Shown: piece by piece, positions 1-38,697 of the stretch | Layout of the letters: each line of letters opens with the position of its first letter | Numbering within the stretch: the first letter of the stretch is position 1 | Virus record (IMG/VR): IMGVR_UViG_3300045988_121486 | Location: 1-38,697 of that record | Direction: 5' to 3' (one strand) | From: a virus | Length of the DNA: 38,697 bases | The notes under the pieces: model-generated | Seen by the model: only the letters and a program-made list of their open reading frames with translations | Database searches by the model: none | Told to the model about the DNA's origin: nothing | Position numbers and translations under genes: made by a program

Positions 1-26
1 AAGCGCGAGACGGGGATCGAACCCGC
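1..26 (-). repeat. att core, left copy (duplicated tRNA 3' fragment, not a complete tRNA)
   Basis: Reverse complement is GCGGGTTCGATCCCCGTCTCGCGCTT (T-stem, TTCGATC loop, acceptor strand). Positions 27-100 contain no matching 5' acceptor GCGCGAG, so this copy is partial. Confidence 0.85.
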
Positions 27-139
27 AAAGCATTTTTAATGGAAACGCCGAAAATACAGGAAATGCTGATAAACACTGGAGTTGCAATAACGTTCGAAAT
101 GTACTATACGCGATAAAAATACACTATTTACATAGGTTT

Positions 140-206
140 TGCAACGCAATGCACCATGAATGCAACATGAAATGCAACATGAAATGCAACATGAAATGCA
201 ACATGG
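140..206 (+). repeat. Array of six TGCAAC(A/G)(T/C)(G/A) motifs, four exact TGCAACATG at 12-bp phase; putative integrase arm-type binding sites
   Basis: TGCAACATG at 161, 173, 185 and 197. Degenerate copies at 140 and 150. The array lies between the att core and the int stop codon. The same motif is repeated next to the other att copy. Confidence 0.6.
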
Positions 207-210
207 ATGA

Positions 211-1461
211 TTATGTAGCAATTCGGTGTTCTTCAATAAATTTCATAAACTCTTTCTGACTTTTCTTGCCATCTTCTTTGCCAAAAAGGATAAGCCAGGC
301 TCTGTATTTTTCCCACGGCATATTTTCCGAGATAGGATTTGCAATATTATCAAAATATCCATCAATTTTATTATCAACCGCAGTACGGATTTCGGAGAAG
401 GTCTGGGTGTATACTTTTTTCATGATCTTGTCAGACTTCCAGCCTCCGCGCTCCTGAGCATACTTGTCCGGGATACGCAGAGCTGCCATAACGGATGCGT
501 TCAGGTGACGCAGATCATGAAAGGTCATATGCTTAAATCGGTGCTCGTCTTGGAACTTGATCCACTTGTGATAGATCTGGGCTTCGGTCAGGGTAACAAG
601 TCTGTCTCCTGGAACCTTATCAATCAGAGATTTGATATAGGGCGGAATCCTGTGAGTACGGTTACGGTATTTATTTTTTGCAATTTCTTTGCGGTGATCT
701 TTACCGCCCACAACAACCACAACCTCTGCAATGCGGATGTGATCCCCGGAGATTGATTTTGATTTTGTCAGTCCTCGGATCTCCGACATCGAGAAACTGA
801 GCCAGGCAGCCAGCAGGACCGCTAGCTCCAACTCGTTGCCTTTGATCGCTGGCAGAAGCGCCTCCGCCGGTATCAAATCCGGCACACGATCAGGGACTTC
901 GGGCAGTTCGATGTTGCGCAGGACATCATCCAGAGAGCTTGTATACTTACGGATTACGGATGCAATAAGGCTCCATTCGTTCTGAAGACGCTTTGGGGAA
1001 AGCGTCGCACCTTTTTTTCGGTTGCAAGGACGCTTGGATTCCATATTGACCGATTCCTGCAGGAGTTCCTTGTCCATATCTTTGACACAAATCTGCATCA
1101 GATCCTGAAAACCATTCCGCTGGATACACCTATAATCCTGGATAGTAGTAAGAGATCTGTTCAGGGCCAGCCGGGACTCAATGTATTTGTCAATCAACGC
1201 TGTGAGAGGGAGAAGAGTATAATCTACTTTCTTTTGCTTCGGCTGCTTTGCCAGTTCTTCTTCCTTCTGTAGAATAAATTGCGCTGCTGCAAGTTCTACC
1301 GCTTTTTTGGTGGGTCCGGTAATGGTTTTATATTTTCTTGTCGTCTTCTGTTCGCCATTCGGCAGCAGAACAGGAGTGCCGTCAGCATTATAGACCGGCT
1401 CTGAGTGACTGTATGGCTTAATACACCATGTTCCACTCGGCAGCTTATAGGGTGTTGCCAT
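211..1461 (-). CDS. int: Tyrosine site-specific integrase
   Basis: 416 aa. Box motifs SEIRGL, HDLRH, GGWKS and a downstream VYTQ tyrosine. SD GGAGGA lies upstream. Adjacent to the att core. Confidence 0.93.
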   Translation of the reverse strand: MATPYKLPSGTWCIKPYSHSEPVYNADGTPVLLPNGEQKTTRKYKTITGPTKKAVELAAAQFILQKEEELAKQPKQKKVDYTLLPLTALIDKYIESRLALNRSLTTIQDYRCIQRNGFQDLMQICVKDMDKELLQESVNMESKRPCNRKKGATLSPKRLQNEWSLIASVIRKYTSSLDDVLRNIELPEVPDRVPDLIPAEALLPAIKGNELELAVLLAAWLSFSMSEIRGLTKSKSISGDHIRIAEVVVVVGGKDHRKEIAKNKYRNRTHRIPPYIKSLIDKVPGDRLVTLTEAQIYHKWIKFQDEHRFKHMTFHDLRHLNASVMAALRIPDKYAQERGGWKSDKIMKKVYTQTFSEIRTAVDNKIDGYFDNIANPISENMPWEKYRAWLILFGKEDGKKSQKEFMKFIEEHRIAT

Positions 1462-1473
1462 AGTATCATCCTC

Positions 1474-1519
1474 CTAAAAAATGGGCATAAAAATGCCCGG
1501 TGGGTTGAAATTTCACCGG
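1474..1519 (-). terminator. Two overlapping hairpins followed by a T-run (minus sense) directly upstream of the int RBS
   Basis: Stems CCCGGTG/CACCGGG (1496-1519) and GGGCAT/ATGCCC (1483-1498), then ATTTTTT in minus sense. May insulate or attenuate int from the repressor operon. Confidence 0.4.
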
Positions 1520-1574
1520 GAAAATGATAAAATGCACTTGTTCAAGGTGATTTATCGGTTTACCCGGTAATCGG

Positions 1575-1614
1575 ATCAGCTCTGGTGTTGGAAGCACTGG
1601 GGCTGATTTTTTTA
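1575..1614 (+). terminator. Plus-strand-specific intrinsic terminator between two minus-strand genes
   Basis: 13-bp stem ATCAGCTCTGGTG/CACTGGGGCTGAT, which needs 3 G-U pairs and so folds only in the plus-sense RNA. It is followed by T7. Confidence 0.45.
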
Positions 1615-1621
1615 TTGAAAG

Positions 1622-1635
1622 TTGCACTGGTGCAA
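1622..1635. repeat. One-mismatch variant (TTGCACTGGTGCAA) of the dispersed 14-bp palindrome
   Basis: Differs from TTGCACCGGTGCAA at one central base. Intergenic, downstream of the lysogeny operon. Confidence 0.6.
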
Positions 1636-1660
1636 TTTTTTAAAATGAAGATCACAAATA

Positions 1661-1945
1661 TTATAAGCCGTATATTGTAGCACCAAAAATTTTACCACAA
1701 ACAGGGCAAGAACGTTGATATAGTATATCAGGTAACTTTGGATAATTTTTATTTTTCCCATAAAGAGAAAACACCTGTTGATTATATTGTTTACAGGCAG
1801 TACAATTTCGATTTGCAGAAATAAGCACAGTATCAATATTCCACTCATTAATTTTAGGAATAATGCGTTTCAACGAGACGTTTTCGATATCCGAGGGTAA
1901 CATAGTCGAAGAACGGATACTGTTAAAGATTTTAGTGAATCCCAT
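1661..1945 (-). CDS. Small Cys-rich (CxxC...CxxC) protein of unknown function, last gene of the lysogeny operon
   Basis: Start taken at the second ATG, which has an AAAGGGGA SD (track ORF starts at 1963). Motifs CTACK and CPVCG. Confidence 0.55.
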   Translation of the reverse strand: MGFTKIFNSIRSSTMLPSDIENVSLKRIIPKINEWNIDTVLISANRNCTACKQYNQQVFSLYGKNKNYPKLPDILYQRSCPVCGKIFGATIYGL

Positions 1946-1970
1946 ATAAATTTCCCCTTTCATATATGAA

Positions 1971-2432
1971 TTATATTAGCTCCAACACAGAAACCGGGTC
2001 GAAGTAGATCACGTAGTTATCGTATTGCACGCAGATACCGTACTTGCTCCGATAGCATTGCAGGGCCTCATGCAGAAACTCCTCTGTGACACCCAGGTAA
2101 TCAGCCATCTCATAAGAGGTAGTATAGTGTGCCTTATGGCAGGAGATGATGCCGTGTAGTCCGATCAGTTTGTTGTAACTCCAGAGACGCGCCCGGAGCT
2201 CCTGCTTGCGGTTGGCATCGGAGGACTGATCGATAATGTCTCCGACGGTAGTGTGGTAATGACCAAGTTCTTCGGCAAGCACGCAGGCTCTCTTTGTAGA
2301 TTGCCGCACGGTCCGGTTAATACCGATCACATCATTACGAATCAGACCGTCTGCCAGGGATTGGAACGGAGCATCTTCTATTACATATACATTTTCATCG
2401 GCAGCTTCCTGCAGTAAGTTCTCATAGGTCAA
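1971..2432 (-). CDS. ImmA/IrrE-like (DUF955-type) metallopeptidase domain protein
   Basis: LAEELGHYH motif, an HExxH-like site with the first His replaced. Translationally coupled downstream of the XRE repressor, the usual ImmR/ImmA arrangement. Confidence 0.7.
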   Translation of the reverse strand: MTYENLLQEAADENVYVIEDAPFQSLADGLIRNDVIGINRTVRQSTKRACVLAEELGHYHTTVGDIIDQSSDANRKQELRARLWSYNKLIGLHGIISCHKAHYTTSYEMADYLGVTEEFLHEALQCYRSKYGICVQYDNYVIYFDPVSVLELI

Positions 2433-2920
2433 TTCGCATCATCCTTTTTTTTAGGTCTTTTCAGAAGGTTCATATCAGTCTGCATCTTTTCTGTCTCATC
2501 AGGATCATCGGCATGATCATTGCGAGCAGCAGCCAAGAGGGTATCGTATGGAATCGCCATTGGAATAGCAACAGCTTTATGGTTAGCGGAATATTGCAAA
2601 ATCTGAGATAATTCTGATATTCGTTTTAACGCCTCTGCTTTTCCCTCCGGATTTAAAATATTGTAGAATTCACATATTCTTTCAAACGTTTCATCGATGG
2701 ATATGTCGGTATCTGGATCATCCCACCCCATAAGTTCTTGCGGAGTAATTTTTAATGCCTTTGCAAACTCACGGATTTTTGACTCTGCCAGATCGACTTC
2801 ACCCTTTTCGATTTTGGCGATGGAAGATCTATCCTTATACCCAGTTAGTTCTGCGAGACGATCCTGAGACATCTTTAACTCCAAACGTCGAGCTTTAATA
2901 TTCTTATATAGAGCAAGCAT
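2429..2920 (-). CDS. XRE-family HTH repressor (CI-like)
   Basis: N-terminal MSQDRLAELTGYKDRSSIAKIEKGE helix-turn-helix. Strong SD AAGGAAGGAG. Divergent from the cro-like gene. Confidence 0.88.
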   Translation of the reverse strand: MLALYKNIKARRLELKMSQDRLAELTGYKDRSSIAKIEKGEVDLAESKIREFAKALKITPQELMGWDDPDTDISIDETFERICEFYNILNPEGKAEALKRISELSQILQYSANHKAVAIPMAIPYDTLLAAARNDHADDPDETEKMQTDMNLLKRPKKKDDAN

Positions 2921-2953
2921 GGCTGCACTCCTTCCTTAAGTTGTTGTAAGCCT

Positions 2954-2982
2954 ATAATAGCACTTTGTGTAAAATAATTCAA
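2954..2982 (-). promoter_or_regulatory. Putative repressor-operon promoter
   Basis: Minus sense: TTGAAT, 17 nt spacer, TATTAT. Confidence 0.5.
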
Positions 2983-3000
2983 CAAAATTATTAAAAACTG

Positions 3001-3029
3001 TTGACACAAATTCACACTGGTGATATAGT
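3001..3029 (+). promoter_or_regulatory. Putative early lytic promoter
   Basis: TTGACA (3001-3006), 17 nt spacer, TATAGT (3024-3029), with TG at -15/-14. Confidence 0.65.
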
Positions 3030-3042
3030 GAATTTAGTTCAC
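3028..3042. promoter_or_regulatory. Operator-like dyad GTGAA-N5-TTCAC overlapping the -10 and start of the early promoter
   Basis: GTGAATTTAGTTCAC. A further TTCAC half-site lies at 3011-3015. Confidence 0.5.
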
Positions 3043-3062
3043 GAAAAGGAGATGATTAAAAA

Positions 3063-3263
3063 GTGGCAAATGTGGAACTGCTTAAAAAGAAAATAAGTGA
3101 TTCTGGGATGACTGTGTCTGCGATAGCTGATAAATCCGGCATTTTGAGAGAGACATTGTATAACAGGATGAAATCCGGCAATTTTTATGCTTCAGAAATT
3201 GTGGCATTAACCAATGTGCTTCGTCTTACCAGAAAAGAAAGAGATGATATTTTTTTGCCTTAA
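3063..3263 (+). CDS. Small HTH protein, Cro-like or antirepressor-like
   Basis: 66 aa with a GTG start 10 nt after AGGAG. First gene of the rightward early operon. MTVSAIADKSGILRETLYNRM looks like an HTH. Confidence 0.65.
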   Translation: MANVELLKKKISDSGMTVSAIADKSGILRETLYNRMKSGNFYASEIVALTNVLRLTRKERDDIFLP

Positions 3264-3266
3264 TAT

Positions 3267-3281
3267 GTGAATATAATTCAC
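3267..3281. promoter_or_regulatory. Second GTGAA-N5-TTCAC dyad, downstream of the cro-like gene
   Basis: GTGAATATAATTCAC, with the same half-sites and spacing as 3028-3042. Confidence 0.45.
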
Positions 3282-3309
3282 TATACGGATAGGGAAGGAG
3301 GCAGCAGGG

Positions 3310-3492
3310 GTGAAGGACCCACATAAGCTTAAAATCGTGGCTTCTGATAAATCATCATTCGAGATCTGGTTGGATGATAAACAGATCCACCATGTAAAAG
3401 AATATGAACTGAAGAAAGTGGAAAAAGGAAATCTGGTGGAATTAACTCTGAAATTGTTGGTCAAATATCCTAACCAAGAAAGTAATCAGTAG
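3310..3492 (+). CDS. Hypothetical protein
   Basis: 60 aa with a GTG start after GGAGGCAGCAGGG. No recognisable motif. Confidence 0.4.
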   Translation: MKDPHKLKIVASDKSSFEIWLDDKQIHHVKEYELKKVEKGNLVELTLKLLVKYPNQESNQ

Positions 3493-3835
3493 CAGCACGC
3501 TTTGCAAGTTCCATAAGAATAGAGAGTGAAGCATCAGTGGCTTTTGATTTTACTTTATTCCATAAGGACTTAGCCCGGATATTAGCCAGAAATTCATGTC
3601 CAAGAGGTGTGAGATCACCAATTAAAACTGTAGCACCTCCGTCGTAGTAATGGACATTTTCAATGAGACCGGATACACTGGCCTGTTTTATGTGATAAAC
3701 AATTTCTTCATGGGAAAACTCAGCAAGATATTCTGACTCAAAAGTATCTCGATCATACTCCCACGGAGTATCAAAATTACATTTTTCTTCTACGGTCAGA
3801 AGGATTCCGCGAATACAGTCGGGGTTAAGTTTCAT
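3470..3835 (-). CDS. DUF2513-like hypothetical protein (minus strand inside the early region)
   Basis: Start moved to MKLNPDCIRGILL, which has an AAGGAG SD. The 52-aa upstream extension in the track ORF looks non-coding. Confidence 0.6.
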   Translation of the reverse strand: MKLNPDCIRGILLTVEEKCNFDTPWEYDRDTFESEYLAEFSHEEIVYHIKQASVSGLIENVHYYDGGATVLIGDLTPLGHEFLANIRAKSLWNKVKSKATDASLSILMELAKRAATDYFLG

Positions 3836-3929
3836 AGCGTATCTCCTTAAAGTGTGACAAGTTATTGAAATTATTATAGGAGAAAACAAAACGTAATACA
3901 ACAGAATATTCAGGAAGGAGACAGCAGAA

Positions 3930-4034
3930 ATGGAGAGAATCGACAGATTATATGCTCTGCTGGAGCGTGATGACATTGACGAGGACACCAAGGCGGCGCT
4001 GCGGTGGGCAATATTCGAACTGGAGAGGAAGTGA
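3930..4034 (+). CDS. Possible 34-aa small protein
   Basis: ATG 9 nt after AGGAAGGAGA. MERIDRLYALLERDDIDEDTKAALRWAIFELERK. Too short for the ORF track. Confidence 0.35.
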   Translation: MERIDRLYALLERDDIDEDTKAALRWAIFELERK

Positions 4035-4039
4035 AAAGG

Positions 4040-4333
4040 ATGCCGAAATCCAATTTCTTGAAAACAGAATCTGTGAGAATGAAATATGAAGCCAGGGCGC
4101 AGGCAGGCATCAGACGGTACATGTCACTGCGCCGGATCACGGACGATAAGATCGCGGCAAAGCAGAATGTGCAGGCAAGGACGATTCAAAACCGCATAAA
4201 GGATCCCGGATCTATGCAGTTAAGAGACCTGTGGGATCTGGCGGAGATCTTAGATGCTCCGGTGGGAGAACTGGCCGGCGGAGATCTGCCGGAGGAAATG
4301 ATGGCAAAGTTGATGCAAATGAAATTTGACTAA
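4040..4333 (+). CDS. HTH DNA-binding protein (XRE-like)
   Basis: IAAKQNVQARTIQNRIKDPGSMQLRDLWDLAEILDAPVGEL. Start is uncertain (4004, 4031 or 4040). Confidence 0.55.
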   Translation: MPKSNFLKTESVRMKYEARAQAGIRRYMSLRRITDDKIAAKQNVQARTIQNRIKDPGSMQLRDLWDLAEILDAPVGELAGGDLPEEMMAKLMQMKFD

Positions 4334-4345
4334 AGATTTTGTGCC

Positions 4346-4587
4346 GTGCCCTGTACGTGGTGTATTCCCAACACCACACTCCCCTTTTACACTTTTAGCG
4401 TGTGTGTCCAGGCTTCCACACCTGGGCACCACGTAGAGGGCATGGACAAACATAGATCACGCTTTGCGCGTGGTGTCTTATGACAGCACCACGTCCCCCG
4501 TAGACATGTCGCTCCTGCTATGGCGACATGGAACCTCTTTCGGTGTCCGGTAGATCAGCGCCGGGCACCACGCGGAGAGCGTGATCG
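4346..4587 (+). other. Structured non-coding region: two long inverted-repeat pairs built around CACCACG/CGTGGTG
   Basis: Arms 4347-4362/4427-4442 match 15 of 16. Arms 4455-4475/4567-4587 match 19 of 21. Inner hairpin CATGTCGC/GCGACATG at 4505-4530. GGGCACCACG occurs exactly twice. Confidence 0.6.
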
Positions 4588-4600
4588 GAAAGGGATAAAC

Positions 4601-4891
4601 ATGGAAATGATTAAGTATTGTGCCAAGGAAGTTGTGAAAAACAAAGACGGTCACAAATACTGGGAAGCCAGCAATTCGCAACTGGCCGGGTATGTCTATG
4701 ATGAAGTGAAGCAGTCAGTGCCGGAGGCGAAATATTATAACTTTGAAGGTTTACAGATCATTACAACGAATGACAAGCAGGAGCAGTCATTGCTGAGCAC
4801 GCTGGAAGTAATGGAGGACCTTTGTAATGAAAGGATAATCCAGATACATAGACTGAGAGATCAGATATACGGAGGGGCTACGGATGTATAA
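4601..4891 (+). CDS. Hypothetical protein
   Basis: Start at MEMIKYCAKE after GGAAAGGGA. The track ORF extension runs through the structured region. Confidence 0.5.
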   Translation: MEMIKYCAKEVVKNKDGHKYWEASNSQLAGYVYDEVKQSVPEAKYYNFEGLQIITTNDKQEQSLLSTLEVMEDLCNERIIQIHRLRDQIYGGATDV

Positions 4892-5210
4892 AAATATTGC
4901 GATATCACTCCTCGGAGCGTGGGTTTTGAGGGATGTTTTTGGGACAACAGAAGTAAGAGAGCAGATCGCCATAGTCATGGGTTTGGCGGCTATGCTTTTT
5001 ATTTTTTTGCTTTTTTGCGAGGATCAGCTGGAAAAATTGCAGAAAAAGCAGAAAAGGATCCGGGAACTGGAACGGAAACTGGAAGAATTGAAGGGAGGGA
5101 AAACGGATGAAAACAGAACAGTACTACATGGACAAGCTGTTGAAGATGGGGGACGAATTTACGAAAGCGGTGATCCGGAAGGACTGGTTTCAGGCGAAGT
5201 ATCTGTATGA
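4884..5210 (+). CDS. Hypothetical membrane and coiled-coil protein
   Basis: Two hydrophobic segments, then a KLQKKQKRIRELERKLEEL coiled coil. The 3' end overlaps the next gene by about 100 nt, so the true stop or frame is uncertain. Confidence 0.4.
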   Translation: MYKNIAISLLGAWVLRDVFGTTEVREQIAIVMGLAAMLFIFLLFCEDQLEKLQKKQKRIRELERKLEELKGGKTDENRTVLHGQAVEDGGRIYESGDPEGLVSGEVSV

Positions 5211-5487
5211 CAAGGCAAGCACCGTTGCAGTGTTTCTGGAAGCACCGCAGGAAGTCAGAGAAAAGCTGTTTGGGCGATACAACGAGGAACGAGACGAGAA
5301 GGAGCAGGGTGCCTTTGATGACCGCTCCATAGCAAAGGTTATGAGGGAATGCCTGATCAAGAACAACCTGGGTTTTGAGTGCATGGTCTACCGGATCCCG
5401 GGCGAGGCAGGCTACTTCGGAGCCAGACCTGCGGAAGATGGTTATTACATGCCAGCCAATCAGAACCCGGCATATTTCGCACAATAA
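5107..5487 (+). CDS. Hypothetical protein
   Basis: 126 aa with SD GGGAGGGA upstream. Confidence 0.5.
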   Translation: MKTEQYYMDKLLKMGDEFTKAVIRKDWFQAKYLYDKASTVAVFLEAPQEVREKLFGRYNEERDEKEQGAFDDRSIAKVMRECLIKNNLGFECMVYRIPGEAGYFGARPAEDGYYMPANQNPAYFAQ

Positions 5488-5513
5488 AAAAGCCGGCATT
5501 TGGCGATGCCGGC
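5486..5513 (-). terminator. Minus-oriented terminator-like hairpin in the rep leader
   Basis: GCCGGCAT/ATGCCGGC 8-bp stem, followed by T6 only in minus sense. Confidence 0.4.
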
Positions 5514-5576
5514 CAGCTCACAGAGCTACTTATATAGACAAGATAAGTATACCTCTGTAAGCCGGAAAAGTCAAGC

Positions 5577-5600
5577 AAAATGGGGCTTTTTGAAAGCCCC
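5577..5600 (-). terminator. Second minus-oriented terminator-like hairpin in the rep leader
   Basis: GGGGCTTT/AAAGCCCC stem, followed by TTTT only in minus sense. Confidence 0.35.
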
Positions 5601-5641
5601 TGCGCACTTGATAAAGATATTAAAGTTAGGATACAGAGGCA

Positions 5642-6439
5642 ATGGTAAAGCGAAAGAAAATGAGGTTAAGACATGGGGATGTCCTGGACGTGGGAGAGTA
5701 CCATGATGGCAATTATGGATCCCCAGGGAAGAGCAGACAGAAGAAGGAGAAGCCGACCAAGGAACAGGTGCGGCTGATAAATCAGAGGAACAAGGTCAGA
5801 AGATGTAGATGGAGACTGATCCAGTACTTTGATCAGGGAGATCTGTTTATCACATGGACCTATGAGGTCGGGAACCGTCCACCAGATATGGCAGGAGCAC
5901 TGAAGGACTTCCGGGCGGCAATCATCAAGATCCGGAAGATCTACCGGGCAAGGGGTATCCCACTCTACTGGATCAGGAACATAGAAAAGGGAACCAAGGG
6001 AGCCTGGCATATCCACCTTGTGATCAAGCAGACACCGGAGGGTAATGCGGCTGCTATCGTGACCAAGGCATGGACAAAGGGCGGCACCTACGTGGCAGAG
6101 ATCCGCAACAGCAAGTTTACCGGAGATGACATGGAGCAGCTGGCAGGGTATCTGACCAAGGACGAGCACACTGCAGAGCAACGGGCGGACGGTACACCAG
6201 GTAAACCAAGGATTGCAGAGTCTGCCTACAATACCAGTCGCAATATGCCGCTTCCAGAGCCTAAGACGGACAAGCTGGTCCGCTGGAAGCCGGAGGTGAA
6301 GCCACCCAAGGGATATTACATAGCCAGGATGCATGAGGGCATCAATTCGGTCACGGGATTTTTATACAGGAGTTACACACTGATCAGGTTAAAAACACAG
6401 GAGCGGAAGAAACCGCCGAACAGGGTAAGGAGGTGTTGA
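5642..6439 (+). CDS. HUH-superfamily rolling-circle replication initiator (Rep)
   Basis: The three RCR motifs appear in the canonical order: FITWTY (5846-5863), HIHLVI (6008-6025) and YLTK (6149-6160). Confidence 0.65.
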   Translation: MVKRKKMRLRHGDVLDVGEYHDGNYGSPGKSRQKKEKPTKEQVRLINQRNKVRRCRWRLIQYFDQGDLFITWTYEVGNRPPDMAGALKDFRAAIIKIRKIYRARGIPLYWIRNIEKGTKGAWHIHLVIKQTPEGNAAAIVTKAWTKGGTYVAEIRNSKFTGDDMEQLAGYLTKDEHTAEQRADGTPGKPRIAESAYNTSRNMPLPEPKTDKLVRWKPEVKPPKGYYIARMHEGINSVTGFLYRSYTLIRLKTQERKKPPNRVRRC

Positions 6440-6930
6440 TTTTGGAAAATGAATTGAAAGTAGTGGATATCTTTATAGGCACGACTCTCCGGGGATCTGC
6501 AAAGGGATCCGGACGGGTAATGTATATCATGAGGACCAAGCGCAAGAACGGCAGCGACTATGAAGCTGCTCCGCAGATCGCAGAGTATGACGATACCACG
6601 GAGAGCGCATCCGTCCTTTATGCTATCCGGGATGCACTGCAGCGTCTCAACTATGCCTGCACTGTGGTGATCCACACCGAGTGCAGCAATGTGGCAGCAG
6701 CCATACAGCAGCACTGGCCGCAGCACTGGCAACGGAACAATTGGAAGAGTGCCAAAGGAAACCCCGTAAAAAATGCAATCTTGTGGGAAATGCTCCTGCA
6801 GGAGGTTGAGGACGGTGGTCACATTCTGCTGGCGGAAAGCGAAAAACACGAATATGCAGAGTGGATGCGCTTTAATCTGCCGCTGAAACGGGCATTAAAA
6901 GACATTTTCACAGAAGTGCCAAAAAACTGA
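6433..6930 (+). CDS. RNase H-like fold protein with a degenerate active site
   Basis: WQRNNWKSAKGNPVKNAILWEML resembles the RNase HI WKKRGWKTADKKPVKN segment. By eye, the catalytic positions read FIGTT (not FTDGS), TTESASVL (not TTNNRMEL) and HTEC (not STDS). Start uncertain (6433-6442). Confidence 0.5.
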   Translation: MLILENELKVVDIFIGTTLRGSAKGSGRVMYIMRTKRKNGSDYEAAPQIAEYDDTTESASVLYAIRDALQRLNYACTVVIHTECSNVAAAIQQHWPQHWQRNNWKSAKGNPVKNAILWEMLLQEVEDGGHILLAESEKHEYAEWMRFNLPLKRALKDIFTEVPKN

Positions 6931-6962
6931 CAGTATGAGTAGAGTACTCATGTTAGAGACGA

Positions 6963-6982
6963 TTTTGTTGACGTCAACAAAA
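6963..6982. promoter_or_regulatory. Perfect 20-bp palindrome TTTTGTTGACGTCAACAAAA overlapping a possible -35
   Basis: Read directly from the sequence. TTGACG, 18 nt spacer, then TATAAC follows. Confidence 0.5.
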
Positions 6983-7063
6983 CATAAAAAATATAACAAT
7001 TTGACAGAAAAGTGAACCGTACACAATGCTTGTACGGTTGAACTACCGAGAAAAATTCGGAAG

Positions 7064-7077
7064 TTGCACCGGTGCAA
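7064..7077. repeat. Dispersed palindrome TTGCACCGGTGCAA, copy A (intergenic, 19 nt before the 7096 start)
   Basis: Exact 14-mer. The 24 nt at 7058-7081 are identical to 11147-11170. Confidence 0.9.
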
Positions 7078-7095
7078 CCGGGGAAAGGAGACCAG

Positions 7096-7620
7096 ATGGA
7101 GAAGAAATTTGGAATATTTAATACCGTAGAGGAGTTGAACAGGGCAGCAGCCGCCCAAAAGGCAGAGGGAGACCTGGAAGCGCTGATCGGACTGGCCACA
7201 GAGAACGGACTGGAGAAAGAGGATGCCGAGGACTACATGGACAGCGACGATGCAGAGGATACTCTGTGCAATGAGACAATGGCAGCAATCGGTAAGCTGA
7301 AACTGGAAGCAGAGGACCTGAAGCTGGAGAGCCAGATGAAGGACTGGAAAGATTTTGTGGTCCAGATGCTGATGGAATATCCGACACAGCACATGGAAGA
7401 GGACGGTGCAGCTTTGGCCAACGCCGTATTTAATCCGGATAAAAAACTTTTGAATGTGCTGGCAGCAGGACTGAAAATGGCATCAAAGAACCGGGTAACC
7501 ATAGATAGAAGGATCACAAAGGAAGCAGGATTGCCGGAGAGTGCTGGACAGATCGGAATGTGTGGCAGAGATGAACTGAAAAAGATCATCTTGGATTATT
7601 ACATGGGAGATAAAAAATGA
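7096..7620 (+). CDS. Acidic hypothetical protein
   Basis: Start at MEKKFGIF after GGAAAGGAG. Confidence 0.55.
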   Translation: MEKKFGIFNTVEELNRAAAAQKAEGDLEALIGLATENGLEKEDAEDYMDSDDAEDTLCNETMAAIGKLKLEAEDLKLESQMKDWKDFVVQMLMEYPTQHMEEDGAALANAVFNPDKKLLNVLAAGLKMASKNRVTIDRRITKEAGLPESAGQIGMCGRDELKKIILDYYMGDKK

Positions 7621-8207
7621 TCGTATACAAGGCAACAAACAATGACATGACCTGCACGATGGGACAGGGAACATTCCAGTATGAGTTGGGTGTACCGGCT
7701 ACGGCAGAAAAATCAAAGTGCGGCGATACCGGTCTCCATGCCTGCGAGTATGTACTTGACTGTACCGGCTACTACTCTCTGGGACGCGGAAGCAGGTTTT
7801 TCAAAGCAGCCGCAGTAGGAGATATTGCAGAGGACGGAACGAATACGCGTATCGCATGCACCAGACTGACACTGAAGAAAGAACTGGATAACCGCGACAT
7901 AGCCAGGGAAGCCATGCTGTACATGCTGCATCATCCACAGAGAAATGGGTGGCAGAAAAGCGGAAATATGCTGTGTGTCGCAGAACAGACAGCCGACATT
8001 AAAATACCGGATGGAATCGCAATAGCCAGAGGCAGTAGTCCAAGAGTAAGCGGATGCATCGGAGCCCACCTGGGACTGATCGCAGAACAGAACGGAAAGA
8101 TTGTCGCGGCAAAACTGTTTGATGTGGACGGAAAGAACATCCTGCCGGGCATCTGGTATACACTGGACACCCTGGCAGAAGCGGAGGAGAGGAGGCAGCA
8201 GGCATGA
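7617..8207 (+). CDS. Conserved phage/plasmid-type hypothetical protein
   Basis: 196 aa, translationally coupled (ATGA). The YKATNNDMTC...GLHACEY pattern recurs in mobile-element proteins of unknown function. Confidence 0.55.
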   Translation: MIVYKATNNDMTCTMGQGTFQYELGVPATAEKSKCGDTGLHACEYVLDCTGYYSLGRGSRFFKAAAVGDIAEDGTNTRIACTRLTLKKELDNRDIAREAMLYMLHHPQRNGWQKSGNMLCVAEQTADIKIPDGIAIARGSSPRVSGCIGAHLGLIAEQNGKIVAAKLFDVDGKNILPGIWYTLDTLAEAEERRQQA

Positions 8208-10324
8208 AGTGGAGAGAGATACTGAAAGCACCGTTGATACCACGGACAAAAAGAAGGAAGAAAGAAAACCAGATCACTTTTCAGGCGACGGACCAGTACC
8301 TGATCATGGACATCTGGAAAAATAAAGTAAATATCTGCCGGCACGCCGTAGACCGGAAAACATGGGAATACGGCACCTATTACGTCGGAACAGGCAAAAA
8401 AGAGCAGACCAATCTGACAAGTTGCACGGAAGGATTTGGAGGATGCTACTGGGGATCGGAACCGTGTGAGGGAGATTGGCTGGAAGAAAAACATGCAAAA
8501 GAACTGGAGAAGTTTGTCCCGATGCATGATTACAGTTGGATCAGCGATCCCTTGCGGAGGATATGTCGGATGGAAAAAGACTACAGTGCGGATAAGAGGG
8601 AACGTGCCAGAGACCGGAAAGAACAGAGAATCAGAGATCTCATGAATAAGTGTCCGAAGCCGGGACGCAGGGTATATGACTGGATCACTGAGAGACTGGT
8701 AGGAGATCTCCAGTATGCCTTTTATAACAAGCAGGACAAGACCTGCCATTGTACCGCATGCAACGGGGATTTTAAAGAAGAGGCAGCAGGCGCCCAGGTA
8801 AAACATCGTAAACAGATCAAATGTCCTCTCTGTGGCCATGACCTGACGGTGGAAAAAACAAGGGGAAGAATCCAAACAATCGGATGGCTGACGATGATCC
8901 ACGACGTGGACGAGAAGCAGGGAGTAGAGAGACATTTTAGGGTAACGGTGGACTGGCACAGAACAGGAAAGAGAGATACAGAGCTGGATGAACAGATCCG
9001 CCTGATGATGCTCCGCGGAGCAAAGGATTTTATGAAAATCTATTACTACTGTGATGTGTACTGGTGCGGATGGCACGACCACAATCCGCAAAACAGACGC
9101 TGGCATACATCCTACCTGTATCCAGATACGGAAGGAATCAAAGCCGGATTGAAGGATACTGCATACGAAGCCTGGTCAGATGTCATGCCGATGCTGGCAC
9201 AGATGGGGATTAAGGCATTTTATAACGGATTGCTGGTGGAAAGCAATGAACAATTTACCGGTATCGCGGAGTATATGGCAAAGGGACGCTTTTACCGTCT
9301 GCTGGATGAACTGTCACAGTGTATTACATACTGGAATGGGTATTCGGGGAGAACAATTGAAGTAAACGGTAAGTGCATGGAAGATATCTTACTGATAGAT
9401 GACAAGCAGCTGATCAACCGCCTGCGGCAGGAAAACGGCGGAATGCAGATGCTGCGTTGGATGCAGTGGTCAGAACTGGAAGAAAGAAAACTGTCGGCAG
9501 AATTTATCGCATGGACAGAAAAAAACAGAATTGATCCGGAGGACTATGATAAATCTATCGCCGGAGAATACATGTCACCGGAACAGCTGATGAATTACCT
9601 GAACCGGCAGAAGAAGGAATCGTATCCGGGAATGAAGATCAAGGATGTATGGAATCAGTACGAGGATTATCTGTCCATGTCACGAACGCTGGGAAAACAC
9701 ATGGATGATGCACTGGTACACCGCCCCAGGGAATTGAAGCGCCGGCACGATGAAGTGAATGCGGAAGTGGAACTGCACAGGGAAGAATTTGAAAGAAAAA
9801 GAAATGCGGAAATGGCAAGGAAGCAGGCGGAGGAGATGAGGAACAAGTATCCGGGATATGAGGATATCCTCTCCGAGATCAGCGAGAAGTTTGAGTATCA
9901 GAATGACACCTATTGTATTGTGGTTCCCAGGGACTTTATGGAGATTACGGCAGAGGGCATGGCACTGCATCACTGCGTCGGTAACACGGAGAGATATTTT
10001 GACCGGATTGTCAGCAGAGAGACCTATATCTGCTTCCTGCGGCAGCAGTCGTCCCCGGATAAGCCTTTTTACACGATAGAGGTGGAGCCGGGCGGTACCA
10101 TCCGCCAGCACCGGGGAGCCTACGACGAGGAGCCGGGCATAGAAGAGATCAAGCCGTTCCTGAGGGAGTGGCAGAAGGTGATCCGCAAGCGCATGAGCAG
10201 GCAGGATCATGAATATGCCGCACAGAGTGAGATCCTGCGGCAGAAGAACATAGAAGAACTGAAGGCAAAGAATAATACTGTGGTCCTGAAAGGACTGGCA
10301 GAAGATCTGATGGAGGTAATCTGA
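8204..10324 (+). CDS. PcfJ-like domain protein
   Basis: C-terminal AEGMALHHCVGNTERYFDRIVSRETYICFLR...FYTIEVEPGGTIRQHRG matches my recollection of the PcfJ-like signature. Confidence 0.65.
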   Translation: MKWREILKAPLIPRTKRRKKENQITFQATDQYLIMDIWKNKVNICRHAVDRKTWEYGTYYVGTGKKEQTNLTSCTEGFGGCYWGSEPCEGDWLEEKHAKELEKFVPMHDYSWISDPLRRICRMEKDYSADKRERARDRKEQRIRDLMNKCPKPGRRVYDWITERLVGDLQYAFYNKQDKTCHCTACNGDFKEEAAGAQVKHRKQIKCPLCGHDLTVEKTRGRIQTIGWLTMIHDVDEKQGVERHFRVTVDWHRTGKRDTELDEQIRLMMLRGAKDFMKIYYYCDVYWCGWHDHNPQNRRWHTSYLYPDTEGIKAGLKDTAYEAWSDVMPMLAQMGIKAFYNGLLVESNEQFTGIAEYMAKGRFYRLLDELSQCITYWNGYSGRTIEVNGKCMEDILLIDDKQLINRLRQENGGMQMLRWMQWSELEERKLSAEFIAWTEKNRIDPEDYDKSIAGEYMSPEQLMNYLNRQKKESYPGMKIKDVWNQYEDYLSMSRTLGKHMDDALVHRPRELKRRHDEVNAEVELHREEFERKRNAEMARKQAEEMRNKYPGYEDILSEISEKFEYQNDTYCIVVPRDFMEITAEGMALHHCVGNTERYFDRIVSRETYICFLRQQSSPDKPFYTIEVEPGGTIRQHRGAYDEEPGIEEIKPFLREWQKVIRKRMSRQDHEYAAQSEILRQKNIEELKAKNNTVVLKGLAEDLMEVI

Positions 10325-11658
10325 TGGAATTAATGGAATACACAAAAACTTATCAGGAATATAAACAGGAACTGGATGCAGTTCTCACCCGGACAGCAGA
10401 GGATTTTGTACAGATCGGCTATCTGCTCAAGGTAGCCAGAGACACAAATATATTGGCAGAGAGCGGATATGCAACCGTGACAGACTTTGCCAAGGCAGAA
10501 TATGGCATAGATAAGACACAGGTAAGCCGCTTTATCAGTATCAATGACAGATTTTCTGAGGATGGCTACTCTGATCATCTGCTCACGAGCTACAAGGGAT
10601 TTGGATACGCAAAACTTACCTTGATGTTGCAGATCCCCGACGAGATCAACGAGGTACTTCCGCCTACGTTGTCCAAGGCAGAGATTCAGGACATAAAGGA
10701 CGAGGTGGATGCTGAGAGCAAGGTCACGGATATTGAGGTGGAGATCGAGAAGGCAGAGGCAGCAGCCGTAACGGACTGGTCTATACTTCCGCCAGAGGGA
10801 TCGCCCCTAAAGAGGAACCTATGGCAGTTGGGGAAAGAACAGGAAAATCTCTTCCGGAAGTTGTGGGAAATATGCAATAAGGGTCAGTATCCGCGTAGCG
10901 CATCAATTATGGATGCACTGATACCGCAAGGGGATGCGGTGTACACCGTCCGGATCCCGGGAGAGCGCAGGACACAGATCATTATAAATTCTGACGGTGC
11001 CACGGTAATCAACCTGAAGACGCTGGAGCGGAGCAAGTACATACCACAGGATATCTGCTATGAAGTAGAAGAATTGCTTAATGGAGGCAGCAGTCCTGAG
11101 GAGCAGTACAAGATGCTATATTGCGAGAACATGACTCCGGAAGAACCGGAAGTTGCACCGGTGCAACCGGATGAGACTCCGAAAGAAAAGAAACCGGAAA
11201 AGCGTAAGGAATCCCGTGTGACCAAAGCAAACACCGAAAAGAAAAAGCCCAAGGAACCGGAAAAGAAGCCGGAGCAGATGACCATCCCGGGAGCCGCACC
11301 GGATCCGGCACCGGAAGAGCCGCAAACACAGGTAAATGACTCGTCTTCCGGGAAAGTTGACCAGGATAATCAGAATGCCGACACCATGGGATCGCAAGAA
11401 CAGGTACCTGGGCAGACCGATATCGAAAATGACTTTCCGCAATACTGCCCGGATACCGAGGATCAGCGGTCAGCTTATCTGCAGTCCTTACGTGGAGCTG
11501 TGGAGAATCTGGTACGATACGCAGAGATGGATCTGATCGCCGCCGCCAGACAGCAGTTGGCTGATATCTCCGGATACTTAGACCGGCTGGAAGAACTCAG
11601 CAAAGGAGGCGGACCGGATGGCGAAAATGTCGAAACAGGCGAGAGCGAGGGAGTTTAA
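10324..11658 (+). CDS. Hypothetical protein with a putative N-terminal DNA-binding region and a Pro/Glu/Lys-rich linker
   Basis: 444 aa with a TGATG stop-start overlap. Linker PEEPEVAPVQPDETPKEKKPEKRKE. Confidence 0.5.
   Translation: MELMEYTKTYQEYKQELDAVLTRTAEDFVQIGYLLKVARDTNILAESGYATVTDFAKAEYGIDKTQVSRFISINDRFSEDGYSDHLLTSYKGFGYAKLTLMLQIPDEINEVLPPTLSKAEIQDIKDEVDAESKVTDIEVEIEKAEAAAVTDWSILPPEGSPLKRNLWQLGKEQENLFRKLWEICNKGQYPRSASIMDALIPQGDAVYTVRIPGERRTQIIINSDGATVINLKTLERSKYIPQDICYEVEELLNGGSSPEEQYKMLYCENMTPEEPEVAPVQPDETPKEKKPEKRKESRVTKANTEKKKPKEPEKKPEQMTIPGAAPDPAPEEPQTQVNDSSSGKVDQDNQNADTMGSQEQVPGQTDIENDFPQYCPDTEDQRSAYLQSLRGAVENLVRYAEMDLIAAARQQLADISGYLDRLEELSKGGGPDGENVETGESEGV
11153..11166. repeat. 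Dispersed palindrome TTGCACCGGTGCAA, copy B (inside coding sequence, encodes VAPVQP)
   Basis: Exact 14-mer within the linker of the 10324..11658 protein. Confidence 0.9.
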
Positions 11659-11968
11659 TGCCGCCTCCCGGCAGATCATTAAGGAGCGGGATCTGTATCA
11701 GTGTATCTTTTGCCGCATGGGATATCACATGGAAGATGTCACCTGGTACGGACAGCAGCTGCAGAGCATCATGCACTACATCCCGAGATCACGCGGCGGA
11801 CTCGGGATCCCACAGAATGGTGCATTGGGCTGCCAGAGTCACCATGAGATGCTGGATAACGGAAACAAGGGCAGACGGGAGGAGATGCTGCAACTCTTCC
11901 GAGCGTATTTGCAGGACCATTATCCGGACTGGAGCGAGGATGCCCTGACCTATAACAAGTGGGGATGA
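11618..11968 (+). CDS. HNH-type endonuclease-like protein
   Basis: CIFC...HYIPRSRGG...N...CQSHH arrangement. Confidence 0.55.
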   Translation: MAKMSKQARAREFNAASRQIIKERDLYQCIFCRMGYHMEDVTWYGQQLQSIMHYIPRSRGGLGIPQNGALGCQSHHEMLDNGNKGRREEMLQLFRAYLQDHYPDWSEDALTYNKWG

Positions 11969-11992
11969 TGTATATACAAATTTGTATATACA
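11969..11992. promoter_or_regulatory. Perfect 24-bp AT-rich palindrome TGTATATACAAATTTGTATATACA
   Basis: Read directly from the sequence. Lies between the HNH stop and the RBS of the RHH gene. Confidence 0.6.
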
Positions 11993-12008
11993 CGAAAGGA
12001 GCGCAGAG

Positions 12009-12179
12009 ATGAAAAGCAGAACAATAAGCAAGATCATCCGGATGACGCCGGAGGAAAAGCGGCGACTGGAATACTGCGCCGAAAAAATGGCAAAGACCGA
12101 GACGGAGATCCTGATTGCAGGAGTGAATAATTACTATGCTGCCGTACAGAAAGCACTGGCAGCCCAGAAAAATCAATAA
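12009..12179 (+). CDS. Ribbon-helix-helix-like small DNA-binding protein
   Basis: Start MKSRTISKIIRMTPEEKRRLEYCAEK after AAAGGAG. This is an RHH/MobC-like N-terminal pattern. Confidence 0.5.
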   Translation: MKSRTISKIIRMTPEEKRRLEYCAEKMAKTETEILIAGVNNYYAAVQKALAAQKNQ

Positions 12180-12277
12180 GCCTTTTGGATAAAGTGAATC
12201 ACAATAGACACTGTAAACGAAGCCACGGGGCGGCCGCTGATACCAAGAGGCAGCAGCCGTCCAGGAAGGAGACAACA

Positions 12278-12751
12278 ATGCAGGAGTATAAGGACTGGGA
12301 CGGCAATCTTCTGCCGGATCCTGCGCCGCGAATCCATAATATACATATAGGCGACATAATTAAGACAAAGCACAAGTCCATCGAGGAGCCGCTGGAGACC
12401 CGCGGACGGGGACAACACCGATTTATCAGTGAGACCAGGGAATATGAGGTGATAGCGGTTTATCCGCGCACGATCAAGACACGAGACCGCAAGACTGGAT
12501 TTACAAGGTGCTTTTCTTACGGCGACTTATTAACAATGGGAATAGAGCATCAGGGAGCAGAAGTGGAAGACATGAGAGCTACATACGGACAGGACCAGAA
12601 GAGAGAAAATCTCACTAAAAAACTTAGCTTATTCAATCCAGATTACAACCCTGACAATTATAAGAAAGGCAAAAAGAAAAATGAAAACAATAGAAAAGAA
12701 AATCCTGCCACAGTACTTTCAGGCAGTCCGGGAGGAAAAGAAGAACTTTGA
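12278..12751 (+). CDS. Hypothetical protein
   Basis: Start MQEYKDWDG after GGAAGGAGA. Lys-rich C-terminus. Confidence 0.5.
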   Translation: MQEYKDWDGNLLPDPAPRIHNIHIGDIIKTKHKSIEEPLETRGRGQHRFISETREYEVIAVYPRTIKTRDRKTGFTRCFSYGDLLTMGIEHQGAEVEDMRATYGQDQKRENLTKKLSLFNPDYNPDNYKKGKKKNENNRKENPATVLSGSPGGKEEL

Positions 12752-12917
12752 GCTGCGAAAAGATGAAGATGATGTACAGCCGGGAGATGTCCTGATCTTA
12801 ATGGAGTGGGAAAACGGAGAATACACTGGCCGGACAGAAGTACGCAGGATCCGGTATGTGCTCCGGGATGTACCGGAATATGGACTGATGCAGGGTTACT
12901 GTATCATCGGATGGTAA
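12681..12917 (+). CDS. ASCH/DUF3850-like small protein
   Basis: KILPQYFQAVREEKKNFELRKDEDDVQPGDVLILMEW...YTGR pattern. Confidence 0.7.
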   Translation: MKTIEKKILPQYFQAVREEKKNFELRKDEDDVQPGDVLILMEWENGEYTGRTEVRRIRYVLRDVPEYGLMQGYCIIGW

Positions 12918-12931
12918 AGGAGGCAGCAGGG

Positions 12932-13435
12932 ATGGAATTACAGGAACTTACAAATAAAGTACTGAGATTATTTGATGCGAAGACAACCGAAGATCTGCCA
13001 GAGAAATTGCTGGCTGCAGTTCAAAATAATGATGAGACAGTGTATGAAAAATTTTGTGAGAATGTAAAAGATTTGAGCATCGACTGGTTACAAATGATTT
13101 TTCAGTATTACCATGCAGATAGAACGGAAAAAATGCAGGATTATACACCTAAGAGCTTAGCTGTGTTTATGGGAAAACTTGCAGGAAAATCAGATATAGT
13201 TACAGATATGTGCGCTGGATCAGGGGCATTGACAATTCAAAAATGGAATATGGACAAGAACCAAAAATTTGAATTATATGAATATGACAGCAAGGTAATG
13301 CCATTTCTACTGTTCAATATGGCAGTTAGAAATATTGAATGTAAAGTATATCATTCAGATGTATTGAAACAGGAAGTATTTCACACATACAAAATCGCAA
13401 GAGGAAAAAAATTCGGGAGATTTACGGAAATATGA
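12932..13435 (+). CDS. N6-adenine DNA methyltransferase, N-terminal part (AdoMet motif I only)
   Basis: DMCAGSGAL motif I and downstream YHSDVL, but no NPPY before the stop. Confidence 0.75.
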   Translation: MELQELTNKVLRLFDAKTTEDLPEKLLAAVQNNDETVYEKFCENVKDLSIDWLQMIFQYYHADRTEKMQDYTPKSLAVFMGKLAGKSDIVTDMCAGSGALTIQKWNMDKNQKFELYEYDSKVMPFLLFNMAVRNIECKVYHSDVLKQEVFHTYKIARGKKFGRFTEI

Positions 13436-14442
13436 AAATGAAGAAAACATTAATATCAAATCCACCGTATAACATGAAATGGGAAATACCGCCATTCGCA
13501 CAGATACAACCACGATTTTCTAAATGTTATGTAGTGCCACCTGCAAATAATGCGAATTATGCATTTGTACTAACAGGACTGGAAAAACATGACAGGTGTG
13601 TTTTCCTTCTGCCAGCCGCTATAATGAGCAGCAATCAAAAGGAGGAAAAGGCAATAAGAGAATGGTTAGTAGAGGAAAACCTGGTAGAAGCGGTGATTAT
13701 CTGCCCGGACAACATGTTTGAGTCCACTGGGGTGGGAACCTGTATTATTGTTTTGGACAAAAACAAAGAACATGTAACCACGGAAATGATAGACATTAGG
13801 AATAGATATGTAGAGGAAATCAGAGATCAAAAAGGGCAATATGGTGGAACCTCTCATACTAACAGAATCTATCAGAAAAAAATAAAGGTTATTCCGGAAA
13901 AAATAATGGAAGATGTGCTGGATGCAATCAGGGAAAGAAAAAGTATTCCTGATTTTTGCAAATCAGTAAGCATTGAAAAAATAAAAGAGGATAAATATTC
14001 TCTTTTGGCGAGTCACTATCTCGATATACAGGAAGAGGAAGTAAAGCATAGGAGCTATGAAGATATAGTAGAGGACCTAAACAGGGTGGTGAGAGAAAAA
14101 AACGCATGCAAGCTCACAATCAATGAAAGTCTGGCAAAAGGAATGGGATTCGATATCGAAATGTACAAAAATGATCAGCAAGATACAGGACTCAATGAAA
14201 TGCTTGTAAAATTGGGAGCACCACAGCTTGAAAAAGATAATTATTTTTCAACATCAAAGAATAAAAACGAAATCCGATTTGAGAACAACAGCAAAGATAT
14301 TCTGTCAAGCATCTTGGTGATGATTATGCAGACATGGAAACAGCACATATATTACCTGAATCAGCAAGAAAATAGATATTTGGCTGAATTGCGGGATGCA
14401 CTGATTCCGGATCTGATGAGTGGAAAAATTGATGTAACTTAG
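13432..14442 (+). CDS. N6-adenine DNA methyltransferase, C-terminal part (NPPY catalytic motif plus putative target-recognition region)
   Basis: Begins MKMKKTLISNPPYN. The frame is open from 13345 and is -1 relative to the upstream part. Confidence 0.75.
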   Translation: MKMKKTLISNPPYNMKWEIPPFAQIQPRFSKCYVVPPANNANYAFVLTGLEKHDRCVFLLPAAIMSSNQKEEKAIREWLVEENLVEAVIICPDNMFESTGVGTCIIVLDKNKEHVTTEMIDIRNRYVEEIRDQKGQYGGTSHTNRIYQKKIKVIPEKIMEDVLDAIRERKSIPDFCKSVSIEKIKEDKYSLLASHYLDIQEEEVKHRSYEDIVEDLNRVVREKNACKLTINESLAKGMGFDIEMYKNDQQDTGLNEMLVKLGAPQLEKDNYFSTSKNKNEIRFENNSKDILSSILVMIMQTWKQHIYYLNQQENRYLAELRDALIPDLMSGKIDVT

Positions 14443-14473
14443 GAGTTCCTTTGGGAGAATGGAGGCAGTGAAA

Positions 14474-14761
14474 ATGTCAGACATTACAGAAATTATCAAT
14501 ATTATAGAAAAATCATGGGGAGTGAATTCTATTGGTAGTCCTTTCGGTTCATGCACAGAAAAATTTGCGAATGAAAAGATGATAGAAATTGCCAATAAAA
14601 ATAATTTCCCTGATGATGTACTTAAATTGATTAAAGCTAATCCGATTAAGTTTCATAAATATCAGAAATTTGACAATGGGTGTGGCATAGGTAGATACTA
14701 TGCAAATTTGGTAAGACAAATAAAATTAAAGGTTTGCTTTTGCCGCTGTGAAAAGATTTGA
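14474..14761 (+). CDS. Hypothetical protein
   Basis: Second ATG chosen, 8 nt after GGAGG. Confidence 0.45.
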   Translation: MSDITEIINIIEKSWGVNSIGSPFGSCTEKFANEKMIEIANKNNFPDDVLKLIKANPIKFHKYQKFDNGCGIGRYYANLVRQIKLKVCFCRCEKI

Positions 14762-14789
14762 AGATTATAAATAAGAGAAAGGAGCCGTA

Positions 14790-15467
14790 ATGGATTTTGG
14801 ATATTACAACATGGATTGCATGGATGGGATGAAAGAGTTCCCGGATGGTTACTTTGACCTTGCGATTGTGGATCCACCGTATGGGATTGGAGAAAATGGG
14901 GATAAAAACCATACAAGAGGTAAACTGGCAAAAGCAAAGGATTACAAGAGTTTTAGCGGAATGGATATAAATCCACCAAACGAAAAATATTTCGATGAAC
15001 TGTTTAGAGTGTCAAAAAATCAGATTATTTTTGGGGCAAATCATTTTATAAGCAAAATGCCGTTTGATAGTAGTTGTTGGATTGTTTGGGATAAAGATAA
15101 TGGAAATACTGATTTTGCTGATTGTGAACTTGCATGGACTTCGTTCAGTACTGCAGTAAGGAGGATTAAATATAGGTGGAATGGAATGCTTCAGCAAAAT
15201 ATGAAACACAAAGAAAACCGTATTCATCCCACACAAAAACCTGTGGCACTATATGAATGGCTTCTGAACCGCTATGCAAAGCCCGGAGACATTATCCTAG
15301 ACACACATGTAGGCAGTGCCAGCAGCTTGATAGCCTGCTACAGAACCAACCATCCATATGTTGGCTTTGAACTGGACAAGCATTATTATGATTTGTCCAA
15401 AAAGAGATTAGATGCAGAAATGGCACAAATGCGATTATCTGATTTTATGCCGGGGGTGATGCCATGA
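14790..15467 (+). CDS. Beta-class DNA methyltransferase (N6-adenine/N4-cytosine family, DPPY)
   Basis: IVDPPYGIGE, then HPTQKP and LDTHVGSASS. This is the circularly permuted order typical of the N6_N4 methylase family. Confidence 0.88.
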   Translation: MDFGYYNMDCMDGMKEFPDGYFDLAIVDPPYGIGENGDKNHTRGKLAKAKDYKSFSGMDINPPNEKYFDELFRVSKNQIIFGANHFISKMPFDSSCWIVWDKDNGNTDFADCELAWTSFSTAVRRIKYRWNGMLQQNMKHKENRIHPTQKPVALYEWLLNRYAKPGDIILDTHVGSASSLIACYRTNHPYVGFELDKHYYDLSKKRLDAEMAQMRLSDFMPGVMP

Positions 15468-15538
15468 AAAATAACATTATCATTGACTGCTTTGCCGGTG
15501 GTGGCGGAGCAAGCGTAGGAAGTGAAATAGTAACTTAG
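15464..15538 (+). pseudogene. 24-codon stub of a C5-cytosine DNA methyltransferase (motif I only)
   Basis: MKNNIIIDCFAGGGGASVGSEIVT then stop. DxFAGxGG is Dcm-type motif I. ATGA-coupled to the preceding methylase. Confidence 0.6.
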
Positions 15539-15564
15539 TATTTAGCAAAGGAGTTAAGCGAGAA

Positions 15565-15744
15565 ATGTGGTCACACGATGAACAGAAAGAAATAAATGAC
15601 AGCTACGCTGTTATGGCAAGAATAACGTGTAAATATTGCGGAGCAGTAGTACACAAATATGTGGAAAGCCATTATACAGGCGGTTCCAAGTGTGTGATAT
15701 TGGCAAAGTACTGTAGATTTTGCGGTAATGCTCTTAGGATTTAG
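15565..15744 (+). CDS. 59-aa zinc-ribbon protein
   Basis: CKYCG...CRFCG with an AAAGGAG SD. Just under the ORF-track cutoff. Confidence 0.45.
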   Translation: MWSHDEQKEINDSYAVMARITCKYCGAVVHKYVESHYTGGSKCVILAKYCRFCGNALRI

Positions 15745-15756
15745 TGGAGGAATACT

Positions 15757-16143
15757 ATGGACAATGAGATTATTTCCTTCAATCTAGCAAGAATCGAGCG
15801 AGGAAGAGAAAAGCTGTGCAAATGCGATCCACCTCATTACGAGGTCGATACGGTAAACAGGATCGTAAGCTGTCAGGATTGCGGAGCTACGGTAGATGCT
15901 TTTGATGCTCTGCTTACATTGGCGAGGCGGTATGAGCTGCTGGAGGATGAACAGCGTAAAATGCTATCTAAAGCCAAAACATACAGTGAACTGGCAGATG
16001 CTGAATTCAAACGGATGCGAAAGAATAAAGTATTCCGAGAAATGGAGGAACATTACAGAAAAGGTTTATATCCTATATGCCCTAAATGCGCAGAACCCAT
16101 TGATCCGGTAGATATTTGGGAATGGACAGCGCATCTGGAGTAA
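15757..16143 (+). CDS. Zinc-finger hypothetical protein
   Basis: CKC...CQDCG...CPKC with a GGAGG SD. Confidence 0.55.
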   Translation: MDNEIISFNLARIERGREKLCKCDPPHYEVDTVNRIVSCQDCGATVDAFDALLTLARRYELLEDEQRKMLSKAKTYSELADAEFKRMRKNKVFREMEEHYRKGLYPICPKCAEPIDPVDIWEWTAHLE

Positions 16144-16183
16144 ACTGAAATTTAGTGGAGGTGGCAGAAATGGAAGGTGCGGA

Positions 16184-16570
16184 ATGAAGAAAGAAGAAGC
16201 TATTTATTGTTTAAAGGCTCAGAGTGAACGACACTCAGAGGTTTGCGAAGAATGTCCTATGTACGGAAAAACAGGTGTGGATCATTGCAGTGAGGATGTA
16301 TTTCAGATGGCAATTATCGCCTTACAAAATCAGCAGGTGTGGATCCCGGCAAGTGAGCGGTTGCCAGAAGAGGGCGAAGCTGTTCTCGTGTGGTATGAGT
16401 ATTTCAGATATGGTGACTACAATCGCATGTATCAGACCTATGGGATAGGGTATCAATACGAAGGACATTGGAGTGGAGATGTTTATGGGGTAAAGGCAAA
16501 ATGCATTGCCTGGATGCCCCTGCCGGAGCAGTACCGTGGGGAAAGCGAGGTAGAAGATGGAAAAGTGTAA
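16184..16570 (+). CDS. DUF551-like hypothetical protein
   Basis: WIPASERLPEEGEAVLVW pattern. Preceded by a 5-codon mini-ORF (16170-16187) that overlaps the start. Confidence 0.55.
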   Translation: MKKEEAIYCLKAQSERHSEVCEECPMYGKTGVDHCSEDVFQMAIIALQNQQVWIPASERLPEEGEAVLVWYEYFRYGDYNRMYQTYGIGYQYEGHWSGDVYGVKAKCIAWMPLPEQYRGESEVEDGKV

Positions 16571-16756
16571 GAGCTGAAATTTAGCGAAGGAGTGATAGAA
16601 AAAGCATAATAAAAAGACCAGTGCAGAGGGCCTGCAATCGATACCAATAAAACAGCGGTAGACCATCCGACCAAAGATAGCATCTACCGCTTACCTGCTT
16701 GCCAGTATCATACCATAGGATCAGCTGGCACGCAATGAGAAAATGAGGTACAGCCT

Positions 16757-17758
16757 ATGACAAAGACAGACCTGATCAACGACATTGCATTTGAAATGAG
16801 TAACATTTTGACGCCGGAACAGATTGACAAGGTAAAGATAATATTTTTGGTAAAGATGCAGGACTTTGATCTTGCCGAGACCAGACAGCTTCCGATGGTG
16901 GAAGAACATGACAATGAATGGCTTATGAAGCGATACTGGATCGATGGGGCGGCAGTAGGCCTGAAGGAATCAACCATGCGGGGATATCTTGGAAGAATAA
17001 AAGAGTTCTTCGATTTCACGGGAAAAAATTATAAGTATATTACAGCACAGGACATAACAGATTTCCTTGCTATCAAAGCATACCGTGATCATATCAGCCA
17101 GAATTATAAGTCTACGCTATACCGGTACCTCTGCACATTTTTCGGCTGGGCTTTCCGGAAAAAGCATATCGTTGATAATATTGCAGATGGAGTGGACAAG
17201 GTAAAGCAGATTCAGGCACAAAAGAAGCGGTTGACAGATGAAGAGGTGGAAGATATCCGTGATGTATTGGATACACCAAAGGAAAAAGCACTGTTTGAAC
17301 TGATGCTTTGCACCGGCATGAGAGTAGGCGAAATATCCAATCTCAATATTTCGGATCTGGATCTGACGCACAGGACTGTCAACATCTGGGGAGAGAAGAG
17401 CAATAAATATCGCACCGGTATGTTGACACCTAAAGCAGTAAAAGCATTGCGGAATTATATCGGTGGGCGTCCTGGGACAGACCCTGTATTTTTGGCTGAC
17501 AGGGCGCCTCATAATCGTATGCGGGAGTACGGCATCGAGAAGCTGACCAAGGAAATGGCAGTCCGCGGTGGTGTGACGCGGTTGACGGCAACGGTCCATA
17601 TATACCGCAAGACCTTTGCGTCCGTCCTGTACCGTAAGACAGGGGATGTGATGCTGGTAAGTAAGCTCCTCGGACATTCCAACCCAGAGATTACAGTAAA
17701 ATATTATCTGGTAGATGATATCGAGGAGATGCAGAACAAATACAACAAAGTGGCATAA
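16757..17758 (+). CDS. Second tyrosine recombinase (XerC/D-like or Rci-like), internal to the prophage
   Basis: GMRVGEI (Arg I), HIYRKTFAS (HxxR), LLGHSN and VKYY (Tyr). 333 aa. Confidence 0.85.
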   Translation: MTKTDLINDIAFEMSNILTPEQIDKVKIIFLVKMQDFDLAETRQLPMVEEHDNEWLMKRYWIDGAAVGLKESTMRGYLGRIKEFFDFTGKNYKYITAQDITDFLAIKAYRDHISQNYKSTLYRYLCTFFGWAFRKKHIVDNIADGVDKVKQIQAQKKRLTDEEVEDIRDVLDTPKEKALFELMLCTGMRVGEISNLNISDLDLTHRTVNIWGEKSNKYRTGMLTPKAVKALRNYIGGRPGTDPVFLADRAPHNRMREYGIEKLTKEMAVRGGVTRLTATVHIYRKTFASVLYRKTGDVMLVSKLLGHSNPEITVKYYLVDDIEEMQNKYNKVA

Positions 17759-17772
17759 TTGCACCGGTGCAA
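17759..17772. repeat. Dispersed palindrome TTGCACCGGTGCAA, copy C (starts the base after the recombinase stop)
   Basis: Exact 14-mer, 30 nt upstream of the late-regulator start. Confidence 0.9.
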
Positions 17773-17802
17773 CTCCGGTGTGGCAGAAAGGAGAAAGCAT
17801 CG

Positions 17803-18231
17803 ATGCAGAGAATTAACAGAACGAGCTGGAGGATCATTGAAACTATATTATTACGTTATCCCCAGCGCAAGAAAGAATATGAGGAGTACATATCGGACAT
17901 TATGGCATCGCCAGCGGGAGGCAGCAGTCGTCCGTTGGACCCTGTCAGGGAAATGGACAAGGCACAATCTGTCACAGAAGCAAAGGCCCTGAAGATGACC
18001 TCGGTGTATCATGATAGGATCAAAAAAGAGATAGAGGCGGTGGAATTTGCCTATAATTCTCTCAAACCGGAGGAACAGAGAGTAATCCGGATCAGATACT
18101 GGAGCAAGGGCCTCAGAGCACCGATCCCGTACCTTAAGATTGGTGGGGCATCATACAGTGAGCGGCAGATGAAACGGATCGTGTTCAAGACAATCGAACA
18201 GATTGGTAGGTACATTGGAGAGTTAAAGTAA
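17803..18231 (+). CDS. Putative late-gene transcriptional activator (RinA/ArpU-like, sigma region-4-type)
   Basis: Lies immediately upstream of terS. RIIETILLRYPQRKKEYEEY...EQRVIRIRYW...SERQMKRIVFKTIEQIGRYIG. Confidence 0.55.
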   Translation: MQRINRTSWRIIETILLRYPQRKKEYEEYISDIMASPAGGSSRPLDPVREMDKAQSVTEAKALKMTSVYHDRIKKEIEAVEFAYNSLKPEEQRVIRIRYWSKGLRAPIPYLKIGGASYSERQMKRIVFKTIEQIGRYIGELK

Positions 18232-18292
18232 AAGATGGCATGATTTCGCATGTCAAATGTGATAATATAGTATCGTGATAAATTAGTGACAA

Positions 18293-18322
18293 GGCAATGC
18301 AGATAGCTGCGTTGCCTTTTTT
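18293..18322 (+). terminator. Intrinsic terminator
   Basis: GGCAATGCAG/CTGCGTTGCC stem followed by T6. Confidence 0.7.
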
Positions 18323-18329
18323 CGTGGAG

Positions 18330-18343
18330 TTGCACCGGTGCAA
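18330..18343. repeat. Dispersed palindrome TTGCACCGGTGCAA, copy D (between the terminator and terS)
   Basis: Exact 14-mer. A 16-bp palindrome when flanking G/C are included. Confidence 0.9.
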
Positions 18344-18364
18344 CACTAGAGAGATGGTGAGCGG

Positions 18365-18856
18365 ATGGCAAAAGGCAAATATGAGTATTGGCTGACACCG
18401 GAAGGCTTGCTAAAGCTGGAAGGATGGGCAAGAGATGGATTAACAGATGAGCAGATTGCTACAAATATGGGAATTCGCAGAGAAACGTTATATGCATGGT
18501 GTAAAAAGTATACTAACATTTCTAACACCCTAAAAAGGGGAAAGGAAGTAGTTGATAGAGAAATAGAACGGGCTCTATATAATAATGCGGCTGGATACAA
18601 TTATACTGAAAAGGTTATATGTACGAAAAAAGAAGTCCTATATGAAAATGGCAAGAGAATCAAGGAAACGGTAGAACCGGTAGTTGTCGAAGTAGAGAAA
18701 CATAAACCCGGAGAAACCACAGCCCAGATATTCTGGTTAAAGAACCGGAAACCGGATAAATGGAGAGACAAACAGGATGTCCAGATCTCCGGAGAGCTTA
18801 AATCCGAACAGAGTAAACTGGATGACCTGATCAGACAGATGCGTGGTGATGGGTAA
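18365..18856 (+). CDS. terS: Terminase small subunit
   Basis: HTH LTDEQIATNMGIRRETLYAWCKKY and FWLKNRKPDKWRDK. Precedes terL. Confidence 0.85.
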   Translation: MAKGKYEYWLTPEGLLKLEGWARDGLTDEQIATNMGIRRETLYAWCKKYTNISNTLKRGKEVVDREIERALYNNAAGYNYTEKVICTKKEVLYENGKRIKETVEPVVVEVEKHKPGETTAQIFWLKNRKPDKWRDKQDVQISGELKSEQSKLDDLIRQMRGDG

Positions 18857-20229
18857 TGAGCGCAAGTAAACTCCTGCTGTCAGAGAAATACAAAGCATTC
18901 CTGAAATGCGATGCTCCGGTGGAATTTCTGGAAGGAACCACGGCAGCAGGTAAGACGACGGTAGGAATCTTCAAGTTTATGCTTAAGGTGGCAGAAAGCC
19001 CCAAGAAGCTTCACATCATTGCTGCAGATGATACCGGTACCGCAGAGAAGAATATCATCAACAAGGATCTGGGCATACTGGATGATTTTGGTATTTTGGT
19101 GGAGTATAACGGCAGTGGTACAAAGGATGATAAGATTCCACATCTGCTTTTCCATACTGCCGGGGGAGATAAAGTCATATATGTGCTGGGTTACGGTAAC
19201 AAGAAAAAGTGGAAGAAGGCCCTGGGTGGACAATATGGCTGTCTGTACATAGATGAAGTAAATACCGCAGACATAGATTTTGTCAGAGAAGCATCCATGC
19301 GATGTGATTATCTGATGGCAACACTGAACCCGGATGATCCGGGATTGCCGGTGTACAAAGAATATATCAACTGTGCACGTCCTCTTCCGGAATGGAAGGA
19401 TGAGACACCGCAGGAAATCATAGAGGAACTGAAAGAAGAGCCAAAGGACGGATGGATCCATTGGTTCTTTTCTTTTAAAGACAATGCAGGCCTTCCACCG
19501 GATAAGCTGCAGATGATCCTGCAAAACACACCGAAGGGTACCAAAATTTGGAAAAACAAGATTCAAGGTCTCCGCGGAAAAGCGACAGGGTTGGTATTCT
19601 CCAACTTTGTCAGAAAGAAGCATGTTGTTACTGCTGCGTGGGTGAAGAAACAGATTGCAGATGGGAATATCCGTTTCAGGAAGTTTACAGCAGGACTGGA
19701 TACATCATATTCCTCAAAATCTCCGGATACTATTGCAATGATCTTCCAGGGCATTACGGATGACCGCAAGCTGATCACACTGGCTGAGAAGGTATATAGC
19801 AATGCGGATCTCAGTGTGCCGCTGGCTCCTTCTGACACAGCGGTAAAGTTTATAGCTTTTCTGGATAGATGCAGATCGGAATGGGGATTTGCAAAAGAGT
19901 CTTTTATTGACTGCGCAGATGCGGCGACAATAACAGAACTTCGGAAGTATAAGCGCCTGCATGGGTGCCTTTATAATTTCATTGAGTCCTACAAGAAGGT
20001 AACAATACTGGACCGTATCAATTTACAACTGGGATGGATCCAGCAGGACTGCTATCTGGTAGTTGAGGATTGTACAAACCATATCTCGGAATTGGAACGC
20101 TATTCATGGGACGAGGAAGAGGATGTTCCGGTACCGGAGGATAAGAACGACCATACGATCAATGCAAACCAGTACGGATGGATTCCATACCGGAATATGA
20201 TTGGATTCGAGGAGGATAAACAGAGGTGA
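18856..20229 (+). CDS. terL: Terminase large subunit
   Basis: Walker A GTTAAGKTT and Walker B LYIDEVN. 457 aa. Confidence 0.9.
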   Translation: MSASKLLLSEKYKAFLKCDAPVEFLEGTTAAGKTTVGIFKFMLKVAESPKKLHIIAADDTGTAEKNIINKDLGILDDFGILVEYNGSGTKDDKIPHLLFHTAGGDKVIYVLGYGNKKKWKKALGGQYGCLYIDEVNTADIDFVREASMRCDYLMATLNPDDPGLPVYKEYINCARPLPEWKDETPQEIIEELKEEPKDGWIHWFFSFKDNAGLPPDKLQMILQNTPKGTKIWKNKIQGLRGKATGLVFSNFVRKKHVVTAAWVKKQIADGNIRFRKFTAGLDTSYSSKSPDTIAMIFQGITDDRKLITLAEKVYSNADLSVPLAPSDTAVKFIAFLDRCRSEWGFAKESFIDCADAATITELRKYKRLHGCLYNFIESYKKVTILDRINLQLGWIQQDCYLVVEDCTNHISELERYSWDEEEDVPVPEDKNDHTINANQYGWIPYRNMIGFEEDKQR

Positions 20230-21824
20230 ACCTGATGGAAAAGATAAATGAGAATATCAAAAGAGGTATACGGAGCTGGCTGAATGTTTCTCCGGCGAAT
20301 CCCTATGTGTTCAATATCAATGAGATGATGGACTTCGAGGGGAATGCGATCCGAAACCGCATCTGGTATCGTGGTGACAGCAACGAACTGGAGCAGTTCT
20401 ATGAGCAGAATGCGGAATATGCAGATAAATATAAATTCTGGTCCAGCAAGAGTACACCGGGGATGGAAATGCGCAAGATCCACACAGGTGTTCCGGCGCT
20501 TACGGTGAGAACTCTGGCAGCAGTAGTCCTTCCAGATATGGGGGAATTTGAATTTTCCTCAGAGAACGAAAAGCAGAAACAGATATGGAAAGACATTGCA
20601 AAGCCTGAGAATAATAACTTTGCCGATAAGGTAGAGGATGCAATCAAAGAAGCGCTGTATATCGGAGACGGGGCTTTTAAAGTGTCCATTGATACAGAAG
20701 TCAGTGAGTATCCGATTTTAGAATGGTATGCCGGGGATCGTGTCGAAATCATACGGAAAAAGGACAAGGTCCGGGAAGTGATATTTAAGACACCATACAG
20801 CGGAGGAGGAAAGACATATGTGCTCAATGAGGTATATGGATATGGGTATGTAAAGAACGAACTGTATCTGGATAACAGACAGGTTCCGCTGACTACACTA
20901 CAGATAACCAATTCACTGGAAGATGTGACCTTCGATAAAAGCGTTATGCTGGCGGTGCCTATGATGTTCTATAAGTCGGCAAAATATGAAGGACGTGGCG
21001 GAAGTATCTTTGACGGAAAGGTGGACAACTATGATGCGCTGGATGAAGTATGGAGCCAGTGGATGGATGCGCTGAGAGCAGGAAGAGCCAAAACATATAT
21101 TCCGGACTGTCTGGTTCCGAGGGATCCGGAAACAGGAGCTGCGATAACACCGAATCCGTTCGATAACAGATATTTTGCAGCAGAAGGAGACCAGCGCGAA
21201 GGGCAGAAAAACGTAATCAGTACAGACCAGCCGAGCATTCCTCATGACAGCTATCAGGCTTCCTACTGTACGGCACTGGACCTTTGCCTGCAGGGGATCA
21301 TCAGTCCTTCTACACTGGGGATTGATGTAAAAAAACTGGATAATGCAGAAGCGCAGCGTGAAAAGGAAAAAACAACGCTGTACACAAGAAACATTATCGT
21401 GGAAACTCTTCAGACAGTATTGCCACAGGTAGTATCCATGTGTATCAACGCATATCACCTGATGAAGAATGAGGCAGTGGAAAGTGTAGAGGTAAATCTC
21501 CCATTTGGAGAATATGCCAATCCTTCATTTGAATCTCAGGTGGAAACAGTTGGTAAGGCAAAGCAGAGCGGAATCATGAGCATTGAGCGCTGTGTGGAGG
21601 AATTATATGGTGACAGTCTGGATGATAACTGCAAAAAAGAAGAAATTGCAAGGCTCAAGGCTGAGCAGGGGATTCAGAGCATTCCGGAGCCGGAGATCAG
21701 GACGGATGCAGGAGAATTCAGGATAAACGGATTTACTGGAGGCAGTGATGGAAGTAAAAGTAGCAAAAAAAACATACCGGATGAACCGGGAGGAGTACCA
21801 GGGGCTACTGAAGGTGGCCAGTGA
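20226..21824 (+). CDS. Portal protein (SPP1 gp6-like)
   Basis: Size, position and N-terminal WLNVSPANP...WYRGDSNELEQFY. Alternative ATG start at 20235. Confidence 0.85.
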   Translation: MNLMEKINENIKRGIRSWLNVSPANPYVFNINEMMDFEGNAIRNRIWYRGDSNELEQFYEQNAEYADKYKFWSSKSTPGMEMRKIHTGVPALTVRTLAAVVLPDMGEFEFSSENEKQKQIWKDIAKPENNNFADKVEDAIKEALYIGDGAFKVSIDTEVSEYPILEWYAGDRVEIIRKKDKVREVIFKTPYSGGGKTYVLNEVYGYGYVKNELYLDNRQVPLTTLQITNSLEDVTFDKSVMLAVPMMFYKSAKYEGRGGSIFDGKVDNYDALDEVWSQWMDALRAGRAKTYIPDCLVPRDPETGAAITPNPFDNRYFAAEGDQREGQKNVISTDQPSIPHDSYQASYCTALDLCLQGIISPSTLGIDVKKLDNAEAQREKEKTTLYTRNIIVETLQTVLPQVVSMCINAYHLMKNEAVESVEVNLPFGEYANPSFESQVETVGKAKQSGIMSIERCVEELYGDSLDDNCKKEEIARLKAEQGIQSIPEPEIRTDAGEFRINGFTGGSDGSKSSKKNIPDEPGGVPGATEGGQ

Positions 21825-21969
21825 GCAGGTCCCGAAAGGAATCTATGCAGTGGAAAAAGGTAATTATGCGGAACTCCGATGTGATCATTGTACCAGCGTC
21901 ACGCAGATCAAGACATTGACCAGACAGTTTAAAAGCCAGGGATTCAAGGTATATGCAAACGGCAGGTGA
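21748..21969 (+). CDS. Small hypothetical protein overlapping the portal 3' end
   Basis: ATG follows GGAGGCAGTG. 73 aa. Confidence 0.45.
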   Translation: MEVKVAKKTYRMNREEYQGLLKVASEQVPKGIYAVEKGNYAELRCDHCTSVTQIKTLTRQFKSQGFKVYANGR

Positions 21970-21973
21970 TTAG

Positions 21974-23620
21974 ATGCCTAAGATAAATTCAGAATATGAT
22001 ATCGGAGCAGCATTCGAAGCTATTGAGAATGAACTCATTGCTTCCATGATCCGGAATATGCGAAGACATAAGATTGAGGAAATCGATGAAGATAAGCAGT
22101 GGTCCATGTGGCAGACAGAGCAGCTCCGGTCGTTGGAAAAGTACAGAAAAGAGAATCAGGAACGATTTGGTACAAAATTTAAAGACATTAATAACCGGAT
22201 CGAAGCGCTGATCAGTACTGCCAGGGATGAAGGAGATATGGAGCAGGAGATAGCCATACTGGAGGCTATAAAGAAAGGTTTCCCAGCAAGAAGAGTAAGT
22301 CCGGGAGCATCGGCGGCATTCTTCCGGTTGAACCAGAGGAAGCTGGAGGCGCTGATCCGGGCGACCACATCAGACATGGAAAAGGCTGAGACAGCCGTCC
22401 TGCGCATGGCAAATGACCAATATCGTAAGATTATTTTTAATGCTCAGGTATATGCCAACAGTGGAGCAGGGACTTATGAGAAGGCGGTAGACATGGCCAC
22501 AAGGGATTTCATTGCCGCTGGTCTTAACTGTGTGGAATATGCCAATGGATCCAGACACACATTGGCAGACTATGCGGACATGGCAATACGGACAGCCAGT
22601 AAGCGTGCATACCTGCAGGGGGAAGGGCAGAAAAGGCAGGAATGGGGGATATCCACGGTGATCATGAATAAGCGTGGAAATCCCTGCCCCAAGTGTTTAC
22701 CGTTTGTTGGTAAGATACTGATCGATGATGTATGGAGCGGTGGAAGCGCCAAGGATGGACCATATCCCCTGATGAGCGCGGCAATAGCAGCAGGACTATA
22801 CCACCCTAGATGCAGAGACAGCCACACTACCTATTTTCCAGAACTGGAGGATTTGGATAATGAATACAGTAAAAAAGACATAGAAGATATCGAAGAACAG
22901 AACAGGAAAGAAGTAAGACAGCAATATGCAGAGAGACAGGAGAAAAAATTCCATAGATTAGCATCATTTTCACTGGATCCGGAGAATAAAAGCAAGTACC
23001 GTGCGAAGGAAAAAGAATGGAGTCAGGAAACGGAAGACCGGTATAAAATTCCTGATGAGGTGAAAGTGCCGAGATCGGATACTCCGCAGATCATGATCGA
23101 TTTAGTGGATCAGTACACAAAAGATGAGTGCATCAAGATAGATGAACTGTCAGAATATGCATTTTCGTATGATCTTGATAATGATTTGATAATTATCAAT
23201 CCGAGACATCCGCAGTATGAAGAGGAGAACTACAAGCATGTGCTGGCGCATGAAATAGCCCATAGAATTGATCATAATGAGTATGGCAGTCCCATGTATG
23301 CTGAATTCGCAGAGGCAATAAAAAATACAGAAAACAAAATATTGCAAAAAAAGGAGAAGTATCAACGGAGACTTGCTGTAAATGGTGATTTAGAGTACAA
23401 TTACTTCATCAGTGATATAATGTCATGCATAACAGACAATGTGATTACAGGAGTATACAGACATGAATCACAATACATAGGTAAACCCGGGTATGCGGAG
23501 TCGGAGATATTTGCGGATATATATGCTGCATTGTATCAGTCGGATGATATAACTGTAGAATTCATAAAAAGTGAATTGCCAGAGCTATATGAAGCATTTA
23601 TGAAAGTGCTAAAGAGGTAA
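21974..23620 (+). CDS. MuF/SPP1 gp7-like minor head protein fused to a C-terminal HExxH domain
   Basis: gp7 core (ANDQYRKIIFNAQVYANSGAG...PCPKCLPFVGK...YHPRCRDS). About 250 further aa contain HEIAH at 23249-23263. Confidence 0.8.
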   Translation: MPKINSEYDIGAAFEAIENELIASMIRNMRRHKIEEIDEDKQWSMWQTEQLRSLEKYRKENQERFGTKFKDINNRIEALISTARDEGDMEQEIAILEAIKKGFPARRVSPGASAAFFRLNQRKLEALIRATTSDMEKAETAVLRMANDQYRKIIFNAQVYANSGAGTYEKAVDMATRDFIAAGLNCVEYANGSRHTLADYADMAIRTASKRAYLQGEGQKRQEWGISTVIMNKRGNPCPKCLPFVGKILIDDVWSGGSAKDGPYPLMSAAIAAGLYHPRCRDSHTTYFPELEDLDNEYSKKDIEDIEEQNRKEVRQQYAERQEKKFHRLASFSLDPENKSKYRAKEKEWSQETEDRYKIPDEVKVPRSDTPQIMIDLVDQYTKDECIKIDELSEYAFSYDLDNDLIIINPRHPQYEEENYKHVLAHEIAHRIDHNEYGSPMYAEFAEAIKNTENKILQKKEKYQRRLAVNGDLEYNYFISDIMSCITDNVITGVYRHESQYIGKPGYAESEIFADIYAALYQSDDITVEFIKSELPELYEAFMKVLKR

Positions 23621-23622
23621 TT

Positions 23623-23811
23623 ATGTTCAAAAAAGAATTTGTTGAAAAAATGAAAAACGATGAGGAACTGCAGGAGTTGCGCAGGAAAGTATTATCCTTC
23701 TCCGAAAAAATGGGAGATGCCGCATACATCATCGGAAAAGATAAAAGCTATGAGGATTATAAAGAACGTTTGCGAAGAATGGTAAAAGAACATGAAGCCA
23801 CCGGTCAGTAG
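23623..23811 (+). CDS. Small hypothetical protein immediately after the MuF fusion
   Basis: 62 aa, starting 2 nt after the MuF stop. Confidence 0.5.
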   Translation: MFKKEFVEKMKNDEELQELRRKVLSFSEKMGDAAYIIGKDKSYEDYKERLRRMVKEHEATGQ

Positions 23812-23843
23812 ATTGGTGGTATTTTTATCTCGAAAAAAGAAAA

Positions 23844-23857
23844 TTGCACCGGTGCAA
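23844..23857. repeat. Dispersed palindrome TTGCACCGGTGCAA, copy E (intergenic)
   Basis: Exact 14-mer between a weak hairpin and a strong terminator. Confidence 0.9.
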
Positions 23858-23874
23858 CAAATAATCTGGAATCA

Positions 23875-23899
23875 ACACGCTTCATGGCGTGTTTTTTTA
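23875..23899 (+). terminator. Intrinsic terminator
   Basis: ACACGC/GCGTGT stem followed by T7. Confidence 0.7.
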
Positions 23900-24001
23900 T
23901 GCCCAAACACGAGCAAGGCAATAAACTGCAGCGTGACCGGAGACACCGAAGACAATGGATCGCAGTAAGGGTGACACCCTCAAAATGGAAAGGAGCACGT
24001 T

Positions 24002-24625
24002 ATGTTTTACAAGACAGTAAGAAGATTCTTAGACCCCGATGGAAGCCAGGGCGGAGCACCGGCAGGAGAACAGACTAATCAGCAGTCACAGCAGAATGCA
24101 ACACCGCAGATTGACTATGGGAAAATCCAGCAGATGTTGGATGGAACGCTTGCGGCAAAAGAGGATACGGCATTGAAAGCCTATTTCAAGCAGCAGGGAC
24201 TTTCCCAACAGGAGGTGGAACAGGCTATAGCAACCTTCAAGGAACAGAAGGCGGCAAATCAGCCGAACGTGGAAGCATTGCAACAGCAGGCTGCAACCGC
24301 AGCAGCTGAGGCAAGACAGGCACAGATCCAGCAGGCAGCGACGATGGCAGCAGTCGGATTGGGAATCAGCGTAACATCCATTCCCTATGTACTGAAGATG
24401 GCAGATTTCAGCCAGACAGTAGGACAGGATGGAAAGATCAGCAATGAGAAACTTACGGAAGCCCTGAATAAGGTGCTGGAGGATATTCCTGCATTAAAGC
24501 CGCAGGAGACAGATACTACAGGTTTCCTTCATGTAGGGACAGGCGGAGATCCTTCGCAGCATACACAGCAGGCAACCGTACAACAGCAACAGACACCGAC
24601 CAAAAGATGGAATCGGTGGAACTAA
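24002..24625 (+). CDS. Scaffolding protein
   Basis: Gln/Ala-rich helical protein directly upstream of the capsid gene. Confidence 0.65.
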   Translation: MFYKTVRRFLDPDGSQGGAPAGEQTNQQSQQNATPQIDYGKIQQMLDGTLAAKEDTALKAYFKQQGLSQQEVEQAIATFKEQKAANQPNVEALQQQAATAAAEARQAQIQQAATMAAVGLGISVTSIPYVLKMADFSQTVGQDGKISNEKLTEALNKVLEDIPALKPQETDTTGFLHVGTGGDPSQHTQQATVQQQQTPTKRWNRWN

Positions 24626-24644
24626 GGAAAGGAAGGTATAAGAT

Positions 24645-25628
24645 ATGCCTAATTTAAACTATGCACAGCAGTGGAGTACTGAACTCTTGCAGATTCTGAT
24701 GCAGGGAGCGTTAACCTCTCCCTTCATTACATCTAATGTAAGATGGCTGGATGCGAAGACATTCCACTTTACACAGATGAGCACCACTGGTTATAAGAAT
24801 CACAAGAGAACCGGTGGTTGGAACATGGGATCCTTCGATCAGGCAGATGTTCCGTTTACAGTAACCCATGACAGAGACGTTCAGTTCCTGGTAGACAAGG
24901 CAGATGTGGATGAGACCAACGCAACTGCATCCATGCAGAATATCTCCAGAACCTTCGAACAGACTCAGGTAGTGCCTGAGACAGATGCCCTGTTCTTCTC
25001 CCGTGTGGCACAGGTGGCACAGAAGACAGAGGGATATCACAGCCAGACCGCTATTTCTGCTTATACCAAGGCAAAGGTATTCGGAATGCTGAAGGATATC
25101 CTTGCAAAAGGTAAGTTGAGACGGTACAAGGCAAATGGTAGCCTGCTCACGTATGTGGCCAGTCCTATTATGGATGCACTGGAGCAGTCCACTGAGTTTA
25201 CCCGTAAAATTGAACTTACACAGATTGCTGAGGGTGGTATCGGCATCGAGACAAGAGTAACGGAAATCGATGGTGTACCCATCATGGAAGTTATCGACGA
25301 TGAGCGTTTCTATGATGCTTTCGACTGGGAGCCTGCTGAGGGTGGATTTGCTCCGTTGAAAAAAGTTGCAGCAGACAGCACTCATAATATCGAAGCGGTA
25401 ACCGGAGCTCATAAGATCAATGTACTGGTGGCATGCGGACAGACCTGTAAGACGGTTCCTAAGATTGCTTCTATCTATTATTTCAATCCCGGAACACATA
25501 CCGAAGGAGACGGATACCTGTACCAGAACAGATCTCTGTCTGACACTTTTGTATTCCCGAATGGTCGTGACGGCAAAGTGGACAGCGTCTATGTAGATGT
25601 AGATACCACGGAGTACACCGGGGAGTAA
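24645..25628 (+). CDS. Major capsid protein
   Basis: 327 aa, positioned after the scaffold. Strong SD. Confidence 0.8.
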   Translation: MPNLNYAQQWSTELLQILMQGALTSPFITSNVRWLDAKTFHFTQMSTTGYKNHKRTGGWNMGSFDQADVPFTVTHDRDVQFLVDKADVDETNATASMQNISRTFEQTQVVPETDALFFSRVAQVAQKTEGYHSQTAISAYTKAKVFGMLKDILAKGKLRRYKANGSLLTYVASPIMDALEQSTEFTRKIELTQIAEGGIGIETRVTEIDGVPIMEVIDDERFYDAFDWEPAEGGFAPLKKVAADSTHNIEAVTGAHKINVLVACGQTCKTVPKIASIYYFNPGTHTEGDGYLYQNRSLSDTFVFPNGRDGKVDSVYVDVDTTEYTGE

Positions 25629-25637
25629 GGAGGACCT

Positions 25638-26024
25638 ATGTCCTACAAACCTTATGTAAGCAAAGAAGAATATAAAGATAGCTATAATGGCAGCGTGATT
25701 CCTGACGGAGAGCTTGAAAGAGCACTTCGTCAGGCCTCCCGGCATATTGACAGCCTGACATTTAATCGGATTGTGGCAGCAGGATTCGATAATCTGACAG
25801 CGTTTCAACAGGAGACCATCAAAGAGGTTGTCTGCATGCAGGCAGATTTCGAATATGAGAATGCAGATGAAATCAATACGATTTTATCCAGCTATAGCAT
25901 TAATGGTGTATCCGCACAGTTTGGAAGTTCCTGGAATGTTTTCATGGAAAAAGGGATTGCCATGAAGCGGGATGTATATTCGTTGCTGACGCAGACAGGT
26001 CTGTGCTGCAGAATTGCGAGGTGA
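25638..26024 (+). CDS. Head-tail connector (gp6-like)
   Basis: Position and size. ALRQASRHIDSLTFNRI pattern. Confidence 0.6.
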   Translation: MSYKPYVSKEEYKDSYNGSVIPDGELERALRQASRHIDSLTFNRIVAAGFDNLTAFQQETIKEVVCMQADFEYENADEINTILSSYSINGVSAQFGSSWNVFMEKGIAMKRDVYSLLTQTGLCCRIAR

Positions 26025-26028
26025 ATCC

Positions 26029-26367
26029 ATGAAATATCCGTGTCTGGTACCCAAAAGATTATGCAAGACAGATATCTCTGTTGCGATAGATCAAGAAGGA
26101 CTGAACAAATACGGGGAGCCATTGAAGCCTGTGGAATATTCCGGAAAATGTAACTATCAGGACAAAGCCAAGACTGTGCTGACATTGGAGAAGAAACTGA
26201 TAGAGATTACTGGGACAGCATTGTTTCCCGGAGATATTTGTCCGGAACTTCCGGTCATATCCGGAGGCAGTGCTGTGATATTTGGGGGTAAGCGCAGGAT
26301 TCTGGAAGGGCGTAAGGCGAGAAACCCGGACGGAACAGTCAACTATACGGAGGTGCTGCTGGTATGA
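26029..26367 (+). CDS. Head closure or head-tail adaptor protein
   Basis: Position. Start at MKYPCLV after GAGGTGA. Confidence 0.5.
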   Translation: MKYPCLVPKRLCKTDISVAIDQEGLNKYGEPLKPVEYSGKCNYQDKAKTVLTLEKKLIEITGTALFPGDICPELPVISGGSAVIFGGKRRILEGRKARNPDGTVNYTEVLLV

Positions 26368-26744
26368 TCAGTGTAAACTCCACAGTAAAGCTGAATTTTC
26401 CGAAGATCCAACAATTGACGAGAGCACAGGTGATGGCTTTAGAGCAGACCGCTGAGGCATTACATACTAATGTGGTGCAGGCACAGGTGTTCCCAAGGGA
26501 TACCGGCAATCTGCAAAACGAGAGCACTTTTGTTGATTATTCGGAGAGCAGCCAGGGAAAAGTCAGTATCATATCCAGCACACCATATGCAAGACGGCTT
26601 TATTTTCACCCGGAATATCATTTCCAGAAGACGGAGAACCCGAATGCAAGAGGTGAATGGTATGAGGACTGGATCACAGGGGATAAAGCAGAGTATTGCC
26701 AGAAGGCATACAAACAAATATACAGGAGGATCGCTGGATTATGA
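26364..26744 (+). CDS. HK97 gp10-like head-tail joining protein
   Basis: FPRDTGNLQNES motif and position. Confidence 0.6.
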   Translation: MISVNSTVKLNFPKIQQLTRAQVMALEQTAEALHTNVVQAQVFPRDTGNLQNESTFVDYSESSQGKVSIISSTPYARRLYFHPEYHFQKTENPNARGEWYEDWITGDKAEYCQKAYKQIYRRIAGL

Positions 26745-27148
26745 TGTTATCAGATGTACGGGATTATGTGGAATCTCTCAAACTGGCAGATCAGGTGTAT
26801 ATGGGAAACCTGCCGGATAAACTGGAGAAGTCTATCGGCGTTTATAACAGCAAACATCAGCAGGAGTATAAGACGGCACTGGGAGGACCCAAGCTTGCAT
26901 CTTACGGGACGAAATATGTCACTCTGCTGATCCACTGGAATGAATCGCCGAGAGAGTCGGAAAAGGCGGCCGTGGCTGCATTTGAGGCAATAGAGACTGC
27001 AAGAAATGTAACTGTCAACGAGGAGTTGATAAAATTTATACAGCCTCTTTATGAGCCCCAGGATGTCGGAAAGGATGATGCCGGTATCTGCGAATGGGTC
27101 ATAGAGATGGCTGTTATTTATGAGAAAGGAAAAGGTGAAAAAGAATGA
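26741..27148 (+). CDS. Tail completion protein
   Basis: Position. ATGATG coupled start after AGGAGGA. Confidence 0.5.
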   Translation: MMLSDVRDYVESLKLADQVYMGNLPDKLEKSIGVYNSKHQQEYKTALGGPKLASYGTKYVTLLIHWNESPRESEKAAVAAFEAIETARNVTVNEELIKFIQPLYEPQDVGKDDAGICEWVIEMAVIYEKGKGEKE

Positions 27149-27594
27149 GCACACCTATTACAGGAGTATATCCCTGCTATGAAAACCAGTTTCAGATCAA
27201 TACTGCAGCAAGCGGAGTTGAAAAGAAAATGGTTGATATTGCGGACTGTGAGACCTTCAGTGTATCTTTCGATAATGGTGTAGAGGAATGGCATCCGTTT
27301 ACAGAAAAAGGATGGGTCAGACGGCTGCTTACCAGTAAGGGAGTTACCATCTCTGTAACTGCGAAGCGCAATGTTGGTGACGCTGGTAATGATGCTGTGG
27401 CAGCGCTTGCATGGGTAAACGGCCGTTCTGCGGAGAAAGATATTCAGTGGACATTCCCCGACGGAACTGTAGTTTTGTTTGCTGGAGCAGTCGTGAATGT
27501 AAAGAACATTGGAGCAGGGGACTCTACAGCTGTGGCACCGTTGGAATTCGATATTATGAGCAACGGGAAGCCAGAGATCACTCTCGCAGAGTAA
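27145..27594 (+). CDS. Major tail (tube) protein
   Basis: 149 aa, immediately before the chaperone pair and tape measure. Confidence 0.7.
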   Translation: MSTPITGVYPCYENQFQINTAASGVEKKMVDIADCETFSVSFDNGVEEWHPFTEKGWVRRLLTSKGVTISVTAKRNVGDAGNDAVAALAWVNGRSAEKDIQWTFPDGTVVLFAGAVVNVKNIGAGDSTAVAPLEFDIMSNGKPEITLAE

Positions 27595-27612
27595 AAAGAA
27601 CAGGAGGTTATT

Positions 27613-27909
27613 ATGGCAAAGAAAATCGTAGATATTACAGAAAAACTGAGTTTTGACGAGAACCCGGTACTGAAGGTGAAGGATGTCACCGTGGAAGTCA
27701 ATTCTGACGCAGCCACTGTACTGAAGATTATGGGTATTTTTTCGAAGGGTACATCAGCTAAAGAAGTGTTGGCGATATATGAACTGATTTTCAATGAGAA
27801 GGATAGGGAAAAGATCGATAAACTGAATCTCCAGTTCAAGGATTTCCAGACGATCATCATGGCAGCAGTAGACCTGATCACGGGAGACGAAGAGCCGGGA
27901 GAGCAGTGA
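27613..27909 (+). CDS. Tail assembly chaperone (gpG analogue)
   Basis: 98 aa acidic protein between the tail tube and tape measure genes. Confidence 0.7.
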   Translation: MAKKIVDITEKLSFDENPVLKVKDVTVEVNSDAATVLKIMGIFSKGTSAKEVLAIYELIFNEKDREKIDKLNLQFKDFQTIIMAAVDLITGDEEPGEQ

Positions 27910-28246
27910 CCCGTACTATGATCTGATCGGAGATTACAGTCTGATCGTATCATCCTTCCAGGCGCAGTACGGGATCCGGCTGTCGAAAGAAATTGATACC
28001 ATGAAGTGGGATGAGTTTAAGGACCTTCTTATCGGAATCGGACCGGAGACACCTCTGGGACGGATCGTAGCAATCCGGGCCGAGGAGGATAAGGATATCT
28101 TAGACAATTTTACTCCGGAACAACACAGAATCAGGAATGAATGGCGTACAAACAGAGCAAAAAAGGTGACACCTGATAATATGGCGGCAGTCCTTGGTCA
28201 ACTGAAGAATGCGTTCATTTCTCTGGCAGGGGGCGATATACATTGA
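27878..28246 (+). CDS. Tail assembly chaperone extension (gpT analogue, Gp15-like); open frame with no start before 28001
   Basis: Frame opens at 27878 and reads ...DPYYDLIGDYSLIVSSFQAQYGIRLSKEIDTMKWDEFKDLL. It is the +1 frame relative to 27613..27909. Confidence 0.55.
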   Translation, partial: SRETKSRESSDPYYDLIGDYSLIVSSFQAQYGIRLSKEIDTMKWDEFKDLLIGIGPETPLGRIVAIRAEEDKDILDNFTPEQHRIRNEWRTNRAKKVTPDNMAAVLGQLKNAFISLAGGDIH

Positions 28247-28268
28247 AAAAGTAGATAAGAAAAAAGTA

Positions 28269-28388
28269 GTGTGTCCTTACTGTGGGCATCCTGTGAATGC
28301 AATGCAGACGGAAGATGCACATTGCAGGGGAATTTATTTCCGCTGTAAAAATAAGGACTGTAAAAAGATTTTTGAGTTGAAGTTATAA
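28269..28388 (+). CDS. Possible small zinc-ribbon protein
   Basis: VCPYCGHPV...YFRCKNKDCKK. GTG start without a clear SD. Confidence 0.3.
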   Translation: MCPYCGHPVNAMQTEDAHCRGIYFRCKNKDCKKIFELKL

Positions 28389-28429
28389 GACGCTGTGCCG
28401 ATGTGCCTGTCTTAGAAGGCAGGCTGGTT

Positions 28430-31090
28430 ATGAGTGAAGCTACAAGCGTTGGACAGATCGGATTAGATCTGGTCGTAAATAAAAAGGACTTTAATAAGCA
28501 GATGAGCGGCATCCAGAGCCTGGCTACAAAAGTAGGTAAGAAACTGGCTGCCGCTTTTGCTGTAAAAAAGCTCGTAGATTTCAGTGAGAAGTGTATCGAA
28601 CTGGGATCAGATCTGAGTGAAGTGCAAAATGTTGTGGACGTAACATTCCCGGCAATGTCAAAGCAGGTAGATAAATTTGCGCAGAATGCCGCAACTGCAT
28701 TTGGACTGTCCGAGACGATGGCCAAGAGGTACACAGGAACCTTCGGTGCAATGGCCAAGGCTTTCGGATTCAGTGAGAAGCAGGCATACGATATGTCTAC
28801 CACTCTGACAGGACTGGCGGGAGATGTGGCATCCTTTTATAACATATCTCAGGACGAAGCATATACAAAGCTGAAATCGGTATTCACTGGAGAAACAGAG
28901 AGTCTGAAAGATCTTGGTGTCGTCATGACGCAGACGGCACTGGATGCCTACGCTATGGCCAACGGCTACGGGAAGACCACGGCGGCTATGTCGGAGGCAG
29001 AAAAGGTAGCCCTACGGTATTCCTTTGTTCAGAGTAAACTGGCGACGGCATCTGGGGACTTTATGCGGACTTCTGATGGCTGGGCCAATCAGGTCAGAAT
29101 CCTGAAGCTGCAGACTGAGTCTTTTATGGCGGCAATCGGTCAGGGGCTGATCAATGTCCTGACACCAGCTATCAAGGTTATCAATACCCTGATGGGGAAA
29201 TTGGTACAGCTGGCGAATGTATTTAAAGCGTTTACAGATAAATTTGCCGGAAAGAAAGGTAATGATGTAGCCACAGGCATGGCGGCTGCGGAGGAAGCGT
29301 CTGCGGGCATCAGTGATAATATTAATGCCGCGGGAAAAGCAGCTAAAAAGTTAGGTGGATTACTTTCATCTGATGAATTGGATTTACTCTCCCAGAAGAC
29401 GGATTCCTCTTCAGTATCTTCTGGTGAAACTTCCGGAATAGATATCGCTGGTTTGCAGACTTCCACGCAGGAGGCTGAAGCCAGTGCGGATAAAATTTCG
29501 AAAAAACTCTCTGACGCATTCAAGATTCCCGGTGTCAAAAATTTTGCAGATCAGTTCAACAATGGTCTGAAAAAGATTGATTTCGGAAATCTGAAGGATA
29601 ATTTTTCAAGAATCATGGCTCAGATGGATCCATTGGCCAAAACTACAGTCAGAAACATTGAGACAATCATGGATCCGCTGGGAGGATATCTCGGAAACAG
29701 AATCGGAAATAAGATTGCTGTTACAGCCAAGGCGGTAGACCTGGGGCTGGATGGAATTGCAAGCTATCTGGAGCGCAACAGGAAAAAGATAGAATCCTGG
29801 AGCAGTGATGTAAGCCAGTCTATTGCGAACGGATTTACAAATCTTACGGATATCAATGAGCAGACATACAATAATCTGCTGGGGGCACTGGATAAAGCAG
29901 GACCTGATATTGTAAACGGAATCAATGATATTCTGACAGGTTGTACTGGATTTGGAATGTCACTGGGAACAATCTTCGCGGAAGGGTTTGAAATTTCCAC
30001 AGAACACACATCCCAGTGGATGAAAGACAATCAGGAACTGATAGAAGGTACGCTCACTGATCTGTTTGATTTCGGTGGAGAATGTGCATCACTGGCAGGA
30101 CAGATTGTAGGAAATCTTGGTAGTTCGCTTACAGATTGGTGGGAATCTCAGGGGAGTAGTACCTTTGGGAATATTGTAGATGCCTGGAATGATATCAAGA
30201 AGACGGTTTTAGAACTGTGGAATGATATTGCAATGCCAGTACTGAACCATGCTAGGGAAGCGATACAGGAGCTATGGGAAGAAAATCTCAGACCACTATG
30301 GGACAACGTTCTTGATCTGATCAGCTCAGTAGGCGATTTCCTTGCAACCGCGTGGAGTACCGTAATCAAACCAATTATCGGGTATCTGGCACCGACAATC
30401 AAGCAGGTGGCAGACATTGTGATAAACATCATGAGTACAGTATTCGCAACCGTGTCAGACATTATATCCGGAGCCATGAAAATACTGGGAGGACTGTTGG
30501 ATTTCCTCACCGGAGTGTTTACAGGCAACTGGAAAAAGGCATGGGAAGGCTTACAGAAAATTACGGATGGAATCTGGCAAGCAATATGGGGATCTATCAA
30601 GGGAGTATGTAATCTGATCATTGATGGTGTGAATGCAATGATATCATTGATATATTCTACACTACGCAATGTGGTAAATGGAATCGGAAGCGTCGCAAAG
30701 AAGGCAGGAGATCTGGTTGGAAAAGACTGGGGCTTCGAAATGCCGAGTGATCCACCGCAGATACCTAAATTGTGGAATGGTGGATATGTCAAGGCTAATA
30801 CGCCACAGCTTGCTATGATCGGTGATAATAGGCATCAGGGAGAAATTGTATCACCGGAAGATAAGTTACAGAAAATGGCACTAAGCGCAGCACAGGCGGT
30901 AGCGGGATCGGGAGGATCCATATCTGCGGAAAAGCTGGATAAGATCATTACATTGCTGGAGACTATCATCAGAATATTGGCGTCAGGCAATACGATAGAA
31001 ATCAATGGTGTAAAATTTGCGGAACTACTGAAAAAGATAAACAGGGAGTACTTTAAGGCAACTGGAAATTACCTGTTGCTGGATGTATAA
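28430..31090 (+). CDS. Tail tape measure protein (TP901-family core)
   Basis: AFGLSETMAKRYTGTFGAMAKAFGFSEKQAYDMSTTLTGLAGDVASFYN core. About 890 aa. An alternative GTG start lies at 28403. Confidence 0.9.
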   Translation: MSEATSVGQIGLDLVVNKKDFNKQMSGIQSLATKVGKKLAAAFAVKKLVDFSEKCIELGSDLSEVQNVVDVTFPAMSKQVDKFAQNAATAFGLSETMAKRYTGTFGAMAKAFGFSEKQAYDMSTTLTGLAGDVASFYNISQDEAYTKLKSVFTGETESLKDLGVVMTQTALDAYAMANGYGKTTAAMSEAEKVALRYSFVQSKLATASGDFMRTSDGWANQVRILKLQTESFMAAIGQGLINVLTPAIKVINTLMGKLVQLANVFKAFTDKFAGKKGNDVATGMAAAEEASAGISDNINAAGKAAKKLGGLLSSDELDLLSQKTDSSSVSSGETSGIDIAGLQTSTQEAEASADKISKKLSDAFKIPGVKNFADQFNNGLKKIDFGNLKDNFSRIMAQMDPLAKTTVRNIETIMDPLGGYLGNRIGNKIAVTAKAVDLGLDGIASYLERNRKKIESWSSDVSQSIANGFTNLTDINEQTYNNLLGALDKAGPDIVNGINDILTGCTGFGMSLGTIFAEGFEISTEHTSQWMKDNQELIEGTLTDLFDFGGECASLAGQIVGNLGSSLTDWWESQGSSTFGNIVDAWNDIKKTVLELWNDIAMPVLNHAREAIQELWEENLRPLWDNVLDLISSVGDFLATAWSTVIKPIIGYLAPTIKQVADIVINIMSTVFATVSDIISGAMKILGGLLDFLTGVFTGNWKKAWEGLQKITDGIWQAIWGSIKGVCNLIIDGVNAMISLIYSTLRNVVNGIGSVAKKAGDLVGKDWGFEMPSDPPQIPKLWNGGYVKANTPQLAMIGDNRHQGEIVSPEDKLQKMALSAAQAVAGSGGSISAEKLDKIITLLETIIRILASGNTIEINGVKFAELLKKINREYFKATGNYLLLDV

Positions 31091-31102
31091 GGAGGCAGCA
31101 GG

Positions 31103-31504
31103 ATGGCATTTCAGGCATGGTTATTAAAAGTGGGAGATACTGATATTTCAAAGTATGTAGATATTGAGACCTATAAGGTGAGTCCGGATCAGCGTGCAGA
31201 TCTGGACTCTGACAGAAATGGTTTGAATATTTTATACCGGGAAGTTGCAGATCATTATACAACAAAAATTGAGTTCAATACGATTCCACTGGAAGCATGG
31301 GAAATGACAGAATTTCTACAAGCAATGGAAAAAGCGTACATAAAGGAGAAGGAAAGAAAGGTTATTGTAACTTATTTCGATGTAAATACCGGAGGATATA
31401 AATCGGGAGAAATGTATGTACCAAATTATACAGTAGAGACAAAAAGTTGGAATGGTATGGAATTATGGTATAAGCCATTACGTGTTGCGTTCCAGGAGTA
31501 TTAA
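31103..31504 (+). CDS. Distal tail protein-like component
   Basis: First gene after the tape measure. 133 aa. Confidence 0.5.
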   Translation: MAFQAWLLKVGDTDISKYVDIETYKVSPDQRADLDSDRNGLNILYREVADHYTTKIEFNTIPLEAWEMTEFLQAMEKAYIKEKERKVIVTYFDVNTGGYKSGEMYVPNYTVETKSWNGMELWYKPLRVAFQEY

Positions 31505-31516
31505 GAGGGAGAGGGA

Positions 31517-33301
31517 ATGATAGATTATAAATATAAAGATTTTTATAATGATACATCCGTATCCAAAAGAATGCAGATACAATGTAGTGACGGGAGTGTA
31601 CTGAATGAAGATGACTGGAAAGGTGAAAGTGCAGAGCTTACTGAGAGACTATGCTCAGAGAGTGAACTAAGTTTTGGCAGGTGTGAGGCGAGTACTTTTA
31701 AACTGAGAGTCAGGGAACGAATAGTACCTCTTGCCGGAAAAAAGATAACCGTATCCGCAACATTGGAAGGAGCCGAAGAGGCTCCTTTTATGATGGGAGT
31801 TTATAAAGTAGATTCTGATGTACCTACAGCAGATAGAAGATATCGGGATATTGTGGCCTATGATGCCATGTACGACATCCTAAATGCAGAGGTATCCGGG
31901 TGGTATAAGGGTTTGATATTTCCGATGACACTTCGACAGTTCCGTACCAGCTTTTGTGCTTATGTCGGTGTGGAACAAGAAGAAATCACACTGGTCAACG
32001 ATGATATGGTGGTAGAAAAAACTATCGATCCGGGAGAGCTCCCGGGGAAAACGGTTATTGAATCCATCTGCGAGATTAACGGATGTTTTGGGCACATCGG
32101 TAGAAATGGAAAACTGCAGTATGTGGTGCTGGAACAGATGATCGAGGGTCTGTACCCCGCAGATGATCTGTATCCGGCAGATGACCTTTACCCCGCGGAT
32201 CCGGTGGGGACCACGGAGGTATCCAAAAGTAATTACATCTCCTGCCAGTATGAGGACTTTGTTTGTCAGCATATTACTAAGCTGCAGATCCGCCAGGAAG
32301 AAAATGATATCGGGGCAATCTCCGGTACCGGGAATAACGGTTATATTATCGAGGATAATTTTTTAGTATACGGCAAGTCTGCGACGGATTTGCAAACGAT
32401 AGCTGACAGAGTCCTTAGTGTAATCGGTGTCGTATGGTACCGACCAGCACAGGTAGAAGCCCGAGGTAATCCCTGCCTGGAGGTAGGGGATGGCATCTTG
32501 TTGCACACGACTCGGGAGACCATTTATACCTATATCCTGCAGCGCACATTAAAAGGCATACAGGCACTTCGTGACAGCTATACGGCGGAGGGCGAGGAAT
32601 ACAGGACCGGACAGGTCAATGGCATTATGAAGTCCATCATCCAATTGAAGGGTAAGTCGAATGTCCTTACCCGGACAGTGGAAGAGACCCGGCTGGAAAT
32701 GAAAGATATCGAAAATGACTTATCTACAGAGATAAAAGTGGTAGCAGGAGAGGTTGAATTAAAGGTATCGAAAGATAATCTTATTGCAGAAATAAATCTG
32801 ACACCGGATAAGGCACTGATCAAGGCTGAGAGGATAGATCTGGTCGGGCTTGTAAATGCAGATGAGATGGTGATCAAGTACGCGACCATCGAAACCTTGA
32901 ATACTACCAAACTGGAACTAAACAACCTGATTGCCACCAAGGCAACCATCGACTCTCTCAATGCCGTCAGTGGCCGCGTAGGATTACTGGAGGCGGATCA
33001 TGTGACTACATCTGATCTGTCAGCCGTATCAGCCCGTCTGAGCAACGTGGAAGCCAACTATATCAGCGCCAGCACTGTAAAGGCAGACTACATGGAGGTA
33101 TCCAACTGGACATCCTCTGGGGTGATTAAAGCGGACAGAATCAGCGCTGCGACTATCGTAAATAAGCTATCAAGCGTTGATCTGGTCAGCGTAAGAGCAA
33201 TGGGTGTCAGCGGGTACATGAATTATAAAGGTACAGTAGTTGCGTGGAGAACAAAAACCATTAGTGGGACTGTTATAACTTATTTGGGACCGGAGGATTA
33301 A
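31517..33301 (+). CDS. Tail-associated or minor structural protein (Tal-like)
   Basis: 594 aa, second gene after the tape measure. C-terminal heptad-like repeats. (D)LYPAD repeated three times at 32150-32200. Confidence 0.7.
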   Translation: MIDYKYKDFYNDTSVSKRMQIQCSDGSVLNEDDWKGESAELTERLCSESELSFGRCEASTFKLRVRERIVPLAGKKITVSATLEGAEEAPFMMGVYKVDSDVPTADRRYRDIVAYDAMYDILNAEVSGWYKGLIFPMTLRQFRTSFCAYVGVEQEEITLVNDDMVVEKTIDPGELPGKTVIESICEINGCFGHIGRNGKLQYVVLEQMIEGLYPADDLYPADDLYPADPVGTTEVSKSNYISCQYEDFVCQHITKLQIRQEENDIGAISGTGNNGYIIEDNFLVYGKSATDLQTIADRVLSVIGVVWYRPAQVEARGNPCLEVGDGILLHTTRETIYTYILQRTLKGIQALRDSYTAEGEEYRTGQVNGIMKSIIQLKGKSNVLTRTVEETRLEMKDIENDLSTEIKVVAGEVELKVSKDNLIAEINLTPDKALIKAERIDLVGLVNADEMVIKYATIETLNTTKLELNNLIATKATIDSLNAVSGRVGLLEADHVTTSDLSAVSARLSNVEANYISASTVKADYMEVSNWTSSGVIKADRISAATIVNKLSSVDLVSVRAMGVSGYMNYKGTVVAWRTKTISGTVITYLGPED

Positions 33302-33306
33302 GAGAT

Positions 33307-33519
33307 ATGAGCAATTTAGAAATCAAGGAATTTAGTCAGGCAATCGCAAATTTTGTAGAAGCATCTCCGTTGCCGGAGGAAGTTAAGCGCATGGCATTGC
33401 AGGAGAATTTGGCACGACAGGAGCAGAAAGCCAGGGATGCATTACTGGCGGAGATTGCGGACCGCGATGCTGCCGAGGCAAAACAGAAAGAGGTGAAGCA
33501 GGATGCAGAAAGCGTATGA
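33307..33519 (+). CDS. Small hypothetical tail-module protein
   Basis: 70 aa, helical and charged. Confidence 0.45.
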   Translation: MSNLEIKEFSQAIANFVEASPLPEEVKRMALQENLARQEQKARDALLAEIADRDAAEAKQKEVKQDAESV

Positions 33520-34204
33520 CTGGGAAGAGAACTATTGGGAGAATAAGCCATCGACCAAGACACCAGTGAATAAAACCAATATGGATAAGCTTAGCAATGG
33601 AGTTTGCACCATTGATGAGCGTGTAATCACACTTGATTTGACCAAGTTTGACAAGGTTGATGCGCAGTCCTGTATTAAACAGATTGCCTATGATAAAGCG
33701 ACTGGTAAATGGACAATCACTGCATTTTCTGGCGCCCAGCAGGTCATTGATACCATGCTCGAAAAGCTGGCGGTTAATTTTGACTATGATCCCGAAACAC
33801 AGCGGTTAATCATTACACTGGATGATGGCACGCAGAAATATGCGGATCTGTCAGCGTTGATTACTCAGTTTGAGTTTATGGACTCTGATACCGTTTACTG
33901 GACGGTGGGGGCAGACGGTAAAGTAAAGGTTGGTATTAAAAACGGTAGTATCACGGACGAGAAGCTGCAGCCGAACTATCTTGCAGACATCACAGTGCAG
34001 GCAGAAACAGCAACACAGCAGGCATCAGCGGCGGCAGCATCTGCAGCACAGGCTAAGATAGATGCAGACCGTGCGGAGACCTATGCAAGCATCACAGAGC
34101 CTAAATTTTATTTAGATGAGACCACGATGAACCTTTACATGAAGGATGGCGTGGGTGTGGATTTTGTAGCAGATGACAATGTTTTGTATTGGAAAGTAGC
34201 ATAA
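33503..34204 (+). CDS. Putative tail fibre or baseplate upper protein
   Basis: Position. The Ala/Gln-rich C-terminal coil is typical of fibre shafts. Confidence 0.5.
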   Translation: MQKAYDWEENYWENKPSTKTPVNKTNMDKLSNGVCTIDERVITLDLTKFDKVDAQSCIKQIAYDKATGKWTITAFSGAQQVIDTMLEKLAVNFDYDPETQRLIITLDDGTQKYADLSALITQFEFMDSDTVYWTVGADGKVKVGIKNGSITDEKLQPNYLADITVQAETATQQASAAAASAAQAKIDADRAETYASITEPKFYLDETTMNLYMKDGVGVDFVADDNVLYWKVA

Positions 34205-34217
34205 GGAGGAATGATTT

Positions 34218-34907
34218 ATGGCAGCACCGGAGGGATACAAGACTCTCGGAAAAATCGGAATATCTTACAAAGGAGATTACAACTCTAATATTGCATATGA
34301 GCGTTTGGATGCGGTATATCACAATGGCAGTACATATTTGGCAATTAAAGATGCACCGGATGGAGCACCGAGGGATGATAAGCTCAACTGGATCTATTTG
34401 GCCAAGGGATTTAGTGGAGACATCGGATACTCAGAAATCGCGTTTACTGAGGCGGAGAACCGCGAGAACATTAATACGGGCGAGAGCGTAAAGACGGTCT
34501 TTGGCAAGATTAAAAAGTTTTTTGCAGACTTGACCGCACCGGCCTTTGCGCAGATGATCACATCCAAGGATGATCTGCTGGCCACCAAAGCCACCGGCTA
34601 TGTCCCGGATGCCAAGGCGGTGGCAGATGCGGTTACTGATGTAACTGGCAAGTTAGGTAAGTATAAATTATCTACGTGTGGATTCTTTTCCATTGATCTA
34701 GTTGTTGGATCAAATATAGTTTCAGTGGATAAGTTAGTGTCTGGTAGTTTGCCTCAAACACCATATACTCTATTCACCGTTATATCACAAGGAACGTCTT
34801 TAAATAGGTTAATAGATATATTTTTTGATGGTGGTAATAATGTAGTGGCATATACAAATGTAGCTCAAAGATATAGCATAATGTGGGTGTCTTTCGAATT
34901 GACTTAA
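34218..34907 (+). CDS. Tail fibre / receptor-binding protein: constant N-terminus (to GKL, 34655) plus currently attached C-terminal cassette A
   Basis: N-terminal YKGDYNSNIAYERLDAVYHNGSTYLAIKD fibre-like pattern. Composition becomes AT-rich exactly after 34655. Confidence 0.75.
   Translation: MAAPEGYKTLGKIGISYKGDYNSNIAYERLDAVYHNGSTYLAIKDAPDGAPRDDKLNWIYLAKGFSGDIGYSEIAFTEAENRENINTGESVKTVFGKIKKFFADLTAPAFAQMITSKDDLLATKATGYVPDAKAVADAVTDVTGKLGKYKLSTCGFFSIDLVVGSNIVSVDKLVSGSLPQTPYTLFTVISQGTSLNRLIDIFFDGGNNVVAYTNVAQRYSIMWVSFELT
34642..34655 (+). repeat. Crossover-like site S1, TAACTGGCAAGTTA (encodes TGKL)
   Basis: 14-mer identical to 37980-37993. The 10-nt core TGGCAAGTTA is shared with all four sites. 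Confidence 0.8.
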
Positions 34908-35593
34908 GTACTAAATAAAGCCTTGGTAAGTGTAATATAACCTCCAACATTGGTGCTATCAGTAGCTGAATATGAAAACAATTGTAATCGCAAATAATGG
35001 TTTCCACTTAAAGAACTACAATTATATGATGTGTTTATTGTGTATGTTGTTTTCTCCTTATCATAATTCGGATGAGCATATAAAGTAGTAACTTCAACTC
35101 CAGAAGCATTTAACAACTTAACTTTAGGTCGATAATCATCAGAACCATAAGGATTACCTGTTACTTTATAAGATGATCCCTGCAAAGTTAAAGTTTTAAA
35201 ACTAGATAAGTTGATTGCTGGAGAAGTATAATACACATAAGAACTCATTCCGGTTTGTGATGCGATTTTTAGTGTAACAGCACTACCATTAGAGGAAGCA
35301 CTTGGCGTAATAGCTCCTCCAGCAGTACCAACCGTCCACCCACTTCTTATCAAAGAATAAGTAGCAGGATTTTGTGATGCTACAACAGCTATTAATTGGT
35401 TAAATGTCATATTGGCGTTTACTAATCCGCTTGGTTTTAAAGCATTATATAGTGCAGCCGCATACGATGCCTCACTGCTAAAAGGGATAACTGTATCTGC
35501 ACCTGCCGGATTCGTAATAATGTAGCCATATTCTCCGTTAGAATTCACGCCGAATCTAAAAGGAACATTATCTGAGGCAATTAACTTGCCATT
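34904..35593 (-). CDS. Start-less alternative tail-fibre C-terminal cassette B (NGKL-IASDNVPFRFGVNSNGEYGY...)
   Basis: 229 codons open from the core. In-frame TGA at 35606-35608. No ATG or SD. The track's GTG at 35548 lies inside a continuous sequence. Shares TTAA stops with cassette A. Confidence 0.65.
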   Translation of the reverse strand, partial: NGKLIASDNVPFRFGVNSNGEYGYIITNPAGADTVIPFSSEASYAAALYNALKPSGLVNANMTFNQLIAVVASQNPATYSLIRSGWTVGTAGGAITPSASSNGSAVTLKIASQTGMSSYVYYTSPAINLSSFKTLTLQGSSYKVTGNPYGSDDYRPKVKLLNASGVEVTTLYAHPNYDKEKTTYTINTSYNCSSLSGNHYLRLQLFSYSATDSTNVGGYITLTKALFST

Positions 35594-35595
35594 TA
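35582..35595 (-). repeat. Crossover-like site S2, TAAATGGCAAGTTA (minus sense)
   Basis: Inverted relative to S1 and read as NGKL. Confidence 0.8.
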
Positions 35596-35649
35596 GTGTA
35601 GTAGATCAGACGGCGGGTGCAGCCGTAAGAGCACCAGAAAGGAGCCCTC

Positions 35650-36165
35650 ATGGGTTACATAAAGTTTAAAAATAAAAAGACCGTATCAAAGGTCATCGTA
35701 TCAGAGGAGAGCCCTCATGTGATCCGCATCACCGGAGACGGCCTCACAATAAATACTGACGGCTTCCGGCTCTATCTGGATGAGGGATGCAAATACCCGC
35801 TGGACAACGGCGAGTATGAGGCATACACTACTTTATTCCGGGAGGGCGACGGCTGGTATGAGTTGTCCGATGACGGATCCGTCTACACCGAGCCGATTGC
35901 ACCGGTGCAACCTGAGCCCACAGAAGAGGAGCTTACGGAGTTGGGCAGACAGCAGCAGATCAGTCAGCTGACTGCGCAGATCGATGACCTCAAGGCCAGA
36001 ATCGCCGCCAGTGACTATAAGGTTATCAAGACCTATGAGTATACTCTCCTCGGTGAGCAGACCGAGTATGATATGGAGGCTGTCCATGCAGAGAGACAGG
36101 CTCTCCGGGATCAGATCAATACATTGGAGACACAACTGGCAGATCTGACCGCAACCGCAGAGTAG
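35650..36165 (+). CDS. Hypothetical tail/lysis-junction protein with a coiled-coil C-terminus
   Basis: 171 aa with SD AAAGGAG. Contains palindrome copy F in its linker. Confidence 0.55.
   Translation: MGYIKFKNKKTVSKVIVSEESPHVIRITGDGLTINTDGFRLYLDEGCKYPLDNGEYEAYTTLFREGDGWYELSDDGSVYTEPIAPVQPEPTEEELTELGRQQQISQLTAQIDDLKARIAASDYKVIKTYEYTLLGEQTEYDMEAVHAERQALRDQINTLETQLADLTATAE
35897..35910. repeat. Dispersed palindrome TTGCACCGGTGCAA, copy F (inside coding sequence, encodes IAPVQP)
   Basis: Exact 14-mer. Confidence 0.9.
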
Positions 36166-36281
36166 GAGGCTGCTTATGAGAGTGAGAGACGGTCCTTAAA
36201 CAATAAAACATAGTAACCAAGAGCCAAGAGCCGATTACTTCCTTCAGGAGGTGACCGGCTCATTATATTAAGGAGACTGAG

Positions 36282-36527
36282 ATGGCAACAGAAATCATTG
36301 TGGCACTGATCGGCTGCGCGGGAAGTGCGGCAGGCGCCTTCTGCGGAATTCTGGTCAATACAAAATTGACTACATATCGGTTGGAGCAGCTCGAAAAAAA
36401 GGTGGATAAGCATAACACAGTCATAGAACGCACATTCAAGCTAGAAGAAGCGCAGGCAGTTATGCAGGAACAAATTAAAGTAGCAAATCACAGAATTGAA
36501 GATTTGGAAAGAGAGGTAAAAGAATGA
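36282..36527 (+). CDS. Small membrane and coiled-coil protein (lysis accessory, XhlA-like?)
   Basis: N-terminal TM segment followed by a coiled coil. Precedes the holin. Confidence 0.45.
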   Translation: MATEIIVALIGCAGSAAGAFCGILVNTKLTTYRLEQLEKKVDKHNTVIERTFKLEEAQAVMQEQIKVANHRIEDLEREVKE

Positions 36528-36862
36528 GCACAAGTACAATCATGGTAATTATTTTGGCAGTGCTGACGGCACTGGTAGTAGGAACATTTTTATGGGTATA
36601 CATCCGCGATAAGACGATTGATGAGATCAGAGTGGATGTGTATCACCTGTTTCTGAAGGCAGAACATGCATTTAAAGAGTCGGGTTCCGGAAAGCAGAAG
36701 ATGAAGTATGTAGTAAGTCAGGCAAGAAAACTGTTGCCTTCATGGCTGCAGTATTTTGTCACTGATGAGTTCTTAGAAAGCGTTATAGAAAAGTGGTTCC
36801 AGGCAGTGAAGGATCTGCTGGATGACGGCAAGCTGAATGGATCAGAGGAGGAAGAAGAATGA
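36524..36862 (+). CDS. Holin (LL-H-like)
   Basis: N-terminal TM IMVIILAVLTALVVGTFLWVYI, then a GSGKQKMKYV pattern. Directly upstream of the endolysin. Confidence 0.65.
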   Translation: MSTSTIMVIILAVLTALVVGTFLWVYIRDKTIDEIRVDVYHLFLKAEHAFKESGSGKQKMKYVVSQARKLLPSWLQYFVTDEFLESVIEKWFQAVKDLLDDGKLNGSEEEEE

Positions 36863-37869
36863 AAAAGGCATTATCAAAAGGACCGGATATTTCCAAACAC
36901 AATGGAAATGTTAATATCAAAAAAGTGCGTGATGCCGGATATAAGCCTATAGGTATTCGGGCTGGTTACGGAAAAAATAACGTCGACGAGAAGTATGTGA
37001 GCAATGCATTGGCCTGCTTTAATCTGGCTGTGCAGGTGCTGCTCTACTGGTTTTCATATGCCTACACCGCAGCAATGGCAGTGGCAGAGGCAGAGTTTTG
37101 TATCACTCAGGCTAAAAAGTACTGGAGCAAATGCCCTATTGCATTTGATTTTGAGTACGACTCTGTAAATTATGCGCGTAAGAGAGGCGTGAATGTCACA
37201 AAACAGCTGGCTACAGATATGGCAATTGCATTTTTGCAAAAGGTCAAAGCAGCCGGTTATCTCCCGGTGATCTATACCAACAAAGATTACCTTAATAAAT
37301 ATTTTGACATGAACCGGATCGTAAAAGCACTGGGAAAGGTATACGTATGGTATGCACGCTATACGTCCAGTCTGTCAGCGGCGGAGATTGACCTTGCGGA
37401 TATTTGGCAGTATACATCATCAGGATCTGTCCCTGGAATAAGTGGCAAGTGTGATATCAATATCTTTTATACGGACTTTGAAATGGTATCAGTACCGGCG
37501 CAAAGAGAAGAAACCTGTAATATTAATATTCAGAACTTCCAGAAAGCTGCAAATGCAGACGGTTATCGGGATGAGCAGGGAAGAAAGCTGGCTGAAGATG
37601 GCAAAGATGGCAAGAATACTCGGTATGTAAAACAGCAGATCTGCCTGCAGGCGAAGAGATTCGGGCTGAGCTACAAGGTTGGCTCCAGGGGAGCGGTAGT
37701 TAAGTGGTGGCAGACACGTTGCAATGAGATCTTAGGACATGACCAGAACGTAGATGGTAAGTATGGAAAAGACGCAAGGAAAGAGACCATTGCAGTGCAG
37801 GACAAGCTGAACCTGGTAAAAGATGGAAAAGTAGGATACGACAGTATCCAGGCGGCATTCTATAATTGA
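36859..37869 (+). CDS. Endolysin: GH25 muramidase plus C-terminal peptidoglycan-binding repeat
   Basis: GPDISKHNGNVN...GIRAGYG...FDFEYD...WQYTSSGSVPGISGKCDINIFY. C-terminal VDGKYGKDARKETIAVQ. Confidence 0.9.
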   Translation: MKKALSKGPDISKHNGNVNIKKVRDAGYKPIGIRAGYGKNNVDEKYVSNALACFNLAVQVLLYWFSYAYTAAMAVAEAEFCITQAKKYWSKCPIAFDFEYDSVNYARKRGVNVTKQLATDMAIAFLQKVKAAGYLPVIYTNKDYLNKYFDMNRIVKALGKVYVWYARYTSSLSAAEIDLADIWQYTSSGSVPGISGKCDINIFYTDFEMVSVPAQREETCNINIQNFQKAANADGYRDEQGRKLAEDGKDGKNTRYVKQQICLQAKRFGLSYKVGSRGAVVKWWQTRCNEILGHDQNVDGKYGKDARKETIAVQDKLNLVKDGKVGYDSIQAAFYN

Positions 37870-37937
37870 CGGATCAGCAGAAGGTATGATACTCTAAAAT
37901 TACCCATTGAATCCTTCTCATGGTTTATCATGGGAAA

Positions 37938-37976
37938 AGAGTGGCGAACAAGAAGGGGTGTTCGCCACTCTTTTTA
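37938..37976 (+). terminator. Strong intrinsic terminator after the endolysin
   Basis: Perfect 13-bp stem AGAGTGGCGAACA/TGTTCGCCACTCT followed by a T-run. Confidence 0.85.
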
Positions 37977-37979
37977 TAT

Positions 37980-37993
37980 TAACTGGCAAGTTA
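37980..37993 (+). repeat. Crossover-like site S3, TAACTGGCAAGTTA
   Basis: Identical to S1. Starts 4 nt after the terminator T-run. Confidence 0.8.
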
Positions 37994-38317
37994 GAGACTA
38001 AAGAAGAATTTGTCAATGAAGGCACTATTGTTTCTAAAACCGGTAACCATGTGACATTGAATGGATCACAATATATTCAGAGTGTTACATACACGATCCC
38101 AGGTTGGGGAACTTTAAAAATAGGTACAATGTCCAAGCAATATGTTCCATCAAGAGCATTGGTTTTTTACACTCAGGTTAGGAATTCTGATACATCGAGA
38201 ATCTATTACATCGGCATTATTATAAGTATCAATGGAGATATTTCATTATATAATGCTGCGTCTGATGTGGAAATCACATTCTCGCAGATTGGTTTTTCAT
38301 TTGGCTGGGACGTGTAA
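37982..38317 (+). CDS. Start-less silent tail-fibre C-terminal cassette C (TGKL-ETKEEFVNEG...GWDV)
   Basis: In frame with GKL. The only upstream start candidate (TTG 37907) has no SD and would be translated through the terminator hairpin. Confidence 0.6.
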   Translation, partial: TGKLETKEEFVNEGTIVSKTGNHVTLNGSQYIQSVTYTIPGWGTLKIGTMSKQYVPSRALVFYTQVRNSDTSRIYYIGIIISINGDISLYNAASDVEITFSQIGFSFGWDV

Positions 38318-38320
38318 ATT

Positions 38321-38581
38321 TTAATTTTTACGGCAAATAAATTCTATAGTAGCCTGTTCGGTGACTGCACGTGAGGATATTGTAATAACTCCAACATAGT
38401 TGCTGTTATTGTCATAATTACAAAATATTAGATCCGCATGTGGGAAATTAGTGTATCCGTTTACTGCAATTACAGTGTATCCATCAGGTATTTCTGGTGC
38501 ATTAAAATATCCAATTTTTAGGGTTGTATCAAAATCAACAGTTGGATCAATTTTAATAATTTTTAATTCTAACTTGCCATT
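38321..38581 (-). CDS. Start-less silent tail-fibre C-terminal cassette D (NGKL-ELKIIKIDPTVDF...CRKN)
   Basis: 86 codons open from the core. In-frame TAA 5 codons upstream. No ATG. Not in the ORF track for that reason. Confidence 0.6.
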   Translation of the reverse strand, partial: NGKLELKIIKIDPTVDFDTTLKIGYFNAPEIPDGYTVIAVNGYTNFPHADLIFCNYDNNSNYVGVITISSRAVTEQATIEFICRKN

Positions 38582-38583
38582 TA
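38570..38583 (-). repeat. Crossover-like site S4, TAAATGGCAAGTTA (minus sense)
   Basis: 14-mer identical to S2 and inverted relative to S1 and S3. Confidence 0.8.
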
Positions 38584-38614
38584 CAGAGAAAATAAATTAC
38601 AGGAAACAACTTGA

Positions 38615-38635
38615 TGCAACACAAAATGCAACATG
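38615..38635 (+). repeat. Two more TGCAAC(A)(C/T)(A/G) arm-type motifs at 12-bp spacing beside the right att copy
   Basis: TGCAACACA at 38615 and TGCAACATG at 38627, in the same orientation as the left array. Confidence 0.55.
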
Positions 38636-38668
38636 AAATAGAAAAACCCTTGAAAAATCAAGGGTTTT
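38636..38668 (-). terminator. Phage-borne intrinsic terminator for the reconstituted tRNA gene
   Basis: Minus sense: AAAACCCTT/AAGGGTTTT stem followed by TCTATTT, starting 4 nt after the tRNA 3' end. Confidence 0.65.
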
Positions 38669-38671
38669 AAG

Positions 38672-38697
38672 AAGCGCGAGACGGGGATCGAACCCGC
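38672..38697 (-). tRNA. 3' end of a tRNA gene (T-arm plus acceptor strand) continuing beyond the window; right att core
   Basis: Minus sense GCGGG-TTCGATC-CCCGT-CTCGCGC-T. The anticodon is outside the window, so the identity is unknown. Confidence 0.7.

Follow-up and report, generated by a model that had tools for sequence, protein, structure and literature searches.

A palindrome dispersed through temperate phages of Lachnospiraceae and its coupling to a 444-aa phage protein family

A short palindrome repeated through the genome of a prophage, and found in hundreds of related phages of gut Lachnospiraceae, is selected at the level of the DNA, occupies conserved positions and is coupled to one protein family, that of the 444-aa protein p444. 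We tentatively interpret the copies, with a little less than even confidence, as sites, spread over the genome, at which a conserved dimeric protein of the phage binds, p444 being the first candidate. The parts of this interpretation differ in strength. It is probable that a protein binds the sites; that this protein is p444 is a more tentative proposal, and it is doubtful, if conceivable, that binding blocks or silences transcription instead of serving genome organisation or replication. We found no published description of the motif in the literature.

A repeated palindrome specific to phages of Lachnospiraceae

The window, by which we mean the whole stretch of 38,697 nt that was analysed, is a prophage integrated at a tRNA-like att site, and its att core recurs at either end. 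Exact copies of TTGCACCGGTGCAA lie at 7064, 11153, 17759, 18330, 23844 and 35897 and a one-mismatch copy, TTGCACTGGTGCAA, at 1622, which agrees with the original prediction of six exact copies and one variant. Based on dinucleotide-preserving shuffles (n = 100, ≤2 mismatches allowed), the mean chance expectation is 0.12 matches as compared with the 7 observed, and 0 of 100 shuffles reach 7; the claim that the motif is well above chance expectation thus holds. The motif consists of two 7-bp half-sites around a central CG. An eighth match to TTGCA-N4-TGCAA, at 37226 (TTGCATTTTTGCAA), has a different centre and was left out of the site count. The seven sites, given without strand, are as follows.

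1622–1635: one-mismatch copy (central C7>T), between the integrase and the next lysogeny-module gene
7064–7077: exact copy, 18 nt upstream of the ATG at 7096, the start of the p174-DUF7666-PcfJ-p444 block
11153–11166: exact copy within the p444 gene, codons 277–281 (VAPVQ), at the start of the disordered linker
17759–17772: exact copy, its first base directly following the Xer-like recombinase stop codon, 30 nt ahead of the RinA-like gene
18330–18343: exact copy, 16-bp palindrome, 21 nt upstream of the terS start
23844–23857: exact copy, at the boundary of the MuF block and the scaffold/capsid block
35897–35910: exact copy encoding IAPVQ, inside a 171-aa ORF directly ahead of the lysis genes

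The contexts first described for the six exact copies (intergenic, coding, after a stop codon, ahead of terS and at the MuF/capsid boundary) were all recovered. The 7064 copy is a full 16-bp palindrome starting at 7063, and the site is kept upstream of p174 homologues. The previously noted 24-nt identity between 7058–7081 and 11147–11170, a direct repeat, was confirmed on re-reading the sequence, and the 11153 copy is read in the frame of the 444-aa ORF as GTT GCA CCG GTG CAA. The place at 1622 carries either the same variant or the exact motif at the orthologous position in relatives, the place at 23844 is also occupied in phages with terL only ~52% identical, and nine homologues of the 171-aa ORF bear the motif found at 35897. 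Several copies lie near terminators: the 1622 copy is 13 nt downstream of a 17-bp terminator-like stem, the 18330 copy is 12 nt downstream of a terminator with a 12-bp stem (18291–18318), and the 23844 copy is flanked by two terminator-like hairpins (23797–23820 and 23874–23893). Terminator adjacency is a trait of this window and not a general rule (14 of 107 sites versus 2 of 69 control gene starts).

The palindrome itself is real, but the 14 bp originally assigned to it are too few. C lies directly 3′ of all six exact copies in this window, and G directly 5′ of three of the six. In a set of 201 distinct contexts gathered free of flank bias, G occupies position −1 in 78% and A occupies position −2 in 53%. 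Because these flanking positions are biased, we take the unit to be a 16–18-bp palindrome, a-GTTGCACCGGTGCAAC-t.

The original prediction was to fall if the motif proved to be a generic host repeat. With as many as 2 mismatches allowed, not a single site was detected in 187 kb (75 kb distinct) of the host sequence around this prophage. On the phage side of the integrase-end junction loci, 116 kb contain 30 sites at ≤1 mismatch. When genome contigs were scanned with the 16-mer, matches came almost only from Lachnospiraceae, plus scattered chance matches. Viral-like ORFs lie ≤2.5 kb from the site in 95 of 120 genome loci, nearly all of the other 25 being from other phyla, and essentially none of the 120 matches lies outside prophages in Lachnospiraceae. 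The motif is phage-specific, confined to (pro)phages of Lachnospiraceae, and is not a host repeat. The hosts span many Lachnospiraceae genera, and each phage genome carries 2–7 copies, at the heads of the lysogeny, replication, packaging, head and lysis modules.

Even phages with proteins only 25–55% identical to one another share an invariant motif. CI homologues in these phages are 31–100% identical or replaced while the motif is unchanged, and the CI repressor is not a consistent partner; the CI/cro intergenic region of the window (2921–3062) contains no copy. Such constancy would easily be explained by a slow-evolving host factor, and one alternative is that a conserved Lachnospiraceae host protein (a nucleoid, chromosome-organising or global regulatory protein) binds the site, so that the phages plug into host control. 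RacA, ParB, Noc and Crp/Fnr-type factors recognise 14–16-bp palindromes. The breadth of host genera would suit such a binder, as would two phages: Roseburia phage Jekyll, which is without p444 and retains a single site, and C. scindens phage phiCs5676-1, which has the whole gene block including p444 (33% identity) and lacks the motif. However, the empty host flanks and the near absence of non-prophage contexts among the genome matches leave no host regulon visible, and one phage has switched three sites jointly to TTGTACCGGTACAA. We therefore consider a host binder unlikely. In phiCs5676-1 no other repeated palindrome takes the place of the motif, which shows that the gene block does not inherently require a dispersed site.

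Conservation of the site as DNA

Codon usage bears on the level at which the site is conserved. In 159 p444-family loci that were chosen irrespective of the motif, the codons of 350 APVQ peptides are GCA (98%), CCG (91%), GTG (89%) and CAA (98%), whereas the invariant peptides GYLLK, VSRFI and ARDT at the same loci use 2–6 synonymous codons per residue. Codons frozen in the motif and free elsewhere in the same gene indicate that selection acts on double-stranded DNA, in line with the earlier suggestion that the DNA rather than the protein is selected. Among coding sites, 71% are in the single frame that yields a linker-compatible peptide. Noncoding sites make up 41% of 374 distinct sites, as compared with 14% noncoding DNA, and 71 of them end 10–25 nt ahead of a start codon. 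In all, 107 distinct sites lie 12–30 nt upstream of a start codon, with a mode of 17–18.

This fixed distance of 107 sites from start codons could also be expected if the motif acted as a nucleic-acid structure, either as an RNA hairpin 5′ of the ribosome-binding site (a stabiliser, a processing signal or the target of a translational repressor) or as a single-stranded DNA hairpin for the HUH Rep or for priming. A palindrome gives identical RNA from either strand, a symmetric double variant that preserves pairing exists, and the HUH Rep of the phage (PF23343) belongs to an enzyme class that recognises hairpins. The motif nevertheless departs from what is expected of a structured RNA, namely compensatory or wobble changes and a stable fold. 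The predicted hairpin has only −5.2 kcal/mol and falls outside the local minimum-free-energy fold at 7064 and 17759. On the sense strand, single variants include 27 that break the stem, 10 that form a G·U wobble and 28 in the centre, without bias toward keeping the hairpin. Stem bases are conserved in identity at every position, not just in pairing, the flanks lengthen the palindrome by one further pair only, and an Rfam search gave no match. As for a role with Rep, several nick sites per genome would fragment rolling-circle products, and the motif-less phiCs5676-1 carries the same Rep. We regard a hairpin function as quite improbable.

The variants are informative about symmetry. The commonest are TTGYACCGGTRCAA, and in one phage the symmetric double variant TTGTACCGGTACAA occurs three times, alongside a single hybrid copy; both observations argue for symmetric recognition. 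A consensus sigma-70 scan detected no promoter-like elements at the sites, and classical operator action at promoters is thus not indicated.

The p444 gene and other candidate partners

The genes that enter into the following comparison, all on the + strand, are listed below.

5642–10324: conserved replication-type block of five genes, always with p444
5642–6439: HUH Rep (PF23343), replication-type block
6433–6930: RNase H-like, replication-type block
7096–7620: p174, replication-type block
7617–8207: DUF7666, replication-type block
8204–10324: PcfJ-like, replication-type block
10324–11658: p444, candidate binder, with an HTH-like N-terminus, a PH-like middle, a basic disordered linker containing the site and a C-terminal helical hairpin
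16757–17758: second tyrosine recombinase, Xer-like, 333 aa, adjoining the site at 17759
17803–18231: RinA-family-like regulator, between the sites at 17759 and 18330

The strongest association of the motif is with the p444 gene. The motif is present inside the gene in 152 of 157 complete p444 homologues (120 exact, 32 one-mismatch), which were sampled without reference to the motif. The gene that served for sampling itself contains the site, which makes the association partly circular. There is one copy per gene here (11153) and two in a few relatives. Based on the pLDDT profile, the site falls at the junction of the folded domain and the disordered linker. The N-terminal domain is the most conserved part of p444 and hardly varies within the clade; its invariant VSR[FY]IxIN helix appears in a diverged form in the motif-less phiCs5676-1. 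Roseburia phage Jekyll, in which p444 is missing, has just one site, which also fits a coupling of the two. In the phage with the alternative palindrome TTGTACCGGTACAA, the putative recognition helix does not differ from that of canonical relatives, a point against p444 as the binder. Comparison of p444 with Pfam, NCBIfam and the PDB gave no match, and the N-terminal fold resembles that of DUF3102 phage proteins; we describe the domain as HTH-like from a pattern in its sequence and from this likeness to DUF3102, a domain with no assigned function. We place p444 first among candidate binders because its own gene holds the best-conserved copy and because its HTH-like domain is near-invariant. 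It was also the best candidate among the three proteins named earlier for EMSA.

Very strong purifying selection keeps the 16–18-bp duplex site in one large clade of Lachnospiraceae temperate siphophages; in the mechanism that we propose, it would most likely be bound by a symmetric dimer of a conserved phage-encoded protein. Copies are found where the DNA can accommodate them, usually just 5′ of a Shine–Dalgarno sequence in intergenic DNA, and in coding DNA within disordered linkers, where they encode (V/I)APVQ. The protein, bound downstream of one operon and ahead of the next ribosome-binding site, would then serve as a roadblock or as a genome-wide mark, in a manner likened to Cluster A stoperators, SPBRE/MrpR or ParB- or KorB-type sites.

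A bolder extension, which we offer as speculation, is that p444 is the founder of an uncharacterised class of DNA-binding proteins that loads on a parS-like palindrome and marks or organises the phage chromosome. Its parts would be a DUF3102-like HTH domain, a PH-like domain, a basic disordered tail and a coiled-coil, and the 16-bp palindrome would be written into the linker codons of p444 itself and into every functional module. Possible routes include lysogen-wide silencing, compartmentalisation of replication or packaging, and self-recognition. If true, this would provide the first function for DUF3102, and the p444-site pair would be at work in thousands of human- and animal-gut Lachnospiraceae prophages.

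Other genes near the sites were considered as partners. Among possible roles, the original prediction listed an operator for a dimeric phage regulator and named the RinA-like protein as the obvious candidate. The first part is still the best general reading; the second found no support. Two copies flank the RinA-like gene and one of them lies just upstream of terS, where RinA-type activators act. Yet many divergent motif phages keep the motif with no RinA homologue within 10 kb downstream of the p444 gene. Sites 17–30 nt from start codons leave no room for an activatable promoter. Nor would a late-operon activator account for copies inside coding linkers and in the lysogeny and replication modules, a distribution that departs from the one expected of a RinA/ArpU operator. 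An operator of the RinA-like late regulator is extremely improbable.

The proposal that the module boundaries are recombination junctions could not be upheld either. The motif might have served as a crossover site of the Xer-like recombinase, for module exchange or rearrangement between phages. One site abuts its stop codon; many homology blocks end at sites in motif-selected loci; in one lineage the replication block is bordered by hybrid half-site variants, as it would be after recombination between canonical and variant sites; and the 24-nt repeat is direct. In motif-independent loci, however, homology breakpoints do not build up at 11153, 17759 or 18330, and the recombinase is missing from many motif phages and present in the motif-less phiCs5676-1. 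Judged from Cre, Xer and lambda Int, the known core sites of tyrosine recombinases are longer than 7-bp arms around a 2-bp spacer allow, and intragenomic recombination at palindromic sites would delete or invert essential modules. We judge this explanation very unlikely.

Two further ideas, that the sites are dispersed N15-type centromeres or targets of a phage methyltransferase or restriction function, are highly improbable as well. As with parS and sopC-like sites, the copies are dispersed palindromes that coding DNA tolerates, but Pfam, PHROGs and NCBIfam scans of ~30 non-structural ORFs found no ParA or ParB domains, and the element integrates at its att site and is found as a prophage. 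A methylation target was suggested by the ACCGGT in the motif, which also includes CACCGGTG, and by the N6 and N4 methylase genes of the phage. Methylases recognise 4–8 bp, not the 16–18 bp of this site, and nothing ties them to the motif; ACCGGT occurs 10 further times in the window outside the motif, and CACCGGTG occurs there only within motif copies.

Comparison with known systems

Perfect palindromes of 13–16 bp that are dispersed and tolerated in coding DNA are known from parS in spo0J, KorB OB of RK2, the SopB sites of N15 and RacA ram. Sites of the parS type have one copy in or beside the binder gene, and the palindrome is conserved over wide phylogenetic distance. The motif shares with ParB/parS-type systems the palindrome, the several dispersed, coding-tolerated copies and the copy in the gene of the candidate binder. 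Its half-site, GTTGCAC, is one base apart from that of Firmicutes parS (GTTTCAC), with a spacing that differs by 2 bp. Unlike in ParB systems, no ParB/Srx domain and no ParA were found among the ~30 non-structural ORFs scanned, and p444 has a DUF3102-like fold. Unlike partition systems, the element integrates as a prophage and has no evident use for partition.

In phage lambda, the origin lies in the linker-coding part of the gene for the initiator O and comprises 3–4 iterons and an AT-rich region. The p444 gene is similar in that a DNA site is placed, in a fixed frame, in the region coding for an interdomain linker of a replication-module protein. It contains no iteron array, the other repeats in 10900–11700 being low-complexity linker codons, and, in contrast to the lambda origin, identical copies of the site also occur in the packaging, head and lysis modules. 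REP/RAYT elements and IS200/IS605 hairpins are spread through the host genome and flank an HUH gene, whereas here the host flanks have no copies.

The stoperators of cluster A mycobacteriophages, which are bound by an immunity repressor of the L5 gp71 type (PMC9283540, PMC6550527), resemble the sites described here in that one short motif recurs along the genome of a temperate phage, chiefly at gene starts in short intergenic spaces and away from promoters; there, the bound protein can halt elongating RNA polymerase. Stoperators are asymmetric 13–14-mers oriented with transcription and bound by a monomeric repressor, whereas the present motif is a perfect palindrome, is often within coding sequence and has only 2–7 copies per genome. 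Stoperators co-vary with immunity groups, whereas this motif is invariant while the CI-type repressor varies.

In the Bacillus phage SPbeta, MrpR binds about 10 SPBRE sites (PMC10516654). The 15-bp SPBRE, in about ten copies, is likewise a dispersed element of a Firmicutes prophage, and both SPbeta and this phage have a gene with a tyrosine-recombinase fold. MrpR (YopR) has lost the catalytic residues. The recombinase of this phage retains R (GMRVGE), HxxR (HIYR), H (GHS) and Y (KYY), and it does not consistently accompany the motif. SPBRE copies are in promoter regions; at the sites described here, which end 12–30 nt before start codons, the consensus sigma-70 scan recognised no promoter. SPBRE was noticed in silico decades before its binder was found.

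Copies of the palindrome and their distribution

Searching the window for the 14-mer TTGCACCGGTGCAA returned exact copies at 7064, 11153, 17759, 18330, 23844 and 35897, and a one-mismatch copy, TTGCACTGGTGCAA, at 1622. In dinucleotide-preserving shuffles the mean number of matches at up to two mismatches was 0.12, and seven were reached in 0 of 100. The copies and contexts listed in the original prediction are correct; its observation is confirmed and its interpretation is partly supported. Within the window, C follows all six exact copies and G precedes three of the six. In 201 distinct contexts, gathered in a way that does not bias the flanks, 78% have G at position -1 and 53% have A at position -2. 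Based on these flank preferences, the unit of the motif is a 16-18-bp palindrome, a-GTTGCACCGGTGCAAC-t. A literature search for the sequence gave 0 matches, and the motif and its regulator are apparently undescribed.

The window is a complete prophage. Its left end carries the lysogeny genes, on the minus strand, and the replication, packaging, structural and lysis genes are all on the plus strand. No near match to positions 17000-26000 was found in INPHARED.

Features of the prophage
1-26 and 38672-38697: 26-nt direct repeat AAGCGCGAGACGGGGATCGAACCCGC at both ends; looks like the 3' end of a tRNA gene (T-arm) and would be the att core
159-206 and 38625-38636: AATGCAACATGA, four tandem copies beside attL and one beside attR; likely arm-type integrase binding sites
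3296, 8190, 12918 and 31090: 13-mer AGGAGGCAGCAGG, each copy 13-14 nt before a start codon; a common ribosome-binding-site context, not a separate element
5642-6439 (+): replication initiator, an HUH rolling-circle-type Rep (PF23343 REP_ORF2-G2P, phrog_3584)
7096-7620: p174
10324-11658 (+): p444, a 444-aa protein
11618-11968 (+): 116-aa ORF overlapping the end of p444, with an HNH-nuclease-like pattern (CxxC ... HH..N); conserved widely among relatives, at 41-65% identity
11658-11948: 96-aa ORF in another frame, probably not the real gene here
12806-14442 and 14790-15467: methylase region, with an N6 adenine methylase apparently split into a 209-aa and a 336-aa ORF that lie side by side (each matching PF02384) and a separate N6/N4 methylase
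16757-17758: Xer-like recombinase, 333 aa
17803-18231: RinA-like regulator

GC content in the methylase region is low (0.36-0.41) relative to the DNA on either side, suggesting that this stretch was inserted between the replication and packaging modules only recently. The string TGCAAC is common to the AATGCAACATGA arm repeats and the motif half-site, and we take this as coincidence, as the original prediction allowed.

The exact 14-mer occurs in at least 120 loci of IMG/VR, many of them with unrelated flanks; the 120 listed comprise 148 sites in 1.03 Mb. Among the matches listed for genome contigs, the 16-mer is found in Lachnospiraceae (Roseburia, Acetatifactor, Lachnospira, Alitiscatomonas, Gallintestinimicrobium, Oribacterium and many MAGs of human, mouse and ruminant gut origin), bar scattered single matches in unrelated phyla, and frequently with several matches per contig. 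ORFs with viral-contig homologues lie within 2.5 kb of the site in 95 of the 120 genome loci among the matches listed, and the other 25 are nearly all chance matches outside the Lachnospiraceae.

Twenty junctions of this very prophage with its host were retrieved via the integrase and the endolysin. No site, even at two mismatches, lies in the 187 kb of host sequence (~75 kb distinct); at the integrase-end junctions, 116 kb of phage sequence contains 30 sites with at most one mismatch. A host-wide repeat, the possibility against which the original prediction was to be checked, is rejected because the host flanks are empty and the genome matches sit in prophage contexts. Thus, the motif is phage-specific, a feature of a clade of (pro)phages of Lachnospiraceae. 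A host factor could bind it instead of a phage protein, but with no sites in the distinct host flank we consider this unlikely.

Close relatives showed neither presence/absence polymorphism of sites nor clean insertion footprints. In very divergent phages the sites recur in the lysogeny module, at the head of the replication block, in the p444 linker, upstream of terS, at the MuF/scaffold boundary and in the lysis module.

Selection on the DNA and the form of the site

A single protein family, the p444 homologues, holds about one third of the sites first found. This family was sampled twice, independently of the motif, by means of conserved peptides in the N-terminal half of the protein, and 159 loci were analysed. 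The copy within the p444 gene is exact in 120 loci, has one mismatch in 32 and is missing in 5, and the gene is truncated in 2; the five loci with a site-free gene still carry copies elsewhere. The copy always directly follows the folded middle domain and encodes the first residues of a region modelled as disordered (AlphaFold pLDDT <50 from residue 277).

Codon use in peptides of the p444 loci (159 loci)
GYLLK, VSRFI and ARDT (p444 gene, invariant peptides): each residue has 2-6 synonymous codons
APVQ (350 instances, at any place in the loci): GCA 98%, CCG 91%, GTG 89%, CAA 98%

Because the APVQ codons are near-fixed and other invariant peptides use several, the level of selection is the DNA, and the original proposal that the DNA is selected rather than the protein holds. 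Noncoding DNA contains 41% of the sites and makes up 14% of the sequence (374 distinct site contexts, 5.0 Mb of loci). Coding copies are found in linkers of unrelated proteins, endolysins among them, and 71% of the coding sites in these contexts are in the frame xTT GCA CCG GTG CAA, which gives a small, linker-compatible peptide. The selected object is the DNA sequence, placed wherever the genome tolerates it.

A palindrome may also act as a hairpin, in RNA or in single-stranded DNA. As RNA, however, the 16-mer reaches only -5.2 kcal/mol, and the local minimum-energy fold lacks the motif hairpin at 7064 and 17759. Rfam gave no match in the window. Single-base variants were counted in loci oriented with the lytic genes on the plus strand.

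Single-base variants of the motif by class
Central four positions: 28
Mismatch that breaks the stem: 27
G.U wobble: 10

Stem-breaking variants outnumber wobble variants, and G11>A, which places a C.A mismatch in the transcript, is commoner than C4>T, which gives U.G; we therefore find no selection for pairing of the sense strand, and a hairpin is unlikely to be the functional form. The outer TTG..AC is fixed, a transition is allowed at positions 4 and 11, and variation is tolerated most in the centre. This pattern fits a symmetric duplex site that would be read by a dimer, and the motif is probably a duplex site for a protein.

An alternative palindrome, TTGTACCGGTACAA, is a symmetric double variant, with three copies and one hybrid in IMG/VR 3300021426_003443 (loci L290, L325 and L326), where the hybrid copy is the p444 site. 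A scan of the whole collection found its 16-mer in only 9 loci, and the variant is essentially confined to one phage; hybrid half-sites are carried by several lineages. That sites have changed in concert within a single genome argues for a cognate partner that recognises them. The putative recognition helix of p444 is unchanged in the phage with TTGTACCGGTACAA, a single case of a variant too rare for a covariation test.

Placement and candidate binding proteins

Of the five intergenic copies in the window, four have a hairpin 12-25 nt upstream, which in three cases the scan called a plus-strand terminator, and most of the five are just upstream of the ribosome-binding site of the next gene. 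Across phages the link with terminators is weak (14 of 107 sites, 13%, versus 2 of 69 controls) and is rejected as a general rule. Tight spacing to the start codon is general: 71 noncoding sites end 10-25 nt upstream of one, with a mode of 17-18 nt. No sigma-70-like promoter was found at the intergenic sites of the window, nor is there room for one before the start codons. Promoter function, with TTGCAC as a -35 element, is rejected because no consistent -10 was found and the start codons are too near.

Breakpoints are not concentrated at the sites in motif-independent loci, so a hotspot of mosaic junctions is rejected; the apparent pile-up of homology ends is a selection artefact, since those loci were chosen by the motif. 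An iteron-type origin in p444 is rejected for want of an array. For the N15-type partition suggested by the original prediction, domain scans of about 30 non-structural ORFs found no partition genes. A protein bound at the sites would be in a good position to stop read-through into each module, as at stoperators; alternatively, it could serve to mark or organise the genome in the manner of parS, OB or ram sites.

At the MuF/scaffold boundary (23844-23900 in the window; elsewhere, for example, 18268-18350 in locus L445 and 14982-15070 in locus L416), the motif is followed 16-25 nt on by a second terminator-like hairpin, and copies of TATTTTTAT(A/G)CCCAA follow both hairpins. The motif could here be the start of a small RNA or short transcription unit of ~55-80 nt.

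Several proteins were considered as binders. The RinA-like regulator, favoured by the original prediction, is missing from many divergent loci with the motif and is rejected as a universal partner. A CI-type repressor is excluded, being 31-100% identical or replaced while the motif stays constant, with no copy between CI and cro. The Xer-like recombinase, whose catalytic residues are kept, unlike those of MrpR of SPbeta, is rejected as a consistent partner because many divergent motif loci lack it. Only 27 of 80 divergent loci encode the HNH-like protein (11618-11968), which is rejected as a universal partner.

A gene block comprising the HUH Rep, an RNase H-like protein, p174, DUF7666, a PcfJ-like protein and p444 always accompanies the motif in our samples; the Rep gene comes first, the RNase H-like, DUF7666 and PcfJ-like genes lie downstream of it, and these members are kept together across very divergent Lachnospiraceae phages. 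The best-conserved copy of the motif sits in the gene of p444 itself, and we tentatively regard this protein as a possible binder, its association with the motif being partly built into the sampling by its own gene. The 150 N-terminal residues are its most conserved part and contain an HTH-like segment whose last element is the invariant helix VSR[FY]IxIN; after the peptide that the site encodes comes a strongly basic tail (K..KESKV.KAK). The AlphaFold model is confident (pLDDT 76 overall, 90 for the N-terminal domain). Structure searches with the models gave no PDB neighbour, and in BFVD the N-terminal domain matched only phage proteins annotated as DUF3102 (E-values 4e-3 to 2e-2). Literature searches for DUF3102 and PcfJ returned nothing functional.

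Roseburia phage Jekyll (LR596902.1) is without p444 and carries the motif once, within the linker of an endolysin; fecal phage MT835488 has a p444 that is 53% identical and three exact copies (40 kb examined). These two outside controls agree with the case for p444. Clostridium phage phiCs5676-1 (OR574845.1; [Clostridium] scindens DSM 5676) has the whole block, with a p444 that is 33% identical and whose putative recognition helix has diverged. It contains neither the motif nor another repeated palindrome, and a search of IMG/VR found no relatives of its p444-like protein. Because this phage has the block without the motif, the dispersed site is clade-specific and not required by the block.

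Significance and relation to known systems

Lachnospiraceae are dominant gut commensals whose prophages are abundant and almost unstudied, and the motif is widespread in gut phages. Its 16 bp are letter-perfect across phages with proteins at 25-50% identity, even where forced into coding linkers, which places it among the most strongly constrained non-coding signals findable in a phage genome and implies an important regulator. For metagenomes, the motif provides a simple tag by which to recognise this phage clade. Together with p444 it makes a testable protein-site pair, with a possible first function for DUF3102-type proteins, and phiCs5676-1 (block, no motif) and Jekyll (no p444, one copy) are deposited contrast phages. 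If the motif governs expression or silencing of modules, it would offer a handle on understanding and engineering prophage induction in gut Firmicutes.

Sites of the ParB, KorB, SopB and RacA type are palindromic, tolerated in coding DNA, present as one copy in the gene of the binder and conserved over long distances. The motif shares these features, with p444 as the candidate binder, but no ParB or ParA domains were found in the ORFs scanned here. The stoperators of cluster A mycobacteriophages (PMC9283540, PMC6550527) are likewise dispersed and intergenic at gene starts, but they are asymmetric, whereas the motif is palindromic, has no link to immunity and is frequently coding. SPBRE, the site of MrpR in SPbeta (PMC10516654), is also dispersed in a Firmicutes prophage, and there too the motif was noticed before its binder; in contrast, the present motif is not at recognisable promoters, and the recombinase here looks active and is not a consistent partner. 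The motif shares its working logic with all three systems and belongs to none of them by their defining features. It is a putative dispersed, genome-wide binding site for a phage protein, of a kind that is known.

Follow-up and report, generated by a model that had tools for sequence, protein, structure and literature searches.

The window (the whole stretch of DNA analysed, the 38,697 nucleotides of IMG/VR virus record IMGVR_UViG_3300045988_121486) carries a tyrosine recombinase gene in its interior, hereafter rec, in addition to the integrase gene beside its attachment repeats. The question raised by this locus is on which DNA the second enzyme acts. The sequence-only reading proposed that rec inverts a set of cassettes encoding alternative tips of the tail fibre, and it named the integrase as the alternative invertase.

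An intact Xer-like recombinase at the end of the early genes

The rec reading frame begins with ATG, ends with TAA and encodes 333 amino acids; it is preceded by a conserved non-coding leader.

16590-16756, plus strand: non-coding leader of rec, conserved, with two hairpins (alignment of 29 distinct relatives), P2 at about 16654-16691 and P3 at about 16696-16744
16757-17758, plus strand: rec, Xer-like tyrosine recombinase and candidate trans-acting shufflon invertase (PF00589, invariant catalytic residues, conserved slot)

In the profile test for the tyrosine recombinase superfamily, rec lies above the curated cut-off: PF00589 (Phage_integrase) matches residues 157-319 with an E value of 4e-30 and 105.3 bits against a cut-off of 27.1, and phrog_1 and phrog_216 ('integrase') match as well. 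An N-terminal extension of approximately 65 residues is followed by a SAM-like core-binding domain (residues 68-135 in the profile search) and the catalytic domain. Alignment with the XerA and XerD structures places the catalytic set at R189, K214, H281, R284, H307 and Y316/Y317. In a 119-sequence family alignment R189, K214, H281, R284, H307 and Y317 are invariant, the last being the invariant tyrosine of the family, which bears out the earlier description of a complete R-H-R-Y recombinase in the middle of the genome. Judged from its sequence, rec is an intact and conserved tyrosine recombinase.

The best family matches of rec are XerA, XerC and XerD; however, the scores are all below the NCBIfam equivalog cut-offs (149.4 against 220 bits for XerA, 99.7 against 329.6 for XerD and 98.8 against 335 for XerC). 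The FimB/FimE-type invertase models NF007370 and NF007371 also score below cut-off (37.6 against 221 and 23.7 against 222 bits). Among the matches listed are full-length relatives, 25-28% identical, on plasmids and megaplasmids, annotated as generic XerA-like proteins; none of the 25 plasmid matches listed is an Rci-bearing plasmid. No close phage relative was found in INPHARED, where the best match is 29% identical. The profile search found no arm-binding domain in rec, only SAM-like core-binding domains. On this ground, and because the gene is internal both in the integrated prophage and in more than 100 relatives, its identification as a Lambda-type phage integrase was rejected.

The placement of rec between accessory genes and the late regulator, about 17 kb from the cassettes, also held. 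The upstream neighbour is a DUF551 gene (16184-16570), and the downstream neighbour is a weak RinA-like regulator (17767-18231), after which comes the gene for the terminase small subunit (18365-18856). The slot closes the early region, ahead of the late regulator and the packaging genes; its position is kept in more than 100 loci, and 16.9 kb separate the end of rec from the first of the proposed sites, S1.

When the leader was aligned across the 29 distinct relatives, 4 of the 16 predicted base pairs showed compensatory changes, and an Rfam search returned no matching family. A recombination site in the leader was ruled out by these RNA-like changes in the hairpins and by its wrong geometry. 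Immediately after rec, the late regulator gene lies between perfect inverted repeats of 18 bp, and it was considered whether the regulator forms an 'inverton'. This idea was rejected: both repeats are copies of a 14-bp palindrome with seven occurrences, none of more than 100 loci shows the regulator in inverted orientation, and group E phages lack the palindrome but have rec. Elsewhere, a single 18-nt inverted repeat lies between methyltransferase genes, and a phase-variable methyltransferase was considered as the target and set aside.

The tail-fibre shufflon and its rearrangement in nature

The four fibre sites with a shared core that had been read from the sequence were recovered at 34642, 35582, 37980 and 38570. 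They and the cassettes that they delimit are as follows.

34218-34655, plus strand: constant N-terminal part of the tail-fibre tip gene (phrog_5073, tail fibre)
34642-34655, plus strand: S1 crossover site, TAACTGGCAAGTTA (repeat search, site alignment)
34656-34907, plus strand: cassette c1, the currently expressed tip (in frame with the fibre gene)
34904-35581, minus strand: cassette c2, silent tip, inverted (reading frame begins at S2, G-K-L frame)
35582-35595, minus strand: S2 crossover site, TAAATGGCAAGTTA on the minus strand (repeat search, site alignment)
35596-37979, no strand assigned: S2-S3 segment with an XkdW-like gene (35650-36165), holins and endolysin (within the largest invertible unit)
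37980-37993, plus strand: S3 crossover site, TAACTGGCAAGTTA (repeat search)
37994-38317, plus strand: cassette c3, silent tip (fused to the fibre gene in relatives)
38321-38569, minus strand: cassette c4, silent tip, inverted (cassette comparison)
38570-38583, minus strand: S4 crossover site, TAAATGGCAAGTTA on the minus strand (repeat search)

The constant part of the fibre ends in ...T-G-K-L, encoded by S1, and is 67-97% conserved in 80 viral loci. Each of the four sites precedes a cassette that is an open reading frame in register with G-K-L. Comparison of 154 sites from relatives gives a conserved core of 14 bp, TAA[A/C]TGGCAAGTTA, with variable flanks, and the centre of the core shifts in concert at all sites of one phage, reading TGGCA, TGATA, TAGGA or TAGCA. 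Position 4 of the core is tied to the constant side and position 11 moves with the cassette, and exchange would therefore fall within a window of approximately 6 bp. In these respects, the S sites behave like those of tyrosine recombinases.

Related loci hold the same cassettes in other arrangements. An exact flip of the S1-S2 segment of the window is found in L337, in which c1 is inverted and c2 is fused to the fibre gene in plus orientation; the same fusion of c2 occurs in L109/L341. Cassette c1 is located in the second module in L093, L096 and L098. In L059/L284 and in L421, a c3 cassette of 100% identity is joined to the fibre gene, and in the first module of L421 c4 follows c3 directly. 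In L097 and L104, the lysis genes are inverted relative to the fibre gene. In addition, many contigs stop right at S1, as they would if assemblies of these phages tended to break at the fibre gene. Comparison of these loci indicates that the fibre shufflon is genuine and that its cassettes rearrange in nature.

Occurrence, replacement and loss of rec

A phmmer search of every stop-to-stop frame of at least 50 amino acids recovered rec and the integrase as the only recombinases in the window. No resolvase-type (PF00239) recombinase was found in the 30 open reading frames scanned with Pfam, and phmmer gave no serine recombinase match in any window frame of at least 50 amino acids, in agreement with the earlier statement that no Gin/Hin-type serine invertase is encoded here. 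In none of 80 loci is a recombinase encoded within 10 kb of the fibre gene.

Among single loci in which both regions are visible, 32 have a full-length slot recombinase together with fibre S sites, the slot being filled in all 32, and none carries rec while lacking these sites. The slot is empty and the shufflon absent in 53 relatives that are more distant. Of 37 loci whose TerL is 95-99% identical to that of the window, 34 have rec, two have a 27%-identical paralogue and one has neither. The fibre module is also carried by group D contigs of 50-66 kb and by the L489/L490 lineage, whose locus ends about 60 nt before the recombinase slot. Both rec and the shufflon are found on the same loci in structural backbones A and E, and rec also occurs in backbone B, whose fibre loci carry the shufflon; the two are likewise together in Waltera acetigignens and in a Lachnospiraceae MAG (metagenome-assembled genome). 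On the circular map, however, a single uninterrupted block runs from the fibre tip through the lysis genes, attP, the integrase and the early genes to rec, so co-inheritance across backbones could reflect a single swap of the structural genes, and the co-occurrence is largely explained by common descent. The recombinase family is, moreover, a generic one: Clostridium phage phiCs5676-1 carries a relative (28-40% identical) and no evident shufflon.

Several observations tell against rec. Its slot is occupied by the paralogue rec27 (27% identical) in phages with identical S sites, so enzyme and site do not covary. A covariation of recombinase family with site was tried and failed: the rec27-type loci L493 and L494 have canonical TGGCA sites, and the rec-type phage L351 has a TAGGAAT core. 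The rec27-type contig 3300010278_000010 has TGATA sites; in the only group-A contig with rec27 and visible fibre sites, all four are changed to TGATA, which had at first seemed to favour covariation. In the rec27-type locus L401, the fibre is divergent and only a degenerate S1 is present. At least three lineages have lost rec and kept intact sites: a tRNA-like segment replaces the gene in contigs 039812 and OOCJ01000041, only its last 55 codons are left in L330, L337 and L341, and W131 is a TGA stop in L333 and L335, the sites persisting in each case. The distance from rec to its proposed targets, 14-18 kb, stands on the same side.

Alternative explanations

These observations raise the possibility that a host-encoded recombinase flips the cassettes in trans and that rec has an unrelated job. 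Phages with rec and phages with rec27 in the slot have identical S sites, perfect sites persist in lineages without rec, and no recombinase adjoins the cassettes in the 80 loci examined over 10 kb. Trans-acting master invertases are known in gut bacteria (Mpi of Bacteroides, cited in PMC6109161), and no recombinase gene borders a second inversion locus described in bifidophages (PMC6109161). On the other hand, the shufflon module moves across backbones and hosts (Waltera, UBA5895), where the same host enzyme would be needed everywhere, and the shufflon is present in every locus seen with an intact slot recombinase. The characterised phage fibre-inversion systems, moreover, encode their own invertase (Gin, Cin, Min and Rin). 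We regard a host enzyme as unlikely. It is less probable still that rec is an Xer/Cre-like resolvase of phage-genome multimers, with its site elsewhere and no role at the fibre. The closeness of rec to XerA, XerC and XerD and to the XerA-like plasmid and megaplasmid proteins fits such a resolvase, as does the rolling-circle-type Rep module that the phage carries; in addition, which of two paralogues fills the slot does not depend on the S sites. However, no dif/lox-like site (inverted arms of 11-13 bp, spacer of 6-8 bp) lies beside rec, where the leader is RNA-like instead, and neither the flanks of rec nor the repeat scans yielded a dif-like site with two arms of about 11 bp and a 6-8 bp spacer. 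Furthermore, rec scores under every Xer equivalog cut-off, it is dispensable in several lineages, and more distant relatives with homologous head genes are without it.

The att-adjacent integrase that had been read in the window is present (211-1461, minus strand, 416 amino acids), with 26-bp att repeats at both window ends. It had been named as the alternative invertase since S4 comes to lie next to attP in the circular form. The enzyme is indeed a tyrosine recombinase, and only approximately 90 bp separate S4 from the att core and from the integrase arm repeats on the attR-proximal side. This suggestion fails, however, because three unrelated integrase types accompany identical S sites. The window-type tyrosine integrase is found in L223 and L209, a 516-aa large serine integrase accompanies the same sites and cassettes in contigs 097111, 108590, 039601 and 106153, and L227 has a different 359-aa tyrosine integrase; rec is kept in all of them. 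Moreover, the window-type integrase occurs in only 12 viral contigs, whereas the fibre module occurs in more than 130, and the att core does not resemble the S core. The integrase is therefore rejected as the general invertase, and the chance that it doubles as the invertase here is very slight. Equally improbable is the reading of rec as an additional integrase serving an alternative attachment site, or as the degenerate remnant of such an enzyme. PHROG and Pfam do label it 'integrase', and armless integrases exist; however, the gene is internal in this prophage and in more than 100 loci, never at a phage/host junction, and its product has no arm-binding domain. A remnant is contradicted by the strict conservation of the catalytic residues.

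A candidate mechanism

Based on the results presented above, which include a comparison with several hundred related phage sequences, rec may be regarded as the best candidate for the invertase, acting in trans, a proposal to which we give about an even chance. What stands of the original suggestion is that the enzyme is intact, that the cassettes make up a genuine shufflon which rearranges in nature, that the window encodes no serine invertase and that the slot recombinase co-occurs with the shufflon; the occurrence of rec27 with identical sites, the gene losses and the shared ancestry count against it. In the proposed mechanism, rec would be an active, armless, Xer-like enzyme whose targets, the four 14-bp sites, would be reached in trans over a distance of about 17-21 kb. 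Within each site, exchange would take place in approximately 6 bp (TGGCAA) between a short left element, TAA[A/C], and a right element, [G/T]TTA, the latter moving with the cassette. Recombination between oppositely oriented sites would invert the DNA between them and join one of the four C-terminal tips, c1-c4, to the constant N-terminal part of the fibre at ...G-K-L; in the largest inversions, the lysis genes would be flipped as well. We infer both the crossover position within the site and catalysis by rec rather than by a host enzyme from comparison of sequences.

A fuller account can be offered only tentatively, and we hold it at somewhat less than even. It describes a trans-acting shufflon whose invertase would be encoded 14-18 kb away, at the early/late junction and behind a structured RNA leader, with either of the two 27%-identical Xer-like families supplying the enzyme. 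The four tips would be held in two modules around the lysis genes, and a switch of host range would also flip the lysis cassette. This would be the first fibre-inversion system of a phage in which a phage-encoded tyrosine-type recombinase is remote from its targets, and an abundant one in human-gut Lachnospiraceae.

Comparison with known inversion systems

Inversion of tail-fibre genes is a classic route of host switching for phages. To our knowledge, nearly all characterised cases involve serine invertases encoded beside their sites, in proteobacterial phages. In the Gin, Cin, Min and Pin systems (Mu, P1, p15B and e14), as proposed here, inversion swaps the C-terminal part of the tail fibre and with it the host range. 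Those enzymes are serine recombinases encoded by an adjacent gene, acting on 26-bp sites with a 2-bp crossover and a Fis-dependent enhancer, whereas no resolvase-domain protein is encoded here and the core shifts in concert over more than 2 bp. Gin, Cin, Min, Rci and Rin all flank their targets.

The Rci shufflon of R64/IncI1 resembles the present one in having a tyrosine recombinase (here as a candidate), multiple inverted sites, each conserved only in part, and several C-terminal segments swapped onto one constant gene. The conserved 14-bp core with its variable flanks would be compatible with asymmetric sites of the Rci kind, made up of a single conserved arm and a spacer. It differs in being plasmid-borne and in switching a pilus adhesin (PilV) rather than a phage fibre, and rci adjoins its shufflon whereas rec is remote. 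The sfx sites are longer, with a 7-bp spacer plus a 12-bp arm. XerA, XerC and XerD share the domain architecture of rec and give its best profile matches; however, rec is far below their cut-offs (149 against 220 and 100 against 330 bits), has the extra N-terminal extension of about 65 residues, and is phage-borne, and no dif-like site was found in its flanks or in the repeat scans.

With rec as its candidate invertase, the shufflon is a variant of the Rin-type phage tyrosine-invertase shufflon. The Rin shufflon of Bifidobacterium prophages (Bb423phi1 and relatives) has a predicted invertase and 11-bp rix sites, the assignment of Rin as the invertase being itself a prediction (PMC6109161). In both systems, an armless Xer(D)-like recombinase is encoded by the phage separately from the prophage integrase, the crossover repeats are short, and a constant N-terminal part is fused at the crossover site to alternative C-terminal cassettes of a receptor-binding protein. 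Variants between prophages are seen in both (here L337, L059, L421, L097 and L104). On the other hand, rin flanks its cassettes, whereas rec is 16.9 kb away with no recombinase nearby in the 80 loci; the lysis genes here separate the cassettes into two modules; and the sites are unrelated (TTCCCTAACCC for Rin, TAAATGGCAAGTTA here), the enzymes being likened by architecture.

If rec is the invertase, tyrosine-type fibre shufflons with a remote enzyme would be widespread in gut Firmicutes, and they would escape annotation that seeks recombinases only in the adjacent genes. A simple, testable handle on the host-range plasticity of gut prophages would also be available, consisting of one gene and a 14-bp site. 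In Lachnospiraceae of the human gut (Waltera and relatives), phages of this family are very common, and one rec allele alone is indexed in 290 blocks of a public assembly collection.

Prophage organization and the internal recombinase

The whole window is an integrated prophage, with a 26-bp direct repeat at each end (1-26 and 38672-38697). In reverse complement the repeat resembles the 3' end of a tRNA; ARAGORN found no complete tRNA inside the window. Related phage loci are designated here by L-numbers.

Gene order of the prophage
211-1461, minus strand: tyrosine integrase, 416 aa
After the integrase: lysogeny module (M78 peptidase and HTH repressor)
After the lysogeny module: early genes (Rep_ORF2/G2P-like protein, RNase H, DUF7666 and PcfJ-like protein)
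Between the early genes and rec: three methyltransferase ORFs and a DUF551 gene
16757-17758, plus strand: rec, the tyrosine recombinase under study
After rec: weak RinA-like regulator, then the small terminase subunit (terS)
After terS: ORFs at the usual head/tail gene position (by position; the tail-fibre ORFs alone were scanned against protein families)
After these ORFs: fibre gene, then cassettes
After the first cassettes: putative lysis genes (ORFs read as such, without a protein-family scan)
Directly before the right-hand att repeat: two further cassettes

Three copies of ATGCAACATGAA lie beside attL (160-209) and two beside attR (38614-38639), and the integrase probably binds these repeats as arm-type sites. 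An N6-adenine methyltransferase is spread over two ORFs overlapping by 4 nt (12806-13435 and 13432-14442), with profile positions 13-121 on the first and 127-309 on the second, which could reflect a frameshift, a split gene or a programmed event. In addition, an 18-nt inverted repeat (94% complementary; 14105-14122 and 15119-15136, arms 996 nt apart) places one arm in each of two methyltransferase genes and, on a rough estimate, is unlikely to occur by chance.

The rec ORF is complete and encodes 333 aa, which match PF00589 (E 4e-30) behind an N-terminal SAM-like core-binding domain. Its nearest NCBIfam models and its nearest solved structures are of the Xer type (XerA, XerC and XerD for the former; XerA, a XerC-like protein and XerD for the latter), and the NCBIfam scores are far under every equivalog cut-off. 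Alignment to the structures and to 118 relatives located the catalytic residues R189, K214, H281, R284, H307 and Y316/Y317, all of which are invariant, even in the 27%-identical paralogues (rec27). Pfam scans covering 30 ORFs found no resolvase domain, and phmmer, run over every reading frame, returned rec and the integrase as its only recombinases. These results bear out the sequence-only reading, which had described rec as a complete tyrosine recombinase and had seen no serine invertase. The gene is always internal, which excludes it as a second integrase of this element. A 60%-identical family member occupies the same slot (the position before the late regulator and terS) in a further phage, and the hosts of rec phages include Waltera acetigignens and, by annotation, W. 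intestinalis.

The fibre shufflon and its crossover sites

The sequence TGGCAAGTTA occurs exactly four times in the window, and each copy is followed by an ORF in frame G-K-L.

Crossover sites, by position of their TGGCAAGTTA copy
34646, plus strand: S1
35582, minus strand: S2
37984, plus strand: S3
38570, minus strand: S4

The alternative fibre-tip cassettes (c1-c4, with c1 currently expressed) form a genuine, active shufflon. When the constant part of the fibre was used as the query, most of the best 80 of the 130 viral loci found had the layout S1+, S2-, lysis block, S3+, S4-, and the core conserved over 154 sites was TAA[A/C]TGGCAAGTTA, with variable flanks. In L337, c2 of the window (98%) is joined to the fibre gene and c1 (100%) lies inverted behind it, so that the arrangement is an exact flip of the S1-S2 segment. 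In L059/L284, a single contig with a 100% identical recombinase, c3 is fused to the fibre gene, and in L421 c3 and c4 (100%) are in the first module. In L097 and L104 the lysis genes run the other way with respect to the fibre gene, which is what an S1 x S4 inversion would produce. Many contigs end within approximately 50-150 nt past S1, as assemblies typically do where a junction is heterogeneous.

The largest invertible segment includes the S2-S3 interval (35596-37979) with its holin and endolysin genes. Together with their inversion in two contigs, this implies that a fibre switch can also reverse the lysis cassette with respect to the late operon. In contig 3300029385_000038 (L066/L243), the tape-measure and Dit genes are on one strand and the fibre gene with its upstream neighbour on the other, and four S sites separate the two groups. 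Either S-site recombination has inverted a very large segment, or the assembly is chimeric at the repeats.

The core centre varies between phages and is identical at all sites within one phage.

Core centres
TGGCA: most phages
TGATA: contig 3300010278_000010 and L329
TAGGA: L105, L248 and L351
TAGCA: L061

Core position 4 (A or C) remains with the constant side, and C is common at plus sites and nearly absent at minus sites (1/61). Position 11, a G or a T, moves with the particular cassette, as observed at S1, S2 and S4. Based on these two positions and the shared core centre, exchange would take place within roughly TGGCAA, with matching needed over more than 2 bases. Tyrosine recombinases act across a 6-8 bp overlap and serine invertases through a 2-bp crossover; the site anatomy appears to fit the former better.

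Association of the recombinases with the S sites

No recombinase ORF was found within 10 kb of the fibre gene in the best 80 of 130 loci. The integrase of the window, which the sequence-only reading had offered as the alternative invertase, is of a type carried by only 12 viral contigs. Other relatives with these S sites encode instead a large serine integrase of 516 aa (contigs 097111, 108590, 039601 and 106153) or a different, 359-aa tyrosine integrase. Since the integrase is not conserved with the shufflon, this alternative is rejected.

The slot recombinase keeps its position. The slot is visible in 37 loci whose TerL is 95-99% identical to that of the window; in 34 of them a 73-100% rec homologue immediately precedes the regulator and terS, two carry a 27%-identical tyrosine recombinase at that place, and one carries none. 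Both the slot and the fibre gene can be seen in approximately 29 viral contigs, every one of which has a slot recombinase and S sites. Single loci spanning both regions were found through anchors between them, and a full-length slot recombinase accompanies S sites in 32 of these.

Slot recombinase and S sites in single loci covering both regions
rec full length, S sites present: 29 loci
rec27 full length, S sites present: 3 loci
rec27 full length, divergent fibre and degenerate S1: 1 locus
rec or rec27 full length, no fibre S sites: 0 loci
No slot recombinase, no fibre module: 53 loci (Blautia, Lacrimispora, Hungatella and others)

In the L489/L490 lineage the slot lies just beyond the locus DNA, and these loci were kept outside the tally as neither present nor absent; from the gene order shared with L499 and L500, a rec27-type gene is predicted at this place. 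Moreover, rec is present in three structural backbones. Besides group A, the type of the window, these are group B, in which rec (89% identical) is directly upstream of terS and the fibre loci carry the shufflon, with rec and S sites on separate loci, and group E, whose portal, capsid and tape-measure genes differ from those of the window. However, one unbroken stretch of the circular map carries the fibre tip, lysis genes, attP, integrase, early genes and rec, so the different backbones may be single structural-block swaps rather than independent co-transfers, and shared ancestry confounds the co-occurrence.

Possible role of rec in cassette inversion

Based on intact catalytic residues, a real shufflon, the co-occurrence and the rejection of the integrase, rec is the most economical candidate for the shufflon invertase, as the sequence-only reading proposed; with the opposing evidence included, we give this assignment an even chance. 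Against it stand rec27, the losses of rec, the shared ancestry and the relatives outside the family, on plasmids and in Clostridium phage phiCs5676-1. The rec27 proteins are 88-97% identical among themselves and 25-28% identical to rec; their identity with the internal 'integrase' of phiCs5676-1 is 37-40%. They fill the early/late-junction slot in several shufflon-phage lineages.

rec27 genes
L213: 15803-16786
L493: 204-1229
L499: 1646-2668
L401: 1019-2056

The rec27 phages share the S arms with the rec phages. An apparent link of rec27 with the TGATA core proved coincidental, as L493 and L494 combine rec27 with the canonical TGGCA; L351, with a 75% identical rec, has a TAGGAAT core, so the core centre varies independently of the enzyme. 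If both proteins are invertases, one site is recognised by two 27%-identical proteins; if neither is, the slot recombinase has another job. An unrelated Xer-like role, which agrees with rec27 occurring in phages with the same S sites and with plasmid relatives annotated as generic XerA-like recombinases, is improbable. A host enzyme flipping the cassettes is slightly less improbable, though still unlikely.

The rec gene has been lost independently at least three times in lineages that keep intact sites: by a W131 (TGG) to TGA stop in L333 and L335, by deletion of all but the last 55 codons in L330, L337 and L341 (the last also lacking c1 and S2), and by replacement with a small ORF and a tRNA-like sequence in contigs 039812 and OOCJ01000041 (L232: 9900-10360). 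Such loss fits a dispensable accessory function, and does so equally under each hypothesis.

Among described systems, the Rin shufflon of Bifidobacterium prophages comes nearest: its tyrosine recombinase, armless, XerD-like and separate from the integrase, is associated with 11-bp crossover repeats and alternative C-terminal cassettes of a receptor-binding protein (PMC6109161). Its authors predicted Rin to be the first phage-encoded tyrosine invertase and also noted a second inversion locus without a flanking recombinase (PMC6109161). Tail-fibre genes are also among the recurrent targets in a systematic survey of programmed inversions (PMC9881135). The present system, with rec as its candidate enzyme, resembles Rin and Rci in its working, but that candidate is remote from the sites, the cassettes are divided around the lysis genes and the sites have an unrelated sequence. 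By adjacency the system fits none of the named families, and rec scores below the Xer and FimB/E profile cut-offs.

A TIR-domain protein follows rec27 in L493 and L494. No clear shufflon was evident in phiCs5676-1, where a 16-nt inverted repeat (L002: 12801-12816 and 13912-13927) links the 3' end of a minor tail protein gene to an opposite-strand ORF; the two ORFs share the peptide IIE(K/T)N, and an IS200-like transposase adjoins. The repeat may belong to another kind of tail-gene inversion system in this phage, which also has an internal Xer-like recombinase.

The rec leader and a repeated palindrome

The non-coding leader of rec (16590-16756, approximately 150 nt) is conserved and contains two hairpins (approximately 16654-16691 and 16696-16744), whose pairing is maintained by compensatory changes among 29 distinct relatives; it matched no Rfam family. 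The leader looks more like an element of RNA-level control than a recombination site, and it may be a cis-regulatory RNA controlling recombinase expression.

Seven copies of TTGCACCGGTGCAA, a perfect palindrome of 14 bp, are present in the window (1622, 7064, 11153, 17759, 18330, 23844 and 35897) against 0.12 expected, mostly at gene or operon starts and at relative positions conserved in related phages. Two copies flank the RinA-like regulator downstream of rec and form an 18-bp perfect inverted repeat. That the regulator gene is an inverton is argued against by the seven conserved copies, by the regulator never being inverted in more than 100 loci, and by group E phages, which have rec and lack the palindrome. 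An operator at transcription-unit starts is more likely, and the palindrome is probably an operator or a late-promoter element; a strong terminator (18291-18318) lies ahead of the copy preceding terS.

Follow-up and report, generated by a model that had tools for sequence, protein, structure and literature searches.

A probable multi-site DNA-inversion system at the 3′ end of the tail-fibre gene in a prophage of the gut bacterium Waltera

In this prophage, whose host Waltera lives in the gut, four interchangeable tail-fibre end-pieces each lie behind the same 14-base recombination site. We consider it highly likely that these elements form a multi-site DNA-inversion system (shufflon) by which the 3′ end of the prophage tail-fibre/receptor-binding gene is rewritten. 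The window, that is, the whole stretch of viral DNA analysed here (38,697 nucleotides), represents a very prevalent Lachnospiraceae phage group, one protein of which is indexed in 3805 blocks of a public assembly collection. A scan of GTDB genomes returned one locus only, in Waltera acetigignens, and the 50,697 records of the GenBank phage collection gave no DNA match to the group and no more than three protein matches, all of them weak.

Results

One expressed and three silent 3′ ends

The elements of the system and the adjoining prophage end are as follows.

34218-34655, plus strand: constant 5′ part (146 aa) of the tail-fibre/receptor-binding gene, with a strong ribosome-binding site and ATG; C-terminal ...ADAVTDVTGKL
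34642-34655, plus strand: site S1, crossover site inside the expressed fibre gene, TAACTGGCAAGTTA (TAAC-TGGCAA-GTTA), encoding (V)TGKL
34656-34907, plus strand: cassette A, 83 aa and stop, the currently expressed fibre C-terminus and the only cassette now fused to the constant part
34904-35581, minus strand: cassette B, 225 aa and stop, silent, without a start codon or ribosome-binding site of its own
35582-35595, minus strand: site S2, TAAATGGCAAGTTA on the minus strand
37980-37993, plus strand: site S3, TAACTGGCAAGTTA, 4 nt past the T-run of the endolysin terminator
37994-38317, plus strand: cassette C, 107 aa and stop, silent, in frame behind S3
38321-38569, minus strand: cassette D, 82 aa and stop, silent, in frame behind S4
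38570-38583, minus strand: site S4, TAAATGGCAAGTTA on the minus strand; the prophage ends ~90 bp away
38673-38697, minus strand: 3′ part of the tRNA-Gly(GCC) that serves as integration site, truncated where the window stops (cf. L081 10456-10527)

The constant part is located after the tape measure, Dit-like (DUF6711) and Tal-like genes and has a weak tail-fibre match among the PHROGs (phrog_5073, 4.5e-6). A role in receptor binding is inferred from this gene position and from weak matches, and Pfam gave no match that would support it. The AlphaFold model of the constant part joined to cassette A was poor (pLDDT 51.7); such as it is, it suggests a helix that ends at GKL and is followed by an all-beta tip. 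Counts in a promoter and terminator scan were at chance level.

A first-pass annotation of the sequence had proposed an invertible segment here, from a core at 34642-34655 that encodes TGKL, an inverted copy 926 bp downstream and a minus-strand frame without a start, running from 35593 to 34904. These elements are indeed present: S1 lies at the first position, S2 matches it at 13/14 bases (10 exact, with 926 nt between the arms), and the frame behind S2 reads NGKL from 35593, continues for 225 aa to the stop at 34906-34904 and has no ribosome-binding site. Equally borne out were an in-frame TGA upstream of this frame (35608-35606), the position of the first start codon (GTG 35548) inside the motif FRFG-V-NSNGEYGY, and the overlap of the stop codons of cassettes A and B in a shared TTAA (34904-34907). 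The claimed turn to AT-rich DNA at the core was found as well, GC content dropping from ~0.50 to 0.30-0.35 at 34650 and recovering near 35600 (0.48 in the constant part, 0.33 in cassette A, 0.36 in cassette B). The second module, i.e. S3 and S4 with cassettes C and D, had been missed. All four sites continue in frame into frames of 82-225 codons that lack a start codon of their own.

Gene callers shorten cassette B to a 214-aa ORF that begins at GTG 35548, and on this annotation (214 aa in L081, protein cluster P0147 in 44 contigs) the minus-strand frame could be an ordinary stand-alone gene, for a second fibre protein or a chaperone, with the repeat beside it coincidental. A lone inverted repeat pair is, after all, at chance level. 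Yet the reading frame extends, open and conserved, upstream beyond the GTG as far as the core, and the tip, together with the residues that precede the GTG, is found fused through NGKL to many N-termini, among them the constant part itself (see below); together with the missing ribosome-binding site, these observations leave the stand-alone gene with very little credibility.

A 14-bp site with a 6-bp spacer

Taken alone, the 14-nt inverted repeat formed by S1 and S2 is not significant, since 3 kb contain 23 pairs of this quality; the pair is lifted above chance because its 10-mer occurs four times in the window (0.08 expected), a count reached by 0/100 shuffles. The core TGGCAAGTTA is present in these four copies. 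The four sites make two inverted pairs, 34642(+)/35582(-) and 37980(+)/38570(-), and thus alternate in orientation (+ - + -) along the window. The site has the form TAAM-TGGCAA-KTTA, read as (T/N)GKL, and conservation is limited to these 14 bp. We counted 152 occurrences of the 14-mer in 1.02 Mb of fibre loci and none in 1.86 Mb from three other sets of fetched phage loci; a fourth set (1.44 Mb) had 10 and includes contigs already known as shufflon carriers.

The GKL codons were GGCAAGTTA in 30/30 cases, and selection therefore acts on the DNA, the 14-mer being invariant even at synonymous positions. Linkage within the site indicates where the partners are exchanged. Position 4 is linked to the outer flank (A in 67/67 S2 flanks) and position 11 to the cassette; since the one moves with the flank and the other with the cassette, the crossover falls within positions 5-10. 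Sequence comparison thus places strand exchange inside a 6-bp asymmetric spacer, TGGCAA, between 4-bp inverted arms (TAAM/KTTA), a layout typical of the anatomy of tyrosine-recombinase sites. The spacer variants TGATAA and TAGGAA also occur, each uniform within any one genome, and the four sites of the window are intact with one common spacer.

This anatomy also bears on a Gin/Cin/Min-type system whose serine invertase would be encoded beyond the window. Mu, P1 and p15B follow the same logic, and the core is partly dyad-symmetric around a central GC. Against this, the linkage maps exchange to the 6-bp spacer, with variants at three of its positions, rather than to a 2-bp core, the conserved site has 14 bp and not the 26 bp of a gix-type site, and neither the window nor the 10 kb on either side of the shufflon in ~90 related loci yielded a resolvase or invertase. 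We regard a serine-invertase system as barely tenable.

Relatives that differ by inversion at the sites

The same architecture recurs in most of ~90 related loci. The constant part is 63-100% identical among the listed homologues over the matched region (95-100% in many), and the homologues' tips diverge exactly after GKL, as expected of a tail-fibre shufflon; the tips of the population amount to a pool of ~60 families.

The in-frame replacement of an 83-aa by a 225-aa tip, which had been predicted from the window, exists in nature: L199 carries the constant part fused to cassette B, with cassette A silent on the opposite strand. Nucleotides 3993-4946 of this contig correspond to window positions 35595-34642 in reverse (954 bp, 99.79% identity), and the next 2412 bp are collinear with the window (99.96%). 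The constant part is joined to cassette C in L082, P0021, L440 and L447, and cassette A resides, silent, at the second locus in L193. The opposite orientation that had been proposed as a check was found not only in L199 but also in near-isogenic pairs. In L022/L031, 8911 bp of 99.94% identity are followed by 578 bp that are 100% identical in reverse and then by another 3550 bp at 99.94%; likewise, a flipped inter-core segment is the only difference in L190/L198 and in L005/L017. Homology breakpoints coincide with the cores, and differences by the flip alone point to recent events. Moreover, 8/80 contigs terminate 11-49 codons past S1, the pattern expected from mixed orientations in an assembly and hence an indirect sign of switching.

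Whether switching is active in this lysogen, and at what rate, is not shown by these data, as the orientation differences lie between assemblies from different samples and there are no read-level data. The cassettes and cores could accordingly be a frozen mosaic, i.e. relics of modular exchange at a conserved linker with no present switching here. Besides the comparative nature of all the evidence, this explanation can call on flanks that are often more divergent than the cassettes and on the existence of point-mutated cores (TGGCAATTTA), which may lock a tip. It sits badly, however, with near-isogenic pairs that differ by the flip alone, with four frames that stay open and in frame while silent, with the constancy of the 14-mer at synonymous positions, with assemblies that break directly after S1, and with four intact sites sharing a spacer in the window itself; we judge it improbable and retain an inversion system as the explanation. 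Exchange between phages does contribute: the flanks are often less similar than the cassettes among relatives, and part of the diversity therefore stems from between-phage exchange, not from in-situ flipping. The cassette B tip, for its part, is joined via NGKL to at least 8 unrelated fibre N-termini.

Lysis genes between two sites

The region between the two convergent pairs holds the lysis genes, bounded by inverted sites, a placement that the first-pass annotation had missed.

35596-37979, plus strand: inter-site segment S2-S3, the lysis cassette
35650-36165: orf171, in the S2-S3 segment
36282-36527: XhlA-like gene (Pfam)
36524-36862: holin (Pfam)
36859-37869: GH25 endolysin (Pfam)
37939-37975: terminator hairpin, in the S2-S3 segment after the endolysin

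The segment is itself invertible, because it separates two convergent cassette pairs. In L068 and L075 it is found in the opposite orientation, with S2 and S3 as the exact limits, and the comparison of L067 with L068 shows 1736 bp reversed at 99.94% identity, beginning at S2. An invertible lysis cassette is a side effect that we had not expected.

A XerD-like recombinase is the best candidate for the invertase

The window encodes two tyrosine recombinases, neither of which had been noted in the first-pass annotation.

16757-17758, plus strand: candidate invertase, a two-domain tyrosine recombinase of XerA/C/D-like type (333 aa), whose gene shortly precedes those of a RinA-like regulator and the terminase
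211-1461, minus strand: prophage integrase (416 aa), a divergent tyrosine recombinase, encoded by a separate gene at the other prophage end

The product of 16757-17758 matches Pfam PF00589 (4e-30), has all the catalytic residues (R, K, HxxR, H, Y) and reaches none of the NCBIfam family cut-offs; the alignments to the families that it matches best (XerA, XerC, XerD) span the core-binding and catalytic domains, and the protein is armless. In the window's phage group the gene and the shufflon occurred together in 28 loci, the shufflon alone in 1, the gene alone in 0 and neither in 15, an association that is confounded by phylogeny. We take the XerD-like protein to be the most likely invertase and the best candidate, at roughly even odds and without proof; the integrase is a less likely one.

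It is a real possibility, to which we give somewhat less than an even chance, that the sites are genuine and are served by another enzyme, namely the recombinase of the host or of a co-resident prophage acting in trans, or the integrase 211-1461. The candidate gene lies 17 kb upstream of the shufflon, and no recombinase was detected within 10 kb on either side of the shufflon in ~90 loci. L159 has the shufflon and no recombinase at the usual place, the L040/L424 phage retains a 30-aa remnant there, and in contig 3300045988_109573, which belongs to a second shufflon lineage, tblastn and a motif search of 59 of 66 kb revealed neither a tyrosine nor a serine recombinase (a soft negative, as the regex motif control missed a divergent integrase). 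The same core is present, too, in lineages whose head and tail modules are unrelated, in keeping with a shared enzyme that acts in trans, and a trans-acting invertase has already been proposed for a bifidophage inversion without an adjacent recombinase (PMC6109161). In favour of the XerD-like protein, on the other hand, are its tracking of the shufflon within the phage group, with the reservation made above, its intact armless architecture, as reported for Rin, and the lack of any other apparent task for a second recombinase in a prophage that is already integrated.

Co-variation of recombinase and site was considered as a further argument and set aside. It rests on one case, L120/L027, in which the recombinase is 27% identical and the spacer is TGATAA; L424/L040 has the remnant of an L120/L027-type recombinase together with a GGC spacer, and spacer variants require no new enzyme in any event. 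The absence of a serine invertase, stated in the first-pass annotation, was upheld within the limits of the searches: none was detected by Pfam in the main window ORFs (most of those of at least 100 aa), and a six-frame tblastn of the window with Hin and Gin gave no match at E up to 1. A diversity-generating retroelement was rejected, as there was no reverse transcriptase among the scanned ORFs and the variation is by whole cassettes.

Discussion

We propose that any two sites in opposite orientation can recombine in a conservative, site-specific manner, which would invert the DNA between them. Recombination of S1 with S2 would swap tip A for tip B, that of S3 with S4 would flip the C/D module, S1 with S4 followed by further flips would bring C or D to the constant part, and S2 with S3 would flip the lysis cassette. 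Translation would be confined to whichever cassette follows S1, the others being promoterless and without a start codon, so that one genome could make four fibres with different distal domains. The reaction may be carried out by the XerD-like recombinase acting at a distance, or else by a recombinase supplied in trans. Its presumed purpose, a change in adsorption specificity and hence in the bacteria to which the phage attaches, is an inference from synteny, the PHROG match and collagen-like fibre variants. Several Lachnospiraceae phage lineages have this site and tip pool in common, and the sites therefore also serve for the exchange of cassettes from phage to phage.

Of the systems described so far, Rin, the shufflon of Bifidobacterium prophages, and Min of p15B come closest. 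Rin was described in prophages of Bifidobacterium breve/longum (Mavrich et al. 2018, PMC6109161) and has been reported in Eggerthella lenta prophages too (PMC8778435); the evidence for it is mainly comparative, with variant reads in addition (PMC6109161). This tyrosine-recombinase tail-fibre shufflon of Gram-positive (actinobacterial) gut prophages had escaped the first-pass annotation, and since it is already described, the Waltera system is less unprecedented than had been implied. Both are found in temperate siphovirus-type prophages of Gram-positive gut hosts and consist of a constant receptor-binding-protein N-terminus with several dissimilar C-terminal cassettes (~80-110 aa), each with a short asymmetric repeat in front of it (11 bp in Rin, 14 bp here). 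For both, the enzyme is predicted to be a tyrosine recombinase other than the integrase, XerD-like and armless, a likeness judged from architecture. They differ in the site, the 11-bp rix sequence TTCCCTAACCC having 0 matches in the window at up to one mismatch whereas the sites here are TAAMTGGCAAKTTA, and in the place of the enzyme, as the Rin invertase gene flanks the cassettes while the Waltera prophage has none within 10 kb. Unlike in Rin, moreover, the cassettes are arranged as two convergent pairs with the whole lysis cassette between them, the host belongs to the Bacillota (Lachnospiraceae) and not the Actinomycetota, and site and cassette pool are common to several phage lineages.

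A second bifidophage inversion, of ~500 bp between copies of the 8-bp repeat CAGGGTTA and without an adjacent recombinase, was reported in the same study (PMC6109161). It too comprises one convergent pair of dissimilar 3′ segments and a very short repeat, and window positions 34218-35608 taken alone look exactly like it; repeat and proteins are different, however, there is a single module, and the enzyme was merely suggested to act in trans.

The comparison with the Mu G and P1 C segments and with shufflons, made from the window alone, holds at the level of logic. Min (p15B), Gin (Mu), Cin (P1) and Pin (e14) also combine a constant 5′ part with alternative 3′ tail-fibre parts selected by inversion, Min with several sites and many arrangements, and their sites and cassettes are common to related phages. 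These systems use serine invertases encoded beside the segment, with 26-bp sites, a 2-bp crossover and a Fis-dependent enhancer. Their hosts are Gram-negative, and neither an adjacent serine invertase nor 26-bp sites with a 2-bp crossover were found in the Waltera prophage. The R64/IncI1 shufflon resembles the present system in its multiple inversions by a tyrosine recombinase (Rci), in sites conserved on one side only plus the spacer, and in the in-frame swap of the C-terminus of an adhesin that sets recipient specificity. Its target is pilV, the tip protein of a plasmid conjugative thin pilus, with rci adjacent, as opposed to a phage tail module beside lysis genes without an adjacent recombinase, and the R64 sfx sites are longer and not known to be related to the present ones.

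The literature yielded only Rin, in Actinobacteria, and generic surveys of programmed inversion (PMC9881135), and no Lachnospiraceae system of this kind; coverage was incomplete, and an earlier description is possible. If the four-state switch and the ~60 tip families are as we describe, they would explain why assemblies fragment at the fibre gene and why gene callers report spurious ‘genes’ of 214 aa and 136 aa, and host-range predictions from a single assembled fibre allele would be unreliable.

Switching of the tail-fibre tip is a textbook mechanism in coliphages and, to our knowledge, has barely been documented for temperate phages of the dominant gut Firmicutes. A wider reading, which we offer tentatively and think doubtful as a whole, is that the 14-bp site serves as a shared currency of a Lachnospiraceae phage guild: unrelated fibre genes, of at least 8 N-terminal types, and virion modules without relationship to one another would all end in it and draw on one pool of ~60+ tips, exchange between genomes would proceed by the same reaction, the recombinase would be capable of acting in trans, and lysis competence would be phase-variable. 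If this were true, a prophage could reversibly park in a non-lytic state, its lysis cassette being between two sites. The compact 14-bp site, possibly with a small recombinase, is a potential tool, and the tips would constitute a natural library of receptor-binding domains for the surface structures of Waltera and other Lachnospiraceae.

Two inverted site pairs and four fibre tips

The first-pass annotation had proposed that the tail-fibre gene carries an invertible segment between two inverted cores, and every coordinate and reading on which it relied was right. Within a 229-aa ORF (34218-34907), TAACTGGCAAGTTA (34642-34655) codes for (V)TGKL, and its inverted partner at 35582-35595, read as TAAATGGCAAGTTA on the minus strand, matches it at 13 of 14 bases, with the arms 926 nt apart. 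This partner encodes NGKL at the start of a 229-codon minus-strand frame that stops at 34906-34904 and is preceded by a TGA (35608-35606); the earliest possible start in this frame is a GTG at 35548, in the middle of the motif FRFG-V-NSNGEYGY, and the two converging frames have TTAA (34904-34907) in common. GC content, ~0.50 before the first core, drops there to 0.30-0.35 and rises again at the second. By itself the repeat is not significant, as 23 inverted pairs of like quality lie within the surrounding 3 kb. The 10-mer TGGCAAGTTA, on the other hand, is present in four copies across the 38.7 kb of the window (0.08 expected; none of 100 shuffles gave four). Indeed, a further pair of sites with two more cassettes, overlooked in the first pass, lies past the endolysin gene. 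The layout of the locus is as follows:

34218-34655, plus strand: constant 5' part of the fibre gene (const), ending in site S1
34642-34655, plus strand: site S1
Cassette A, plus strand: 83-aa tip, currently fused to const
Cassette B, minus strand: 225-aa tip
35582-35595, minus strand: site S2
35596-37979: lysis segment (orf171, XhlA-like gene, holin, GH25 endolysin, terminator)
37980-37993, plus strand: site S3
Cassette C, plus strand: 107-aa tip
Cassette D, minus strand: 82-aa tip
38570-38583, minus strand: site S4
~90 bp, then tRNA-Gly (attR)

From S3 the frame runs on as TGKL-ETKEEF... (cassette C) and from S4, on the minus strand, as NGKL-ELKIIK... (cassette D), with no start codon or ribosome-binding site for either. 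A terminator hairpin occupies 37939-37975, and S3 begins 4 nt past its T-run. In L081, two gene calls arise artefactually from silent cassettes: a 214-aa ORF from GTG 35548 (34904-35548, minus strand), within cassette B, and a 136-aa ORF that starts at TTG 37907 (37907-38317, plus strand) and reads past the endolysin terminator to end in cassette C. Both have spread into databases, as clusters P0147 (44 contigs) and P0126 (46 members). The prophage that makes up the window measures ~38.5 kb and comes from a 124-kb scaffold of an ENA gut metagenome; its host belongs to Waltera, a genus of the Lachnospiraceae.

Inversion among related prophages

Homologues of const number 1724; among the 120 listed, identity over the matched region is 63-100% (95-100% in many), and dozens of unrelated tips begin exactly after the GKL of const. 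One homologue, P0021, bears the silent cassette C of the window. The two-module architecture, with an A/B-type pair (module 1) and a C/D-type pair (module 2), recurs in 80 IMG/VR loci, 10 further assemblies and 27 metagenome contigs. The predicted replacement of tip A by tip B occurs in nature: in contig L199 const is joined to B and A is silent, nt 3993-4946 corresponding to window positions 35595-34642 reversed (99.79% identity) and the next 2412 bp being collinear at 99.96%. In three other contigs (L082, L440, L447) const is joined to C at the core, and in two (L193, L064) the A/B pair sits at the second locus. Three near-isogenic pairs of loci differ solely by a flipped segment.

Table. 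Near-isogenic pairs (length and identity of each segment)
Pair; upstream; inverted; downstream
L022/L031; 8911 bp, 99.94%; 578 bp, 100%; 3550 bp, 99.94%
L190/L198; 4327 bp, 99.98%; 633 bp, 99.68%; 2416 bp, 99.92%
L005/L017; 3992 bp, 99.98%; 627 bp, 99.36%; 1033 bp, 99.90%

In addition, 8 of 80 contigs end 11-49 codons past S1, the expected effect of mixed orientations on an assembly graph. The finding is real, and the interpretation first given to the A/B segment is supported by these comparisons between assemblies.

The entire lysis cassette between S2 and S3 is inverted in 2 of ~70 related contigs (L068 and L075); between L067 and L068, 1736 bp beginning at S2 are reversed at 99.94% identity. 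When inverted, the lysis genes would be antisense to late transcription, which may amount to a reversible lysis-defective state. Prophages with tail genes only ~80% identical (L190, L199) have lysis modules that match at 99.9-100%, so the module is either highly mobile or strongly conserved. Its first gene, orf171 (35650-36165), encodes a 171-aa protein that is indexed, as an exact match, in 3805 blocks of a public assembly collection; a direct repeat, CAGARRGGAGCCCTCATG, comprising ribosome-binding site and ATG, occurs twice at its start (35635-35652 and 35702-35719), so that orf171 may have two in-frame starts.

The crossover maps within the site

Conservation between sites is limited to 14 bp: sequences on the cassette side are unrelated between sites, and those on the non-cassette side are conserved only inside each positional class. 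The 14-mer is present in 152 copies in 1.02 Mb of fibre loci, was absent from 1.86 Mb of phage loci fetched in three other sets, and has 10 copies in a fourth set (1.44 Mb) that includes contigs already known to bear the shufflon. The G-K-L codons are GGC-AAG-TTA in 30 of 30 cases, an invariance that places the constraint on the DNA rather than on the protein. Site position 4 (A or C) goes with the outer flank, being A in 67 of 67 S2 flanks, and both variants occur next to every common tip; the flipped lysis segment of L068 took the C along. A second polymorphism, G or T at position 11, goes with the cassette in all flank classes. The crossover must therefore fall within positions 5-10, and the site can be written TAAM / TGGCAA / KTTA, with inverted 4-bp arms flanking an asymmetric 6-bp spacer. 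Other loci have the spacers TGATAA (L027), TAGCAA (L032) or TAGGAA (L076, L072), and for TGATAA and TAGGAA every copy within one genome is alike. Tyrosine recombinases such as those acting in Cre/lox, FLP/FRT and Xer/dif require partner sites to match in the overlap region, and by analogy we infer that this uniformity is the pattern such enzymes would produce. This pattern is inconsistent with a 2-bp core such as serine invertases use.

L015 (e.g. 10425-10438), L016, L021 and L193-L198 contain a core with a point mutation, TGGCAATTTA, which reads GNL. It occurs together with the 81-aa tip NGLKFASISTS..., which is very common, and with a small number of further tips; at S1, facing normal sites, it may lock its tip in place. 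L198 has the mutated core at both module-2 sites, and this module might be insulated. At nt 7349-7941, L190 and L198 carry wholly different module-2 cassette pairs, with prophage and host flanks of both lysogens 99.9% identical, which, judged from sequence comparison, would indicate replacement of the whole module between cores, beyond mere flipping.

Candidate recombinases

The absence of a serine invertase, asserted in the first pass, holds for the window, in which no serine recombinase was found; two tyrosine recombinases had gone unmentioned:

211-1461: integrase, divergent tyrosine recombinase of 416 aa, at the far prophage end
16757-17758: XerA/C/D-like two-domain tyrosine recombinase of 333 aa, with all catalytic residues

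The second gene lies just upstream of those for a RinA-like regulator and terminase. Among capsid-anchored relatives with both regions covered, 28 have both this type of recombinase and the shufflon and 15 have neither; one has a shufflon without the recombinase, and the reverse case does not occur. The association is confounded by phylogeny. L159 has the shufflon and no recombinase at the usual site, and L040 and L424 retain only a 30-aa remnant there (in L424, at 18577-18666, of an L120-type recombinase and followed by a ParA-like ATPase gene, 18712-19773). A second phage lineage, which bears a shufflon of this kind, showed no recombinase in 59 of 66 kb, and none was found within 10 kb of the shufflon at any locus examined. 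We consider it an even call whether the 16757-17758 product is the invertase; most of the remaining weight goes to an enzyme acting in trans, from the host, a co-resident prophage or the integrase.

Fibre function and exchange of tips

The fibre gene follows the tape measure, Dit-like DUF6711, Tal-like and 233-aa genes, with the lysis genes directly next, and const has weak matches to PHROG tail fibres. Tip B (75-99% identical in the proteins examined) is fused to at least eight unrelated N-terminal regions of 45-345 aa, at NGKL, NGHL or NGRL junctions, and the fetched material yielded ~60 tip families. A low-confidence structure model shows a helix up to GKL, then an all-beta tip. In some relatives collagen-like Gly-X-Y repeats lie in the fibre gene upstream of the same KIKKFFADLTAPAFAQMI...NGKL junction, and the upstream 233-aa gene is likewise in a collagen-like version (L149, 19878-20858 and 18799-19866; L192, L194, L197). 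From gene position, PHROG matches, collagen-like relatives, tip B fusions, tip families and the model, we infer that the switch likely alters receptor-binding specificity, which has not been shown. Cassettes are low in GC (0.32-0.36) and their identities exceed those of the flanks, indicating that they also transfer between phages at the sites.

Elsewhere in the prophage, two overlapping ORFs (12806-13435 and 13432-14442) together make up an N6 DNA methylase, either split by a frameshift or built as a two-part enzyme; a further N6/N4 methylase (14790-15467) comes next. The early region encodes a Rep (ORF2/G2P-like) initiator (5642-6439), an RNase H-like ORF (6433-6930) and a 706-aa PcfJ-like protein (8204-10324); such a replication module is unusual in a prophage of siphovirus type.

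Relation to known inversion systems

The system follows the same logic as Mu G and P1 C, as first proposed, and as p15B Min and the R64 shufflon. Among described systems, Rin comes closest: this shufflon of Bifidobacterium prophages, reported in Eggerthella too, has rix sites of 11 bp, an armless XerD-like tyrosine invertase and a receptor-binding protein whose constant N-terminus is joined to variable C-termini of 95-100 aa (PMC6109161, PMC8778435). Membership in Rin is unsupported, since the rix motif is absent from the window and, unlike in Rin, the recombinase is not adjacent to the shufflon. The literature searched, with incomplete coverage, held no account of the present system. The principle itself is not new, and this is a variation on known inversion systems; what is new is the host clade, the site sequence, the presumed remote or trans-acting enzyme, a site and a cassette pool that several phage lineages have in common, and the arrangement of two convergent modules straddling the lysis cassette, which renders that cassette invertible.

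Follow-up and report, generated by a model that had tools for sequence, protein, structure and literature searches.

A probable four-site tail-fibre shufflon with the lysis genes inside its invertible DNA in a Lachnospiraceae prophage family

The window, that is, the whole stretch of 38,697 nucleotides of viral DNA analysed here (IMG/VR record IMGVR_UViG_3300045988_121486), extends exactly from attL to attR of a prophage. The att core, a 26-nt direct repeat, is the 3' end of a tRNA gene and has no relation to the 14-bp core described below; in one related locus (L002), a tRNA-Gly gene occupies the corresponding position after the fourth core site. Because the window runs from attL to attR, the cassette pair at its right end adjoins attP and int in the excised circle, where the initial annotation had correctly placed it. 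The features of the prophage that concern us are the following.

211-1461, minus strand: integrase Int, 416 aa
16757-17758, plus strand: candidate shufflon recombinase, a putative armless XerA/XerD-like tyrosine recombinase of 333 aa
34218-34655, plus strand: constant part of the tail fibre (receptor-binding protein), with its own ATG and ending in ...VTDVTGKL; the only expression site
34642-34655, plus strand: core site S1, TAACTGGCAAGTTA; similarity to relatives stops precisely here
34656-34907, plus strand: cassette A, the tip now expressed, 83 aa after GKL plus stop codon
34904-35581, minus strand: cassette B, silent and convergent with A, 225 aa after GKL
35582-35595, minus strand: core site S2, TAAATGGCAAGTTA; in all relatives, similarity to the window restarts exactly at 35582
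35596-37979, plus strand: middle invertible segment, with Pfam matches; inverted relative to the constant region in relatives L076 and L083
35650-36165, plus strand: gpX, within the middle segment
36282-36527, plus strand: XhlA-like gene, within the middle segment (Pfam)
36524-36862, plus strand: holin, within the middle segment (Pfam)
36859-37869, plus strand: GH25 endolysin, within the middle segment (Pfam)
37935-37974: terminator with a 16-bp stem and a T-run, apparently able to act in both directions
37980-37993, plus strand: core site S3, TAACTGGCAAGTTA, the same sequence as S1, found by core search
37994-38317, plus strand: cassette C, silent, 107 aa after GKL (TGKL-ETKEEF...GWDV), stop codon at 38315-38317
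38321-38569, minus strand: cassette D, silent, 82 aa after GKL (NGKL-ELKIIK...CRKN, frame from 38581 down to 38321)
38570-38583, minus strand: core site S4, TAAATGGCAAGTTA, the same sequence as S2, found by core search
38672-38697: attR core, direct repeat of attL at 1-26

The 14-bp core, TAAMTGGCAAGTTA, occurs in exactly four copies in the window, all of them at junctions of constant and variable sequence, and S1 to S4 remain the sole matches in the 38,697 bases when up to one mismatch is allowed. A relaxed core pattern, TAAMTNNNNAKTTA, gives six matches in the window, compared with 0.16 expected from shuffled sequence; the four-core pattern is genuine and lies far above chance. At all four sites, the core has the orientation of its cassette, carries GGC-AAG-TTA in the cassette frame, and opens an in-frame reading frame that lacks a start codon. 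The coordinates and sequence statements of the initial annotation, rechecked for core positions, frames, and stop codons, all hold, including the location of S3 four nucleotides past the T-run of the endolysin terminator and its identity to S1.

The constant part is the last structural gene, following those for the tape measure, a DUF6711 protein, and a 594-aa tail protein, and has weak PHROG tail-fibre matches. A search with the fibre returned 1,724 homologues, many of which are 95-100% identical across the constant 64% of the protein and divergent beyond it. The cassettes matched nothing in PDB (searched with the fibre alignment and B), Pfam (constant part plus A, and B), or PHROGs (all four tips), and the AlphaFold2 model of the fibre is poor (pLDDT 51). 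From their position and variability, the tips probably bind receptors and thereby would set host range. The silent cassettes beyond the lysis genes are start-less, as had been claimed: in the frame of D, the N of NGKL is preceded, five codons upstream, by a TAA, and the ORF scan found no start codon yielding at least 40 aa, while the sole start available to C is a TTG at 37907, upstream of the terminator.

This layout is common to approximately 90 related Lachnospiraceae (Waltera) prophage loci, in which the core consensus was built from 219 sites. Of 208 sites in these loci, 98% lead into an uninterrupted stretch of 60 codons or more (median 98) when read in the GGC-AAG-TTA frame, against 0% for the two other frames. 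The 204 cassettes group into 54 families, and slots 1 to 4 draw on the same set; cassette A, for instance, resides in the distal slot of L072, L075, and L077. All four sites are present in at least 22 related loci, compared with 12 that have two sites only, and thus the distal pair belongs to the usual architecture; the word 'orphan', which the initial annotation had used for C and D, is misleading. One relative (L062) has a reversed tail gene after S2.

The same survey bears on the idea that C and D are decayed tail-fibre remnants and the cores functionless leftovers of duplication. Such a view would be in keeping with the lack of a start codon, ribosome-binding site, and promoter in C and D and with the fact that no isomer of this very prophage was seen among the relatives and collections searched. 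Nevertheless, it is highly improbable, given that both frames are intact from the core, at which they precisely begin, to the stop codon, that silent cassettes are open family-wide in the correct frame only, that C and D are identical to tips expressed elsewhere, and that the cores are perfectly conserved, with central bases changing in concert. The initial reading of C and D as intact rather than decayed frames is therefore sustained, and so is the proposal of four tips served by one expression site, since C and D also occur fused to the constant region in other phages and the cassette pool is shared across slots 1 to 4.

Fusions of the constant region to C or D, which the initial annotation had suggested seeking in related genomes, exist for both cassettes. 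For C, the junction lies at the core in P0021/L001, with nucleotide identities of 99.4% and 100% on its two sides, and is the same in L038; P0183, from the protein collection, joins the window's exact constant region to C, and P0184, which also provides evidence for cassette C, is named Waltera sp. and occurs on 132 contigs. For D, P0121/L204 fuses the cassette at 100% identity to a constant region approximately 90% identical to that of the window. Cassette B is joined to a constant region in L088 (98% identity), and exact chimeras of the constant region with B or D are absent from the protein collection. The source phage of P0183, L378, carries the C/D pair proximally and has another lysis module, so that this protein does not come from an inversion isomer of the window. 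The constant-C junctions of L001, L038, and L378 fit a deletion, a series of inversions, or C/D in the proximal slot, the last of which is what L378 shows.

Natural isomers are found in pairs of near-identical relatives. L076 corresponds to L075 with the lysis segment between S2 and S3 flipped, the shared stretches being 98.9% and 99.9% identical, and in its hybrid site, which is resolved to the base, the left flank of S3 is joined to the cassette side of S2. L083, with the order const-S1-P4> <P3-S3(-)-terminator-lysin(-)-holin(-)-xhlA(-)-gpX(-)-S2(+)-P2>, has the exact arrangement expected from S1 x S4; its flanks are 99.9% identical to the unflipped L079, and its cassettes differ from those of L079. 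In both pairs, the breakpoints lie inside the core, exact to the base and reciprocal. These relatives support the earlier claim that inversions flip the gene at 35650 together with the holin-endolysin block. The evidence for isomers comes from comparison between different samples, and the inversions may be ancient rather than ongoing; activity in the present clone is presumed.

The middle segment is a block of approximately 2.4 kb between the two convergent cassette pairs, A/B and C/D. Given that C and D lie beyond the lysis genes, bringing either into use would flip the whole lysis block. The unit of terminator plus S3 is identical in L075, L079, and L083, and L084 has the same terminator stem. 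A promoter and terminator scan of 33-38.7 kb gave counts not above those of shuffled sequence and is uninformative on a separate lysis promoter.

The reading that we favour, with a probability of roughly 0.8, is that the locus is a four-site, three-segment tail-fibre/RBP shufflon, the middle segment of which is the gpX-holin-endolysin block. In broad terms, a shufflon comprises what is found here: a constant part with start-less cassettes in both orientations, a core at every junction, and, in near-identical relatives, inversion isomers; the dedicated site-specific recombinase that also belongs to such a system is represented here by a candidate. According to the proposed mechanism, the core encodes (T/N)-G-K-L at the end of the promoter-proximal constant region, and each start-less cassette begins at a copy of it. 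A site-specific recombinase would pair two cores in inverted orientation and exchange strands in the central core, at about positions 5-10 (TGGCAA). Recombination of S1 with S2 would lead to the expression of B; S1 x S4 would express D and flip the lysis block; and S3 x S4 followed by S1 x S4 would express C. Recombination of S2 with S3 would flip the lysis block alone, and its orientation could be restored. If S1 x S4 were followed by the inner S2 x S3, lysis would return to its original orientation with the two cassette pairs swapped, and thus lysis need not stay inverted.

The cores probably also allow whole cassette pairs to move between slots and between related phages. Other phages have the S3-to-S4 module (37980-38583) in their proximal slot at 99-100% identity, with the cores as its exact limits, and in L072 the A/B module is found distally, beside the same attR, at 99.8% identity. 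Such mobility raises the possibility that C and D form a passive reserve that never inverts within the genome, new tips being gained by exchange between phages, either homologous or site-specific at the cores, upon co-infection or among prophages resident in one host. It would explain why L378, L380, and L382 share the S3-to-S4 module at 99.8-100% identity, with flanks of only 91-95% and 76-84% identity and boundaries exactly at the cores, why one and the same prophage, represented by L380 and L382, occurs with different distal pairs, and why the exact constant-C protein stems from the mosaic phage L378. However, L076 and L083 arose by inversion of DNA containing the lysis block and not by a swap of cassettes; 14 bases are too few for efficient homologous recombination; and the same recombinase would be required for exchange at the cores, leaving inversion within the genome possible. 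A purely passive reserve is therefore clearly improbable beside the shufflon.

That the isomers are artefacts of assembly caused by the repeats is scarcely credible. The coverage of L001 is low (1.5x) and an Illumina adapter stands at its end, and a fold-back contig, L045, was rejected as an isomer and is read as two phages fused into a chimera at a cassette common to both. On the other hand, a 14-bp repeat is shorter than the k-mers typical of assemblers, the junction types recur across independent samples and collections (ENA, Logan, IMG/VR, and NCBI), as with the 132 contigs of P0184, and the breakpoints are reciprocal to the base.

The best candidate for the invertase appears to be the armless Xer-like tyrosine recombinase encoded at 16757-17758, the only recombinase of the prophage besides the 416-aa Int, from which it is distinct. 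Its product matches PF00589 (4e-30) and, below the curated cutoff, XerA, and the closest solved structures are XerA and XerD, with the match running from residue 68 or 71 to residues 316-321. The gene lies 17 kb from the sites, and no recombinase gene is present between 33.5 kb and attR. On 40 of the 46 long contigs of relatives, the recombinase slot holds this type or another, 27% identical to it. Both types are accompanied by the identical core, which, together with the distance of 17 kb, weakens the assignment. Moreover, an 18-nt perfect inverted repeat adjoins the candidate gene and could be the real target of the enzyme.

It is possible, although less probable than not, that the recombinase, being neither the phage Xer-like enzyme nor Int, comes in trans from the host or another element. 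No recombinase gene adjoins the sites, the two 27%-identical types accompany the same core, six of the 46 long contigs showed neither type, and an invertase in trans has been proposed for a comparable bifidophage inversion locus without an adjacent recombinase (PMC6109161). What speaks for the phage enzyme is the armless Xer-like recombinase in the same slot on 40 contigs, as in the Rin architecture, and a phage dependent on its host for switching would lose it upon a change of host.

Several other candidates were rejected. Int is rejected as the invertase since the att core is unrelated to the shufflon core, and what follows S4 in relatives with the same core comprises at least three unrelated sequences. 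A scan of 30 ORFs, the majority of the long ones, gave no resolvase-domain match indicative of a serine recombinase, and tblastn with an approximate Gin-like query gave only E values above 7. In L035, which has a GATA core, the recombinase in the slot is only 27-32% identical; a matched change of recombinase and core was rejected because at least 12 contigs that have the usual GGCA core carry this type-2 enzyme too. In distant relatives (L266-L277), recombinase-like genes close to the right end were also dismissed; the two checked, in L268 and L269, have no shufflon beside them.

Among known systems, the closest parallel is the Rin shufflon of Bifidobacterium breve and B. longum prophages (Mavrich et al. 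2018, PMC6109161). Both belong to temperate, siphophage-like gut prophages and combine a constant N-terminal RBP gene with several C-terminal cassettes that lack a start codon; a short asymmetric repeat (11 bp in Rin, 14 bp here) stands before each cassette, and in both the isomers differ by inversion at the repeats. An armless XerD-like tyrosine recombinase separate from Int is predicted in Rin and is the candidate here. In contrast to the candidate gene, 17 kb away, rin lies directly beside the cassettes; the rix sequence, TTCCCTAACCC, is unrelated to the present core; and the hosts are Actinobacteria rather than Lachnospiraceae. The Rin cassettes are contiguous, whereas here the two pairs are split by the lysis module, which, being between them, inverts too.

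In Min of the plasmid-prophage p15B, Gin of Mu, Cin of P1, and Pin of e14, a constant 5' part of a tail-fibre gene likewise receives alternative 3' parts by inversion, and the several crossover sites of Min give rise to many isomers. Systems of the Hin family have a serine invertase beside the segment, 26-bp dyad-symmetric sites with a 2-bp crossover, and a Fis-dependent enhancer; here, the searches detected no serine recombinase, and conservation is limited to 14 bp. To our knowledge, the invertible DNA of Gin, Cin, Pin, and Min contains tail-fibre and assembly genes only, never lysis genes.

The R64/IncI shufflon (Rci, sfx, and pilV) also swaps C-terminal adhesin tips through multiple inversions. 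Its sfx sites are asymmetric, with the core and one arm conserved, as here 14 bp are conserved and the flanks vary, and this asymmetry is thought to restrict Rci to inversion, preventing deletion between direct repeats. It differs from the present locus in its target, a conjugative pilus adhesin rather than a phage fibre, in the sequence and length of its sites, in the adjacent rci gene, and in the absence of essential unrelated genes inside the shufflon; Rci has an extra C-terminal domain, whereas the 333-aa candidate ends with the catalytic domain. We rate the locus as of the same kind as Min of p15B and Rin, the new element being the lysis module within invertible DNA, a feature not on record for the phage tail-fibre inversion systems known so far.

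For a prophage family very common in Lachnospiraceae of the human gut, the shufflon would be a way of diversifying host recognition, with more than 1,700 fibre variants in the family and 54 or more tip families among the loci examined. It would also mean that shufflon segments are not confined to tips, as an essential lysis module of 2.4 kb lies inside invertible DNA, and the inverted-lysis isomers that occur in nature raise the question of whether tip switching affects lysis. A speculative and rather unlikely extension is that lysis was placed inside the shufflon deliberately, with fibre switching coupled to its orientation. If so, half of the isomers would have the lysis genes directed against late transcription, with the terminator next to S3 as insulation, and a temperate phage would possess a heritable switch between lysis-OFF and lysis-ON phases. 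The cores might then also be docking sites at which co-resident phages exchange whole tip pairs through a recombinase, and the lineages with GGCA, GATA, AGCA, and AGGA centres would constitute mutually orthogonal exchange groups.

These centres are the four central bases of the core, which are uniform within each locus and differ between lineages: GGCA is found in most, GATA at four sites (L035), AGCA at three (L040), and AGGA at four (L084). The concerted changes cover three positions, 6 to 8; position 4 stays with the slot, and position 11 moves with the cassette. The conserved site consists of the 14 bp only, with asymmetric conservation and variable flanks. An IMG/VR search for S1 sites of the GATA type gave essentially random matches except for L035's own contig. 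With its concertedly variable four-base centre, the 14-bp core is a compact candidate site for synthetic shufflons. The tip repertoire should be useful for predicting host range and for assembling phages whose contigs break at the cores; nine contigs stop 46-162 nt past the start of S1, and others soon past S3.

The 14-mer TAAMTGGCAAGTTA is present in exactly four copies in the window (S1 to S4), S1 being identical to S3 and S2 to S4; no fifth copy exists there at up to one mismatch, and the looser pattern TAAMTNNNNAKTTA is matched 6 times where 0.16 would be expected. Every core reads xx(T/N)-G-K-L and runs on into an open frame, the tip cassettes A, B, C, and D behind S1, S2, S3, and S4, respectively. 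The constant region of the tail-fibre gene (34218-34655) ends in S1 and is the sole expression site.

Tail-fibre locus and recombinase genes in the window
211-1461, minus strand: tyrosine integrase (Int)
16757-17758, plus strand: armless XerA/XerD-like tyrosine recombinase, 333 aa, the only recombinase besides Int found in the window
34218-34907: tail-fibre gene, 229 aa, last structural gene, with weak PHROG tail-fibre hits
34642, plus strand: S1; cassette A, 83 aa after GKL, the currently expressed tip
35582, minus strand: S2; cassette B, 225 aa after GKL, minus strand
37980, plus strand: S3; cassette C, 107 aa after GKL
38570, minus strand: S4; cassette D, 82 aa after GKL, minus strand

Cassettes B, C, and D lack a usable start codon and have in-frame stops or a terminator directly upstream; the terminator is a hairpin with a 16-bp stem between an A-run and a T-run, and S3 starts 4 nt past the T-run. 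The G+C content of all four cassettes (34656-35581 and 37994-38569) is about 29-37%, compared with about 39-57% in the neighbouring tail and lysis genes. When coordinates, frames, and starts were rechecked, everything the initial annotation had stated about the cores and about cassettes C and D held. Upstream of the fibre gene lie genes for the tape measure, a DUF6711 protein, a 594-aa tail protein, and a 233-aa protein. The prophage, harboured by a 124-kb metagenome scaffold, is complete and is bounded at 1-26 and 38672-38697 by a 26-nt direct repeat, AAGCGCGAGACGGGGATCGAACCCGC, which is the 3' end of a tRNA gene.

Homologues of the fibre number 1,724 in the protein collection; many share 95-100% identity across the constant 64% and are unrelated past it. 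The comparison took in about 90 related loci, drawn from IMG/VR, ENA, Logan, and GTDB, the named hosts being Waltera and other Lachnospiraceae. The consensus from 219 core sites is TAAaTGGCAAgTTA(a), with weak conservation outside it. In the GGC-AAG-TTA frame, at least 60 codons are open behind 98% of 208 sites (median 98), a count that took in sites with a closed downstream frame; the figure for the other two frames is 0%. The 204 cassettes fall into 54 families, and the same families occupy slot 1 (expressed) and slots 2, 3, and 4, the largest being found 16, 13, 2, and 6 times, respectively. The distal pair C/D, beyond the lysis genes, had been called an orphan, a label that is not borne out: all four sites are present in at least 22 loci, about ten more break off just past the third site, and 12, each with at least 3.5 kb beyond S2, carry the proximal pair only. 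Thus, the distal pair is a regular part of the architecture.

Relatives in which the constant region is fused to C or D, combinations that had been suggested for a search, were both found, D with a constant region about 90% identical, and C and D can be regarded as real tips. P0021, a fibre protein of contig L001, joins a constant region with 99.4% identity at the nucleotide level to C at 100%, the switch lying inside the core. Because this contig has low coverage and its terminal part (1312-1414) ends in Illumina adapter sequence, independent cases were sought: the same junction recurs in L038, and P0183 of the protein collection exactly matches C joined to the window's constant region, its 90% cluster being represented by WP_418630705.1 (Waltera sp.), which is listed on 132 contigs. 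D, at 100% identity, forms the tip of P0121 (contig L204), and B is joined to a constant region in L088; exact proteins combining the window's constant region with B or D are absent from the protein collection. Entire modules also turn up in the other slot: the window's S3-to-S4 module (37980-38583) sits at 99-100% identity in the proximal slot of L204, L378, L380, and L382, between flanks 74-95% identical and with boundaries exactly at the cores, and L072 has the A/B module (34639-35595) in its distal slot, 99.8% identical and adjoining the same attR. L380 and L382 (13470-14060) are otherwise matching prophages that share the insertion site and the proximal module with C fused and D behind it, and carry different distal cassette pairs.

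The sites alternate in orientation (+, -, +, -), so that any plus site can invert with any minus site. Inversions carrying the lysis block (S2 to S3, with gpX, xhlA, holin, endolysin, and terminator) had been foreseen, and isomers in relatives, all recognized by comparison between different samples, support them. Up to S2, L076 is 98.9% identical to L075; beyond it, L076 follows L075 in reverse complement, from S3 back in the direction of S2, at 99.94%. Its hybrid site joins S3's terminator flank and a C at position 4 to S2's position 14 and cassette, which, judged by sequence, makes it the S2 x S3 product. L083, with a constant region and lysis block 99.9% identical to L079, has the layout const-S1-P4> <P3-S3(-)-terminator-lysin(-)-holin(-)-xhlA(-)-gpX(-)-S2(+)-P2>, in which P2 to P4 are cassettes, and this is exactly the order predicted for an S1 x S4 product. 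An S1 x S4 event followed by an inner S2 x S3 flip would exchange the two pairs of cassettes and bring the lysis block back to its original orientation. No isomer of the window's own clone was seen. Nine contigs stop 46-162 nt past the start of S1 and others soon past S3, which fits the breaks that assembly graphs would show at S1 and S3 if several arrangements coexist. The L045 stretch 10604-12249 resembles a chimera in which a common cassette links two phages; such cases, like the adapter end of L001, call for caution with short-read contigs of this locus. Overall, the silent cassette pair beyond the lysis genes is confirmed, and its initial interpretation is supported.

Core position 4 (A or C) tracks the slot regardless of cassette, C being found in 18 of 78 sites in slot 1 and 14 of 32 in slot 3 and almost absent from slots 2 and 4; position 11 (G or T) tracks the cassette family. 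The L075/L076 pair brackets the crossover to positions 5-13. The central four bases are lineage-specific and uniform across the cassette-bearing sites within a locus, GGCA in most, with the following variants.

Variant core centres
L035, sites at 7425, 8104, 10382, and 10935: GATA
L040, three sites: AGCA
L084, four sites: AGGA

In site-specific recombination, the overlap region must match between both partner sites, and the concerted change of the central bases is what this requirement would produce; strand exchange would thus occur at about positions 5-10. The lineages with GATA, AGCA, and AGGA centres may be mutually incompatible recombination groups.

With regard to the enzyme, a Pfam scan of 30 ORFs, which make up most of the long ones, detected no serine recombinase, and a tblastn comparison of a Gin-like sequence with the entire window gave only E values above 7. 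Int was rejected as the invertase, its att core being unrelated to the shufflon core and at least three unrelated sequences following S4 among relatives with the same core. Tandem ATGCAACATGAA repeats at 160-205 adjoin attL and int, with two related copies at 38614-38640 next to attR; they are probably arm-type integrase binding sites. The Xer-like gene directly precedes a regulator and the small terminase, and its slot is filled by the window's type or a second type in 40 of the 46 related contigs reaching far enough. The second type (e.g., L350, 9383-10465) is 27% identical to the window's over its full length, between flanking genes 86-98% identical. A matched change of recombinase and core, apparent in L035, does not hold, as both types are accompanied by the identical core. 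The Xer-like enzyme is the best candidate for the shufflon recombinase, at roughly even odds, the main alternative being an enzyme provided in trans. The 154-aa regulator ORF (17767-18231), between the Xer-like gene and the small terminase, is bracketed by a perfect inverted repeat of 18 nt, TTGCACCGGTGCAACTCC / GGAGTTGCACCGGTGCAA (17759-17776 and 18326-18343), with a 14-nt palindrome as its core. The repeat might be the true target of the Xer-like enzyme, and could act as an invertible switch or an operator pair; the regulator segment has the same orientation throughout about 50 related loci, with no flipped form.

The proposed four-site, three-segment shufflon shares its logic with the serine invertases Gin, Cin, and Min, and most closely with the Rin shufflon of Bifidobacterium prophages, whose invertase is an armless tyrosine enzyme, whose rix repeats are 11 bp long, and whose receptor-binding protein is made up of constant and variable parts (PMC6109161). 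The asymmetric conservation of the core recalls the sfx sites of R64, whose asymmetry is believed to confine Rci to inversion; such asymmetry would explain the lack of simple deletion of the lysis genes between the direct repeats S1 and S3. Several features set it apart from Gin, Cin, Min, Rin, and R64: a split cassette array, an essential lysis module as one invertible segment, an unlinked candidate recombinase, and a new core sequence. Literature searches covering programmed inversions, structural variants of gut phages, and viral invertons turned up neither this shufflon family nor any case of lysis genes inside a shufflon.

We infer a receptor-binding role for the tips; no match to any cassette came from searches of PDB (fibre alignment and cassette B), Pfam (constant region with A, and cassette B), or PHROGs (all four tips), and the predicted fibre structure is a poor model. 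L083 also carries a two-gene cassette (1417-2140): the tip behind the core is only 21 codons long, and after it comes a distinct ORF of 213 aa that has an ATG of its own, an arrangement resembling phage Mu, whose invertible G segment holds S and U as paired tail-fibre genes.

Elsewhere in the window, an N6 DNA methylase gene at 12806-14442 appears split or frameshifted, as the ORF at 12806-13435 matches positions 13-121 of the 311-position profile and the adjacent ORF at 13432-14442 matches 127-309; a third methylase lies at 14790-15467.
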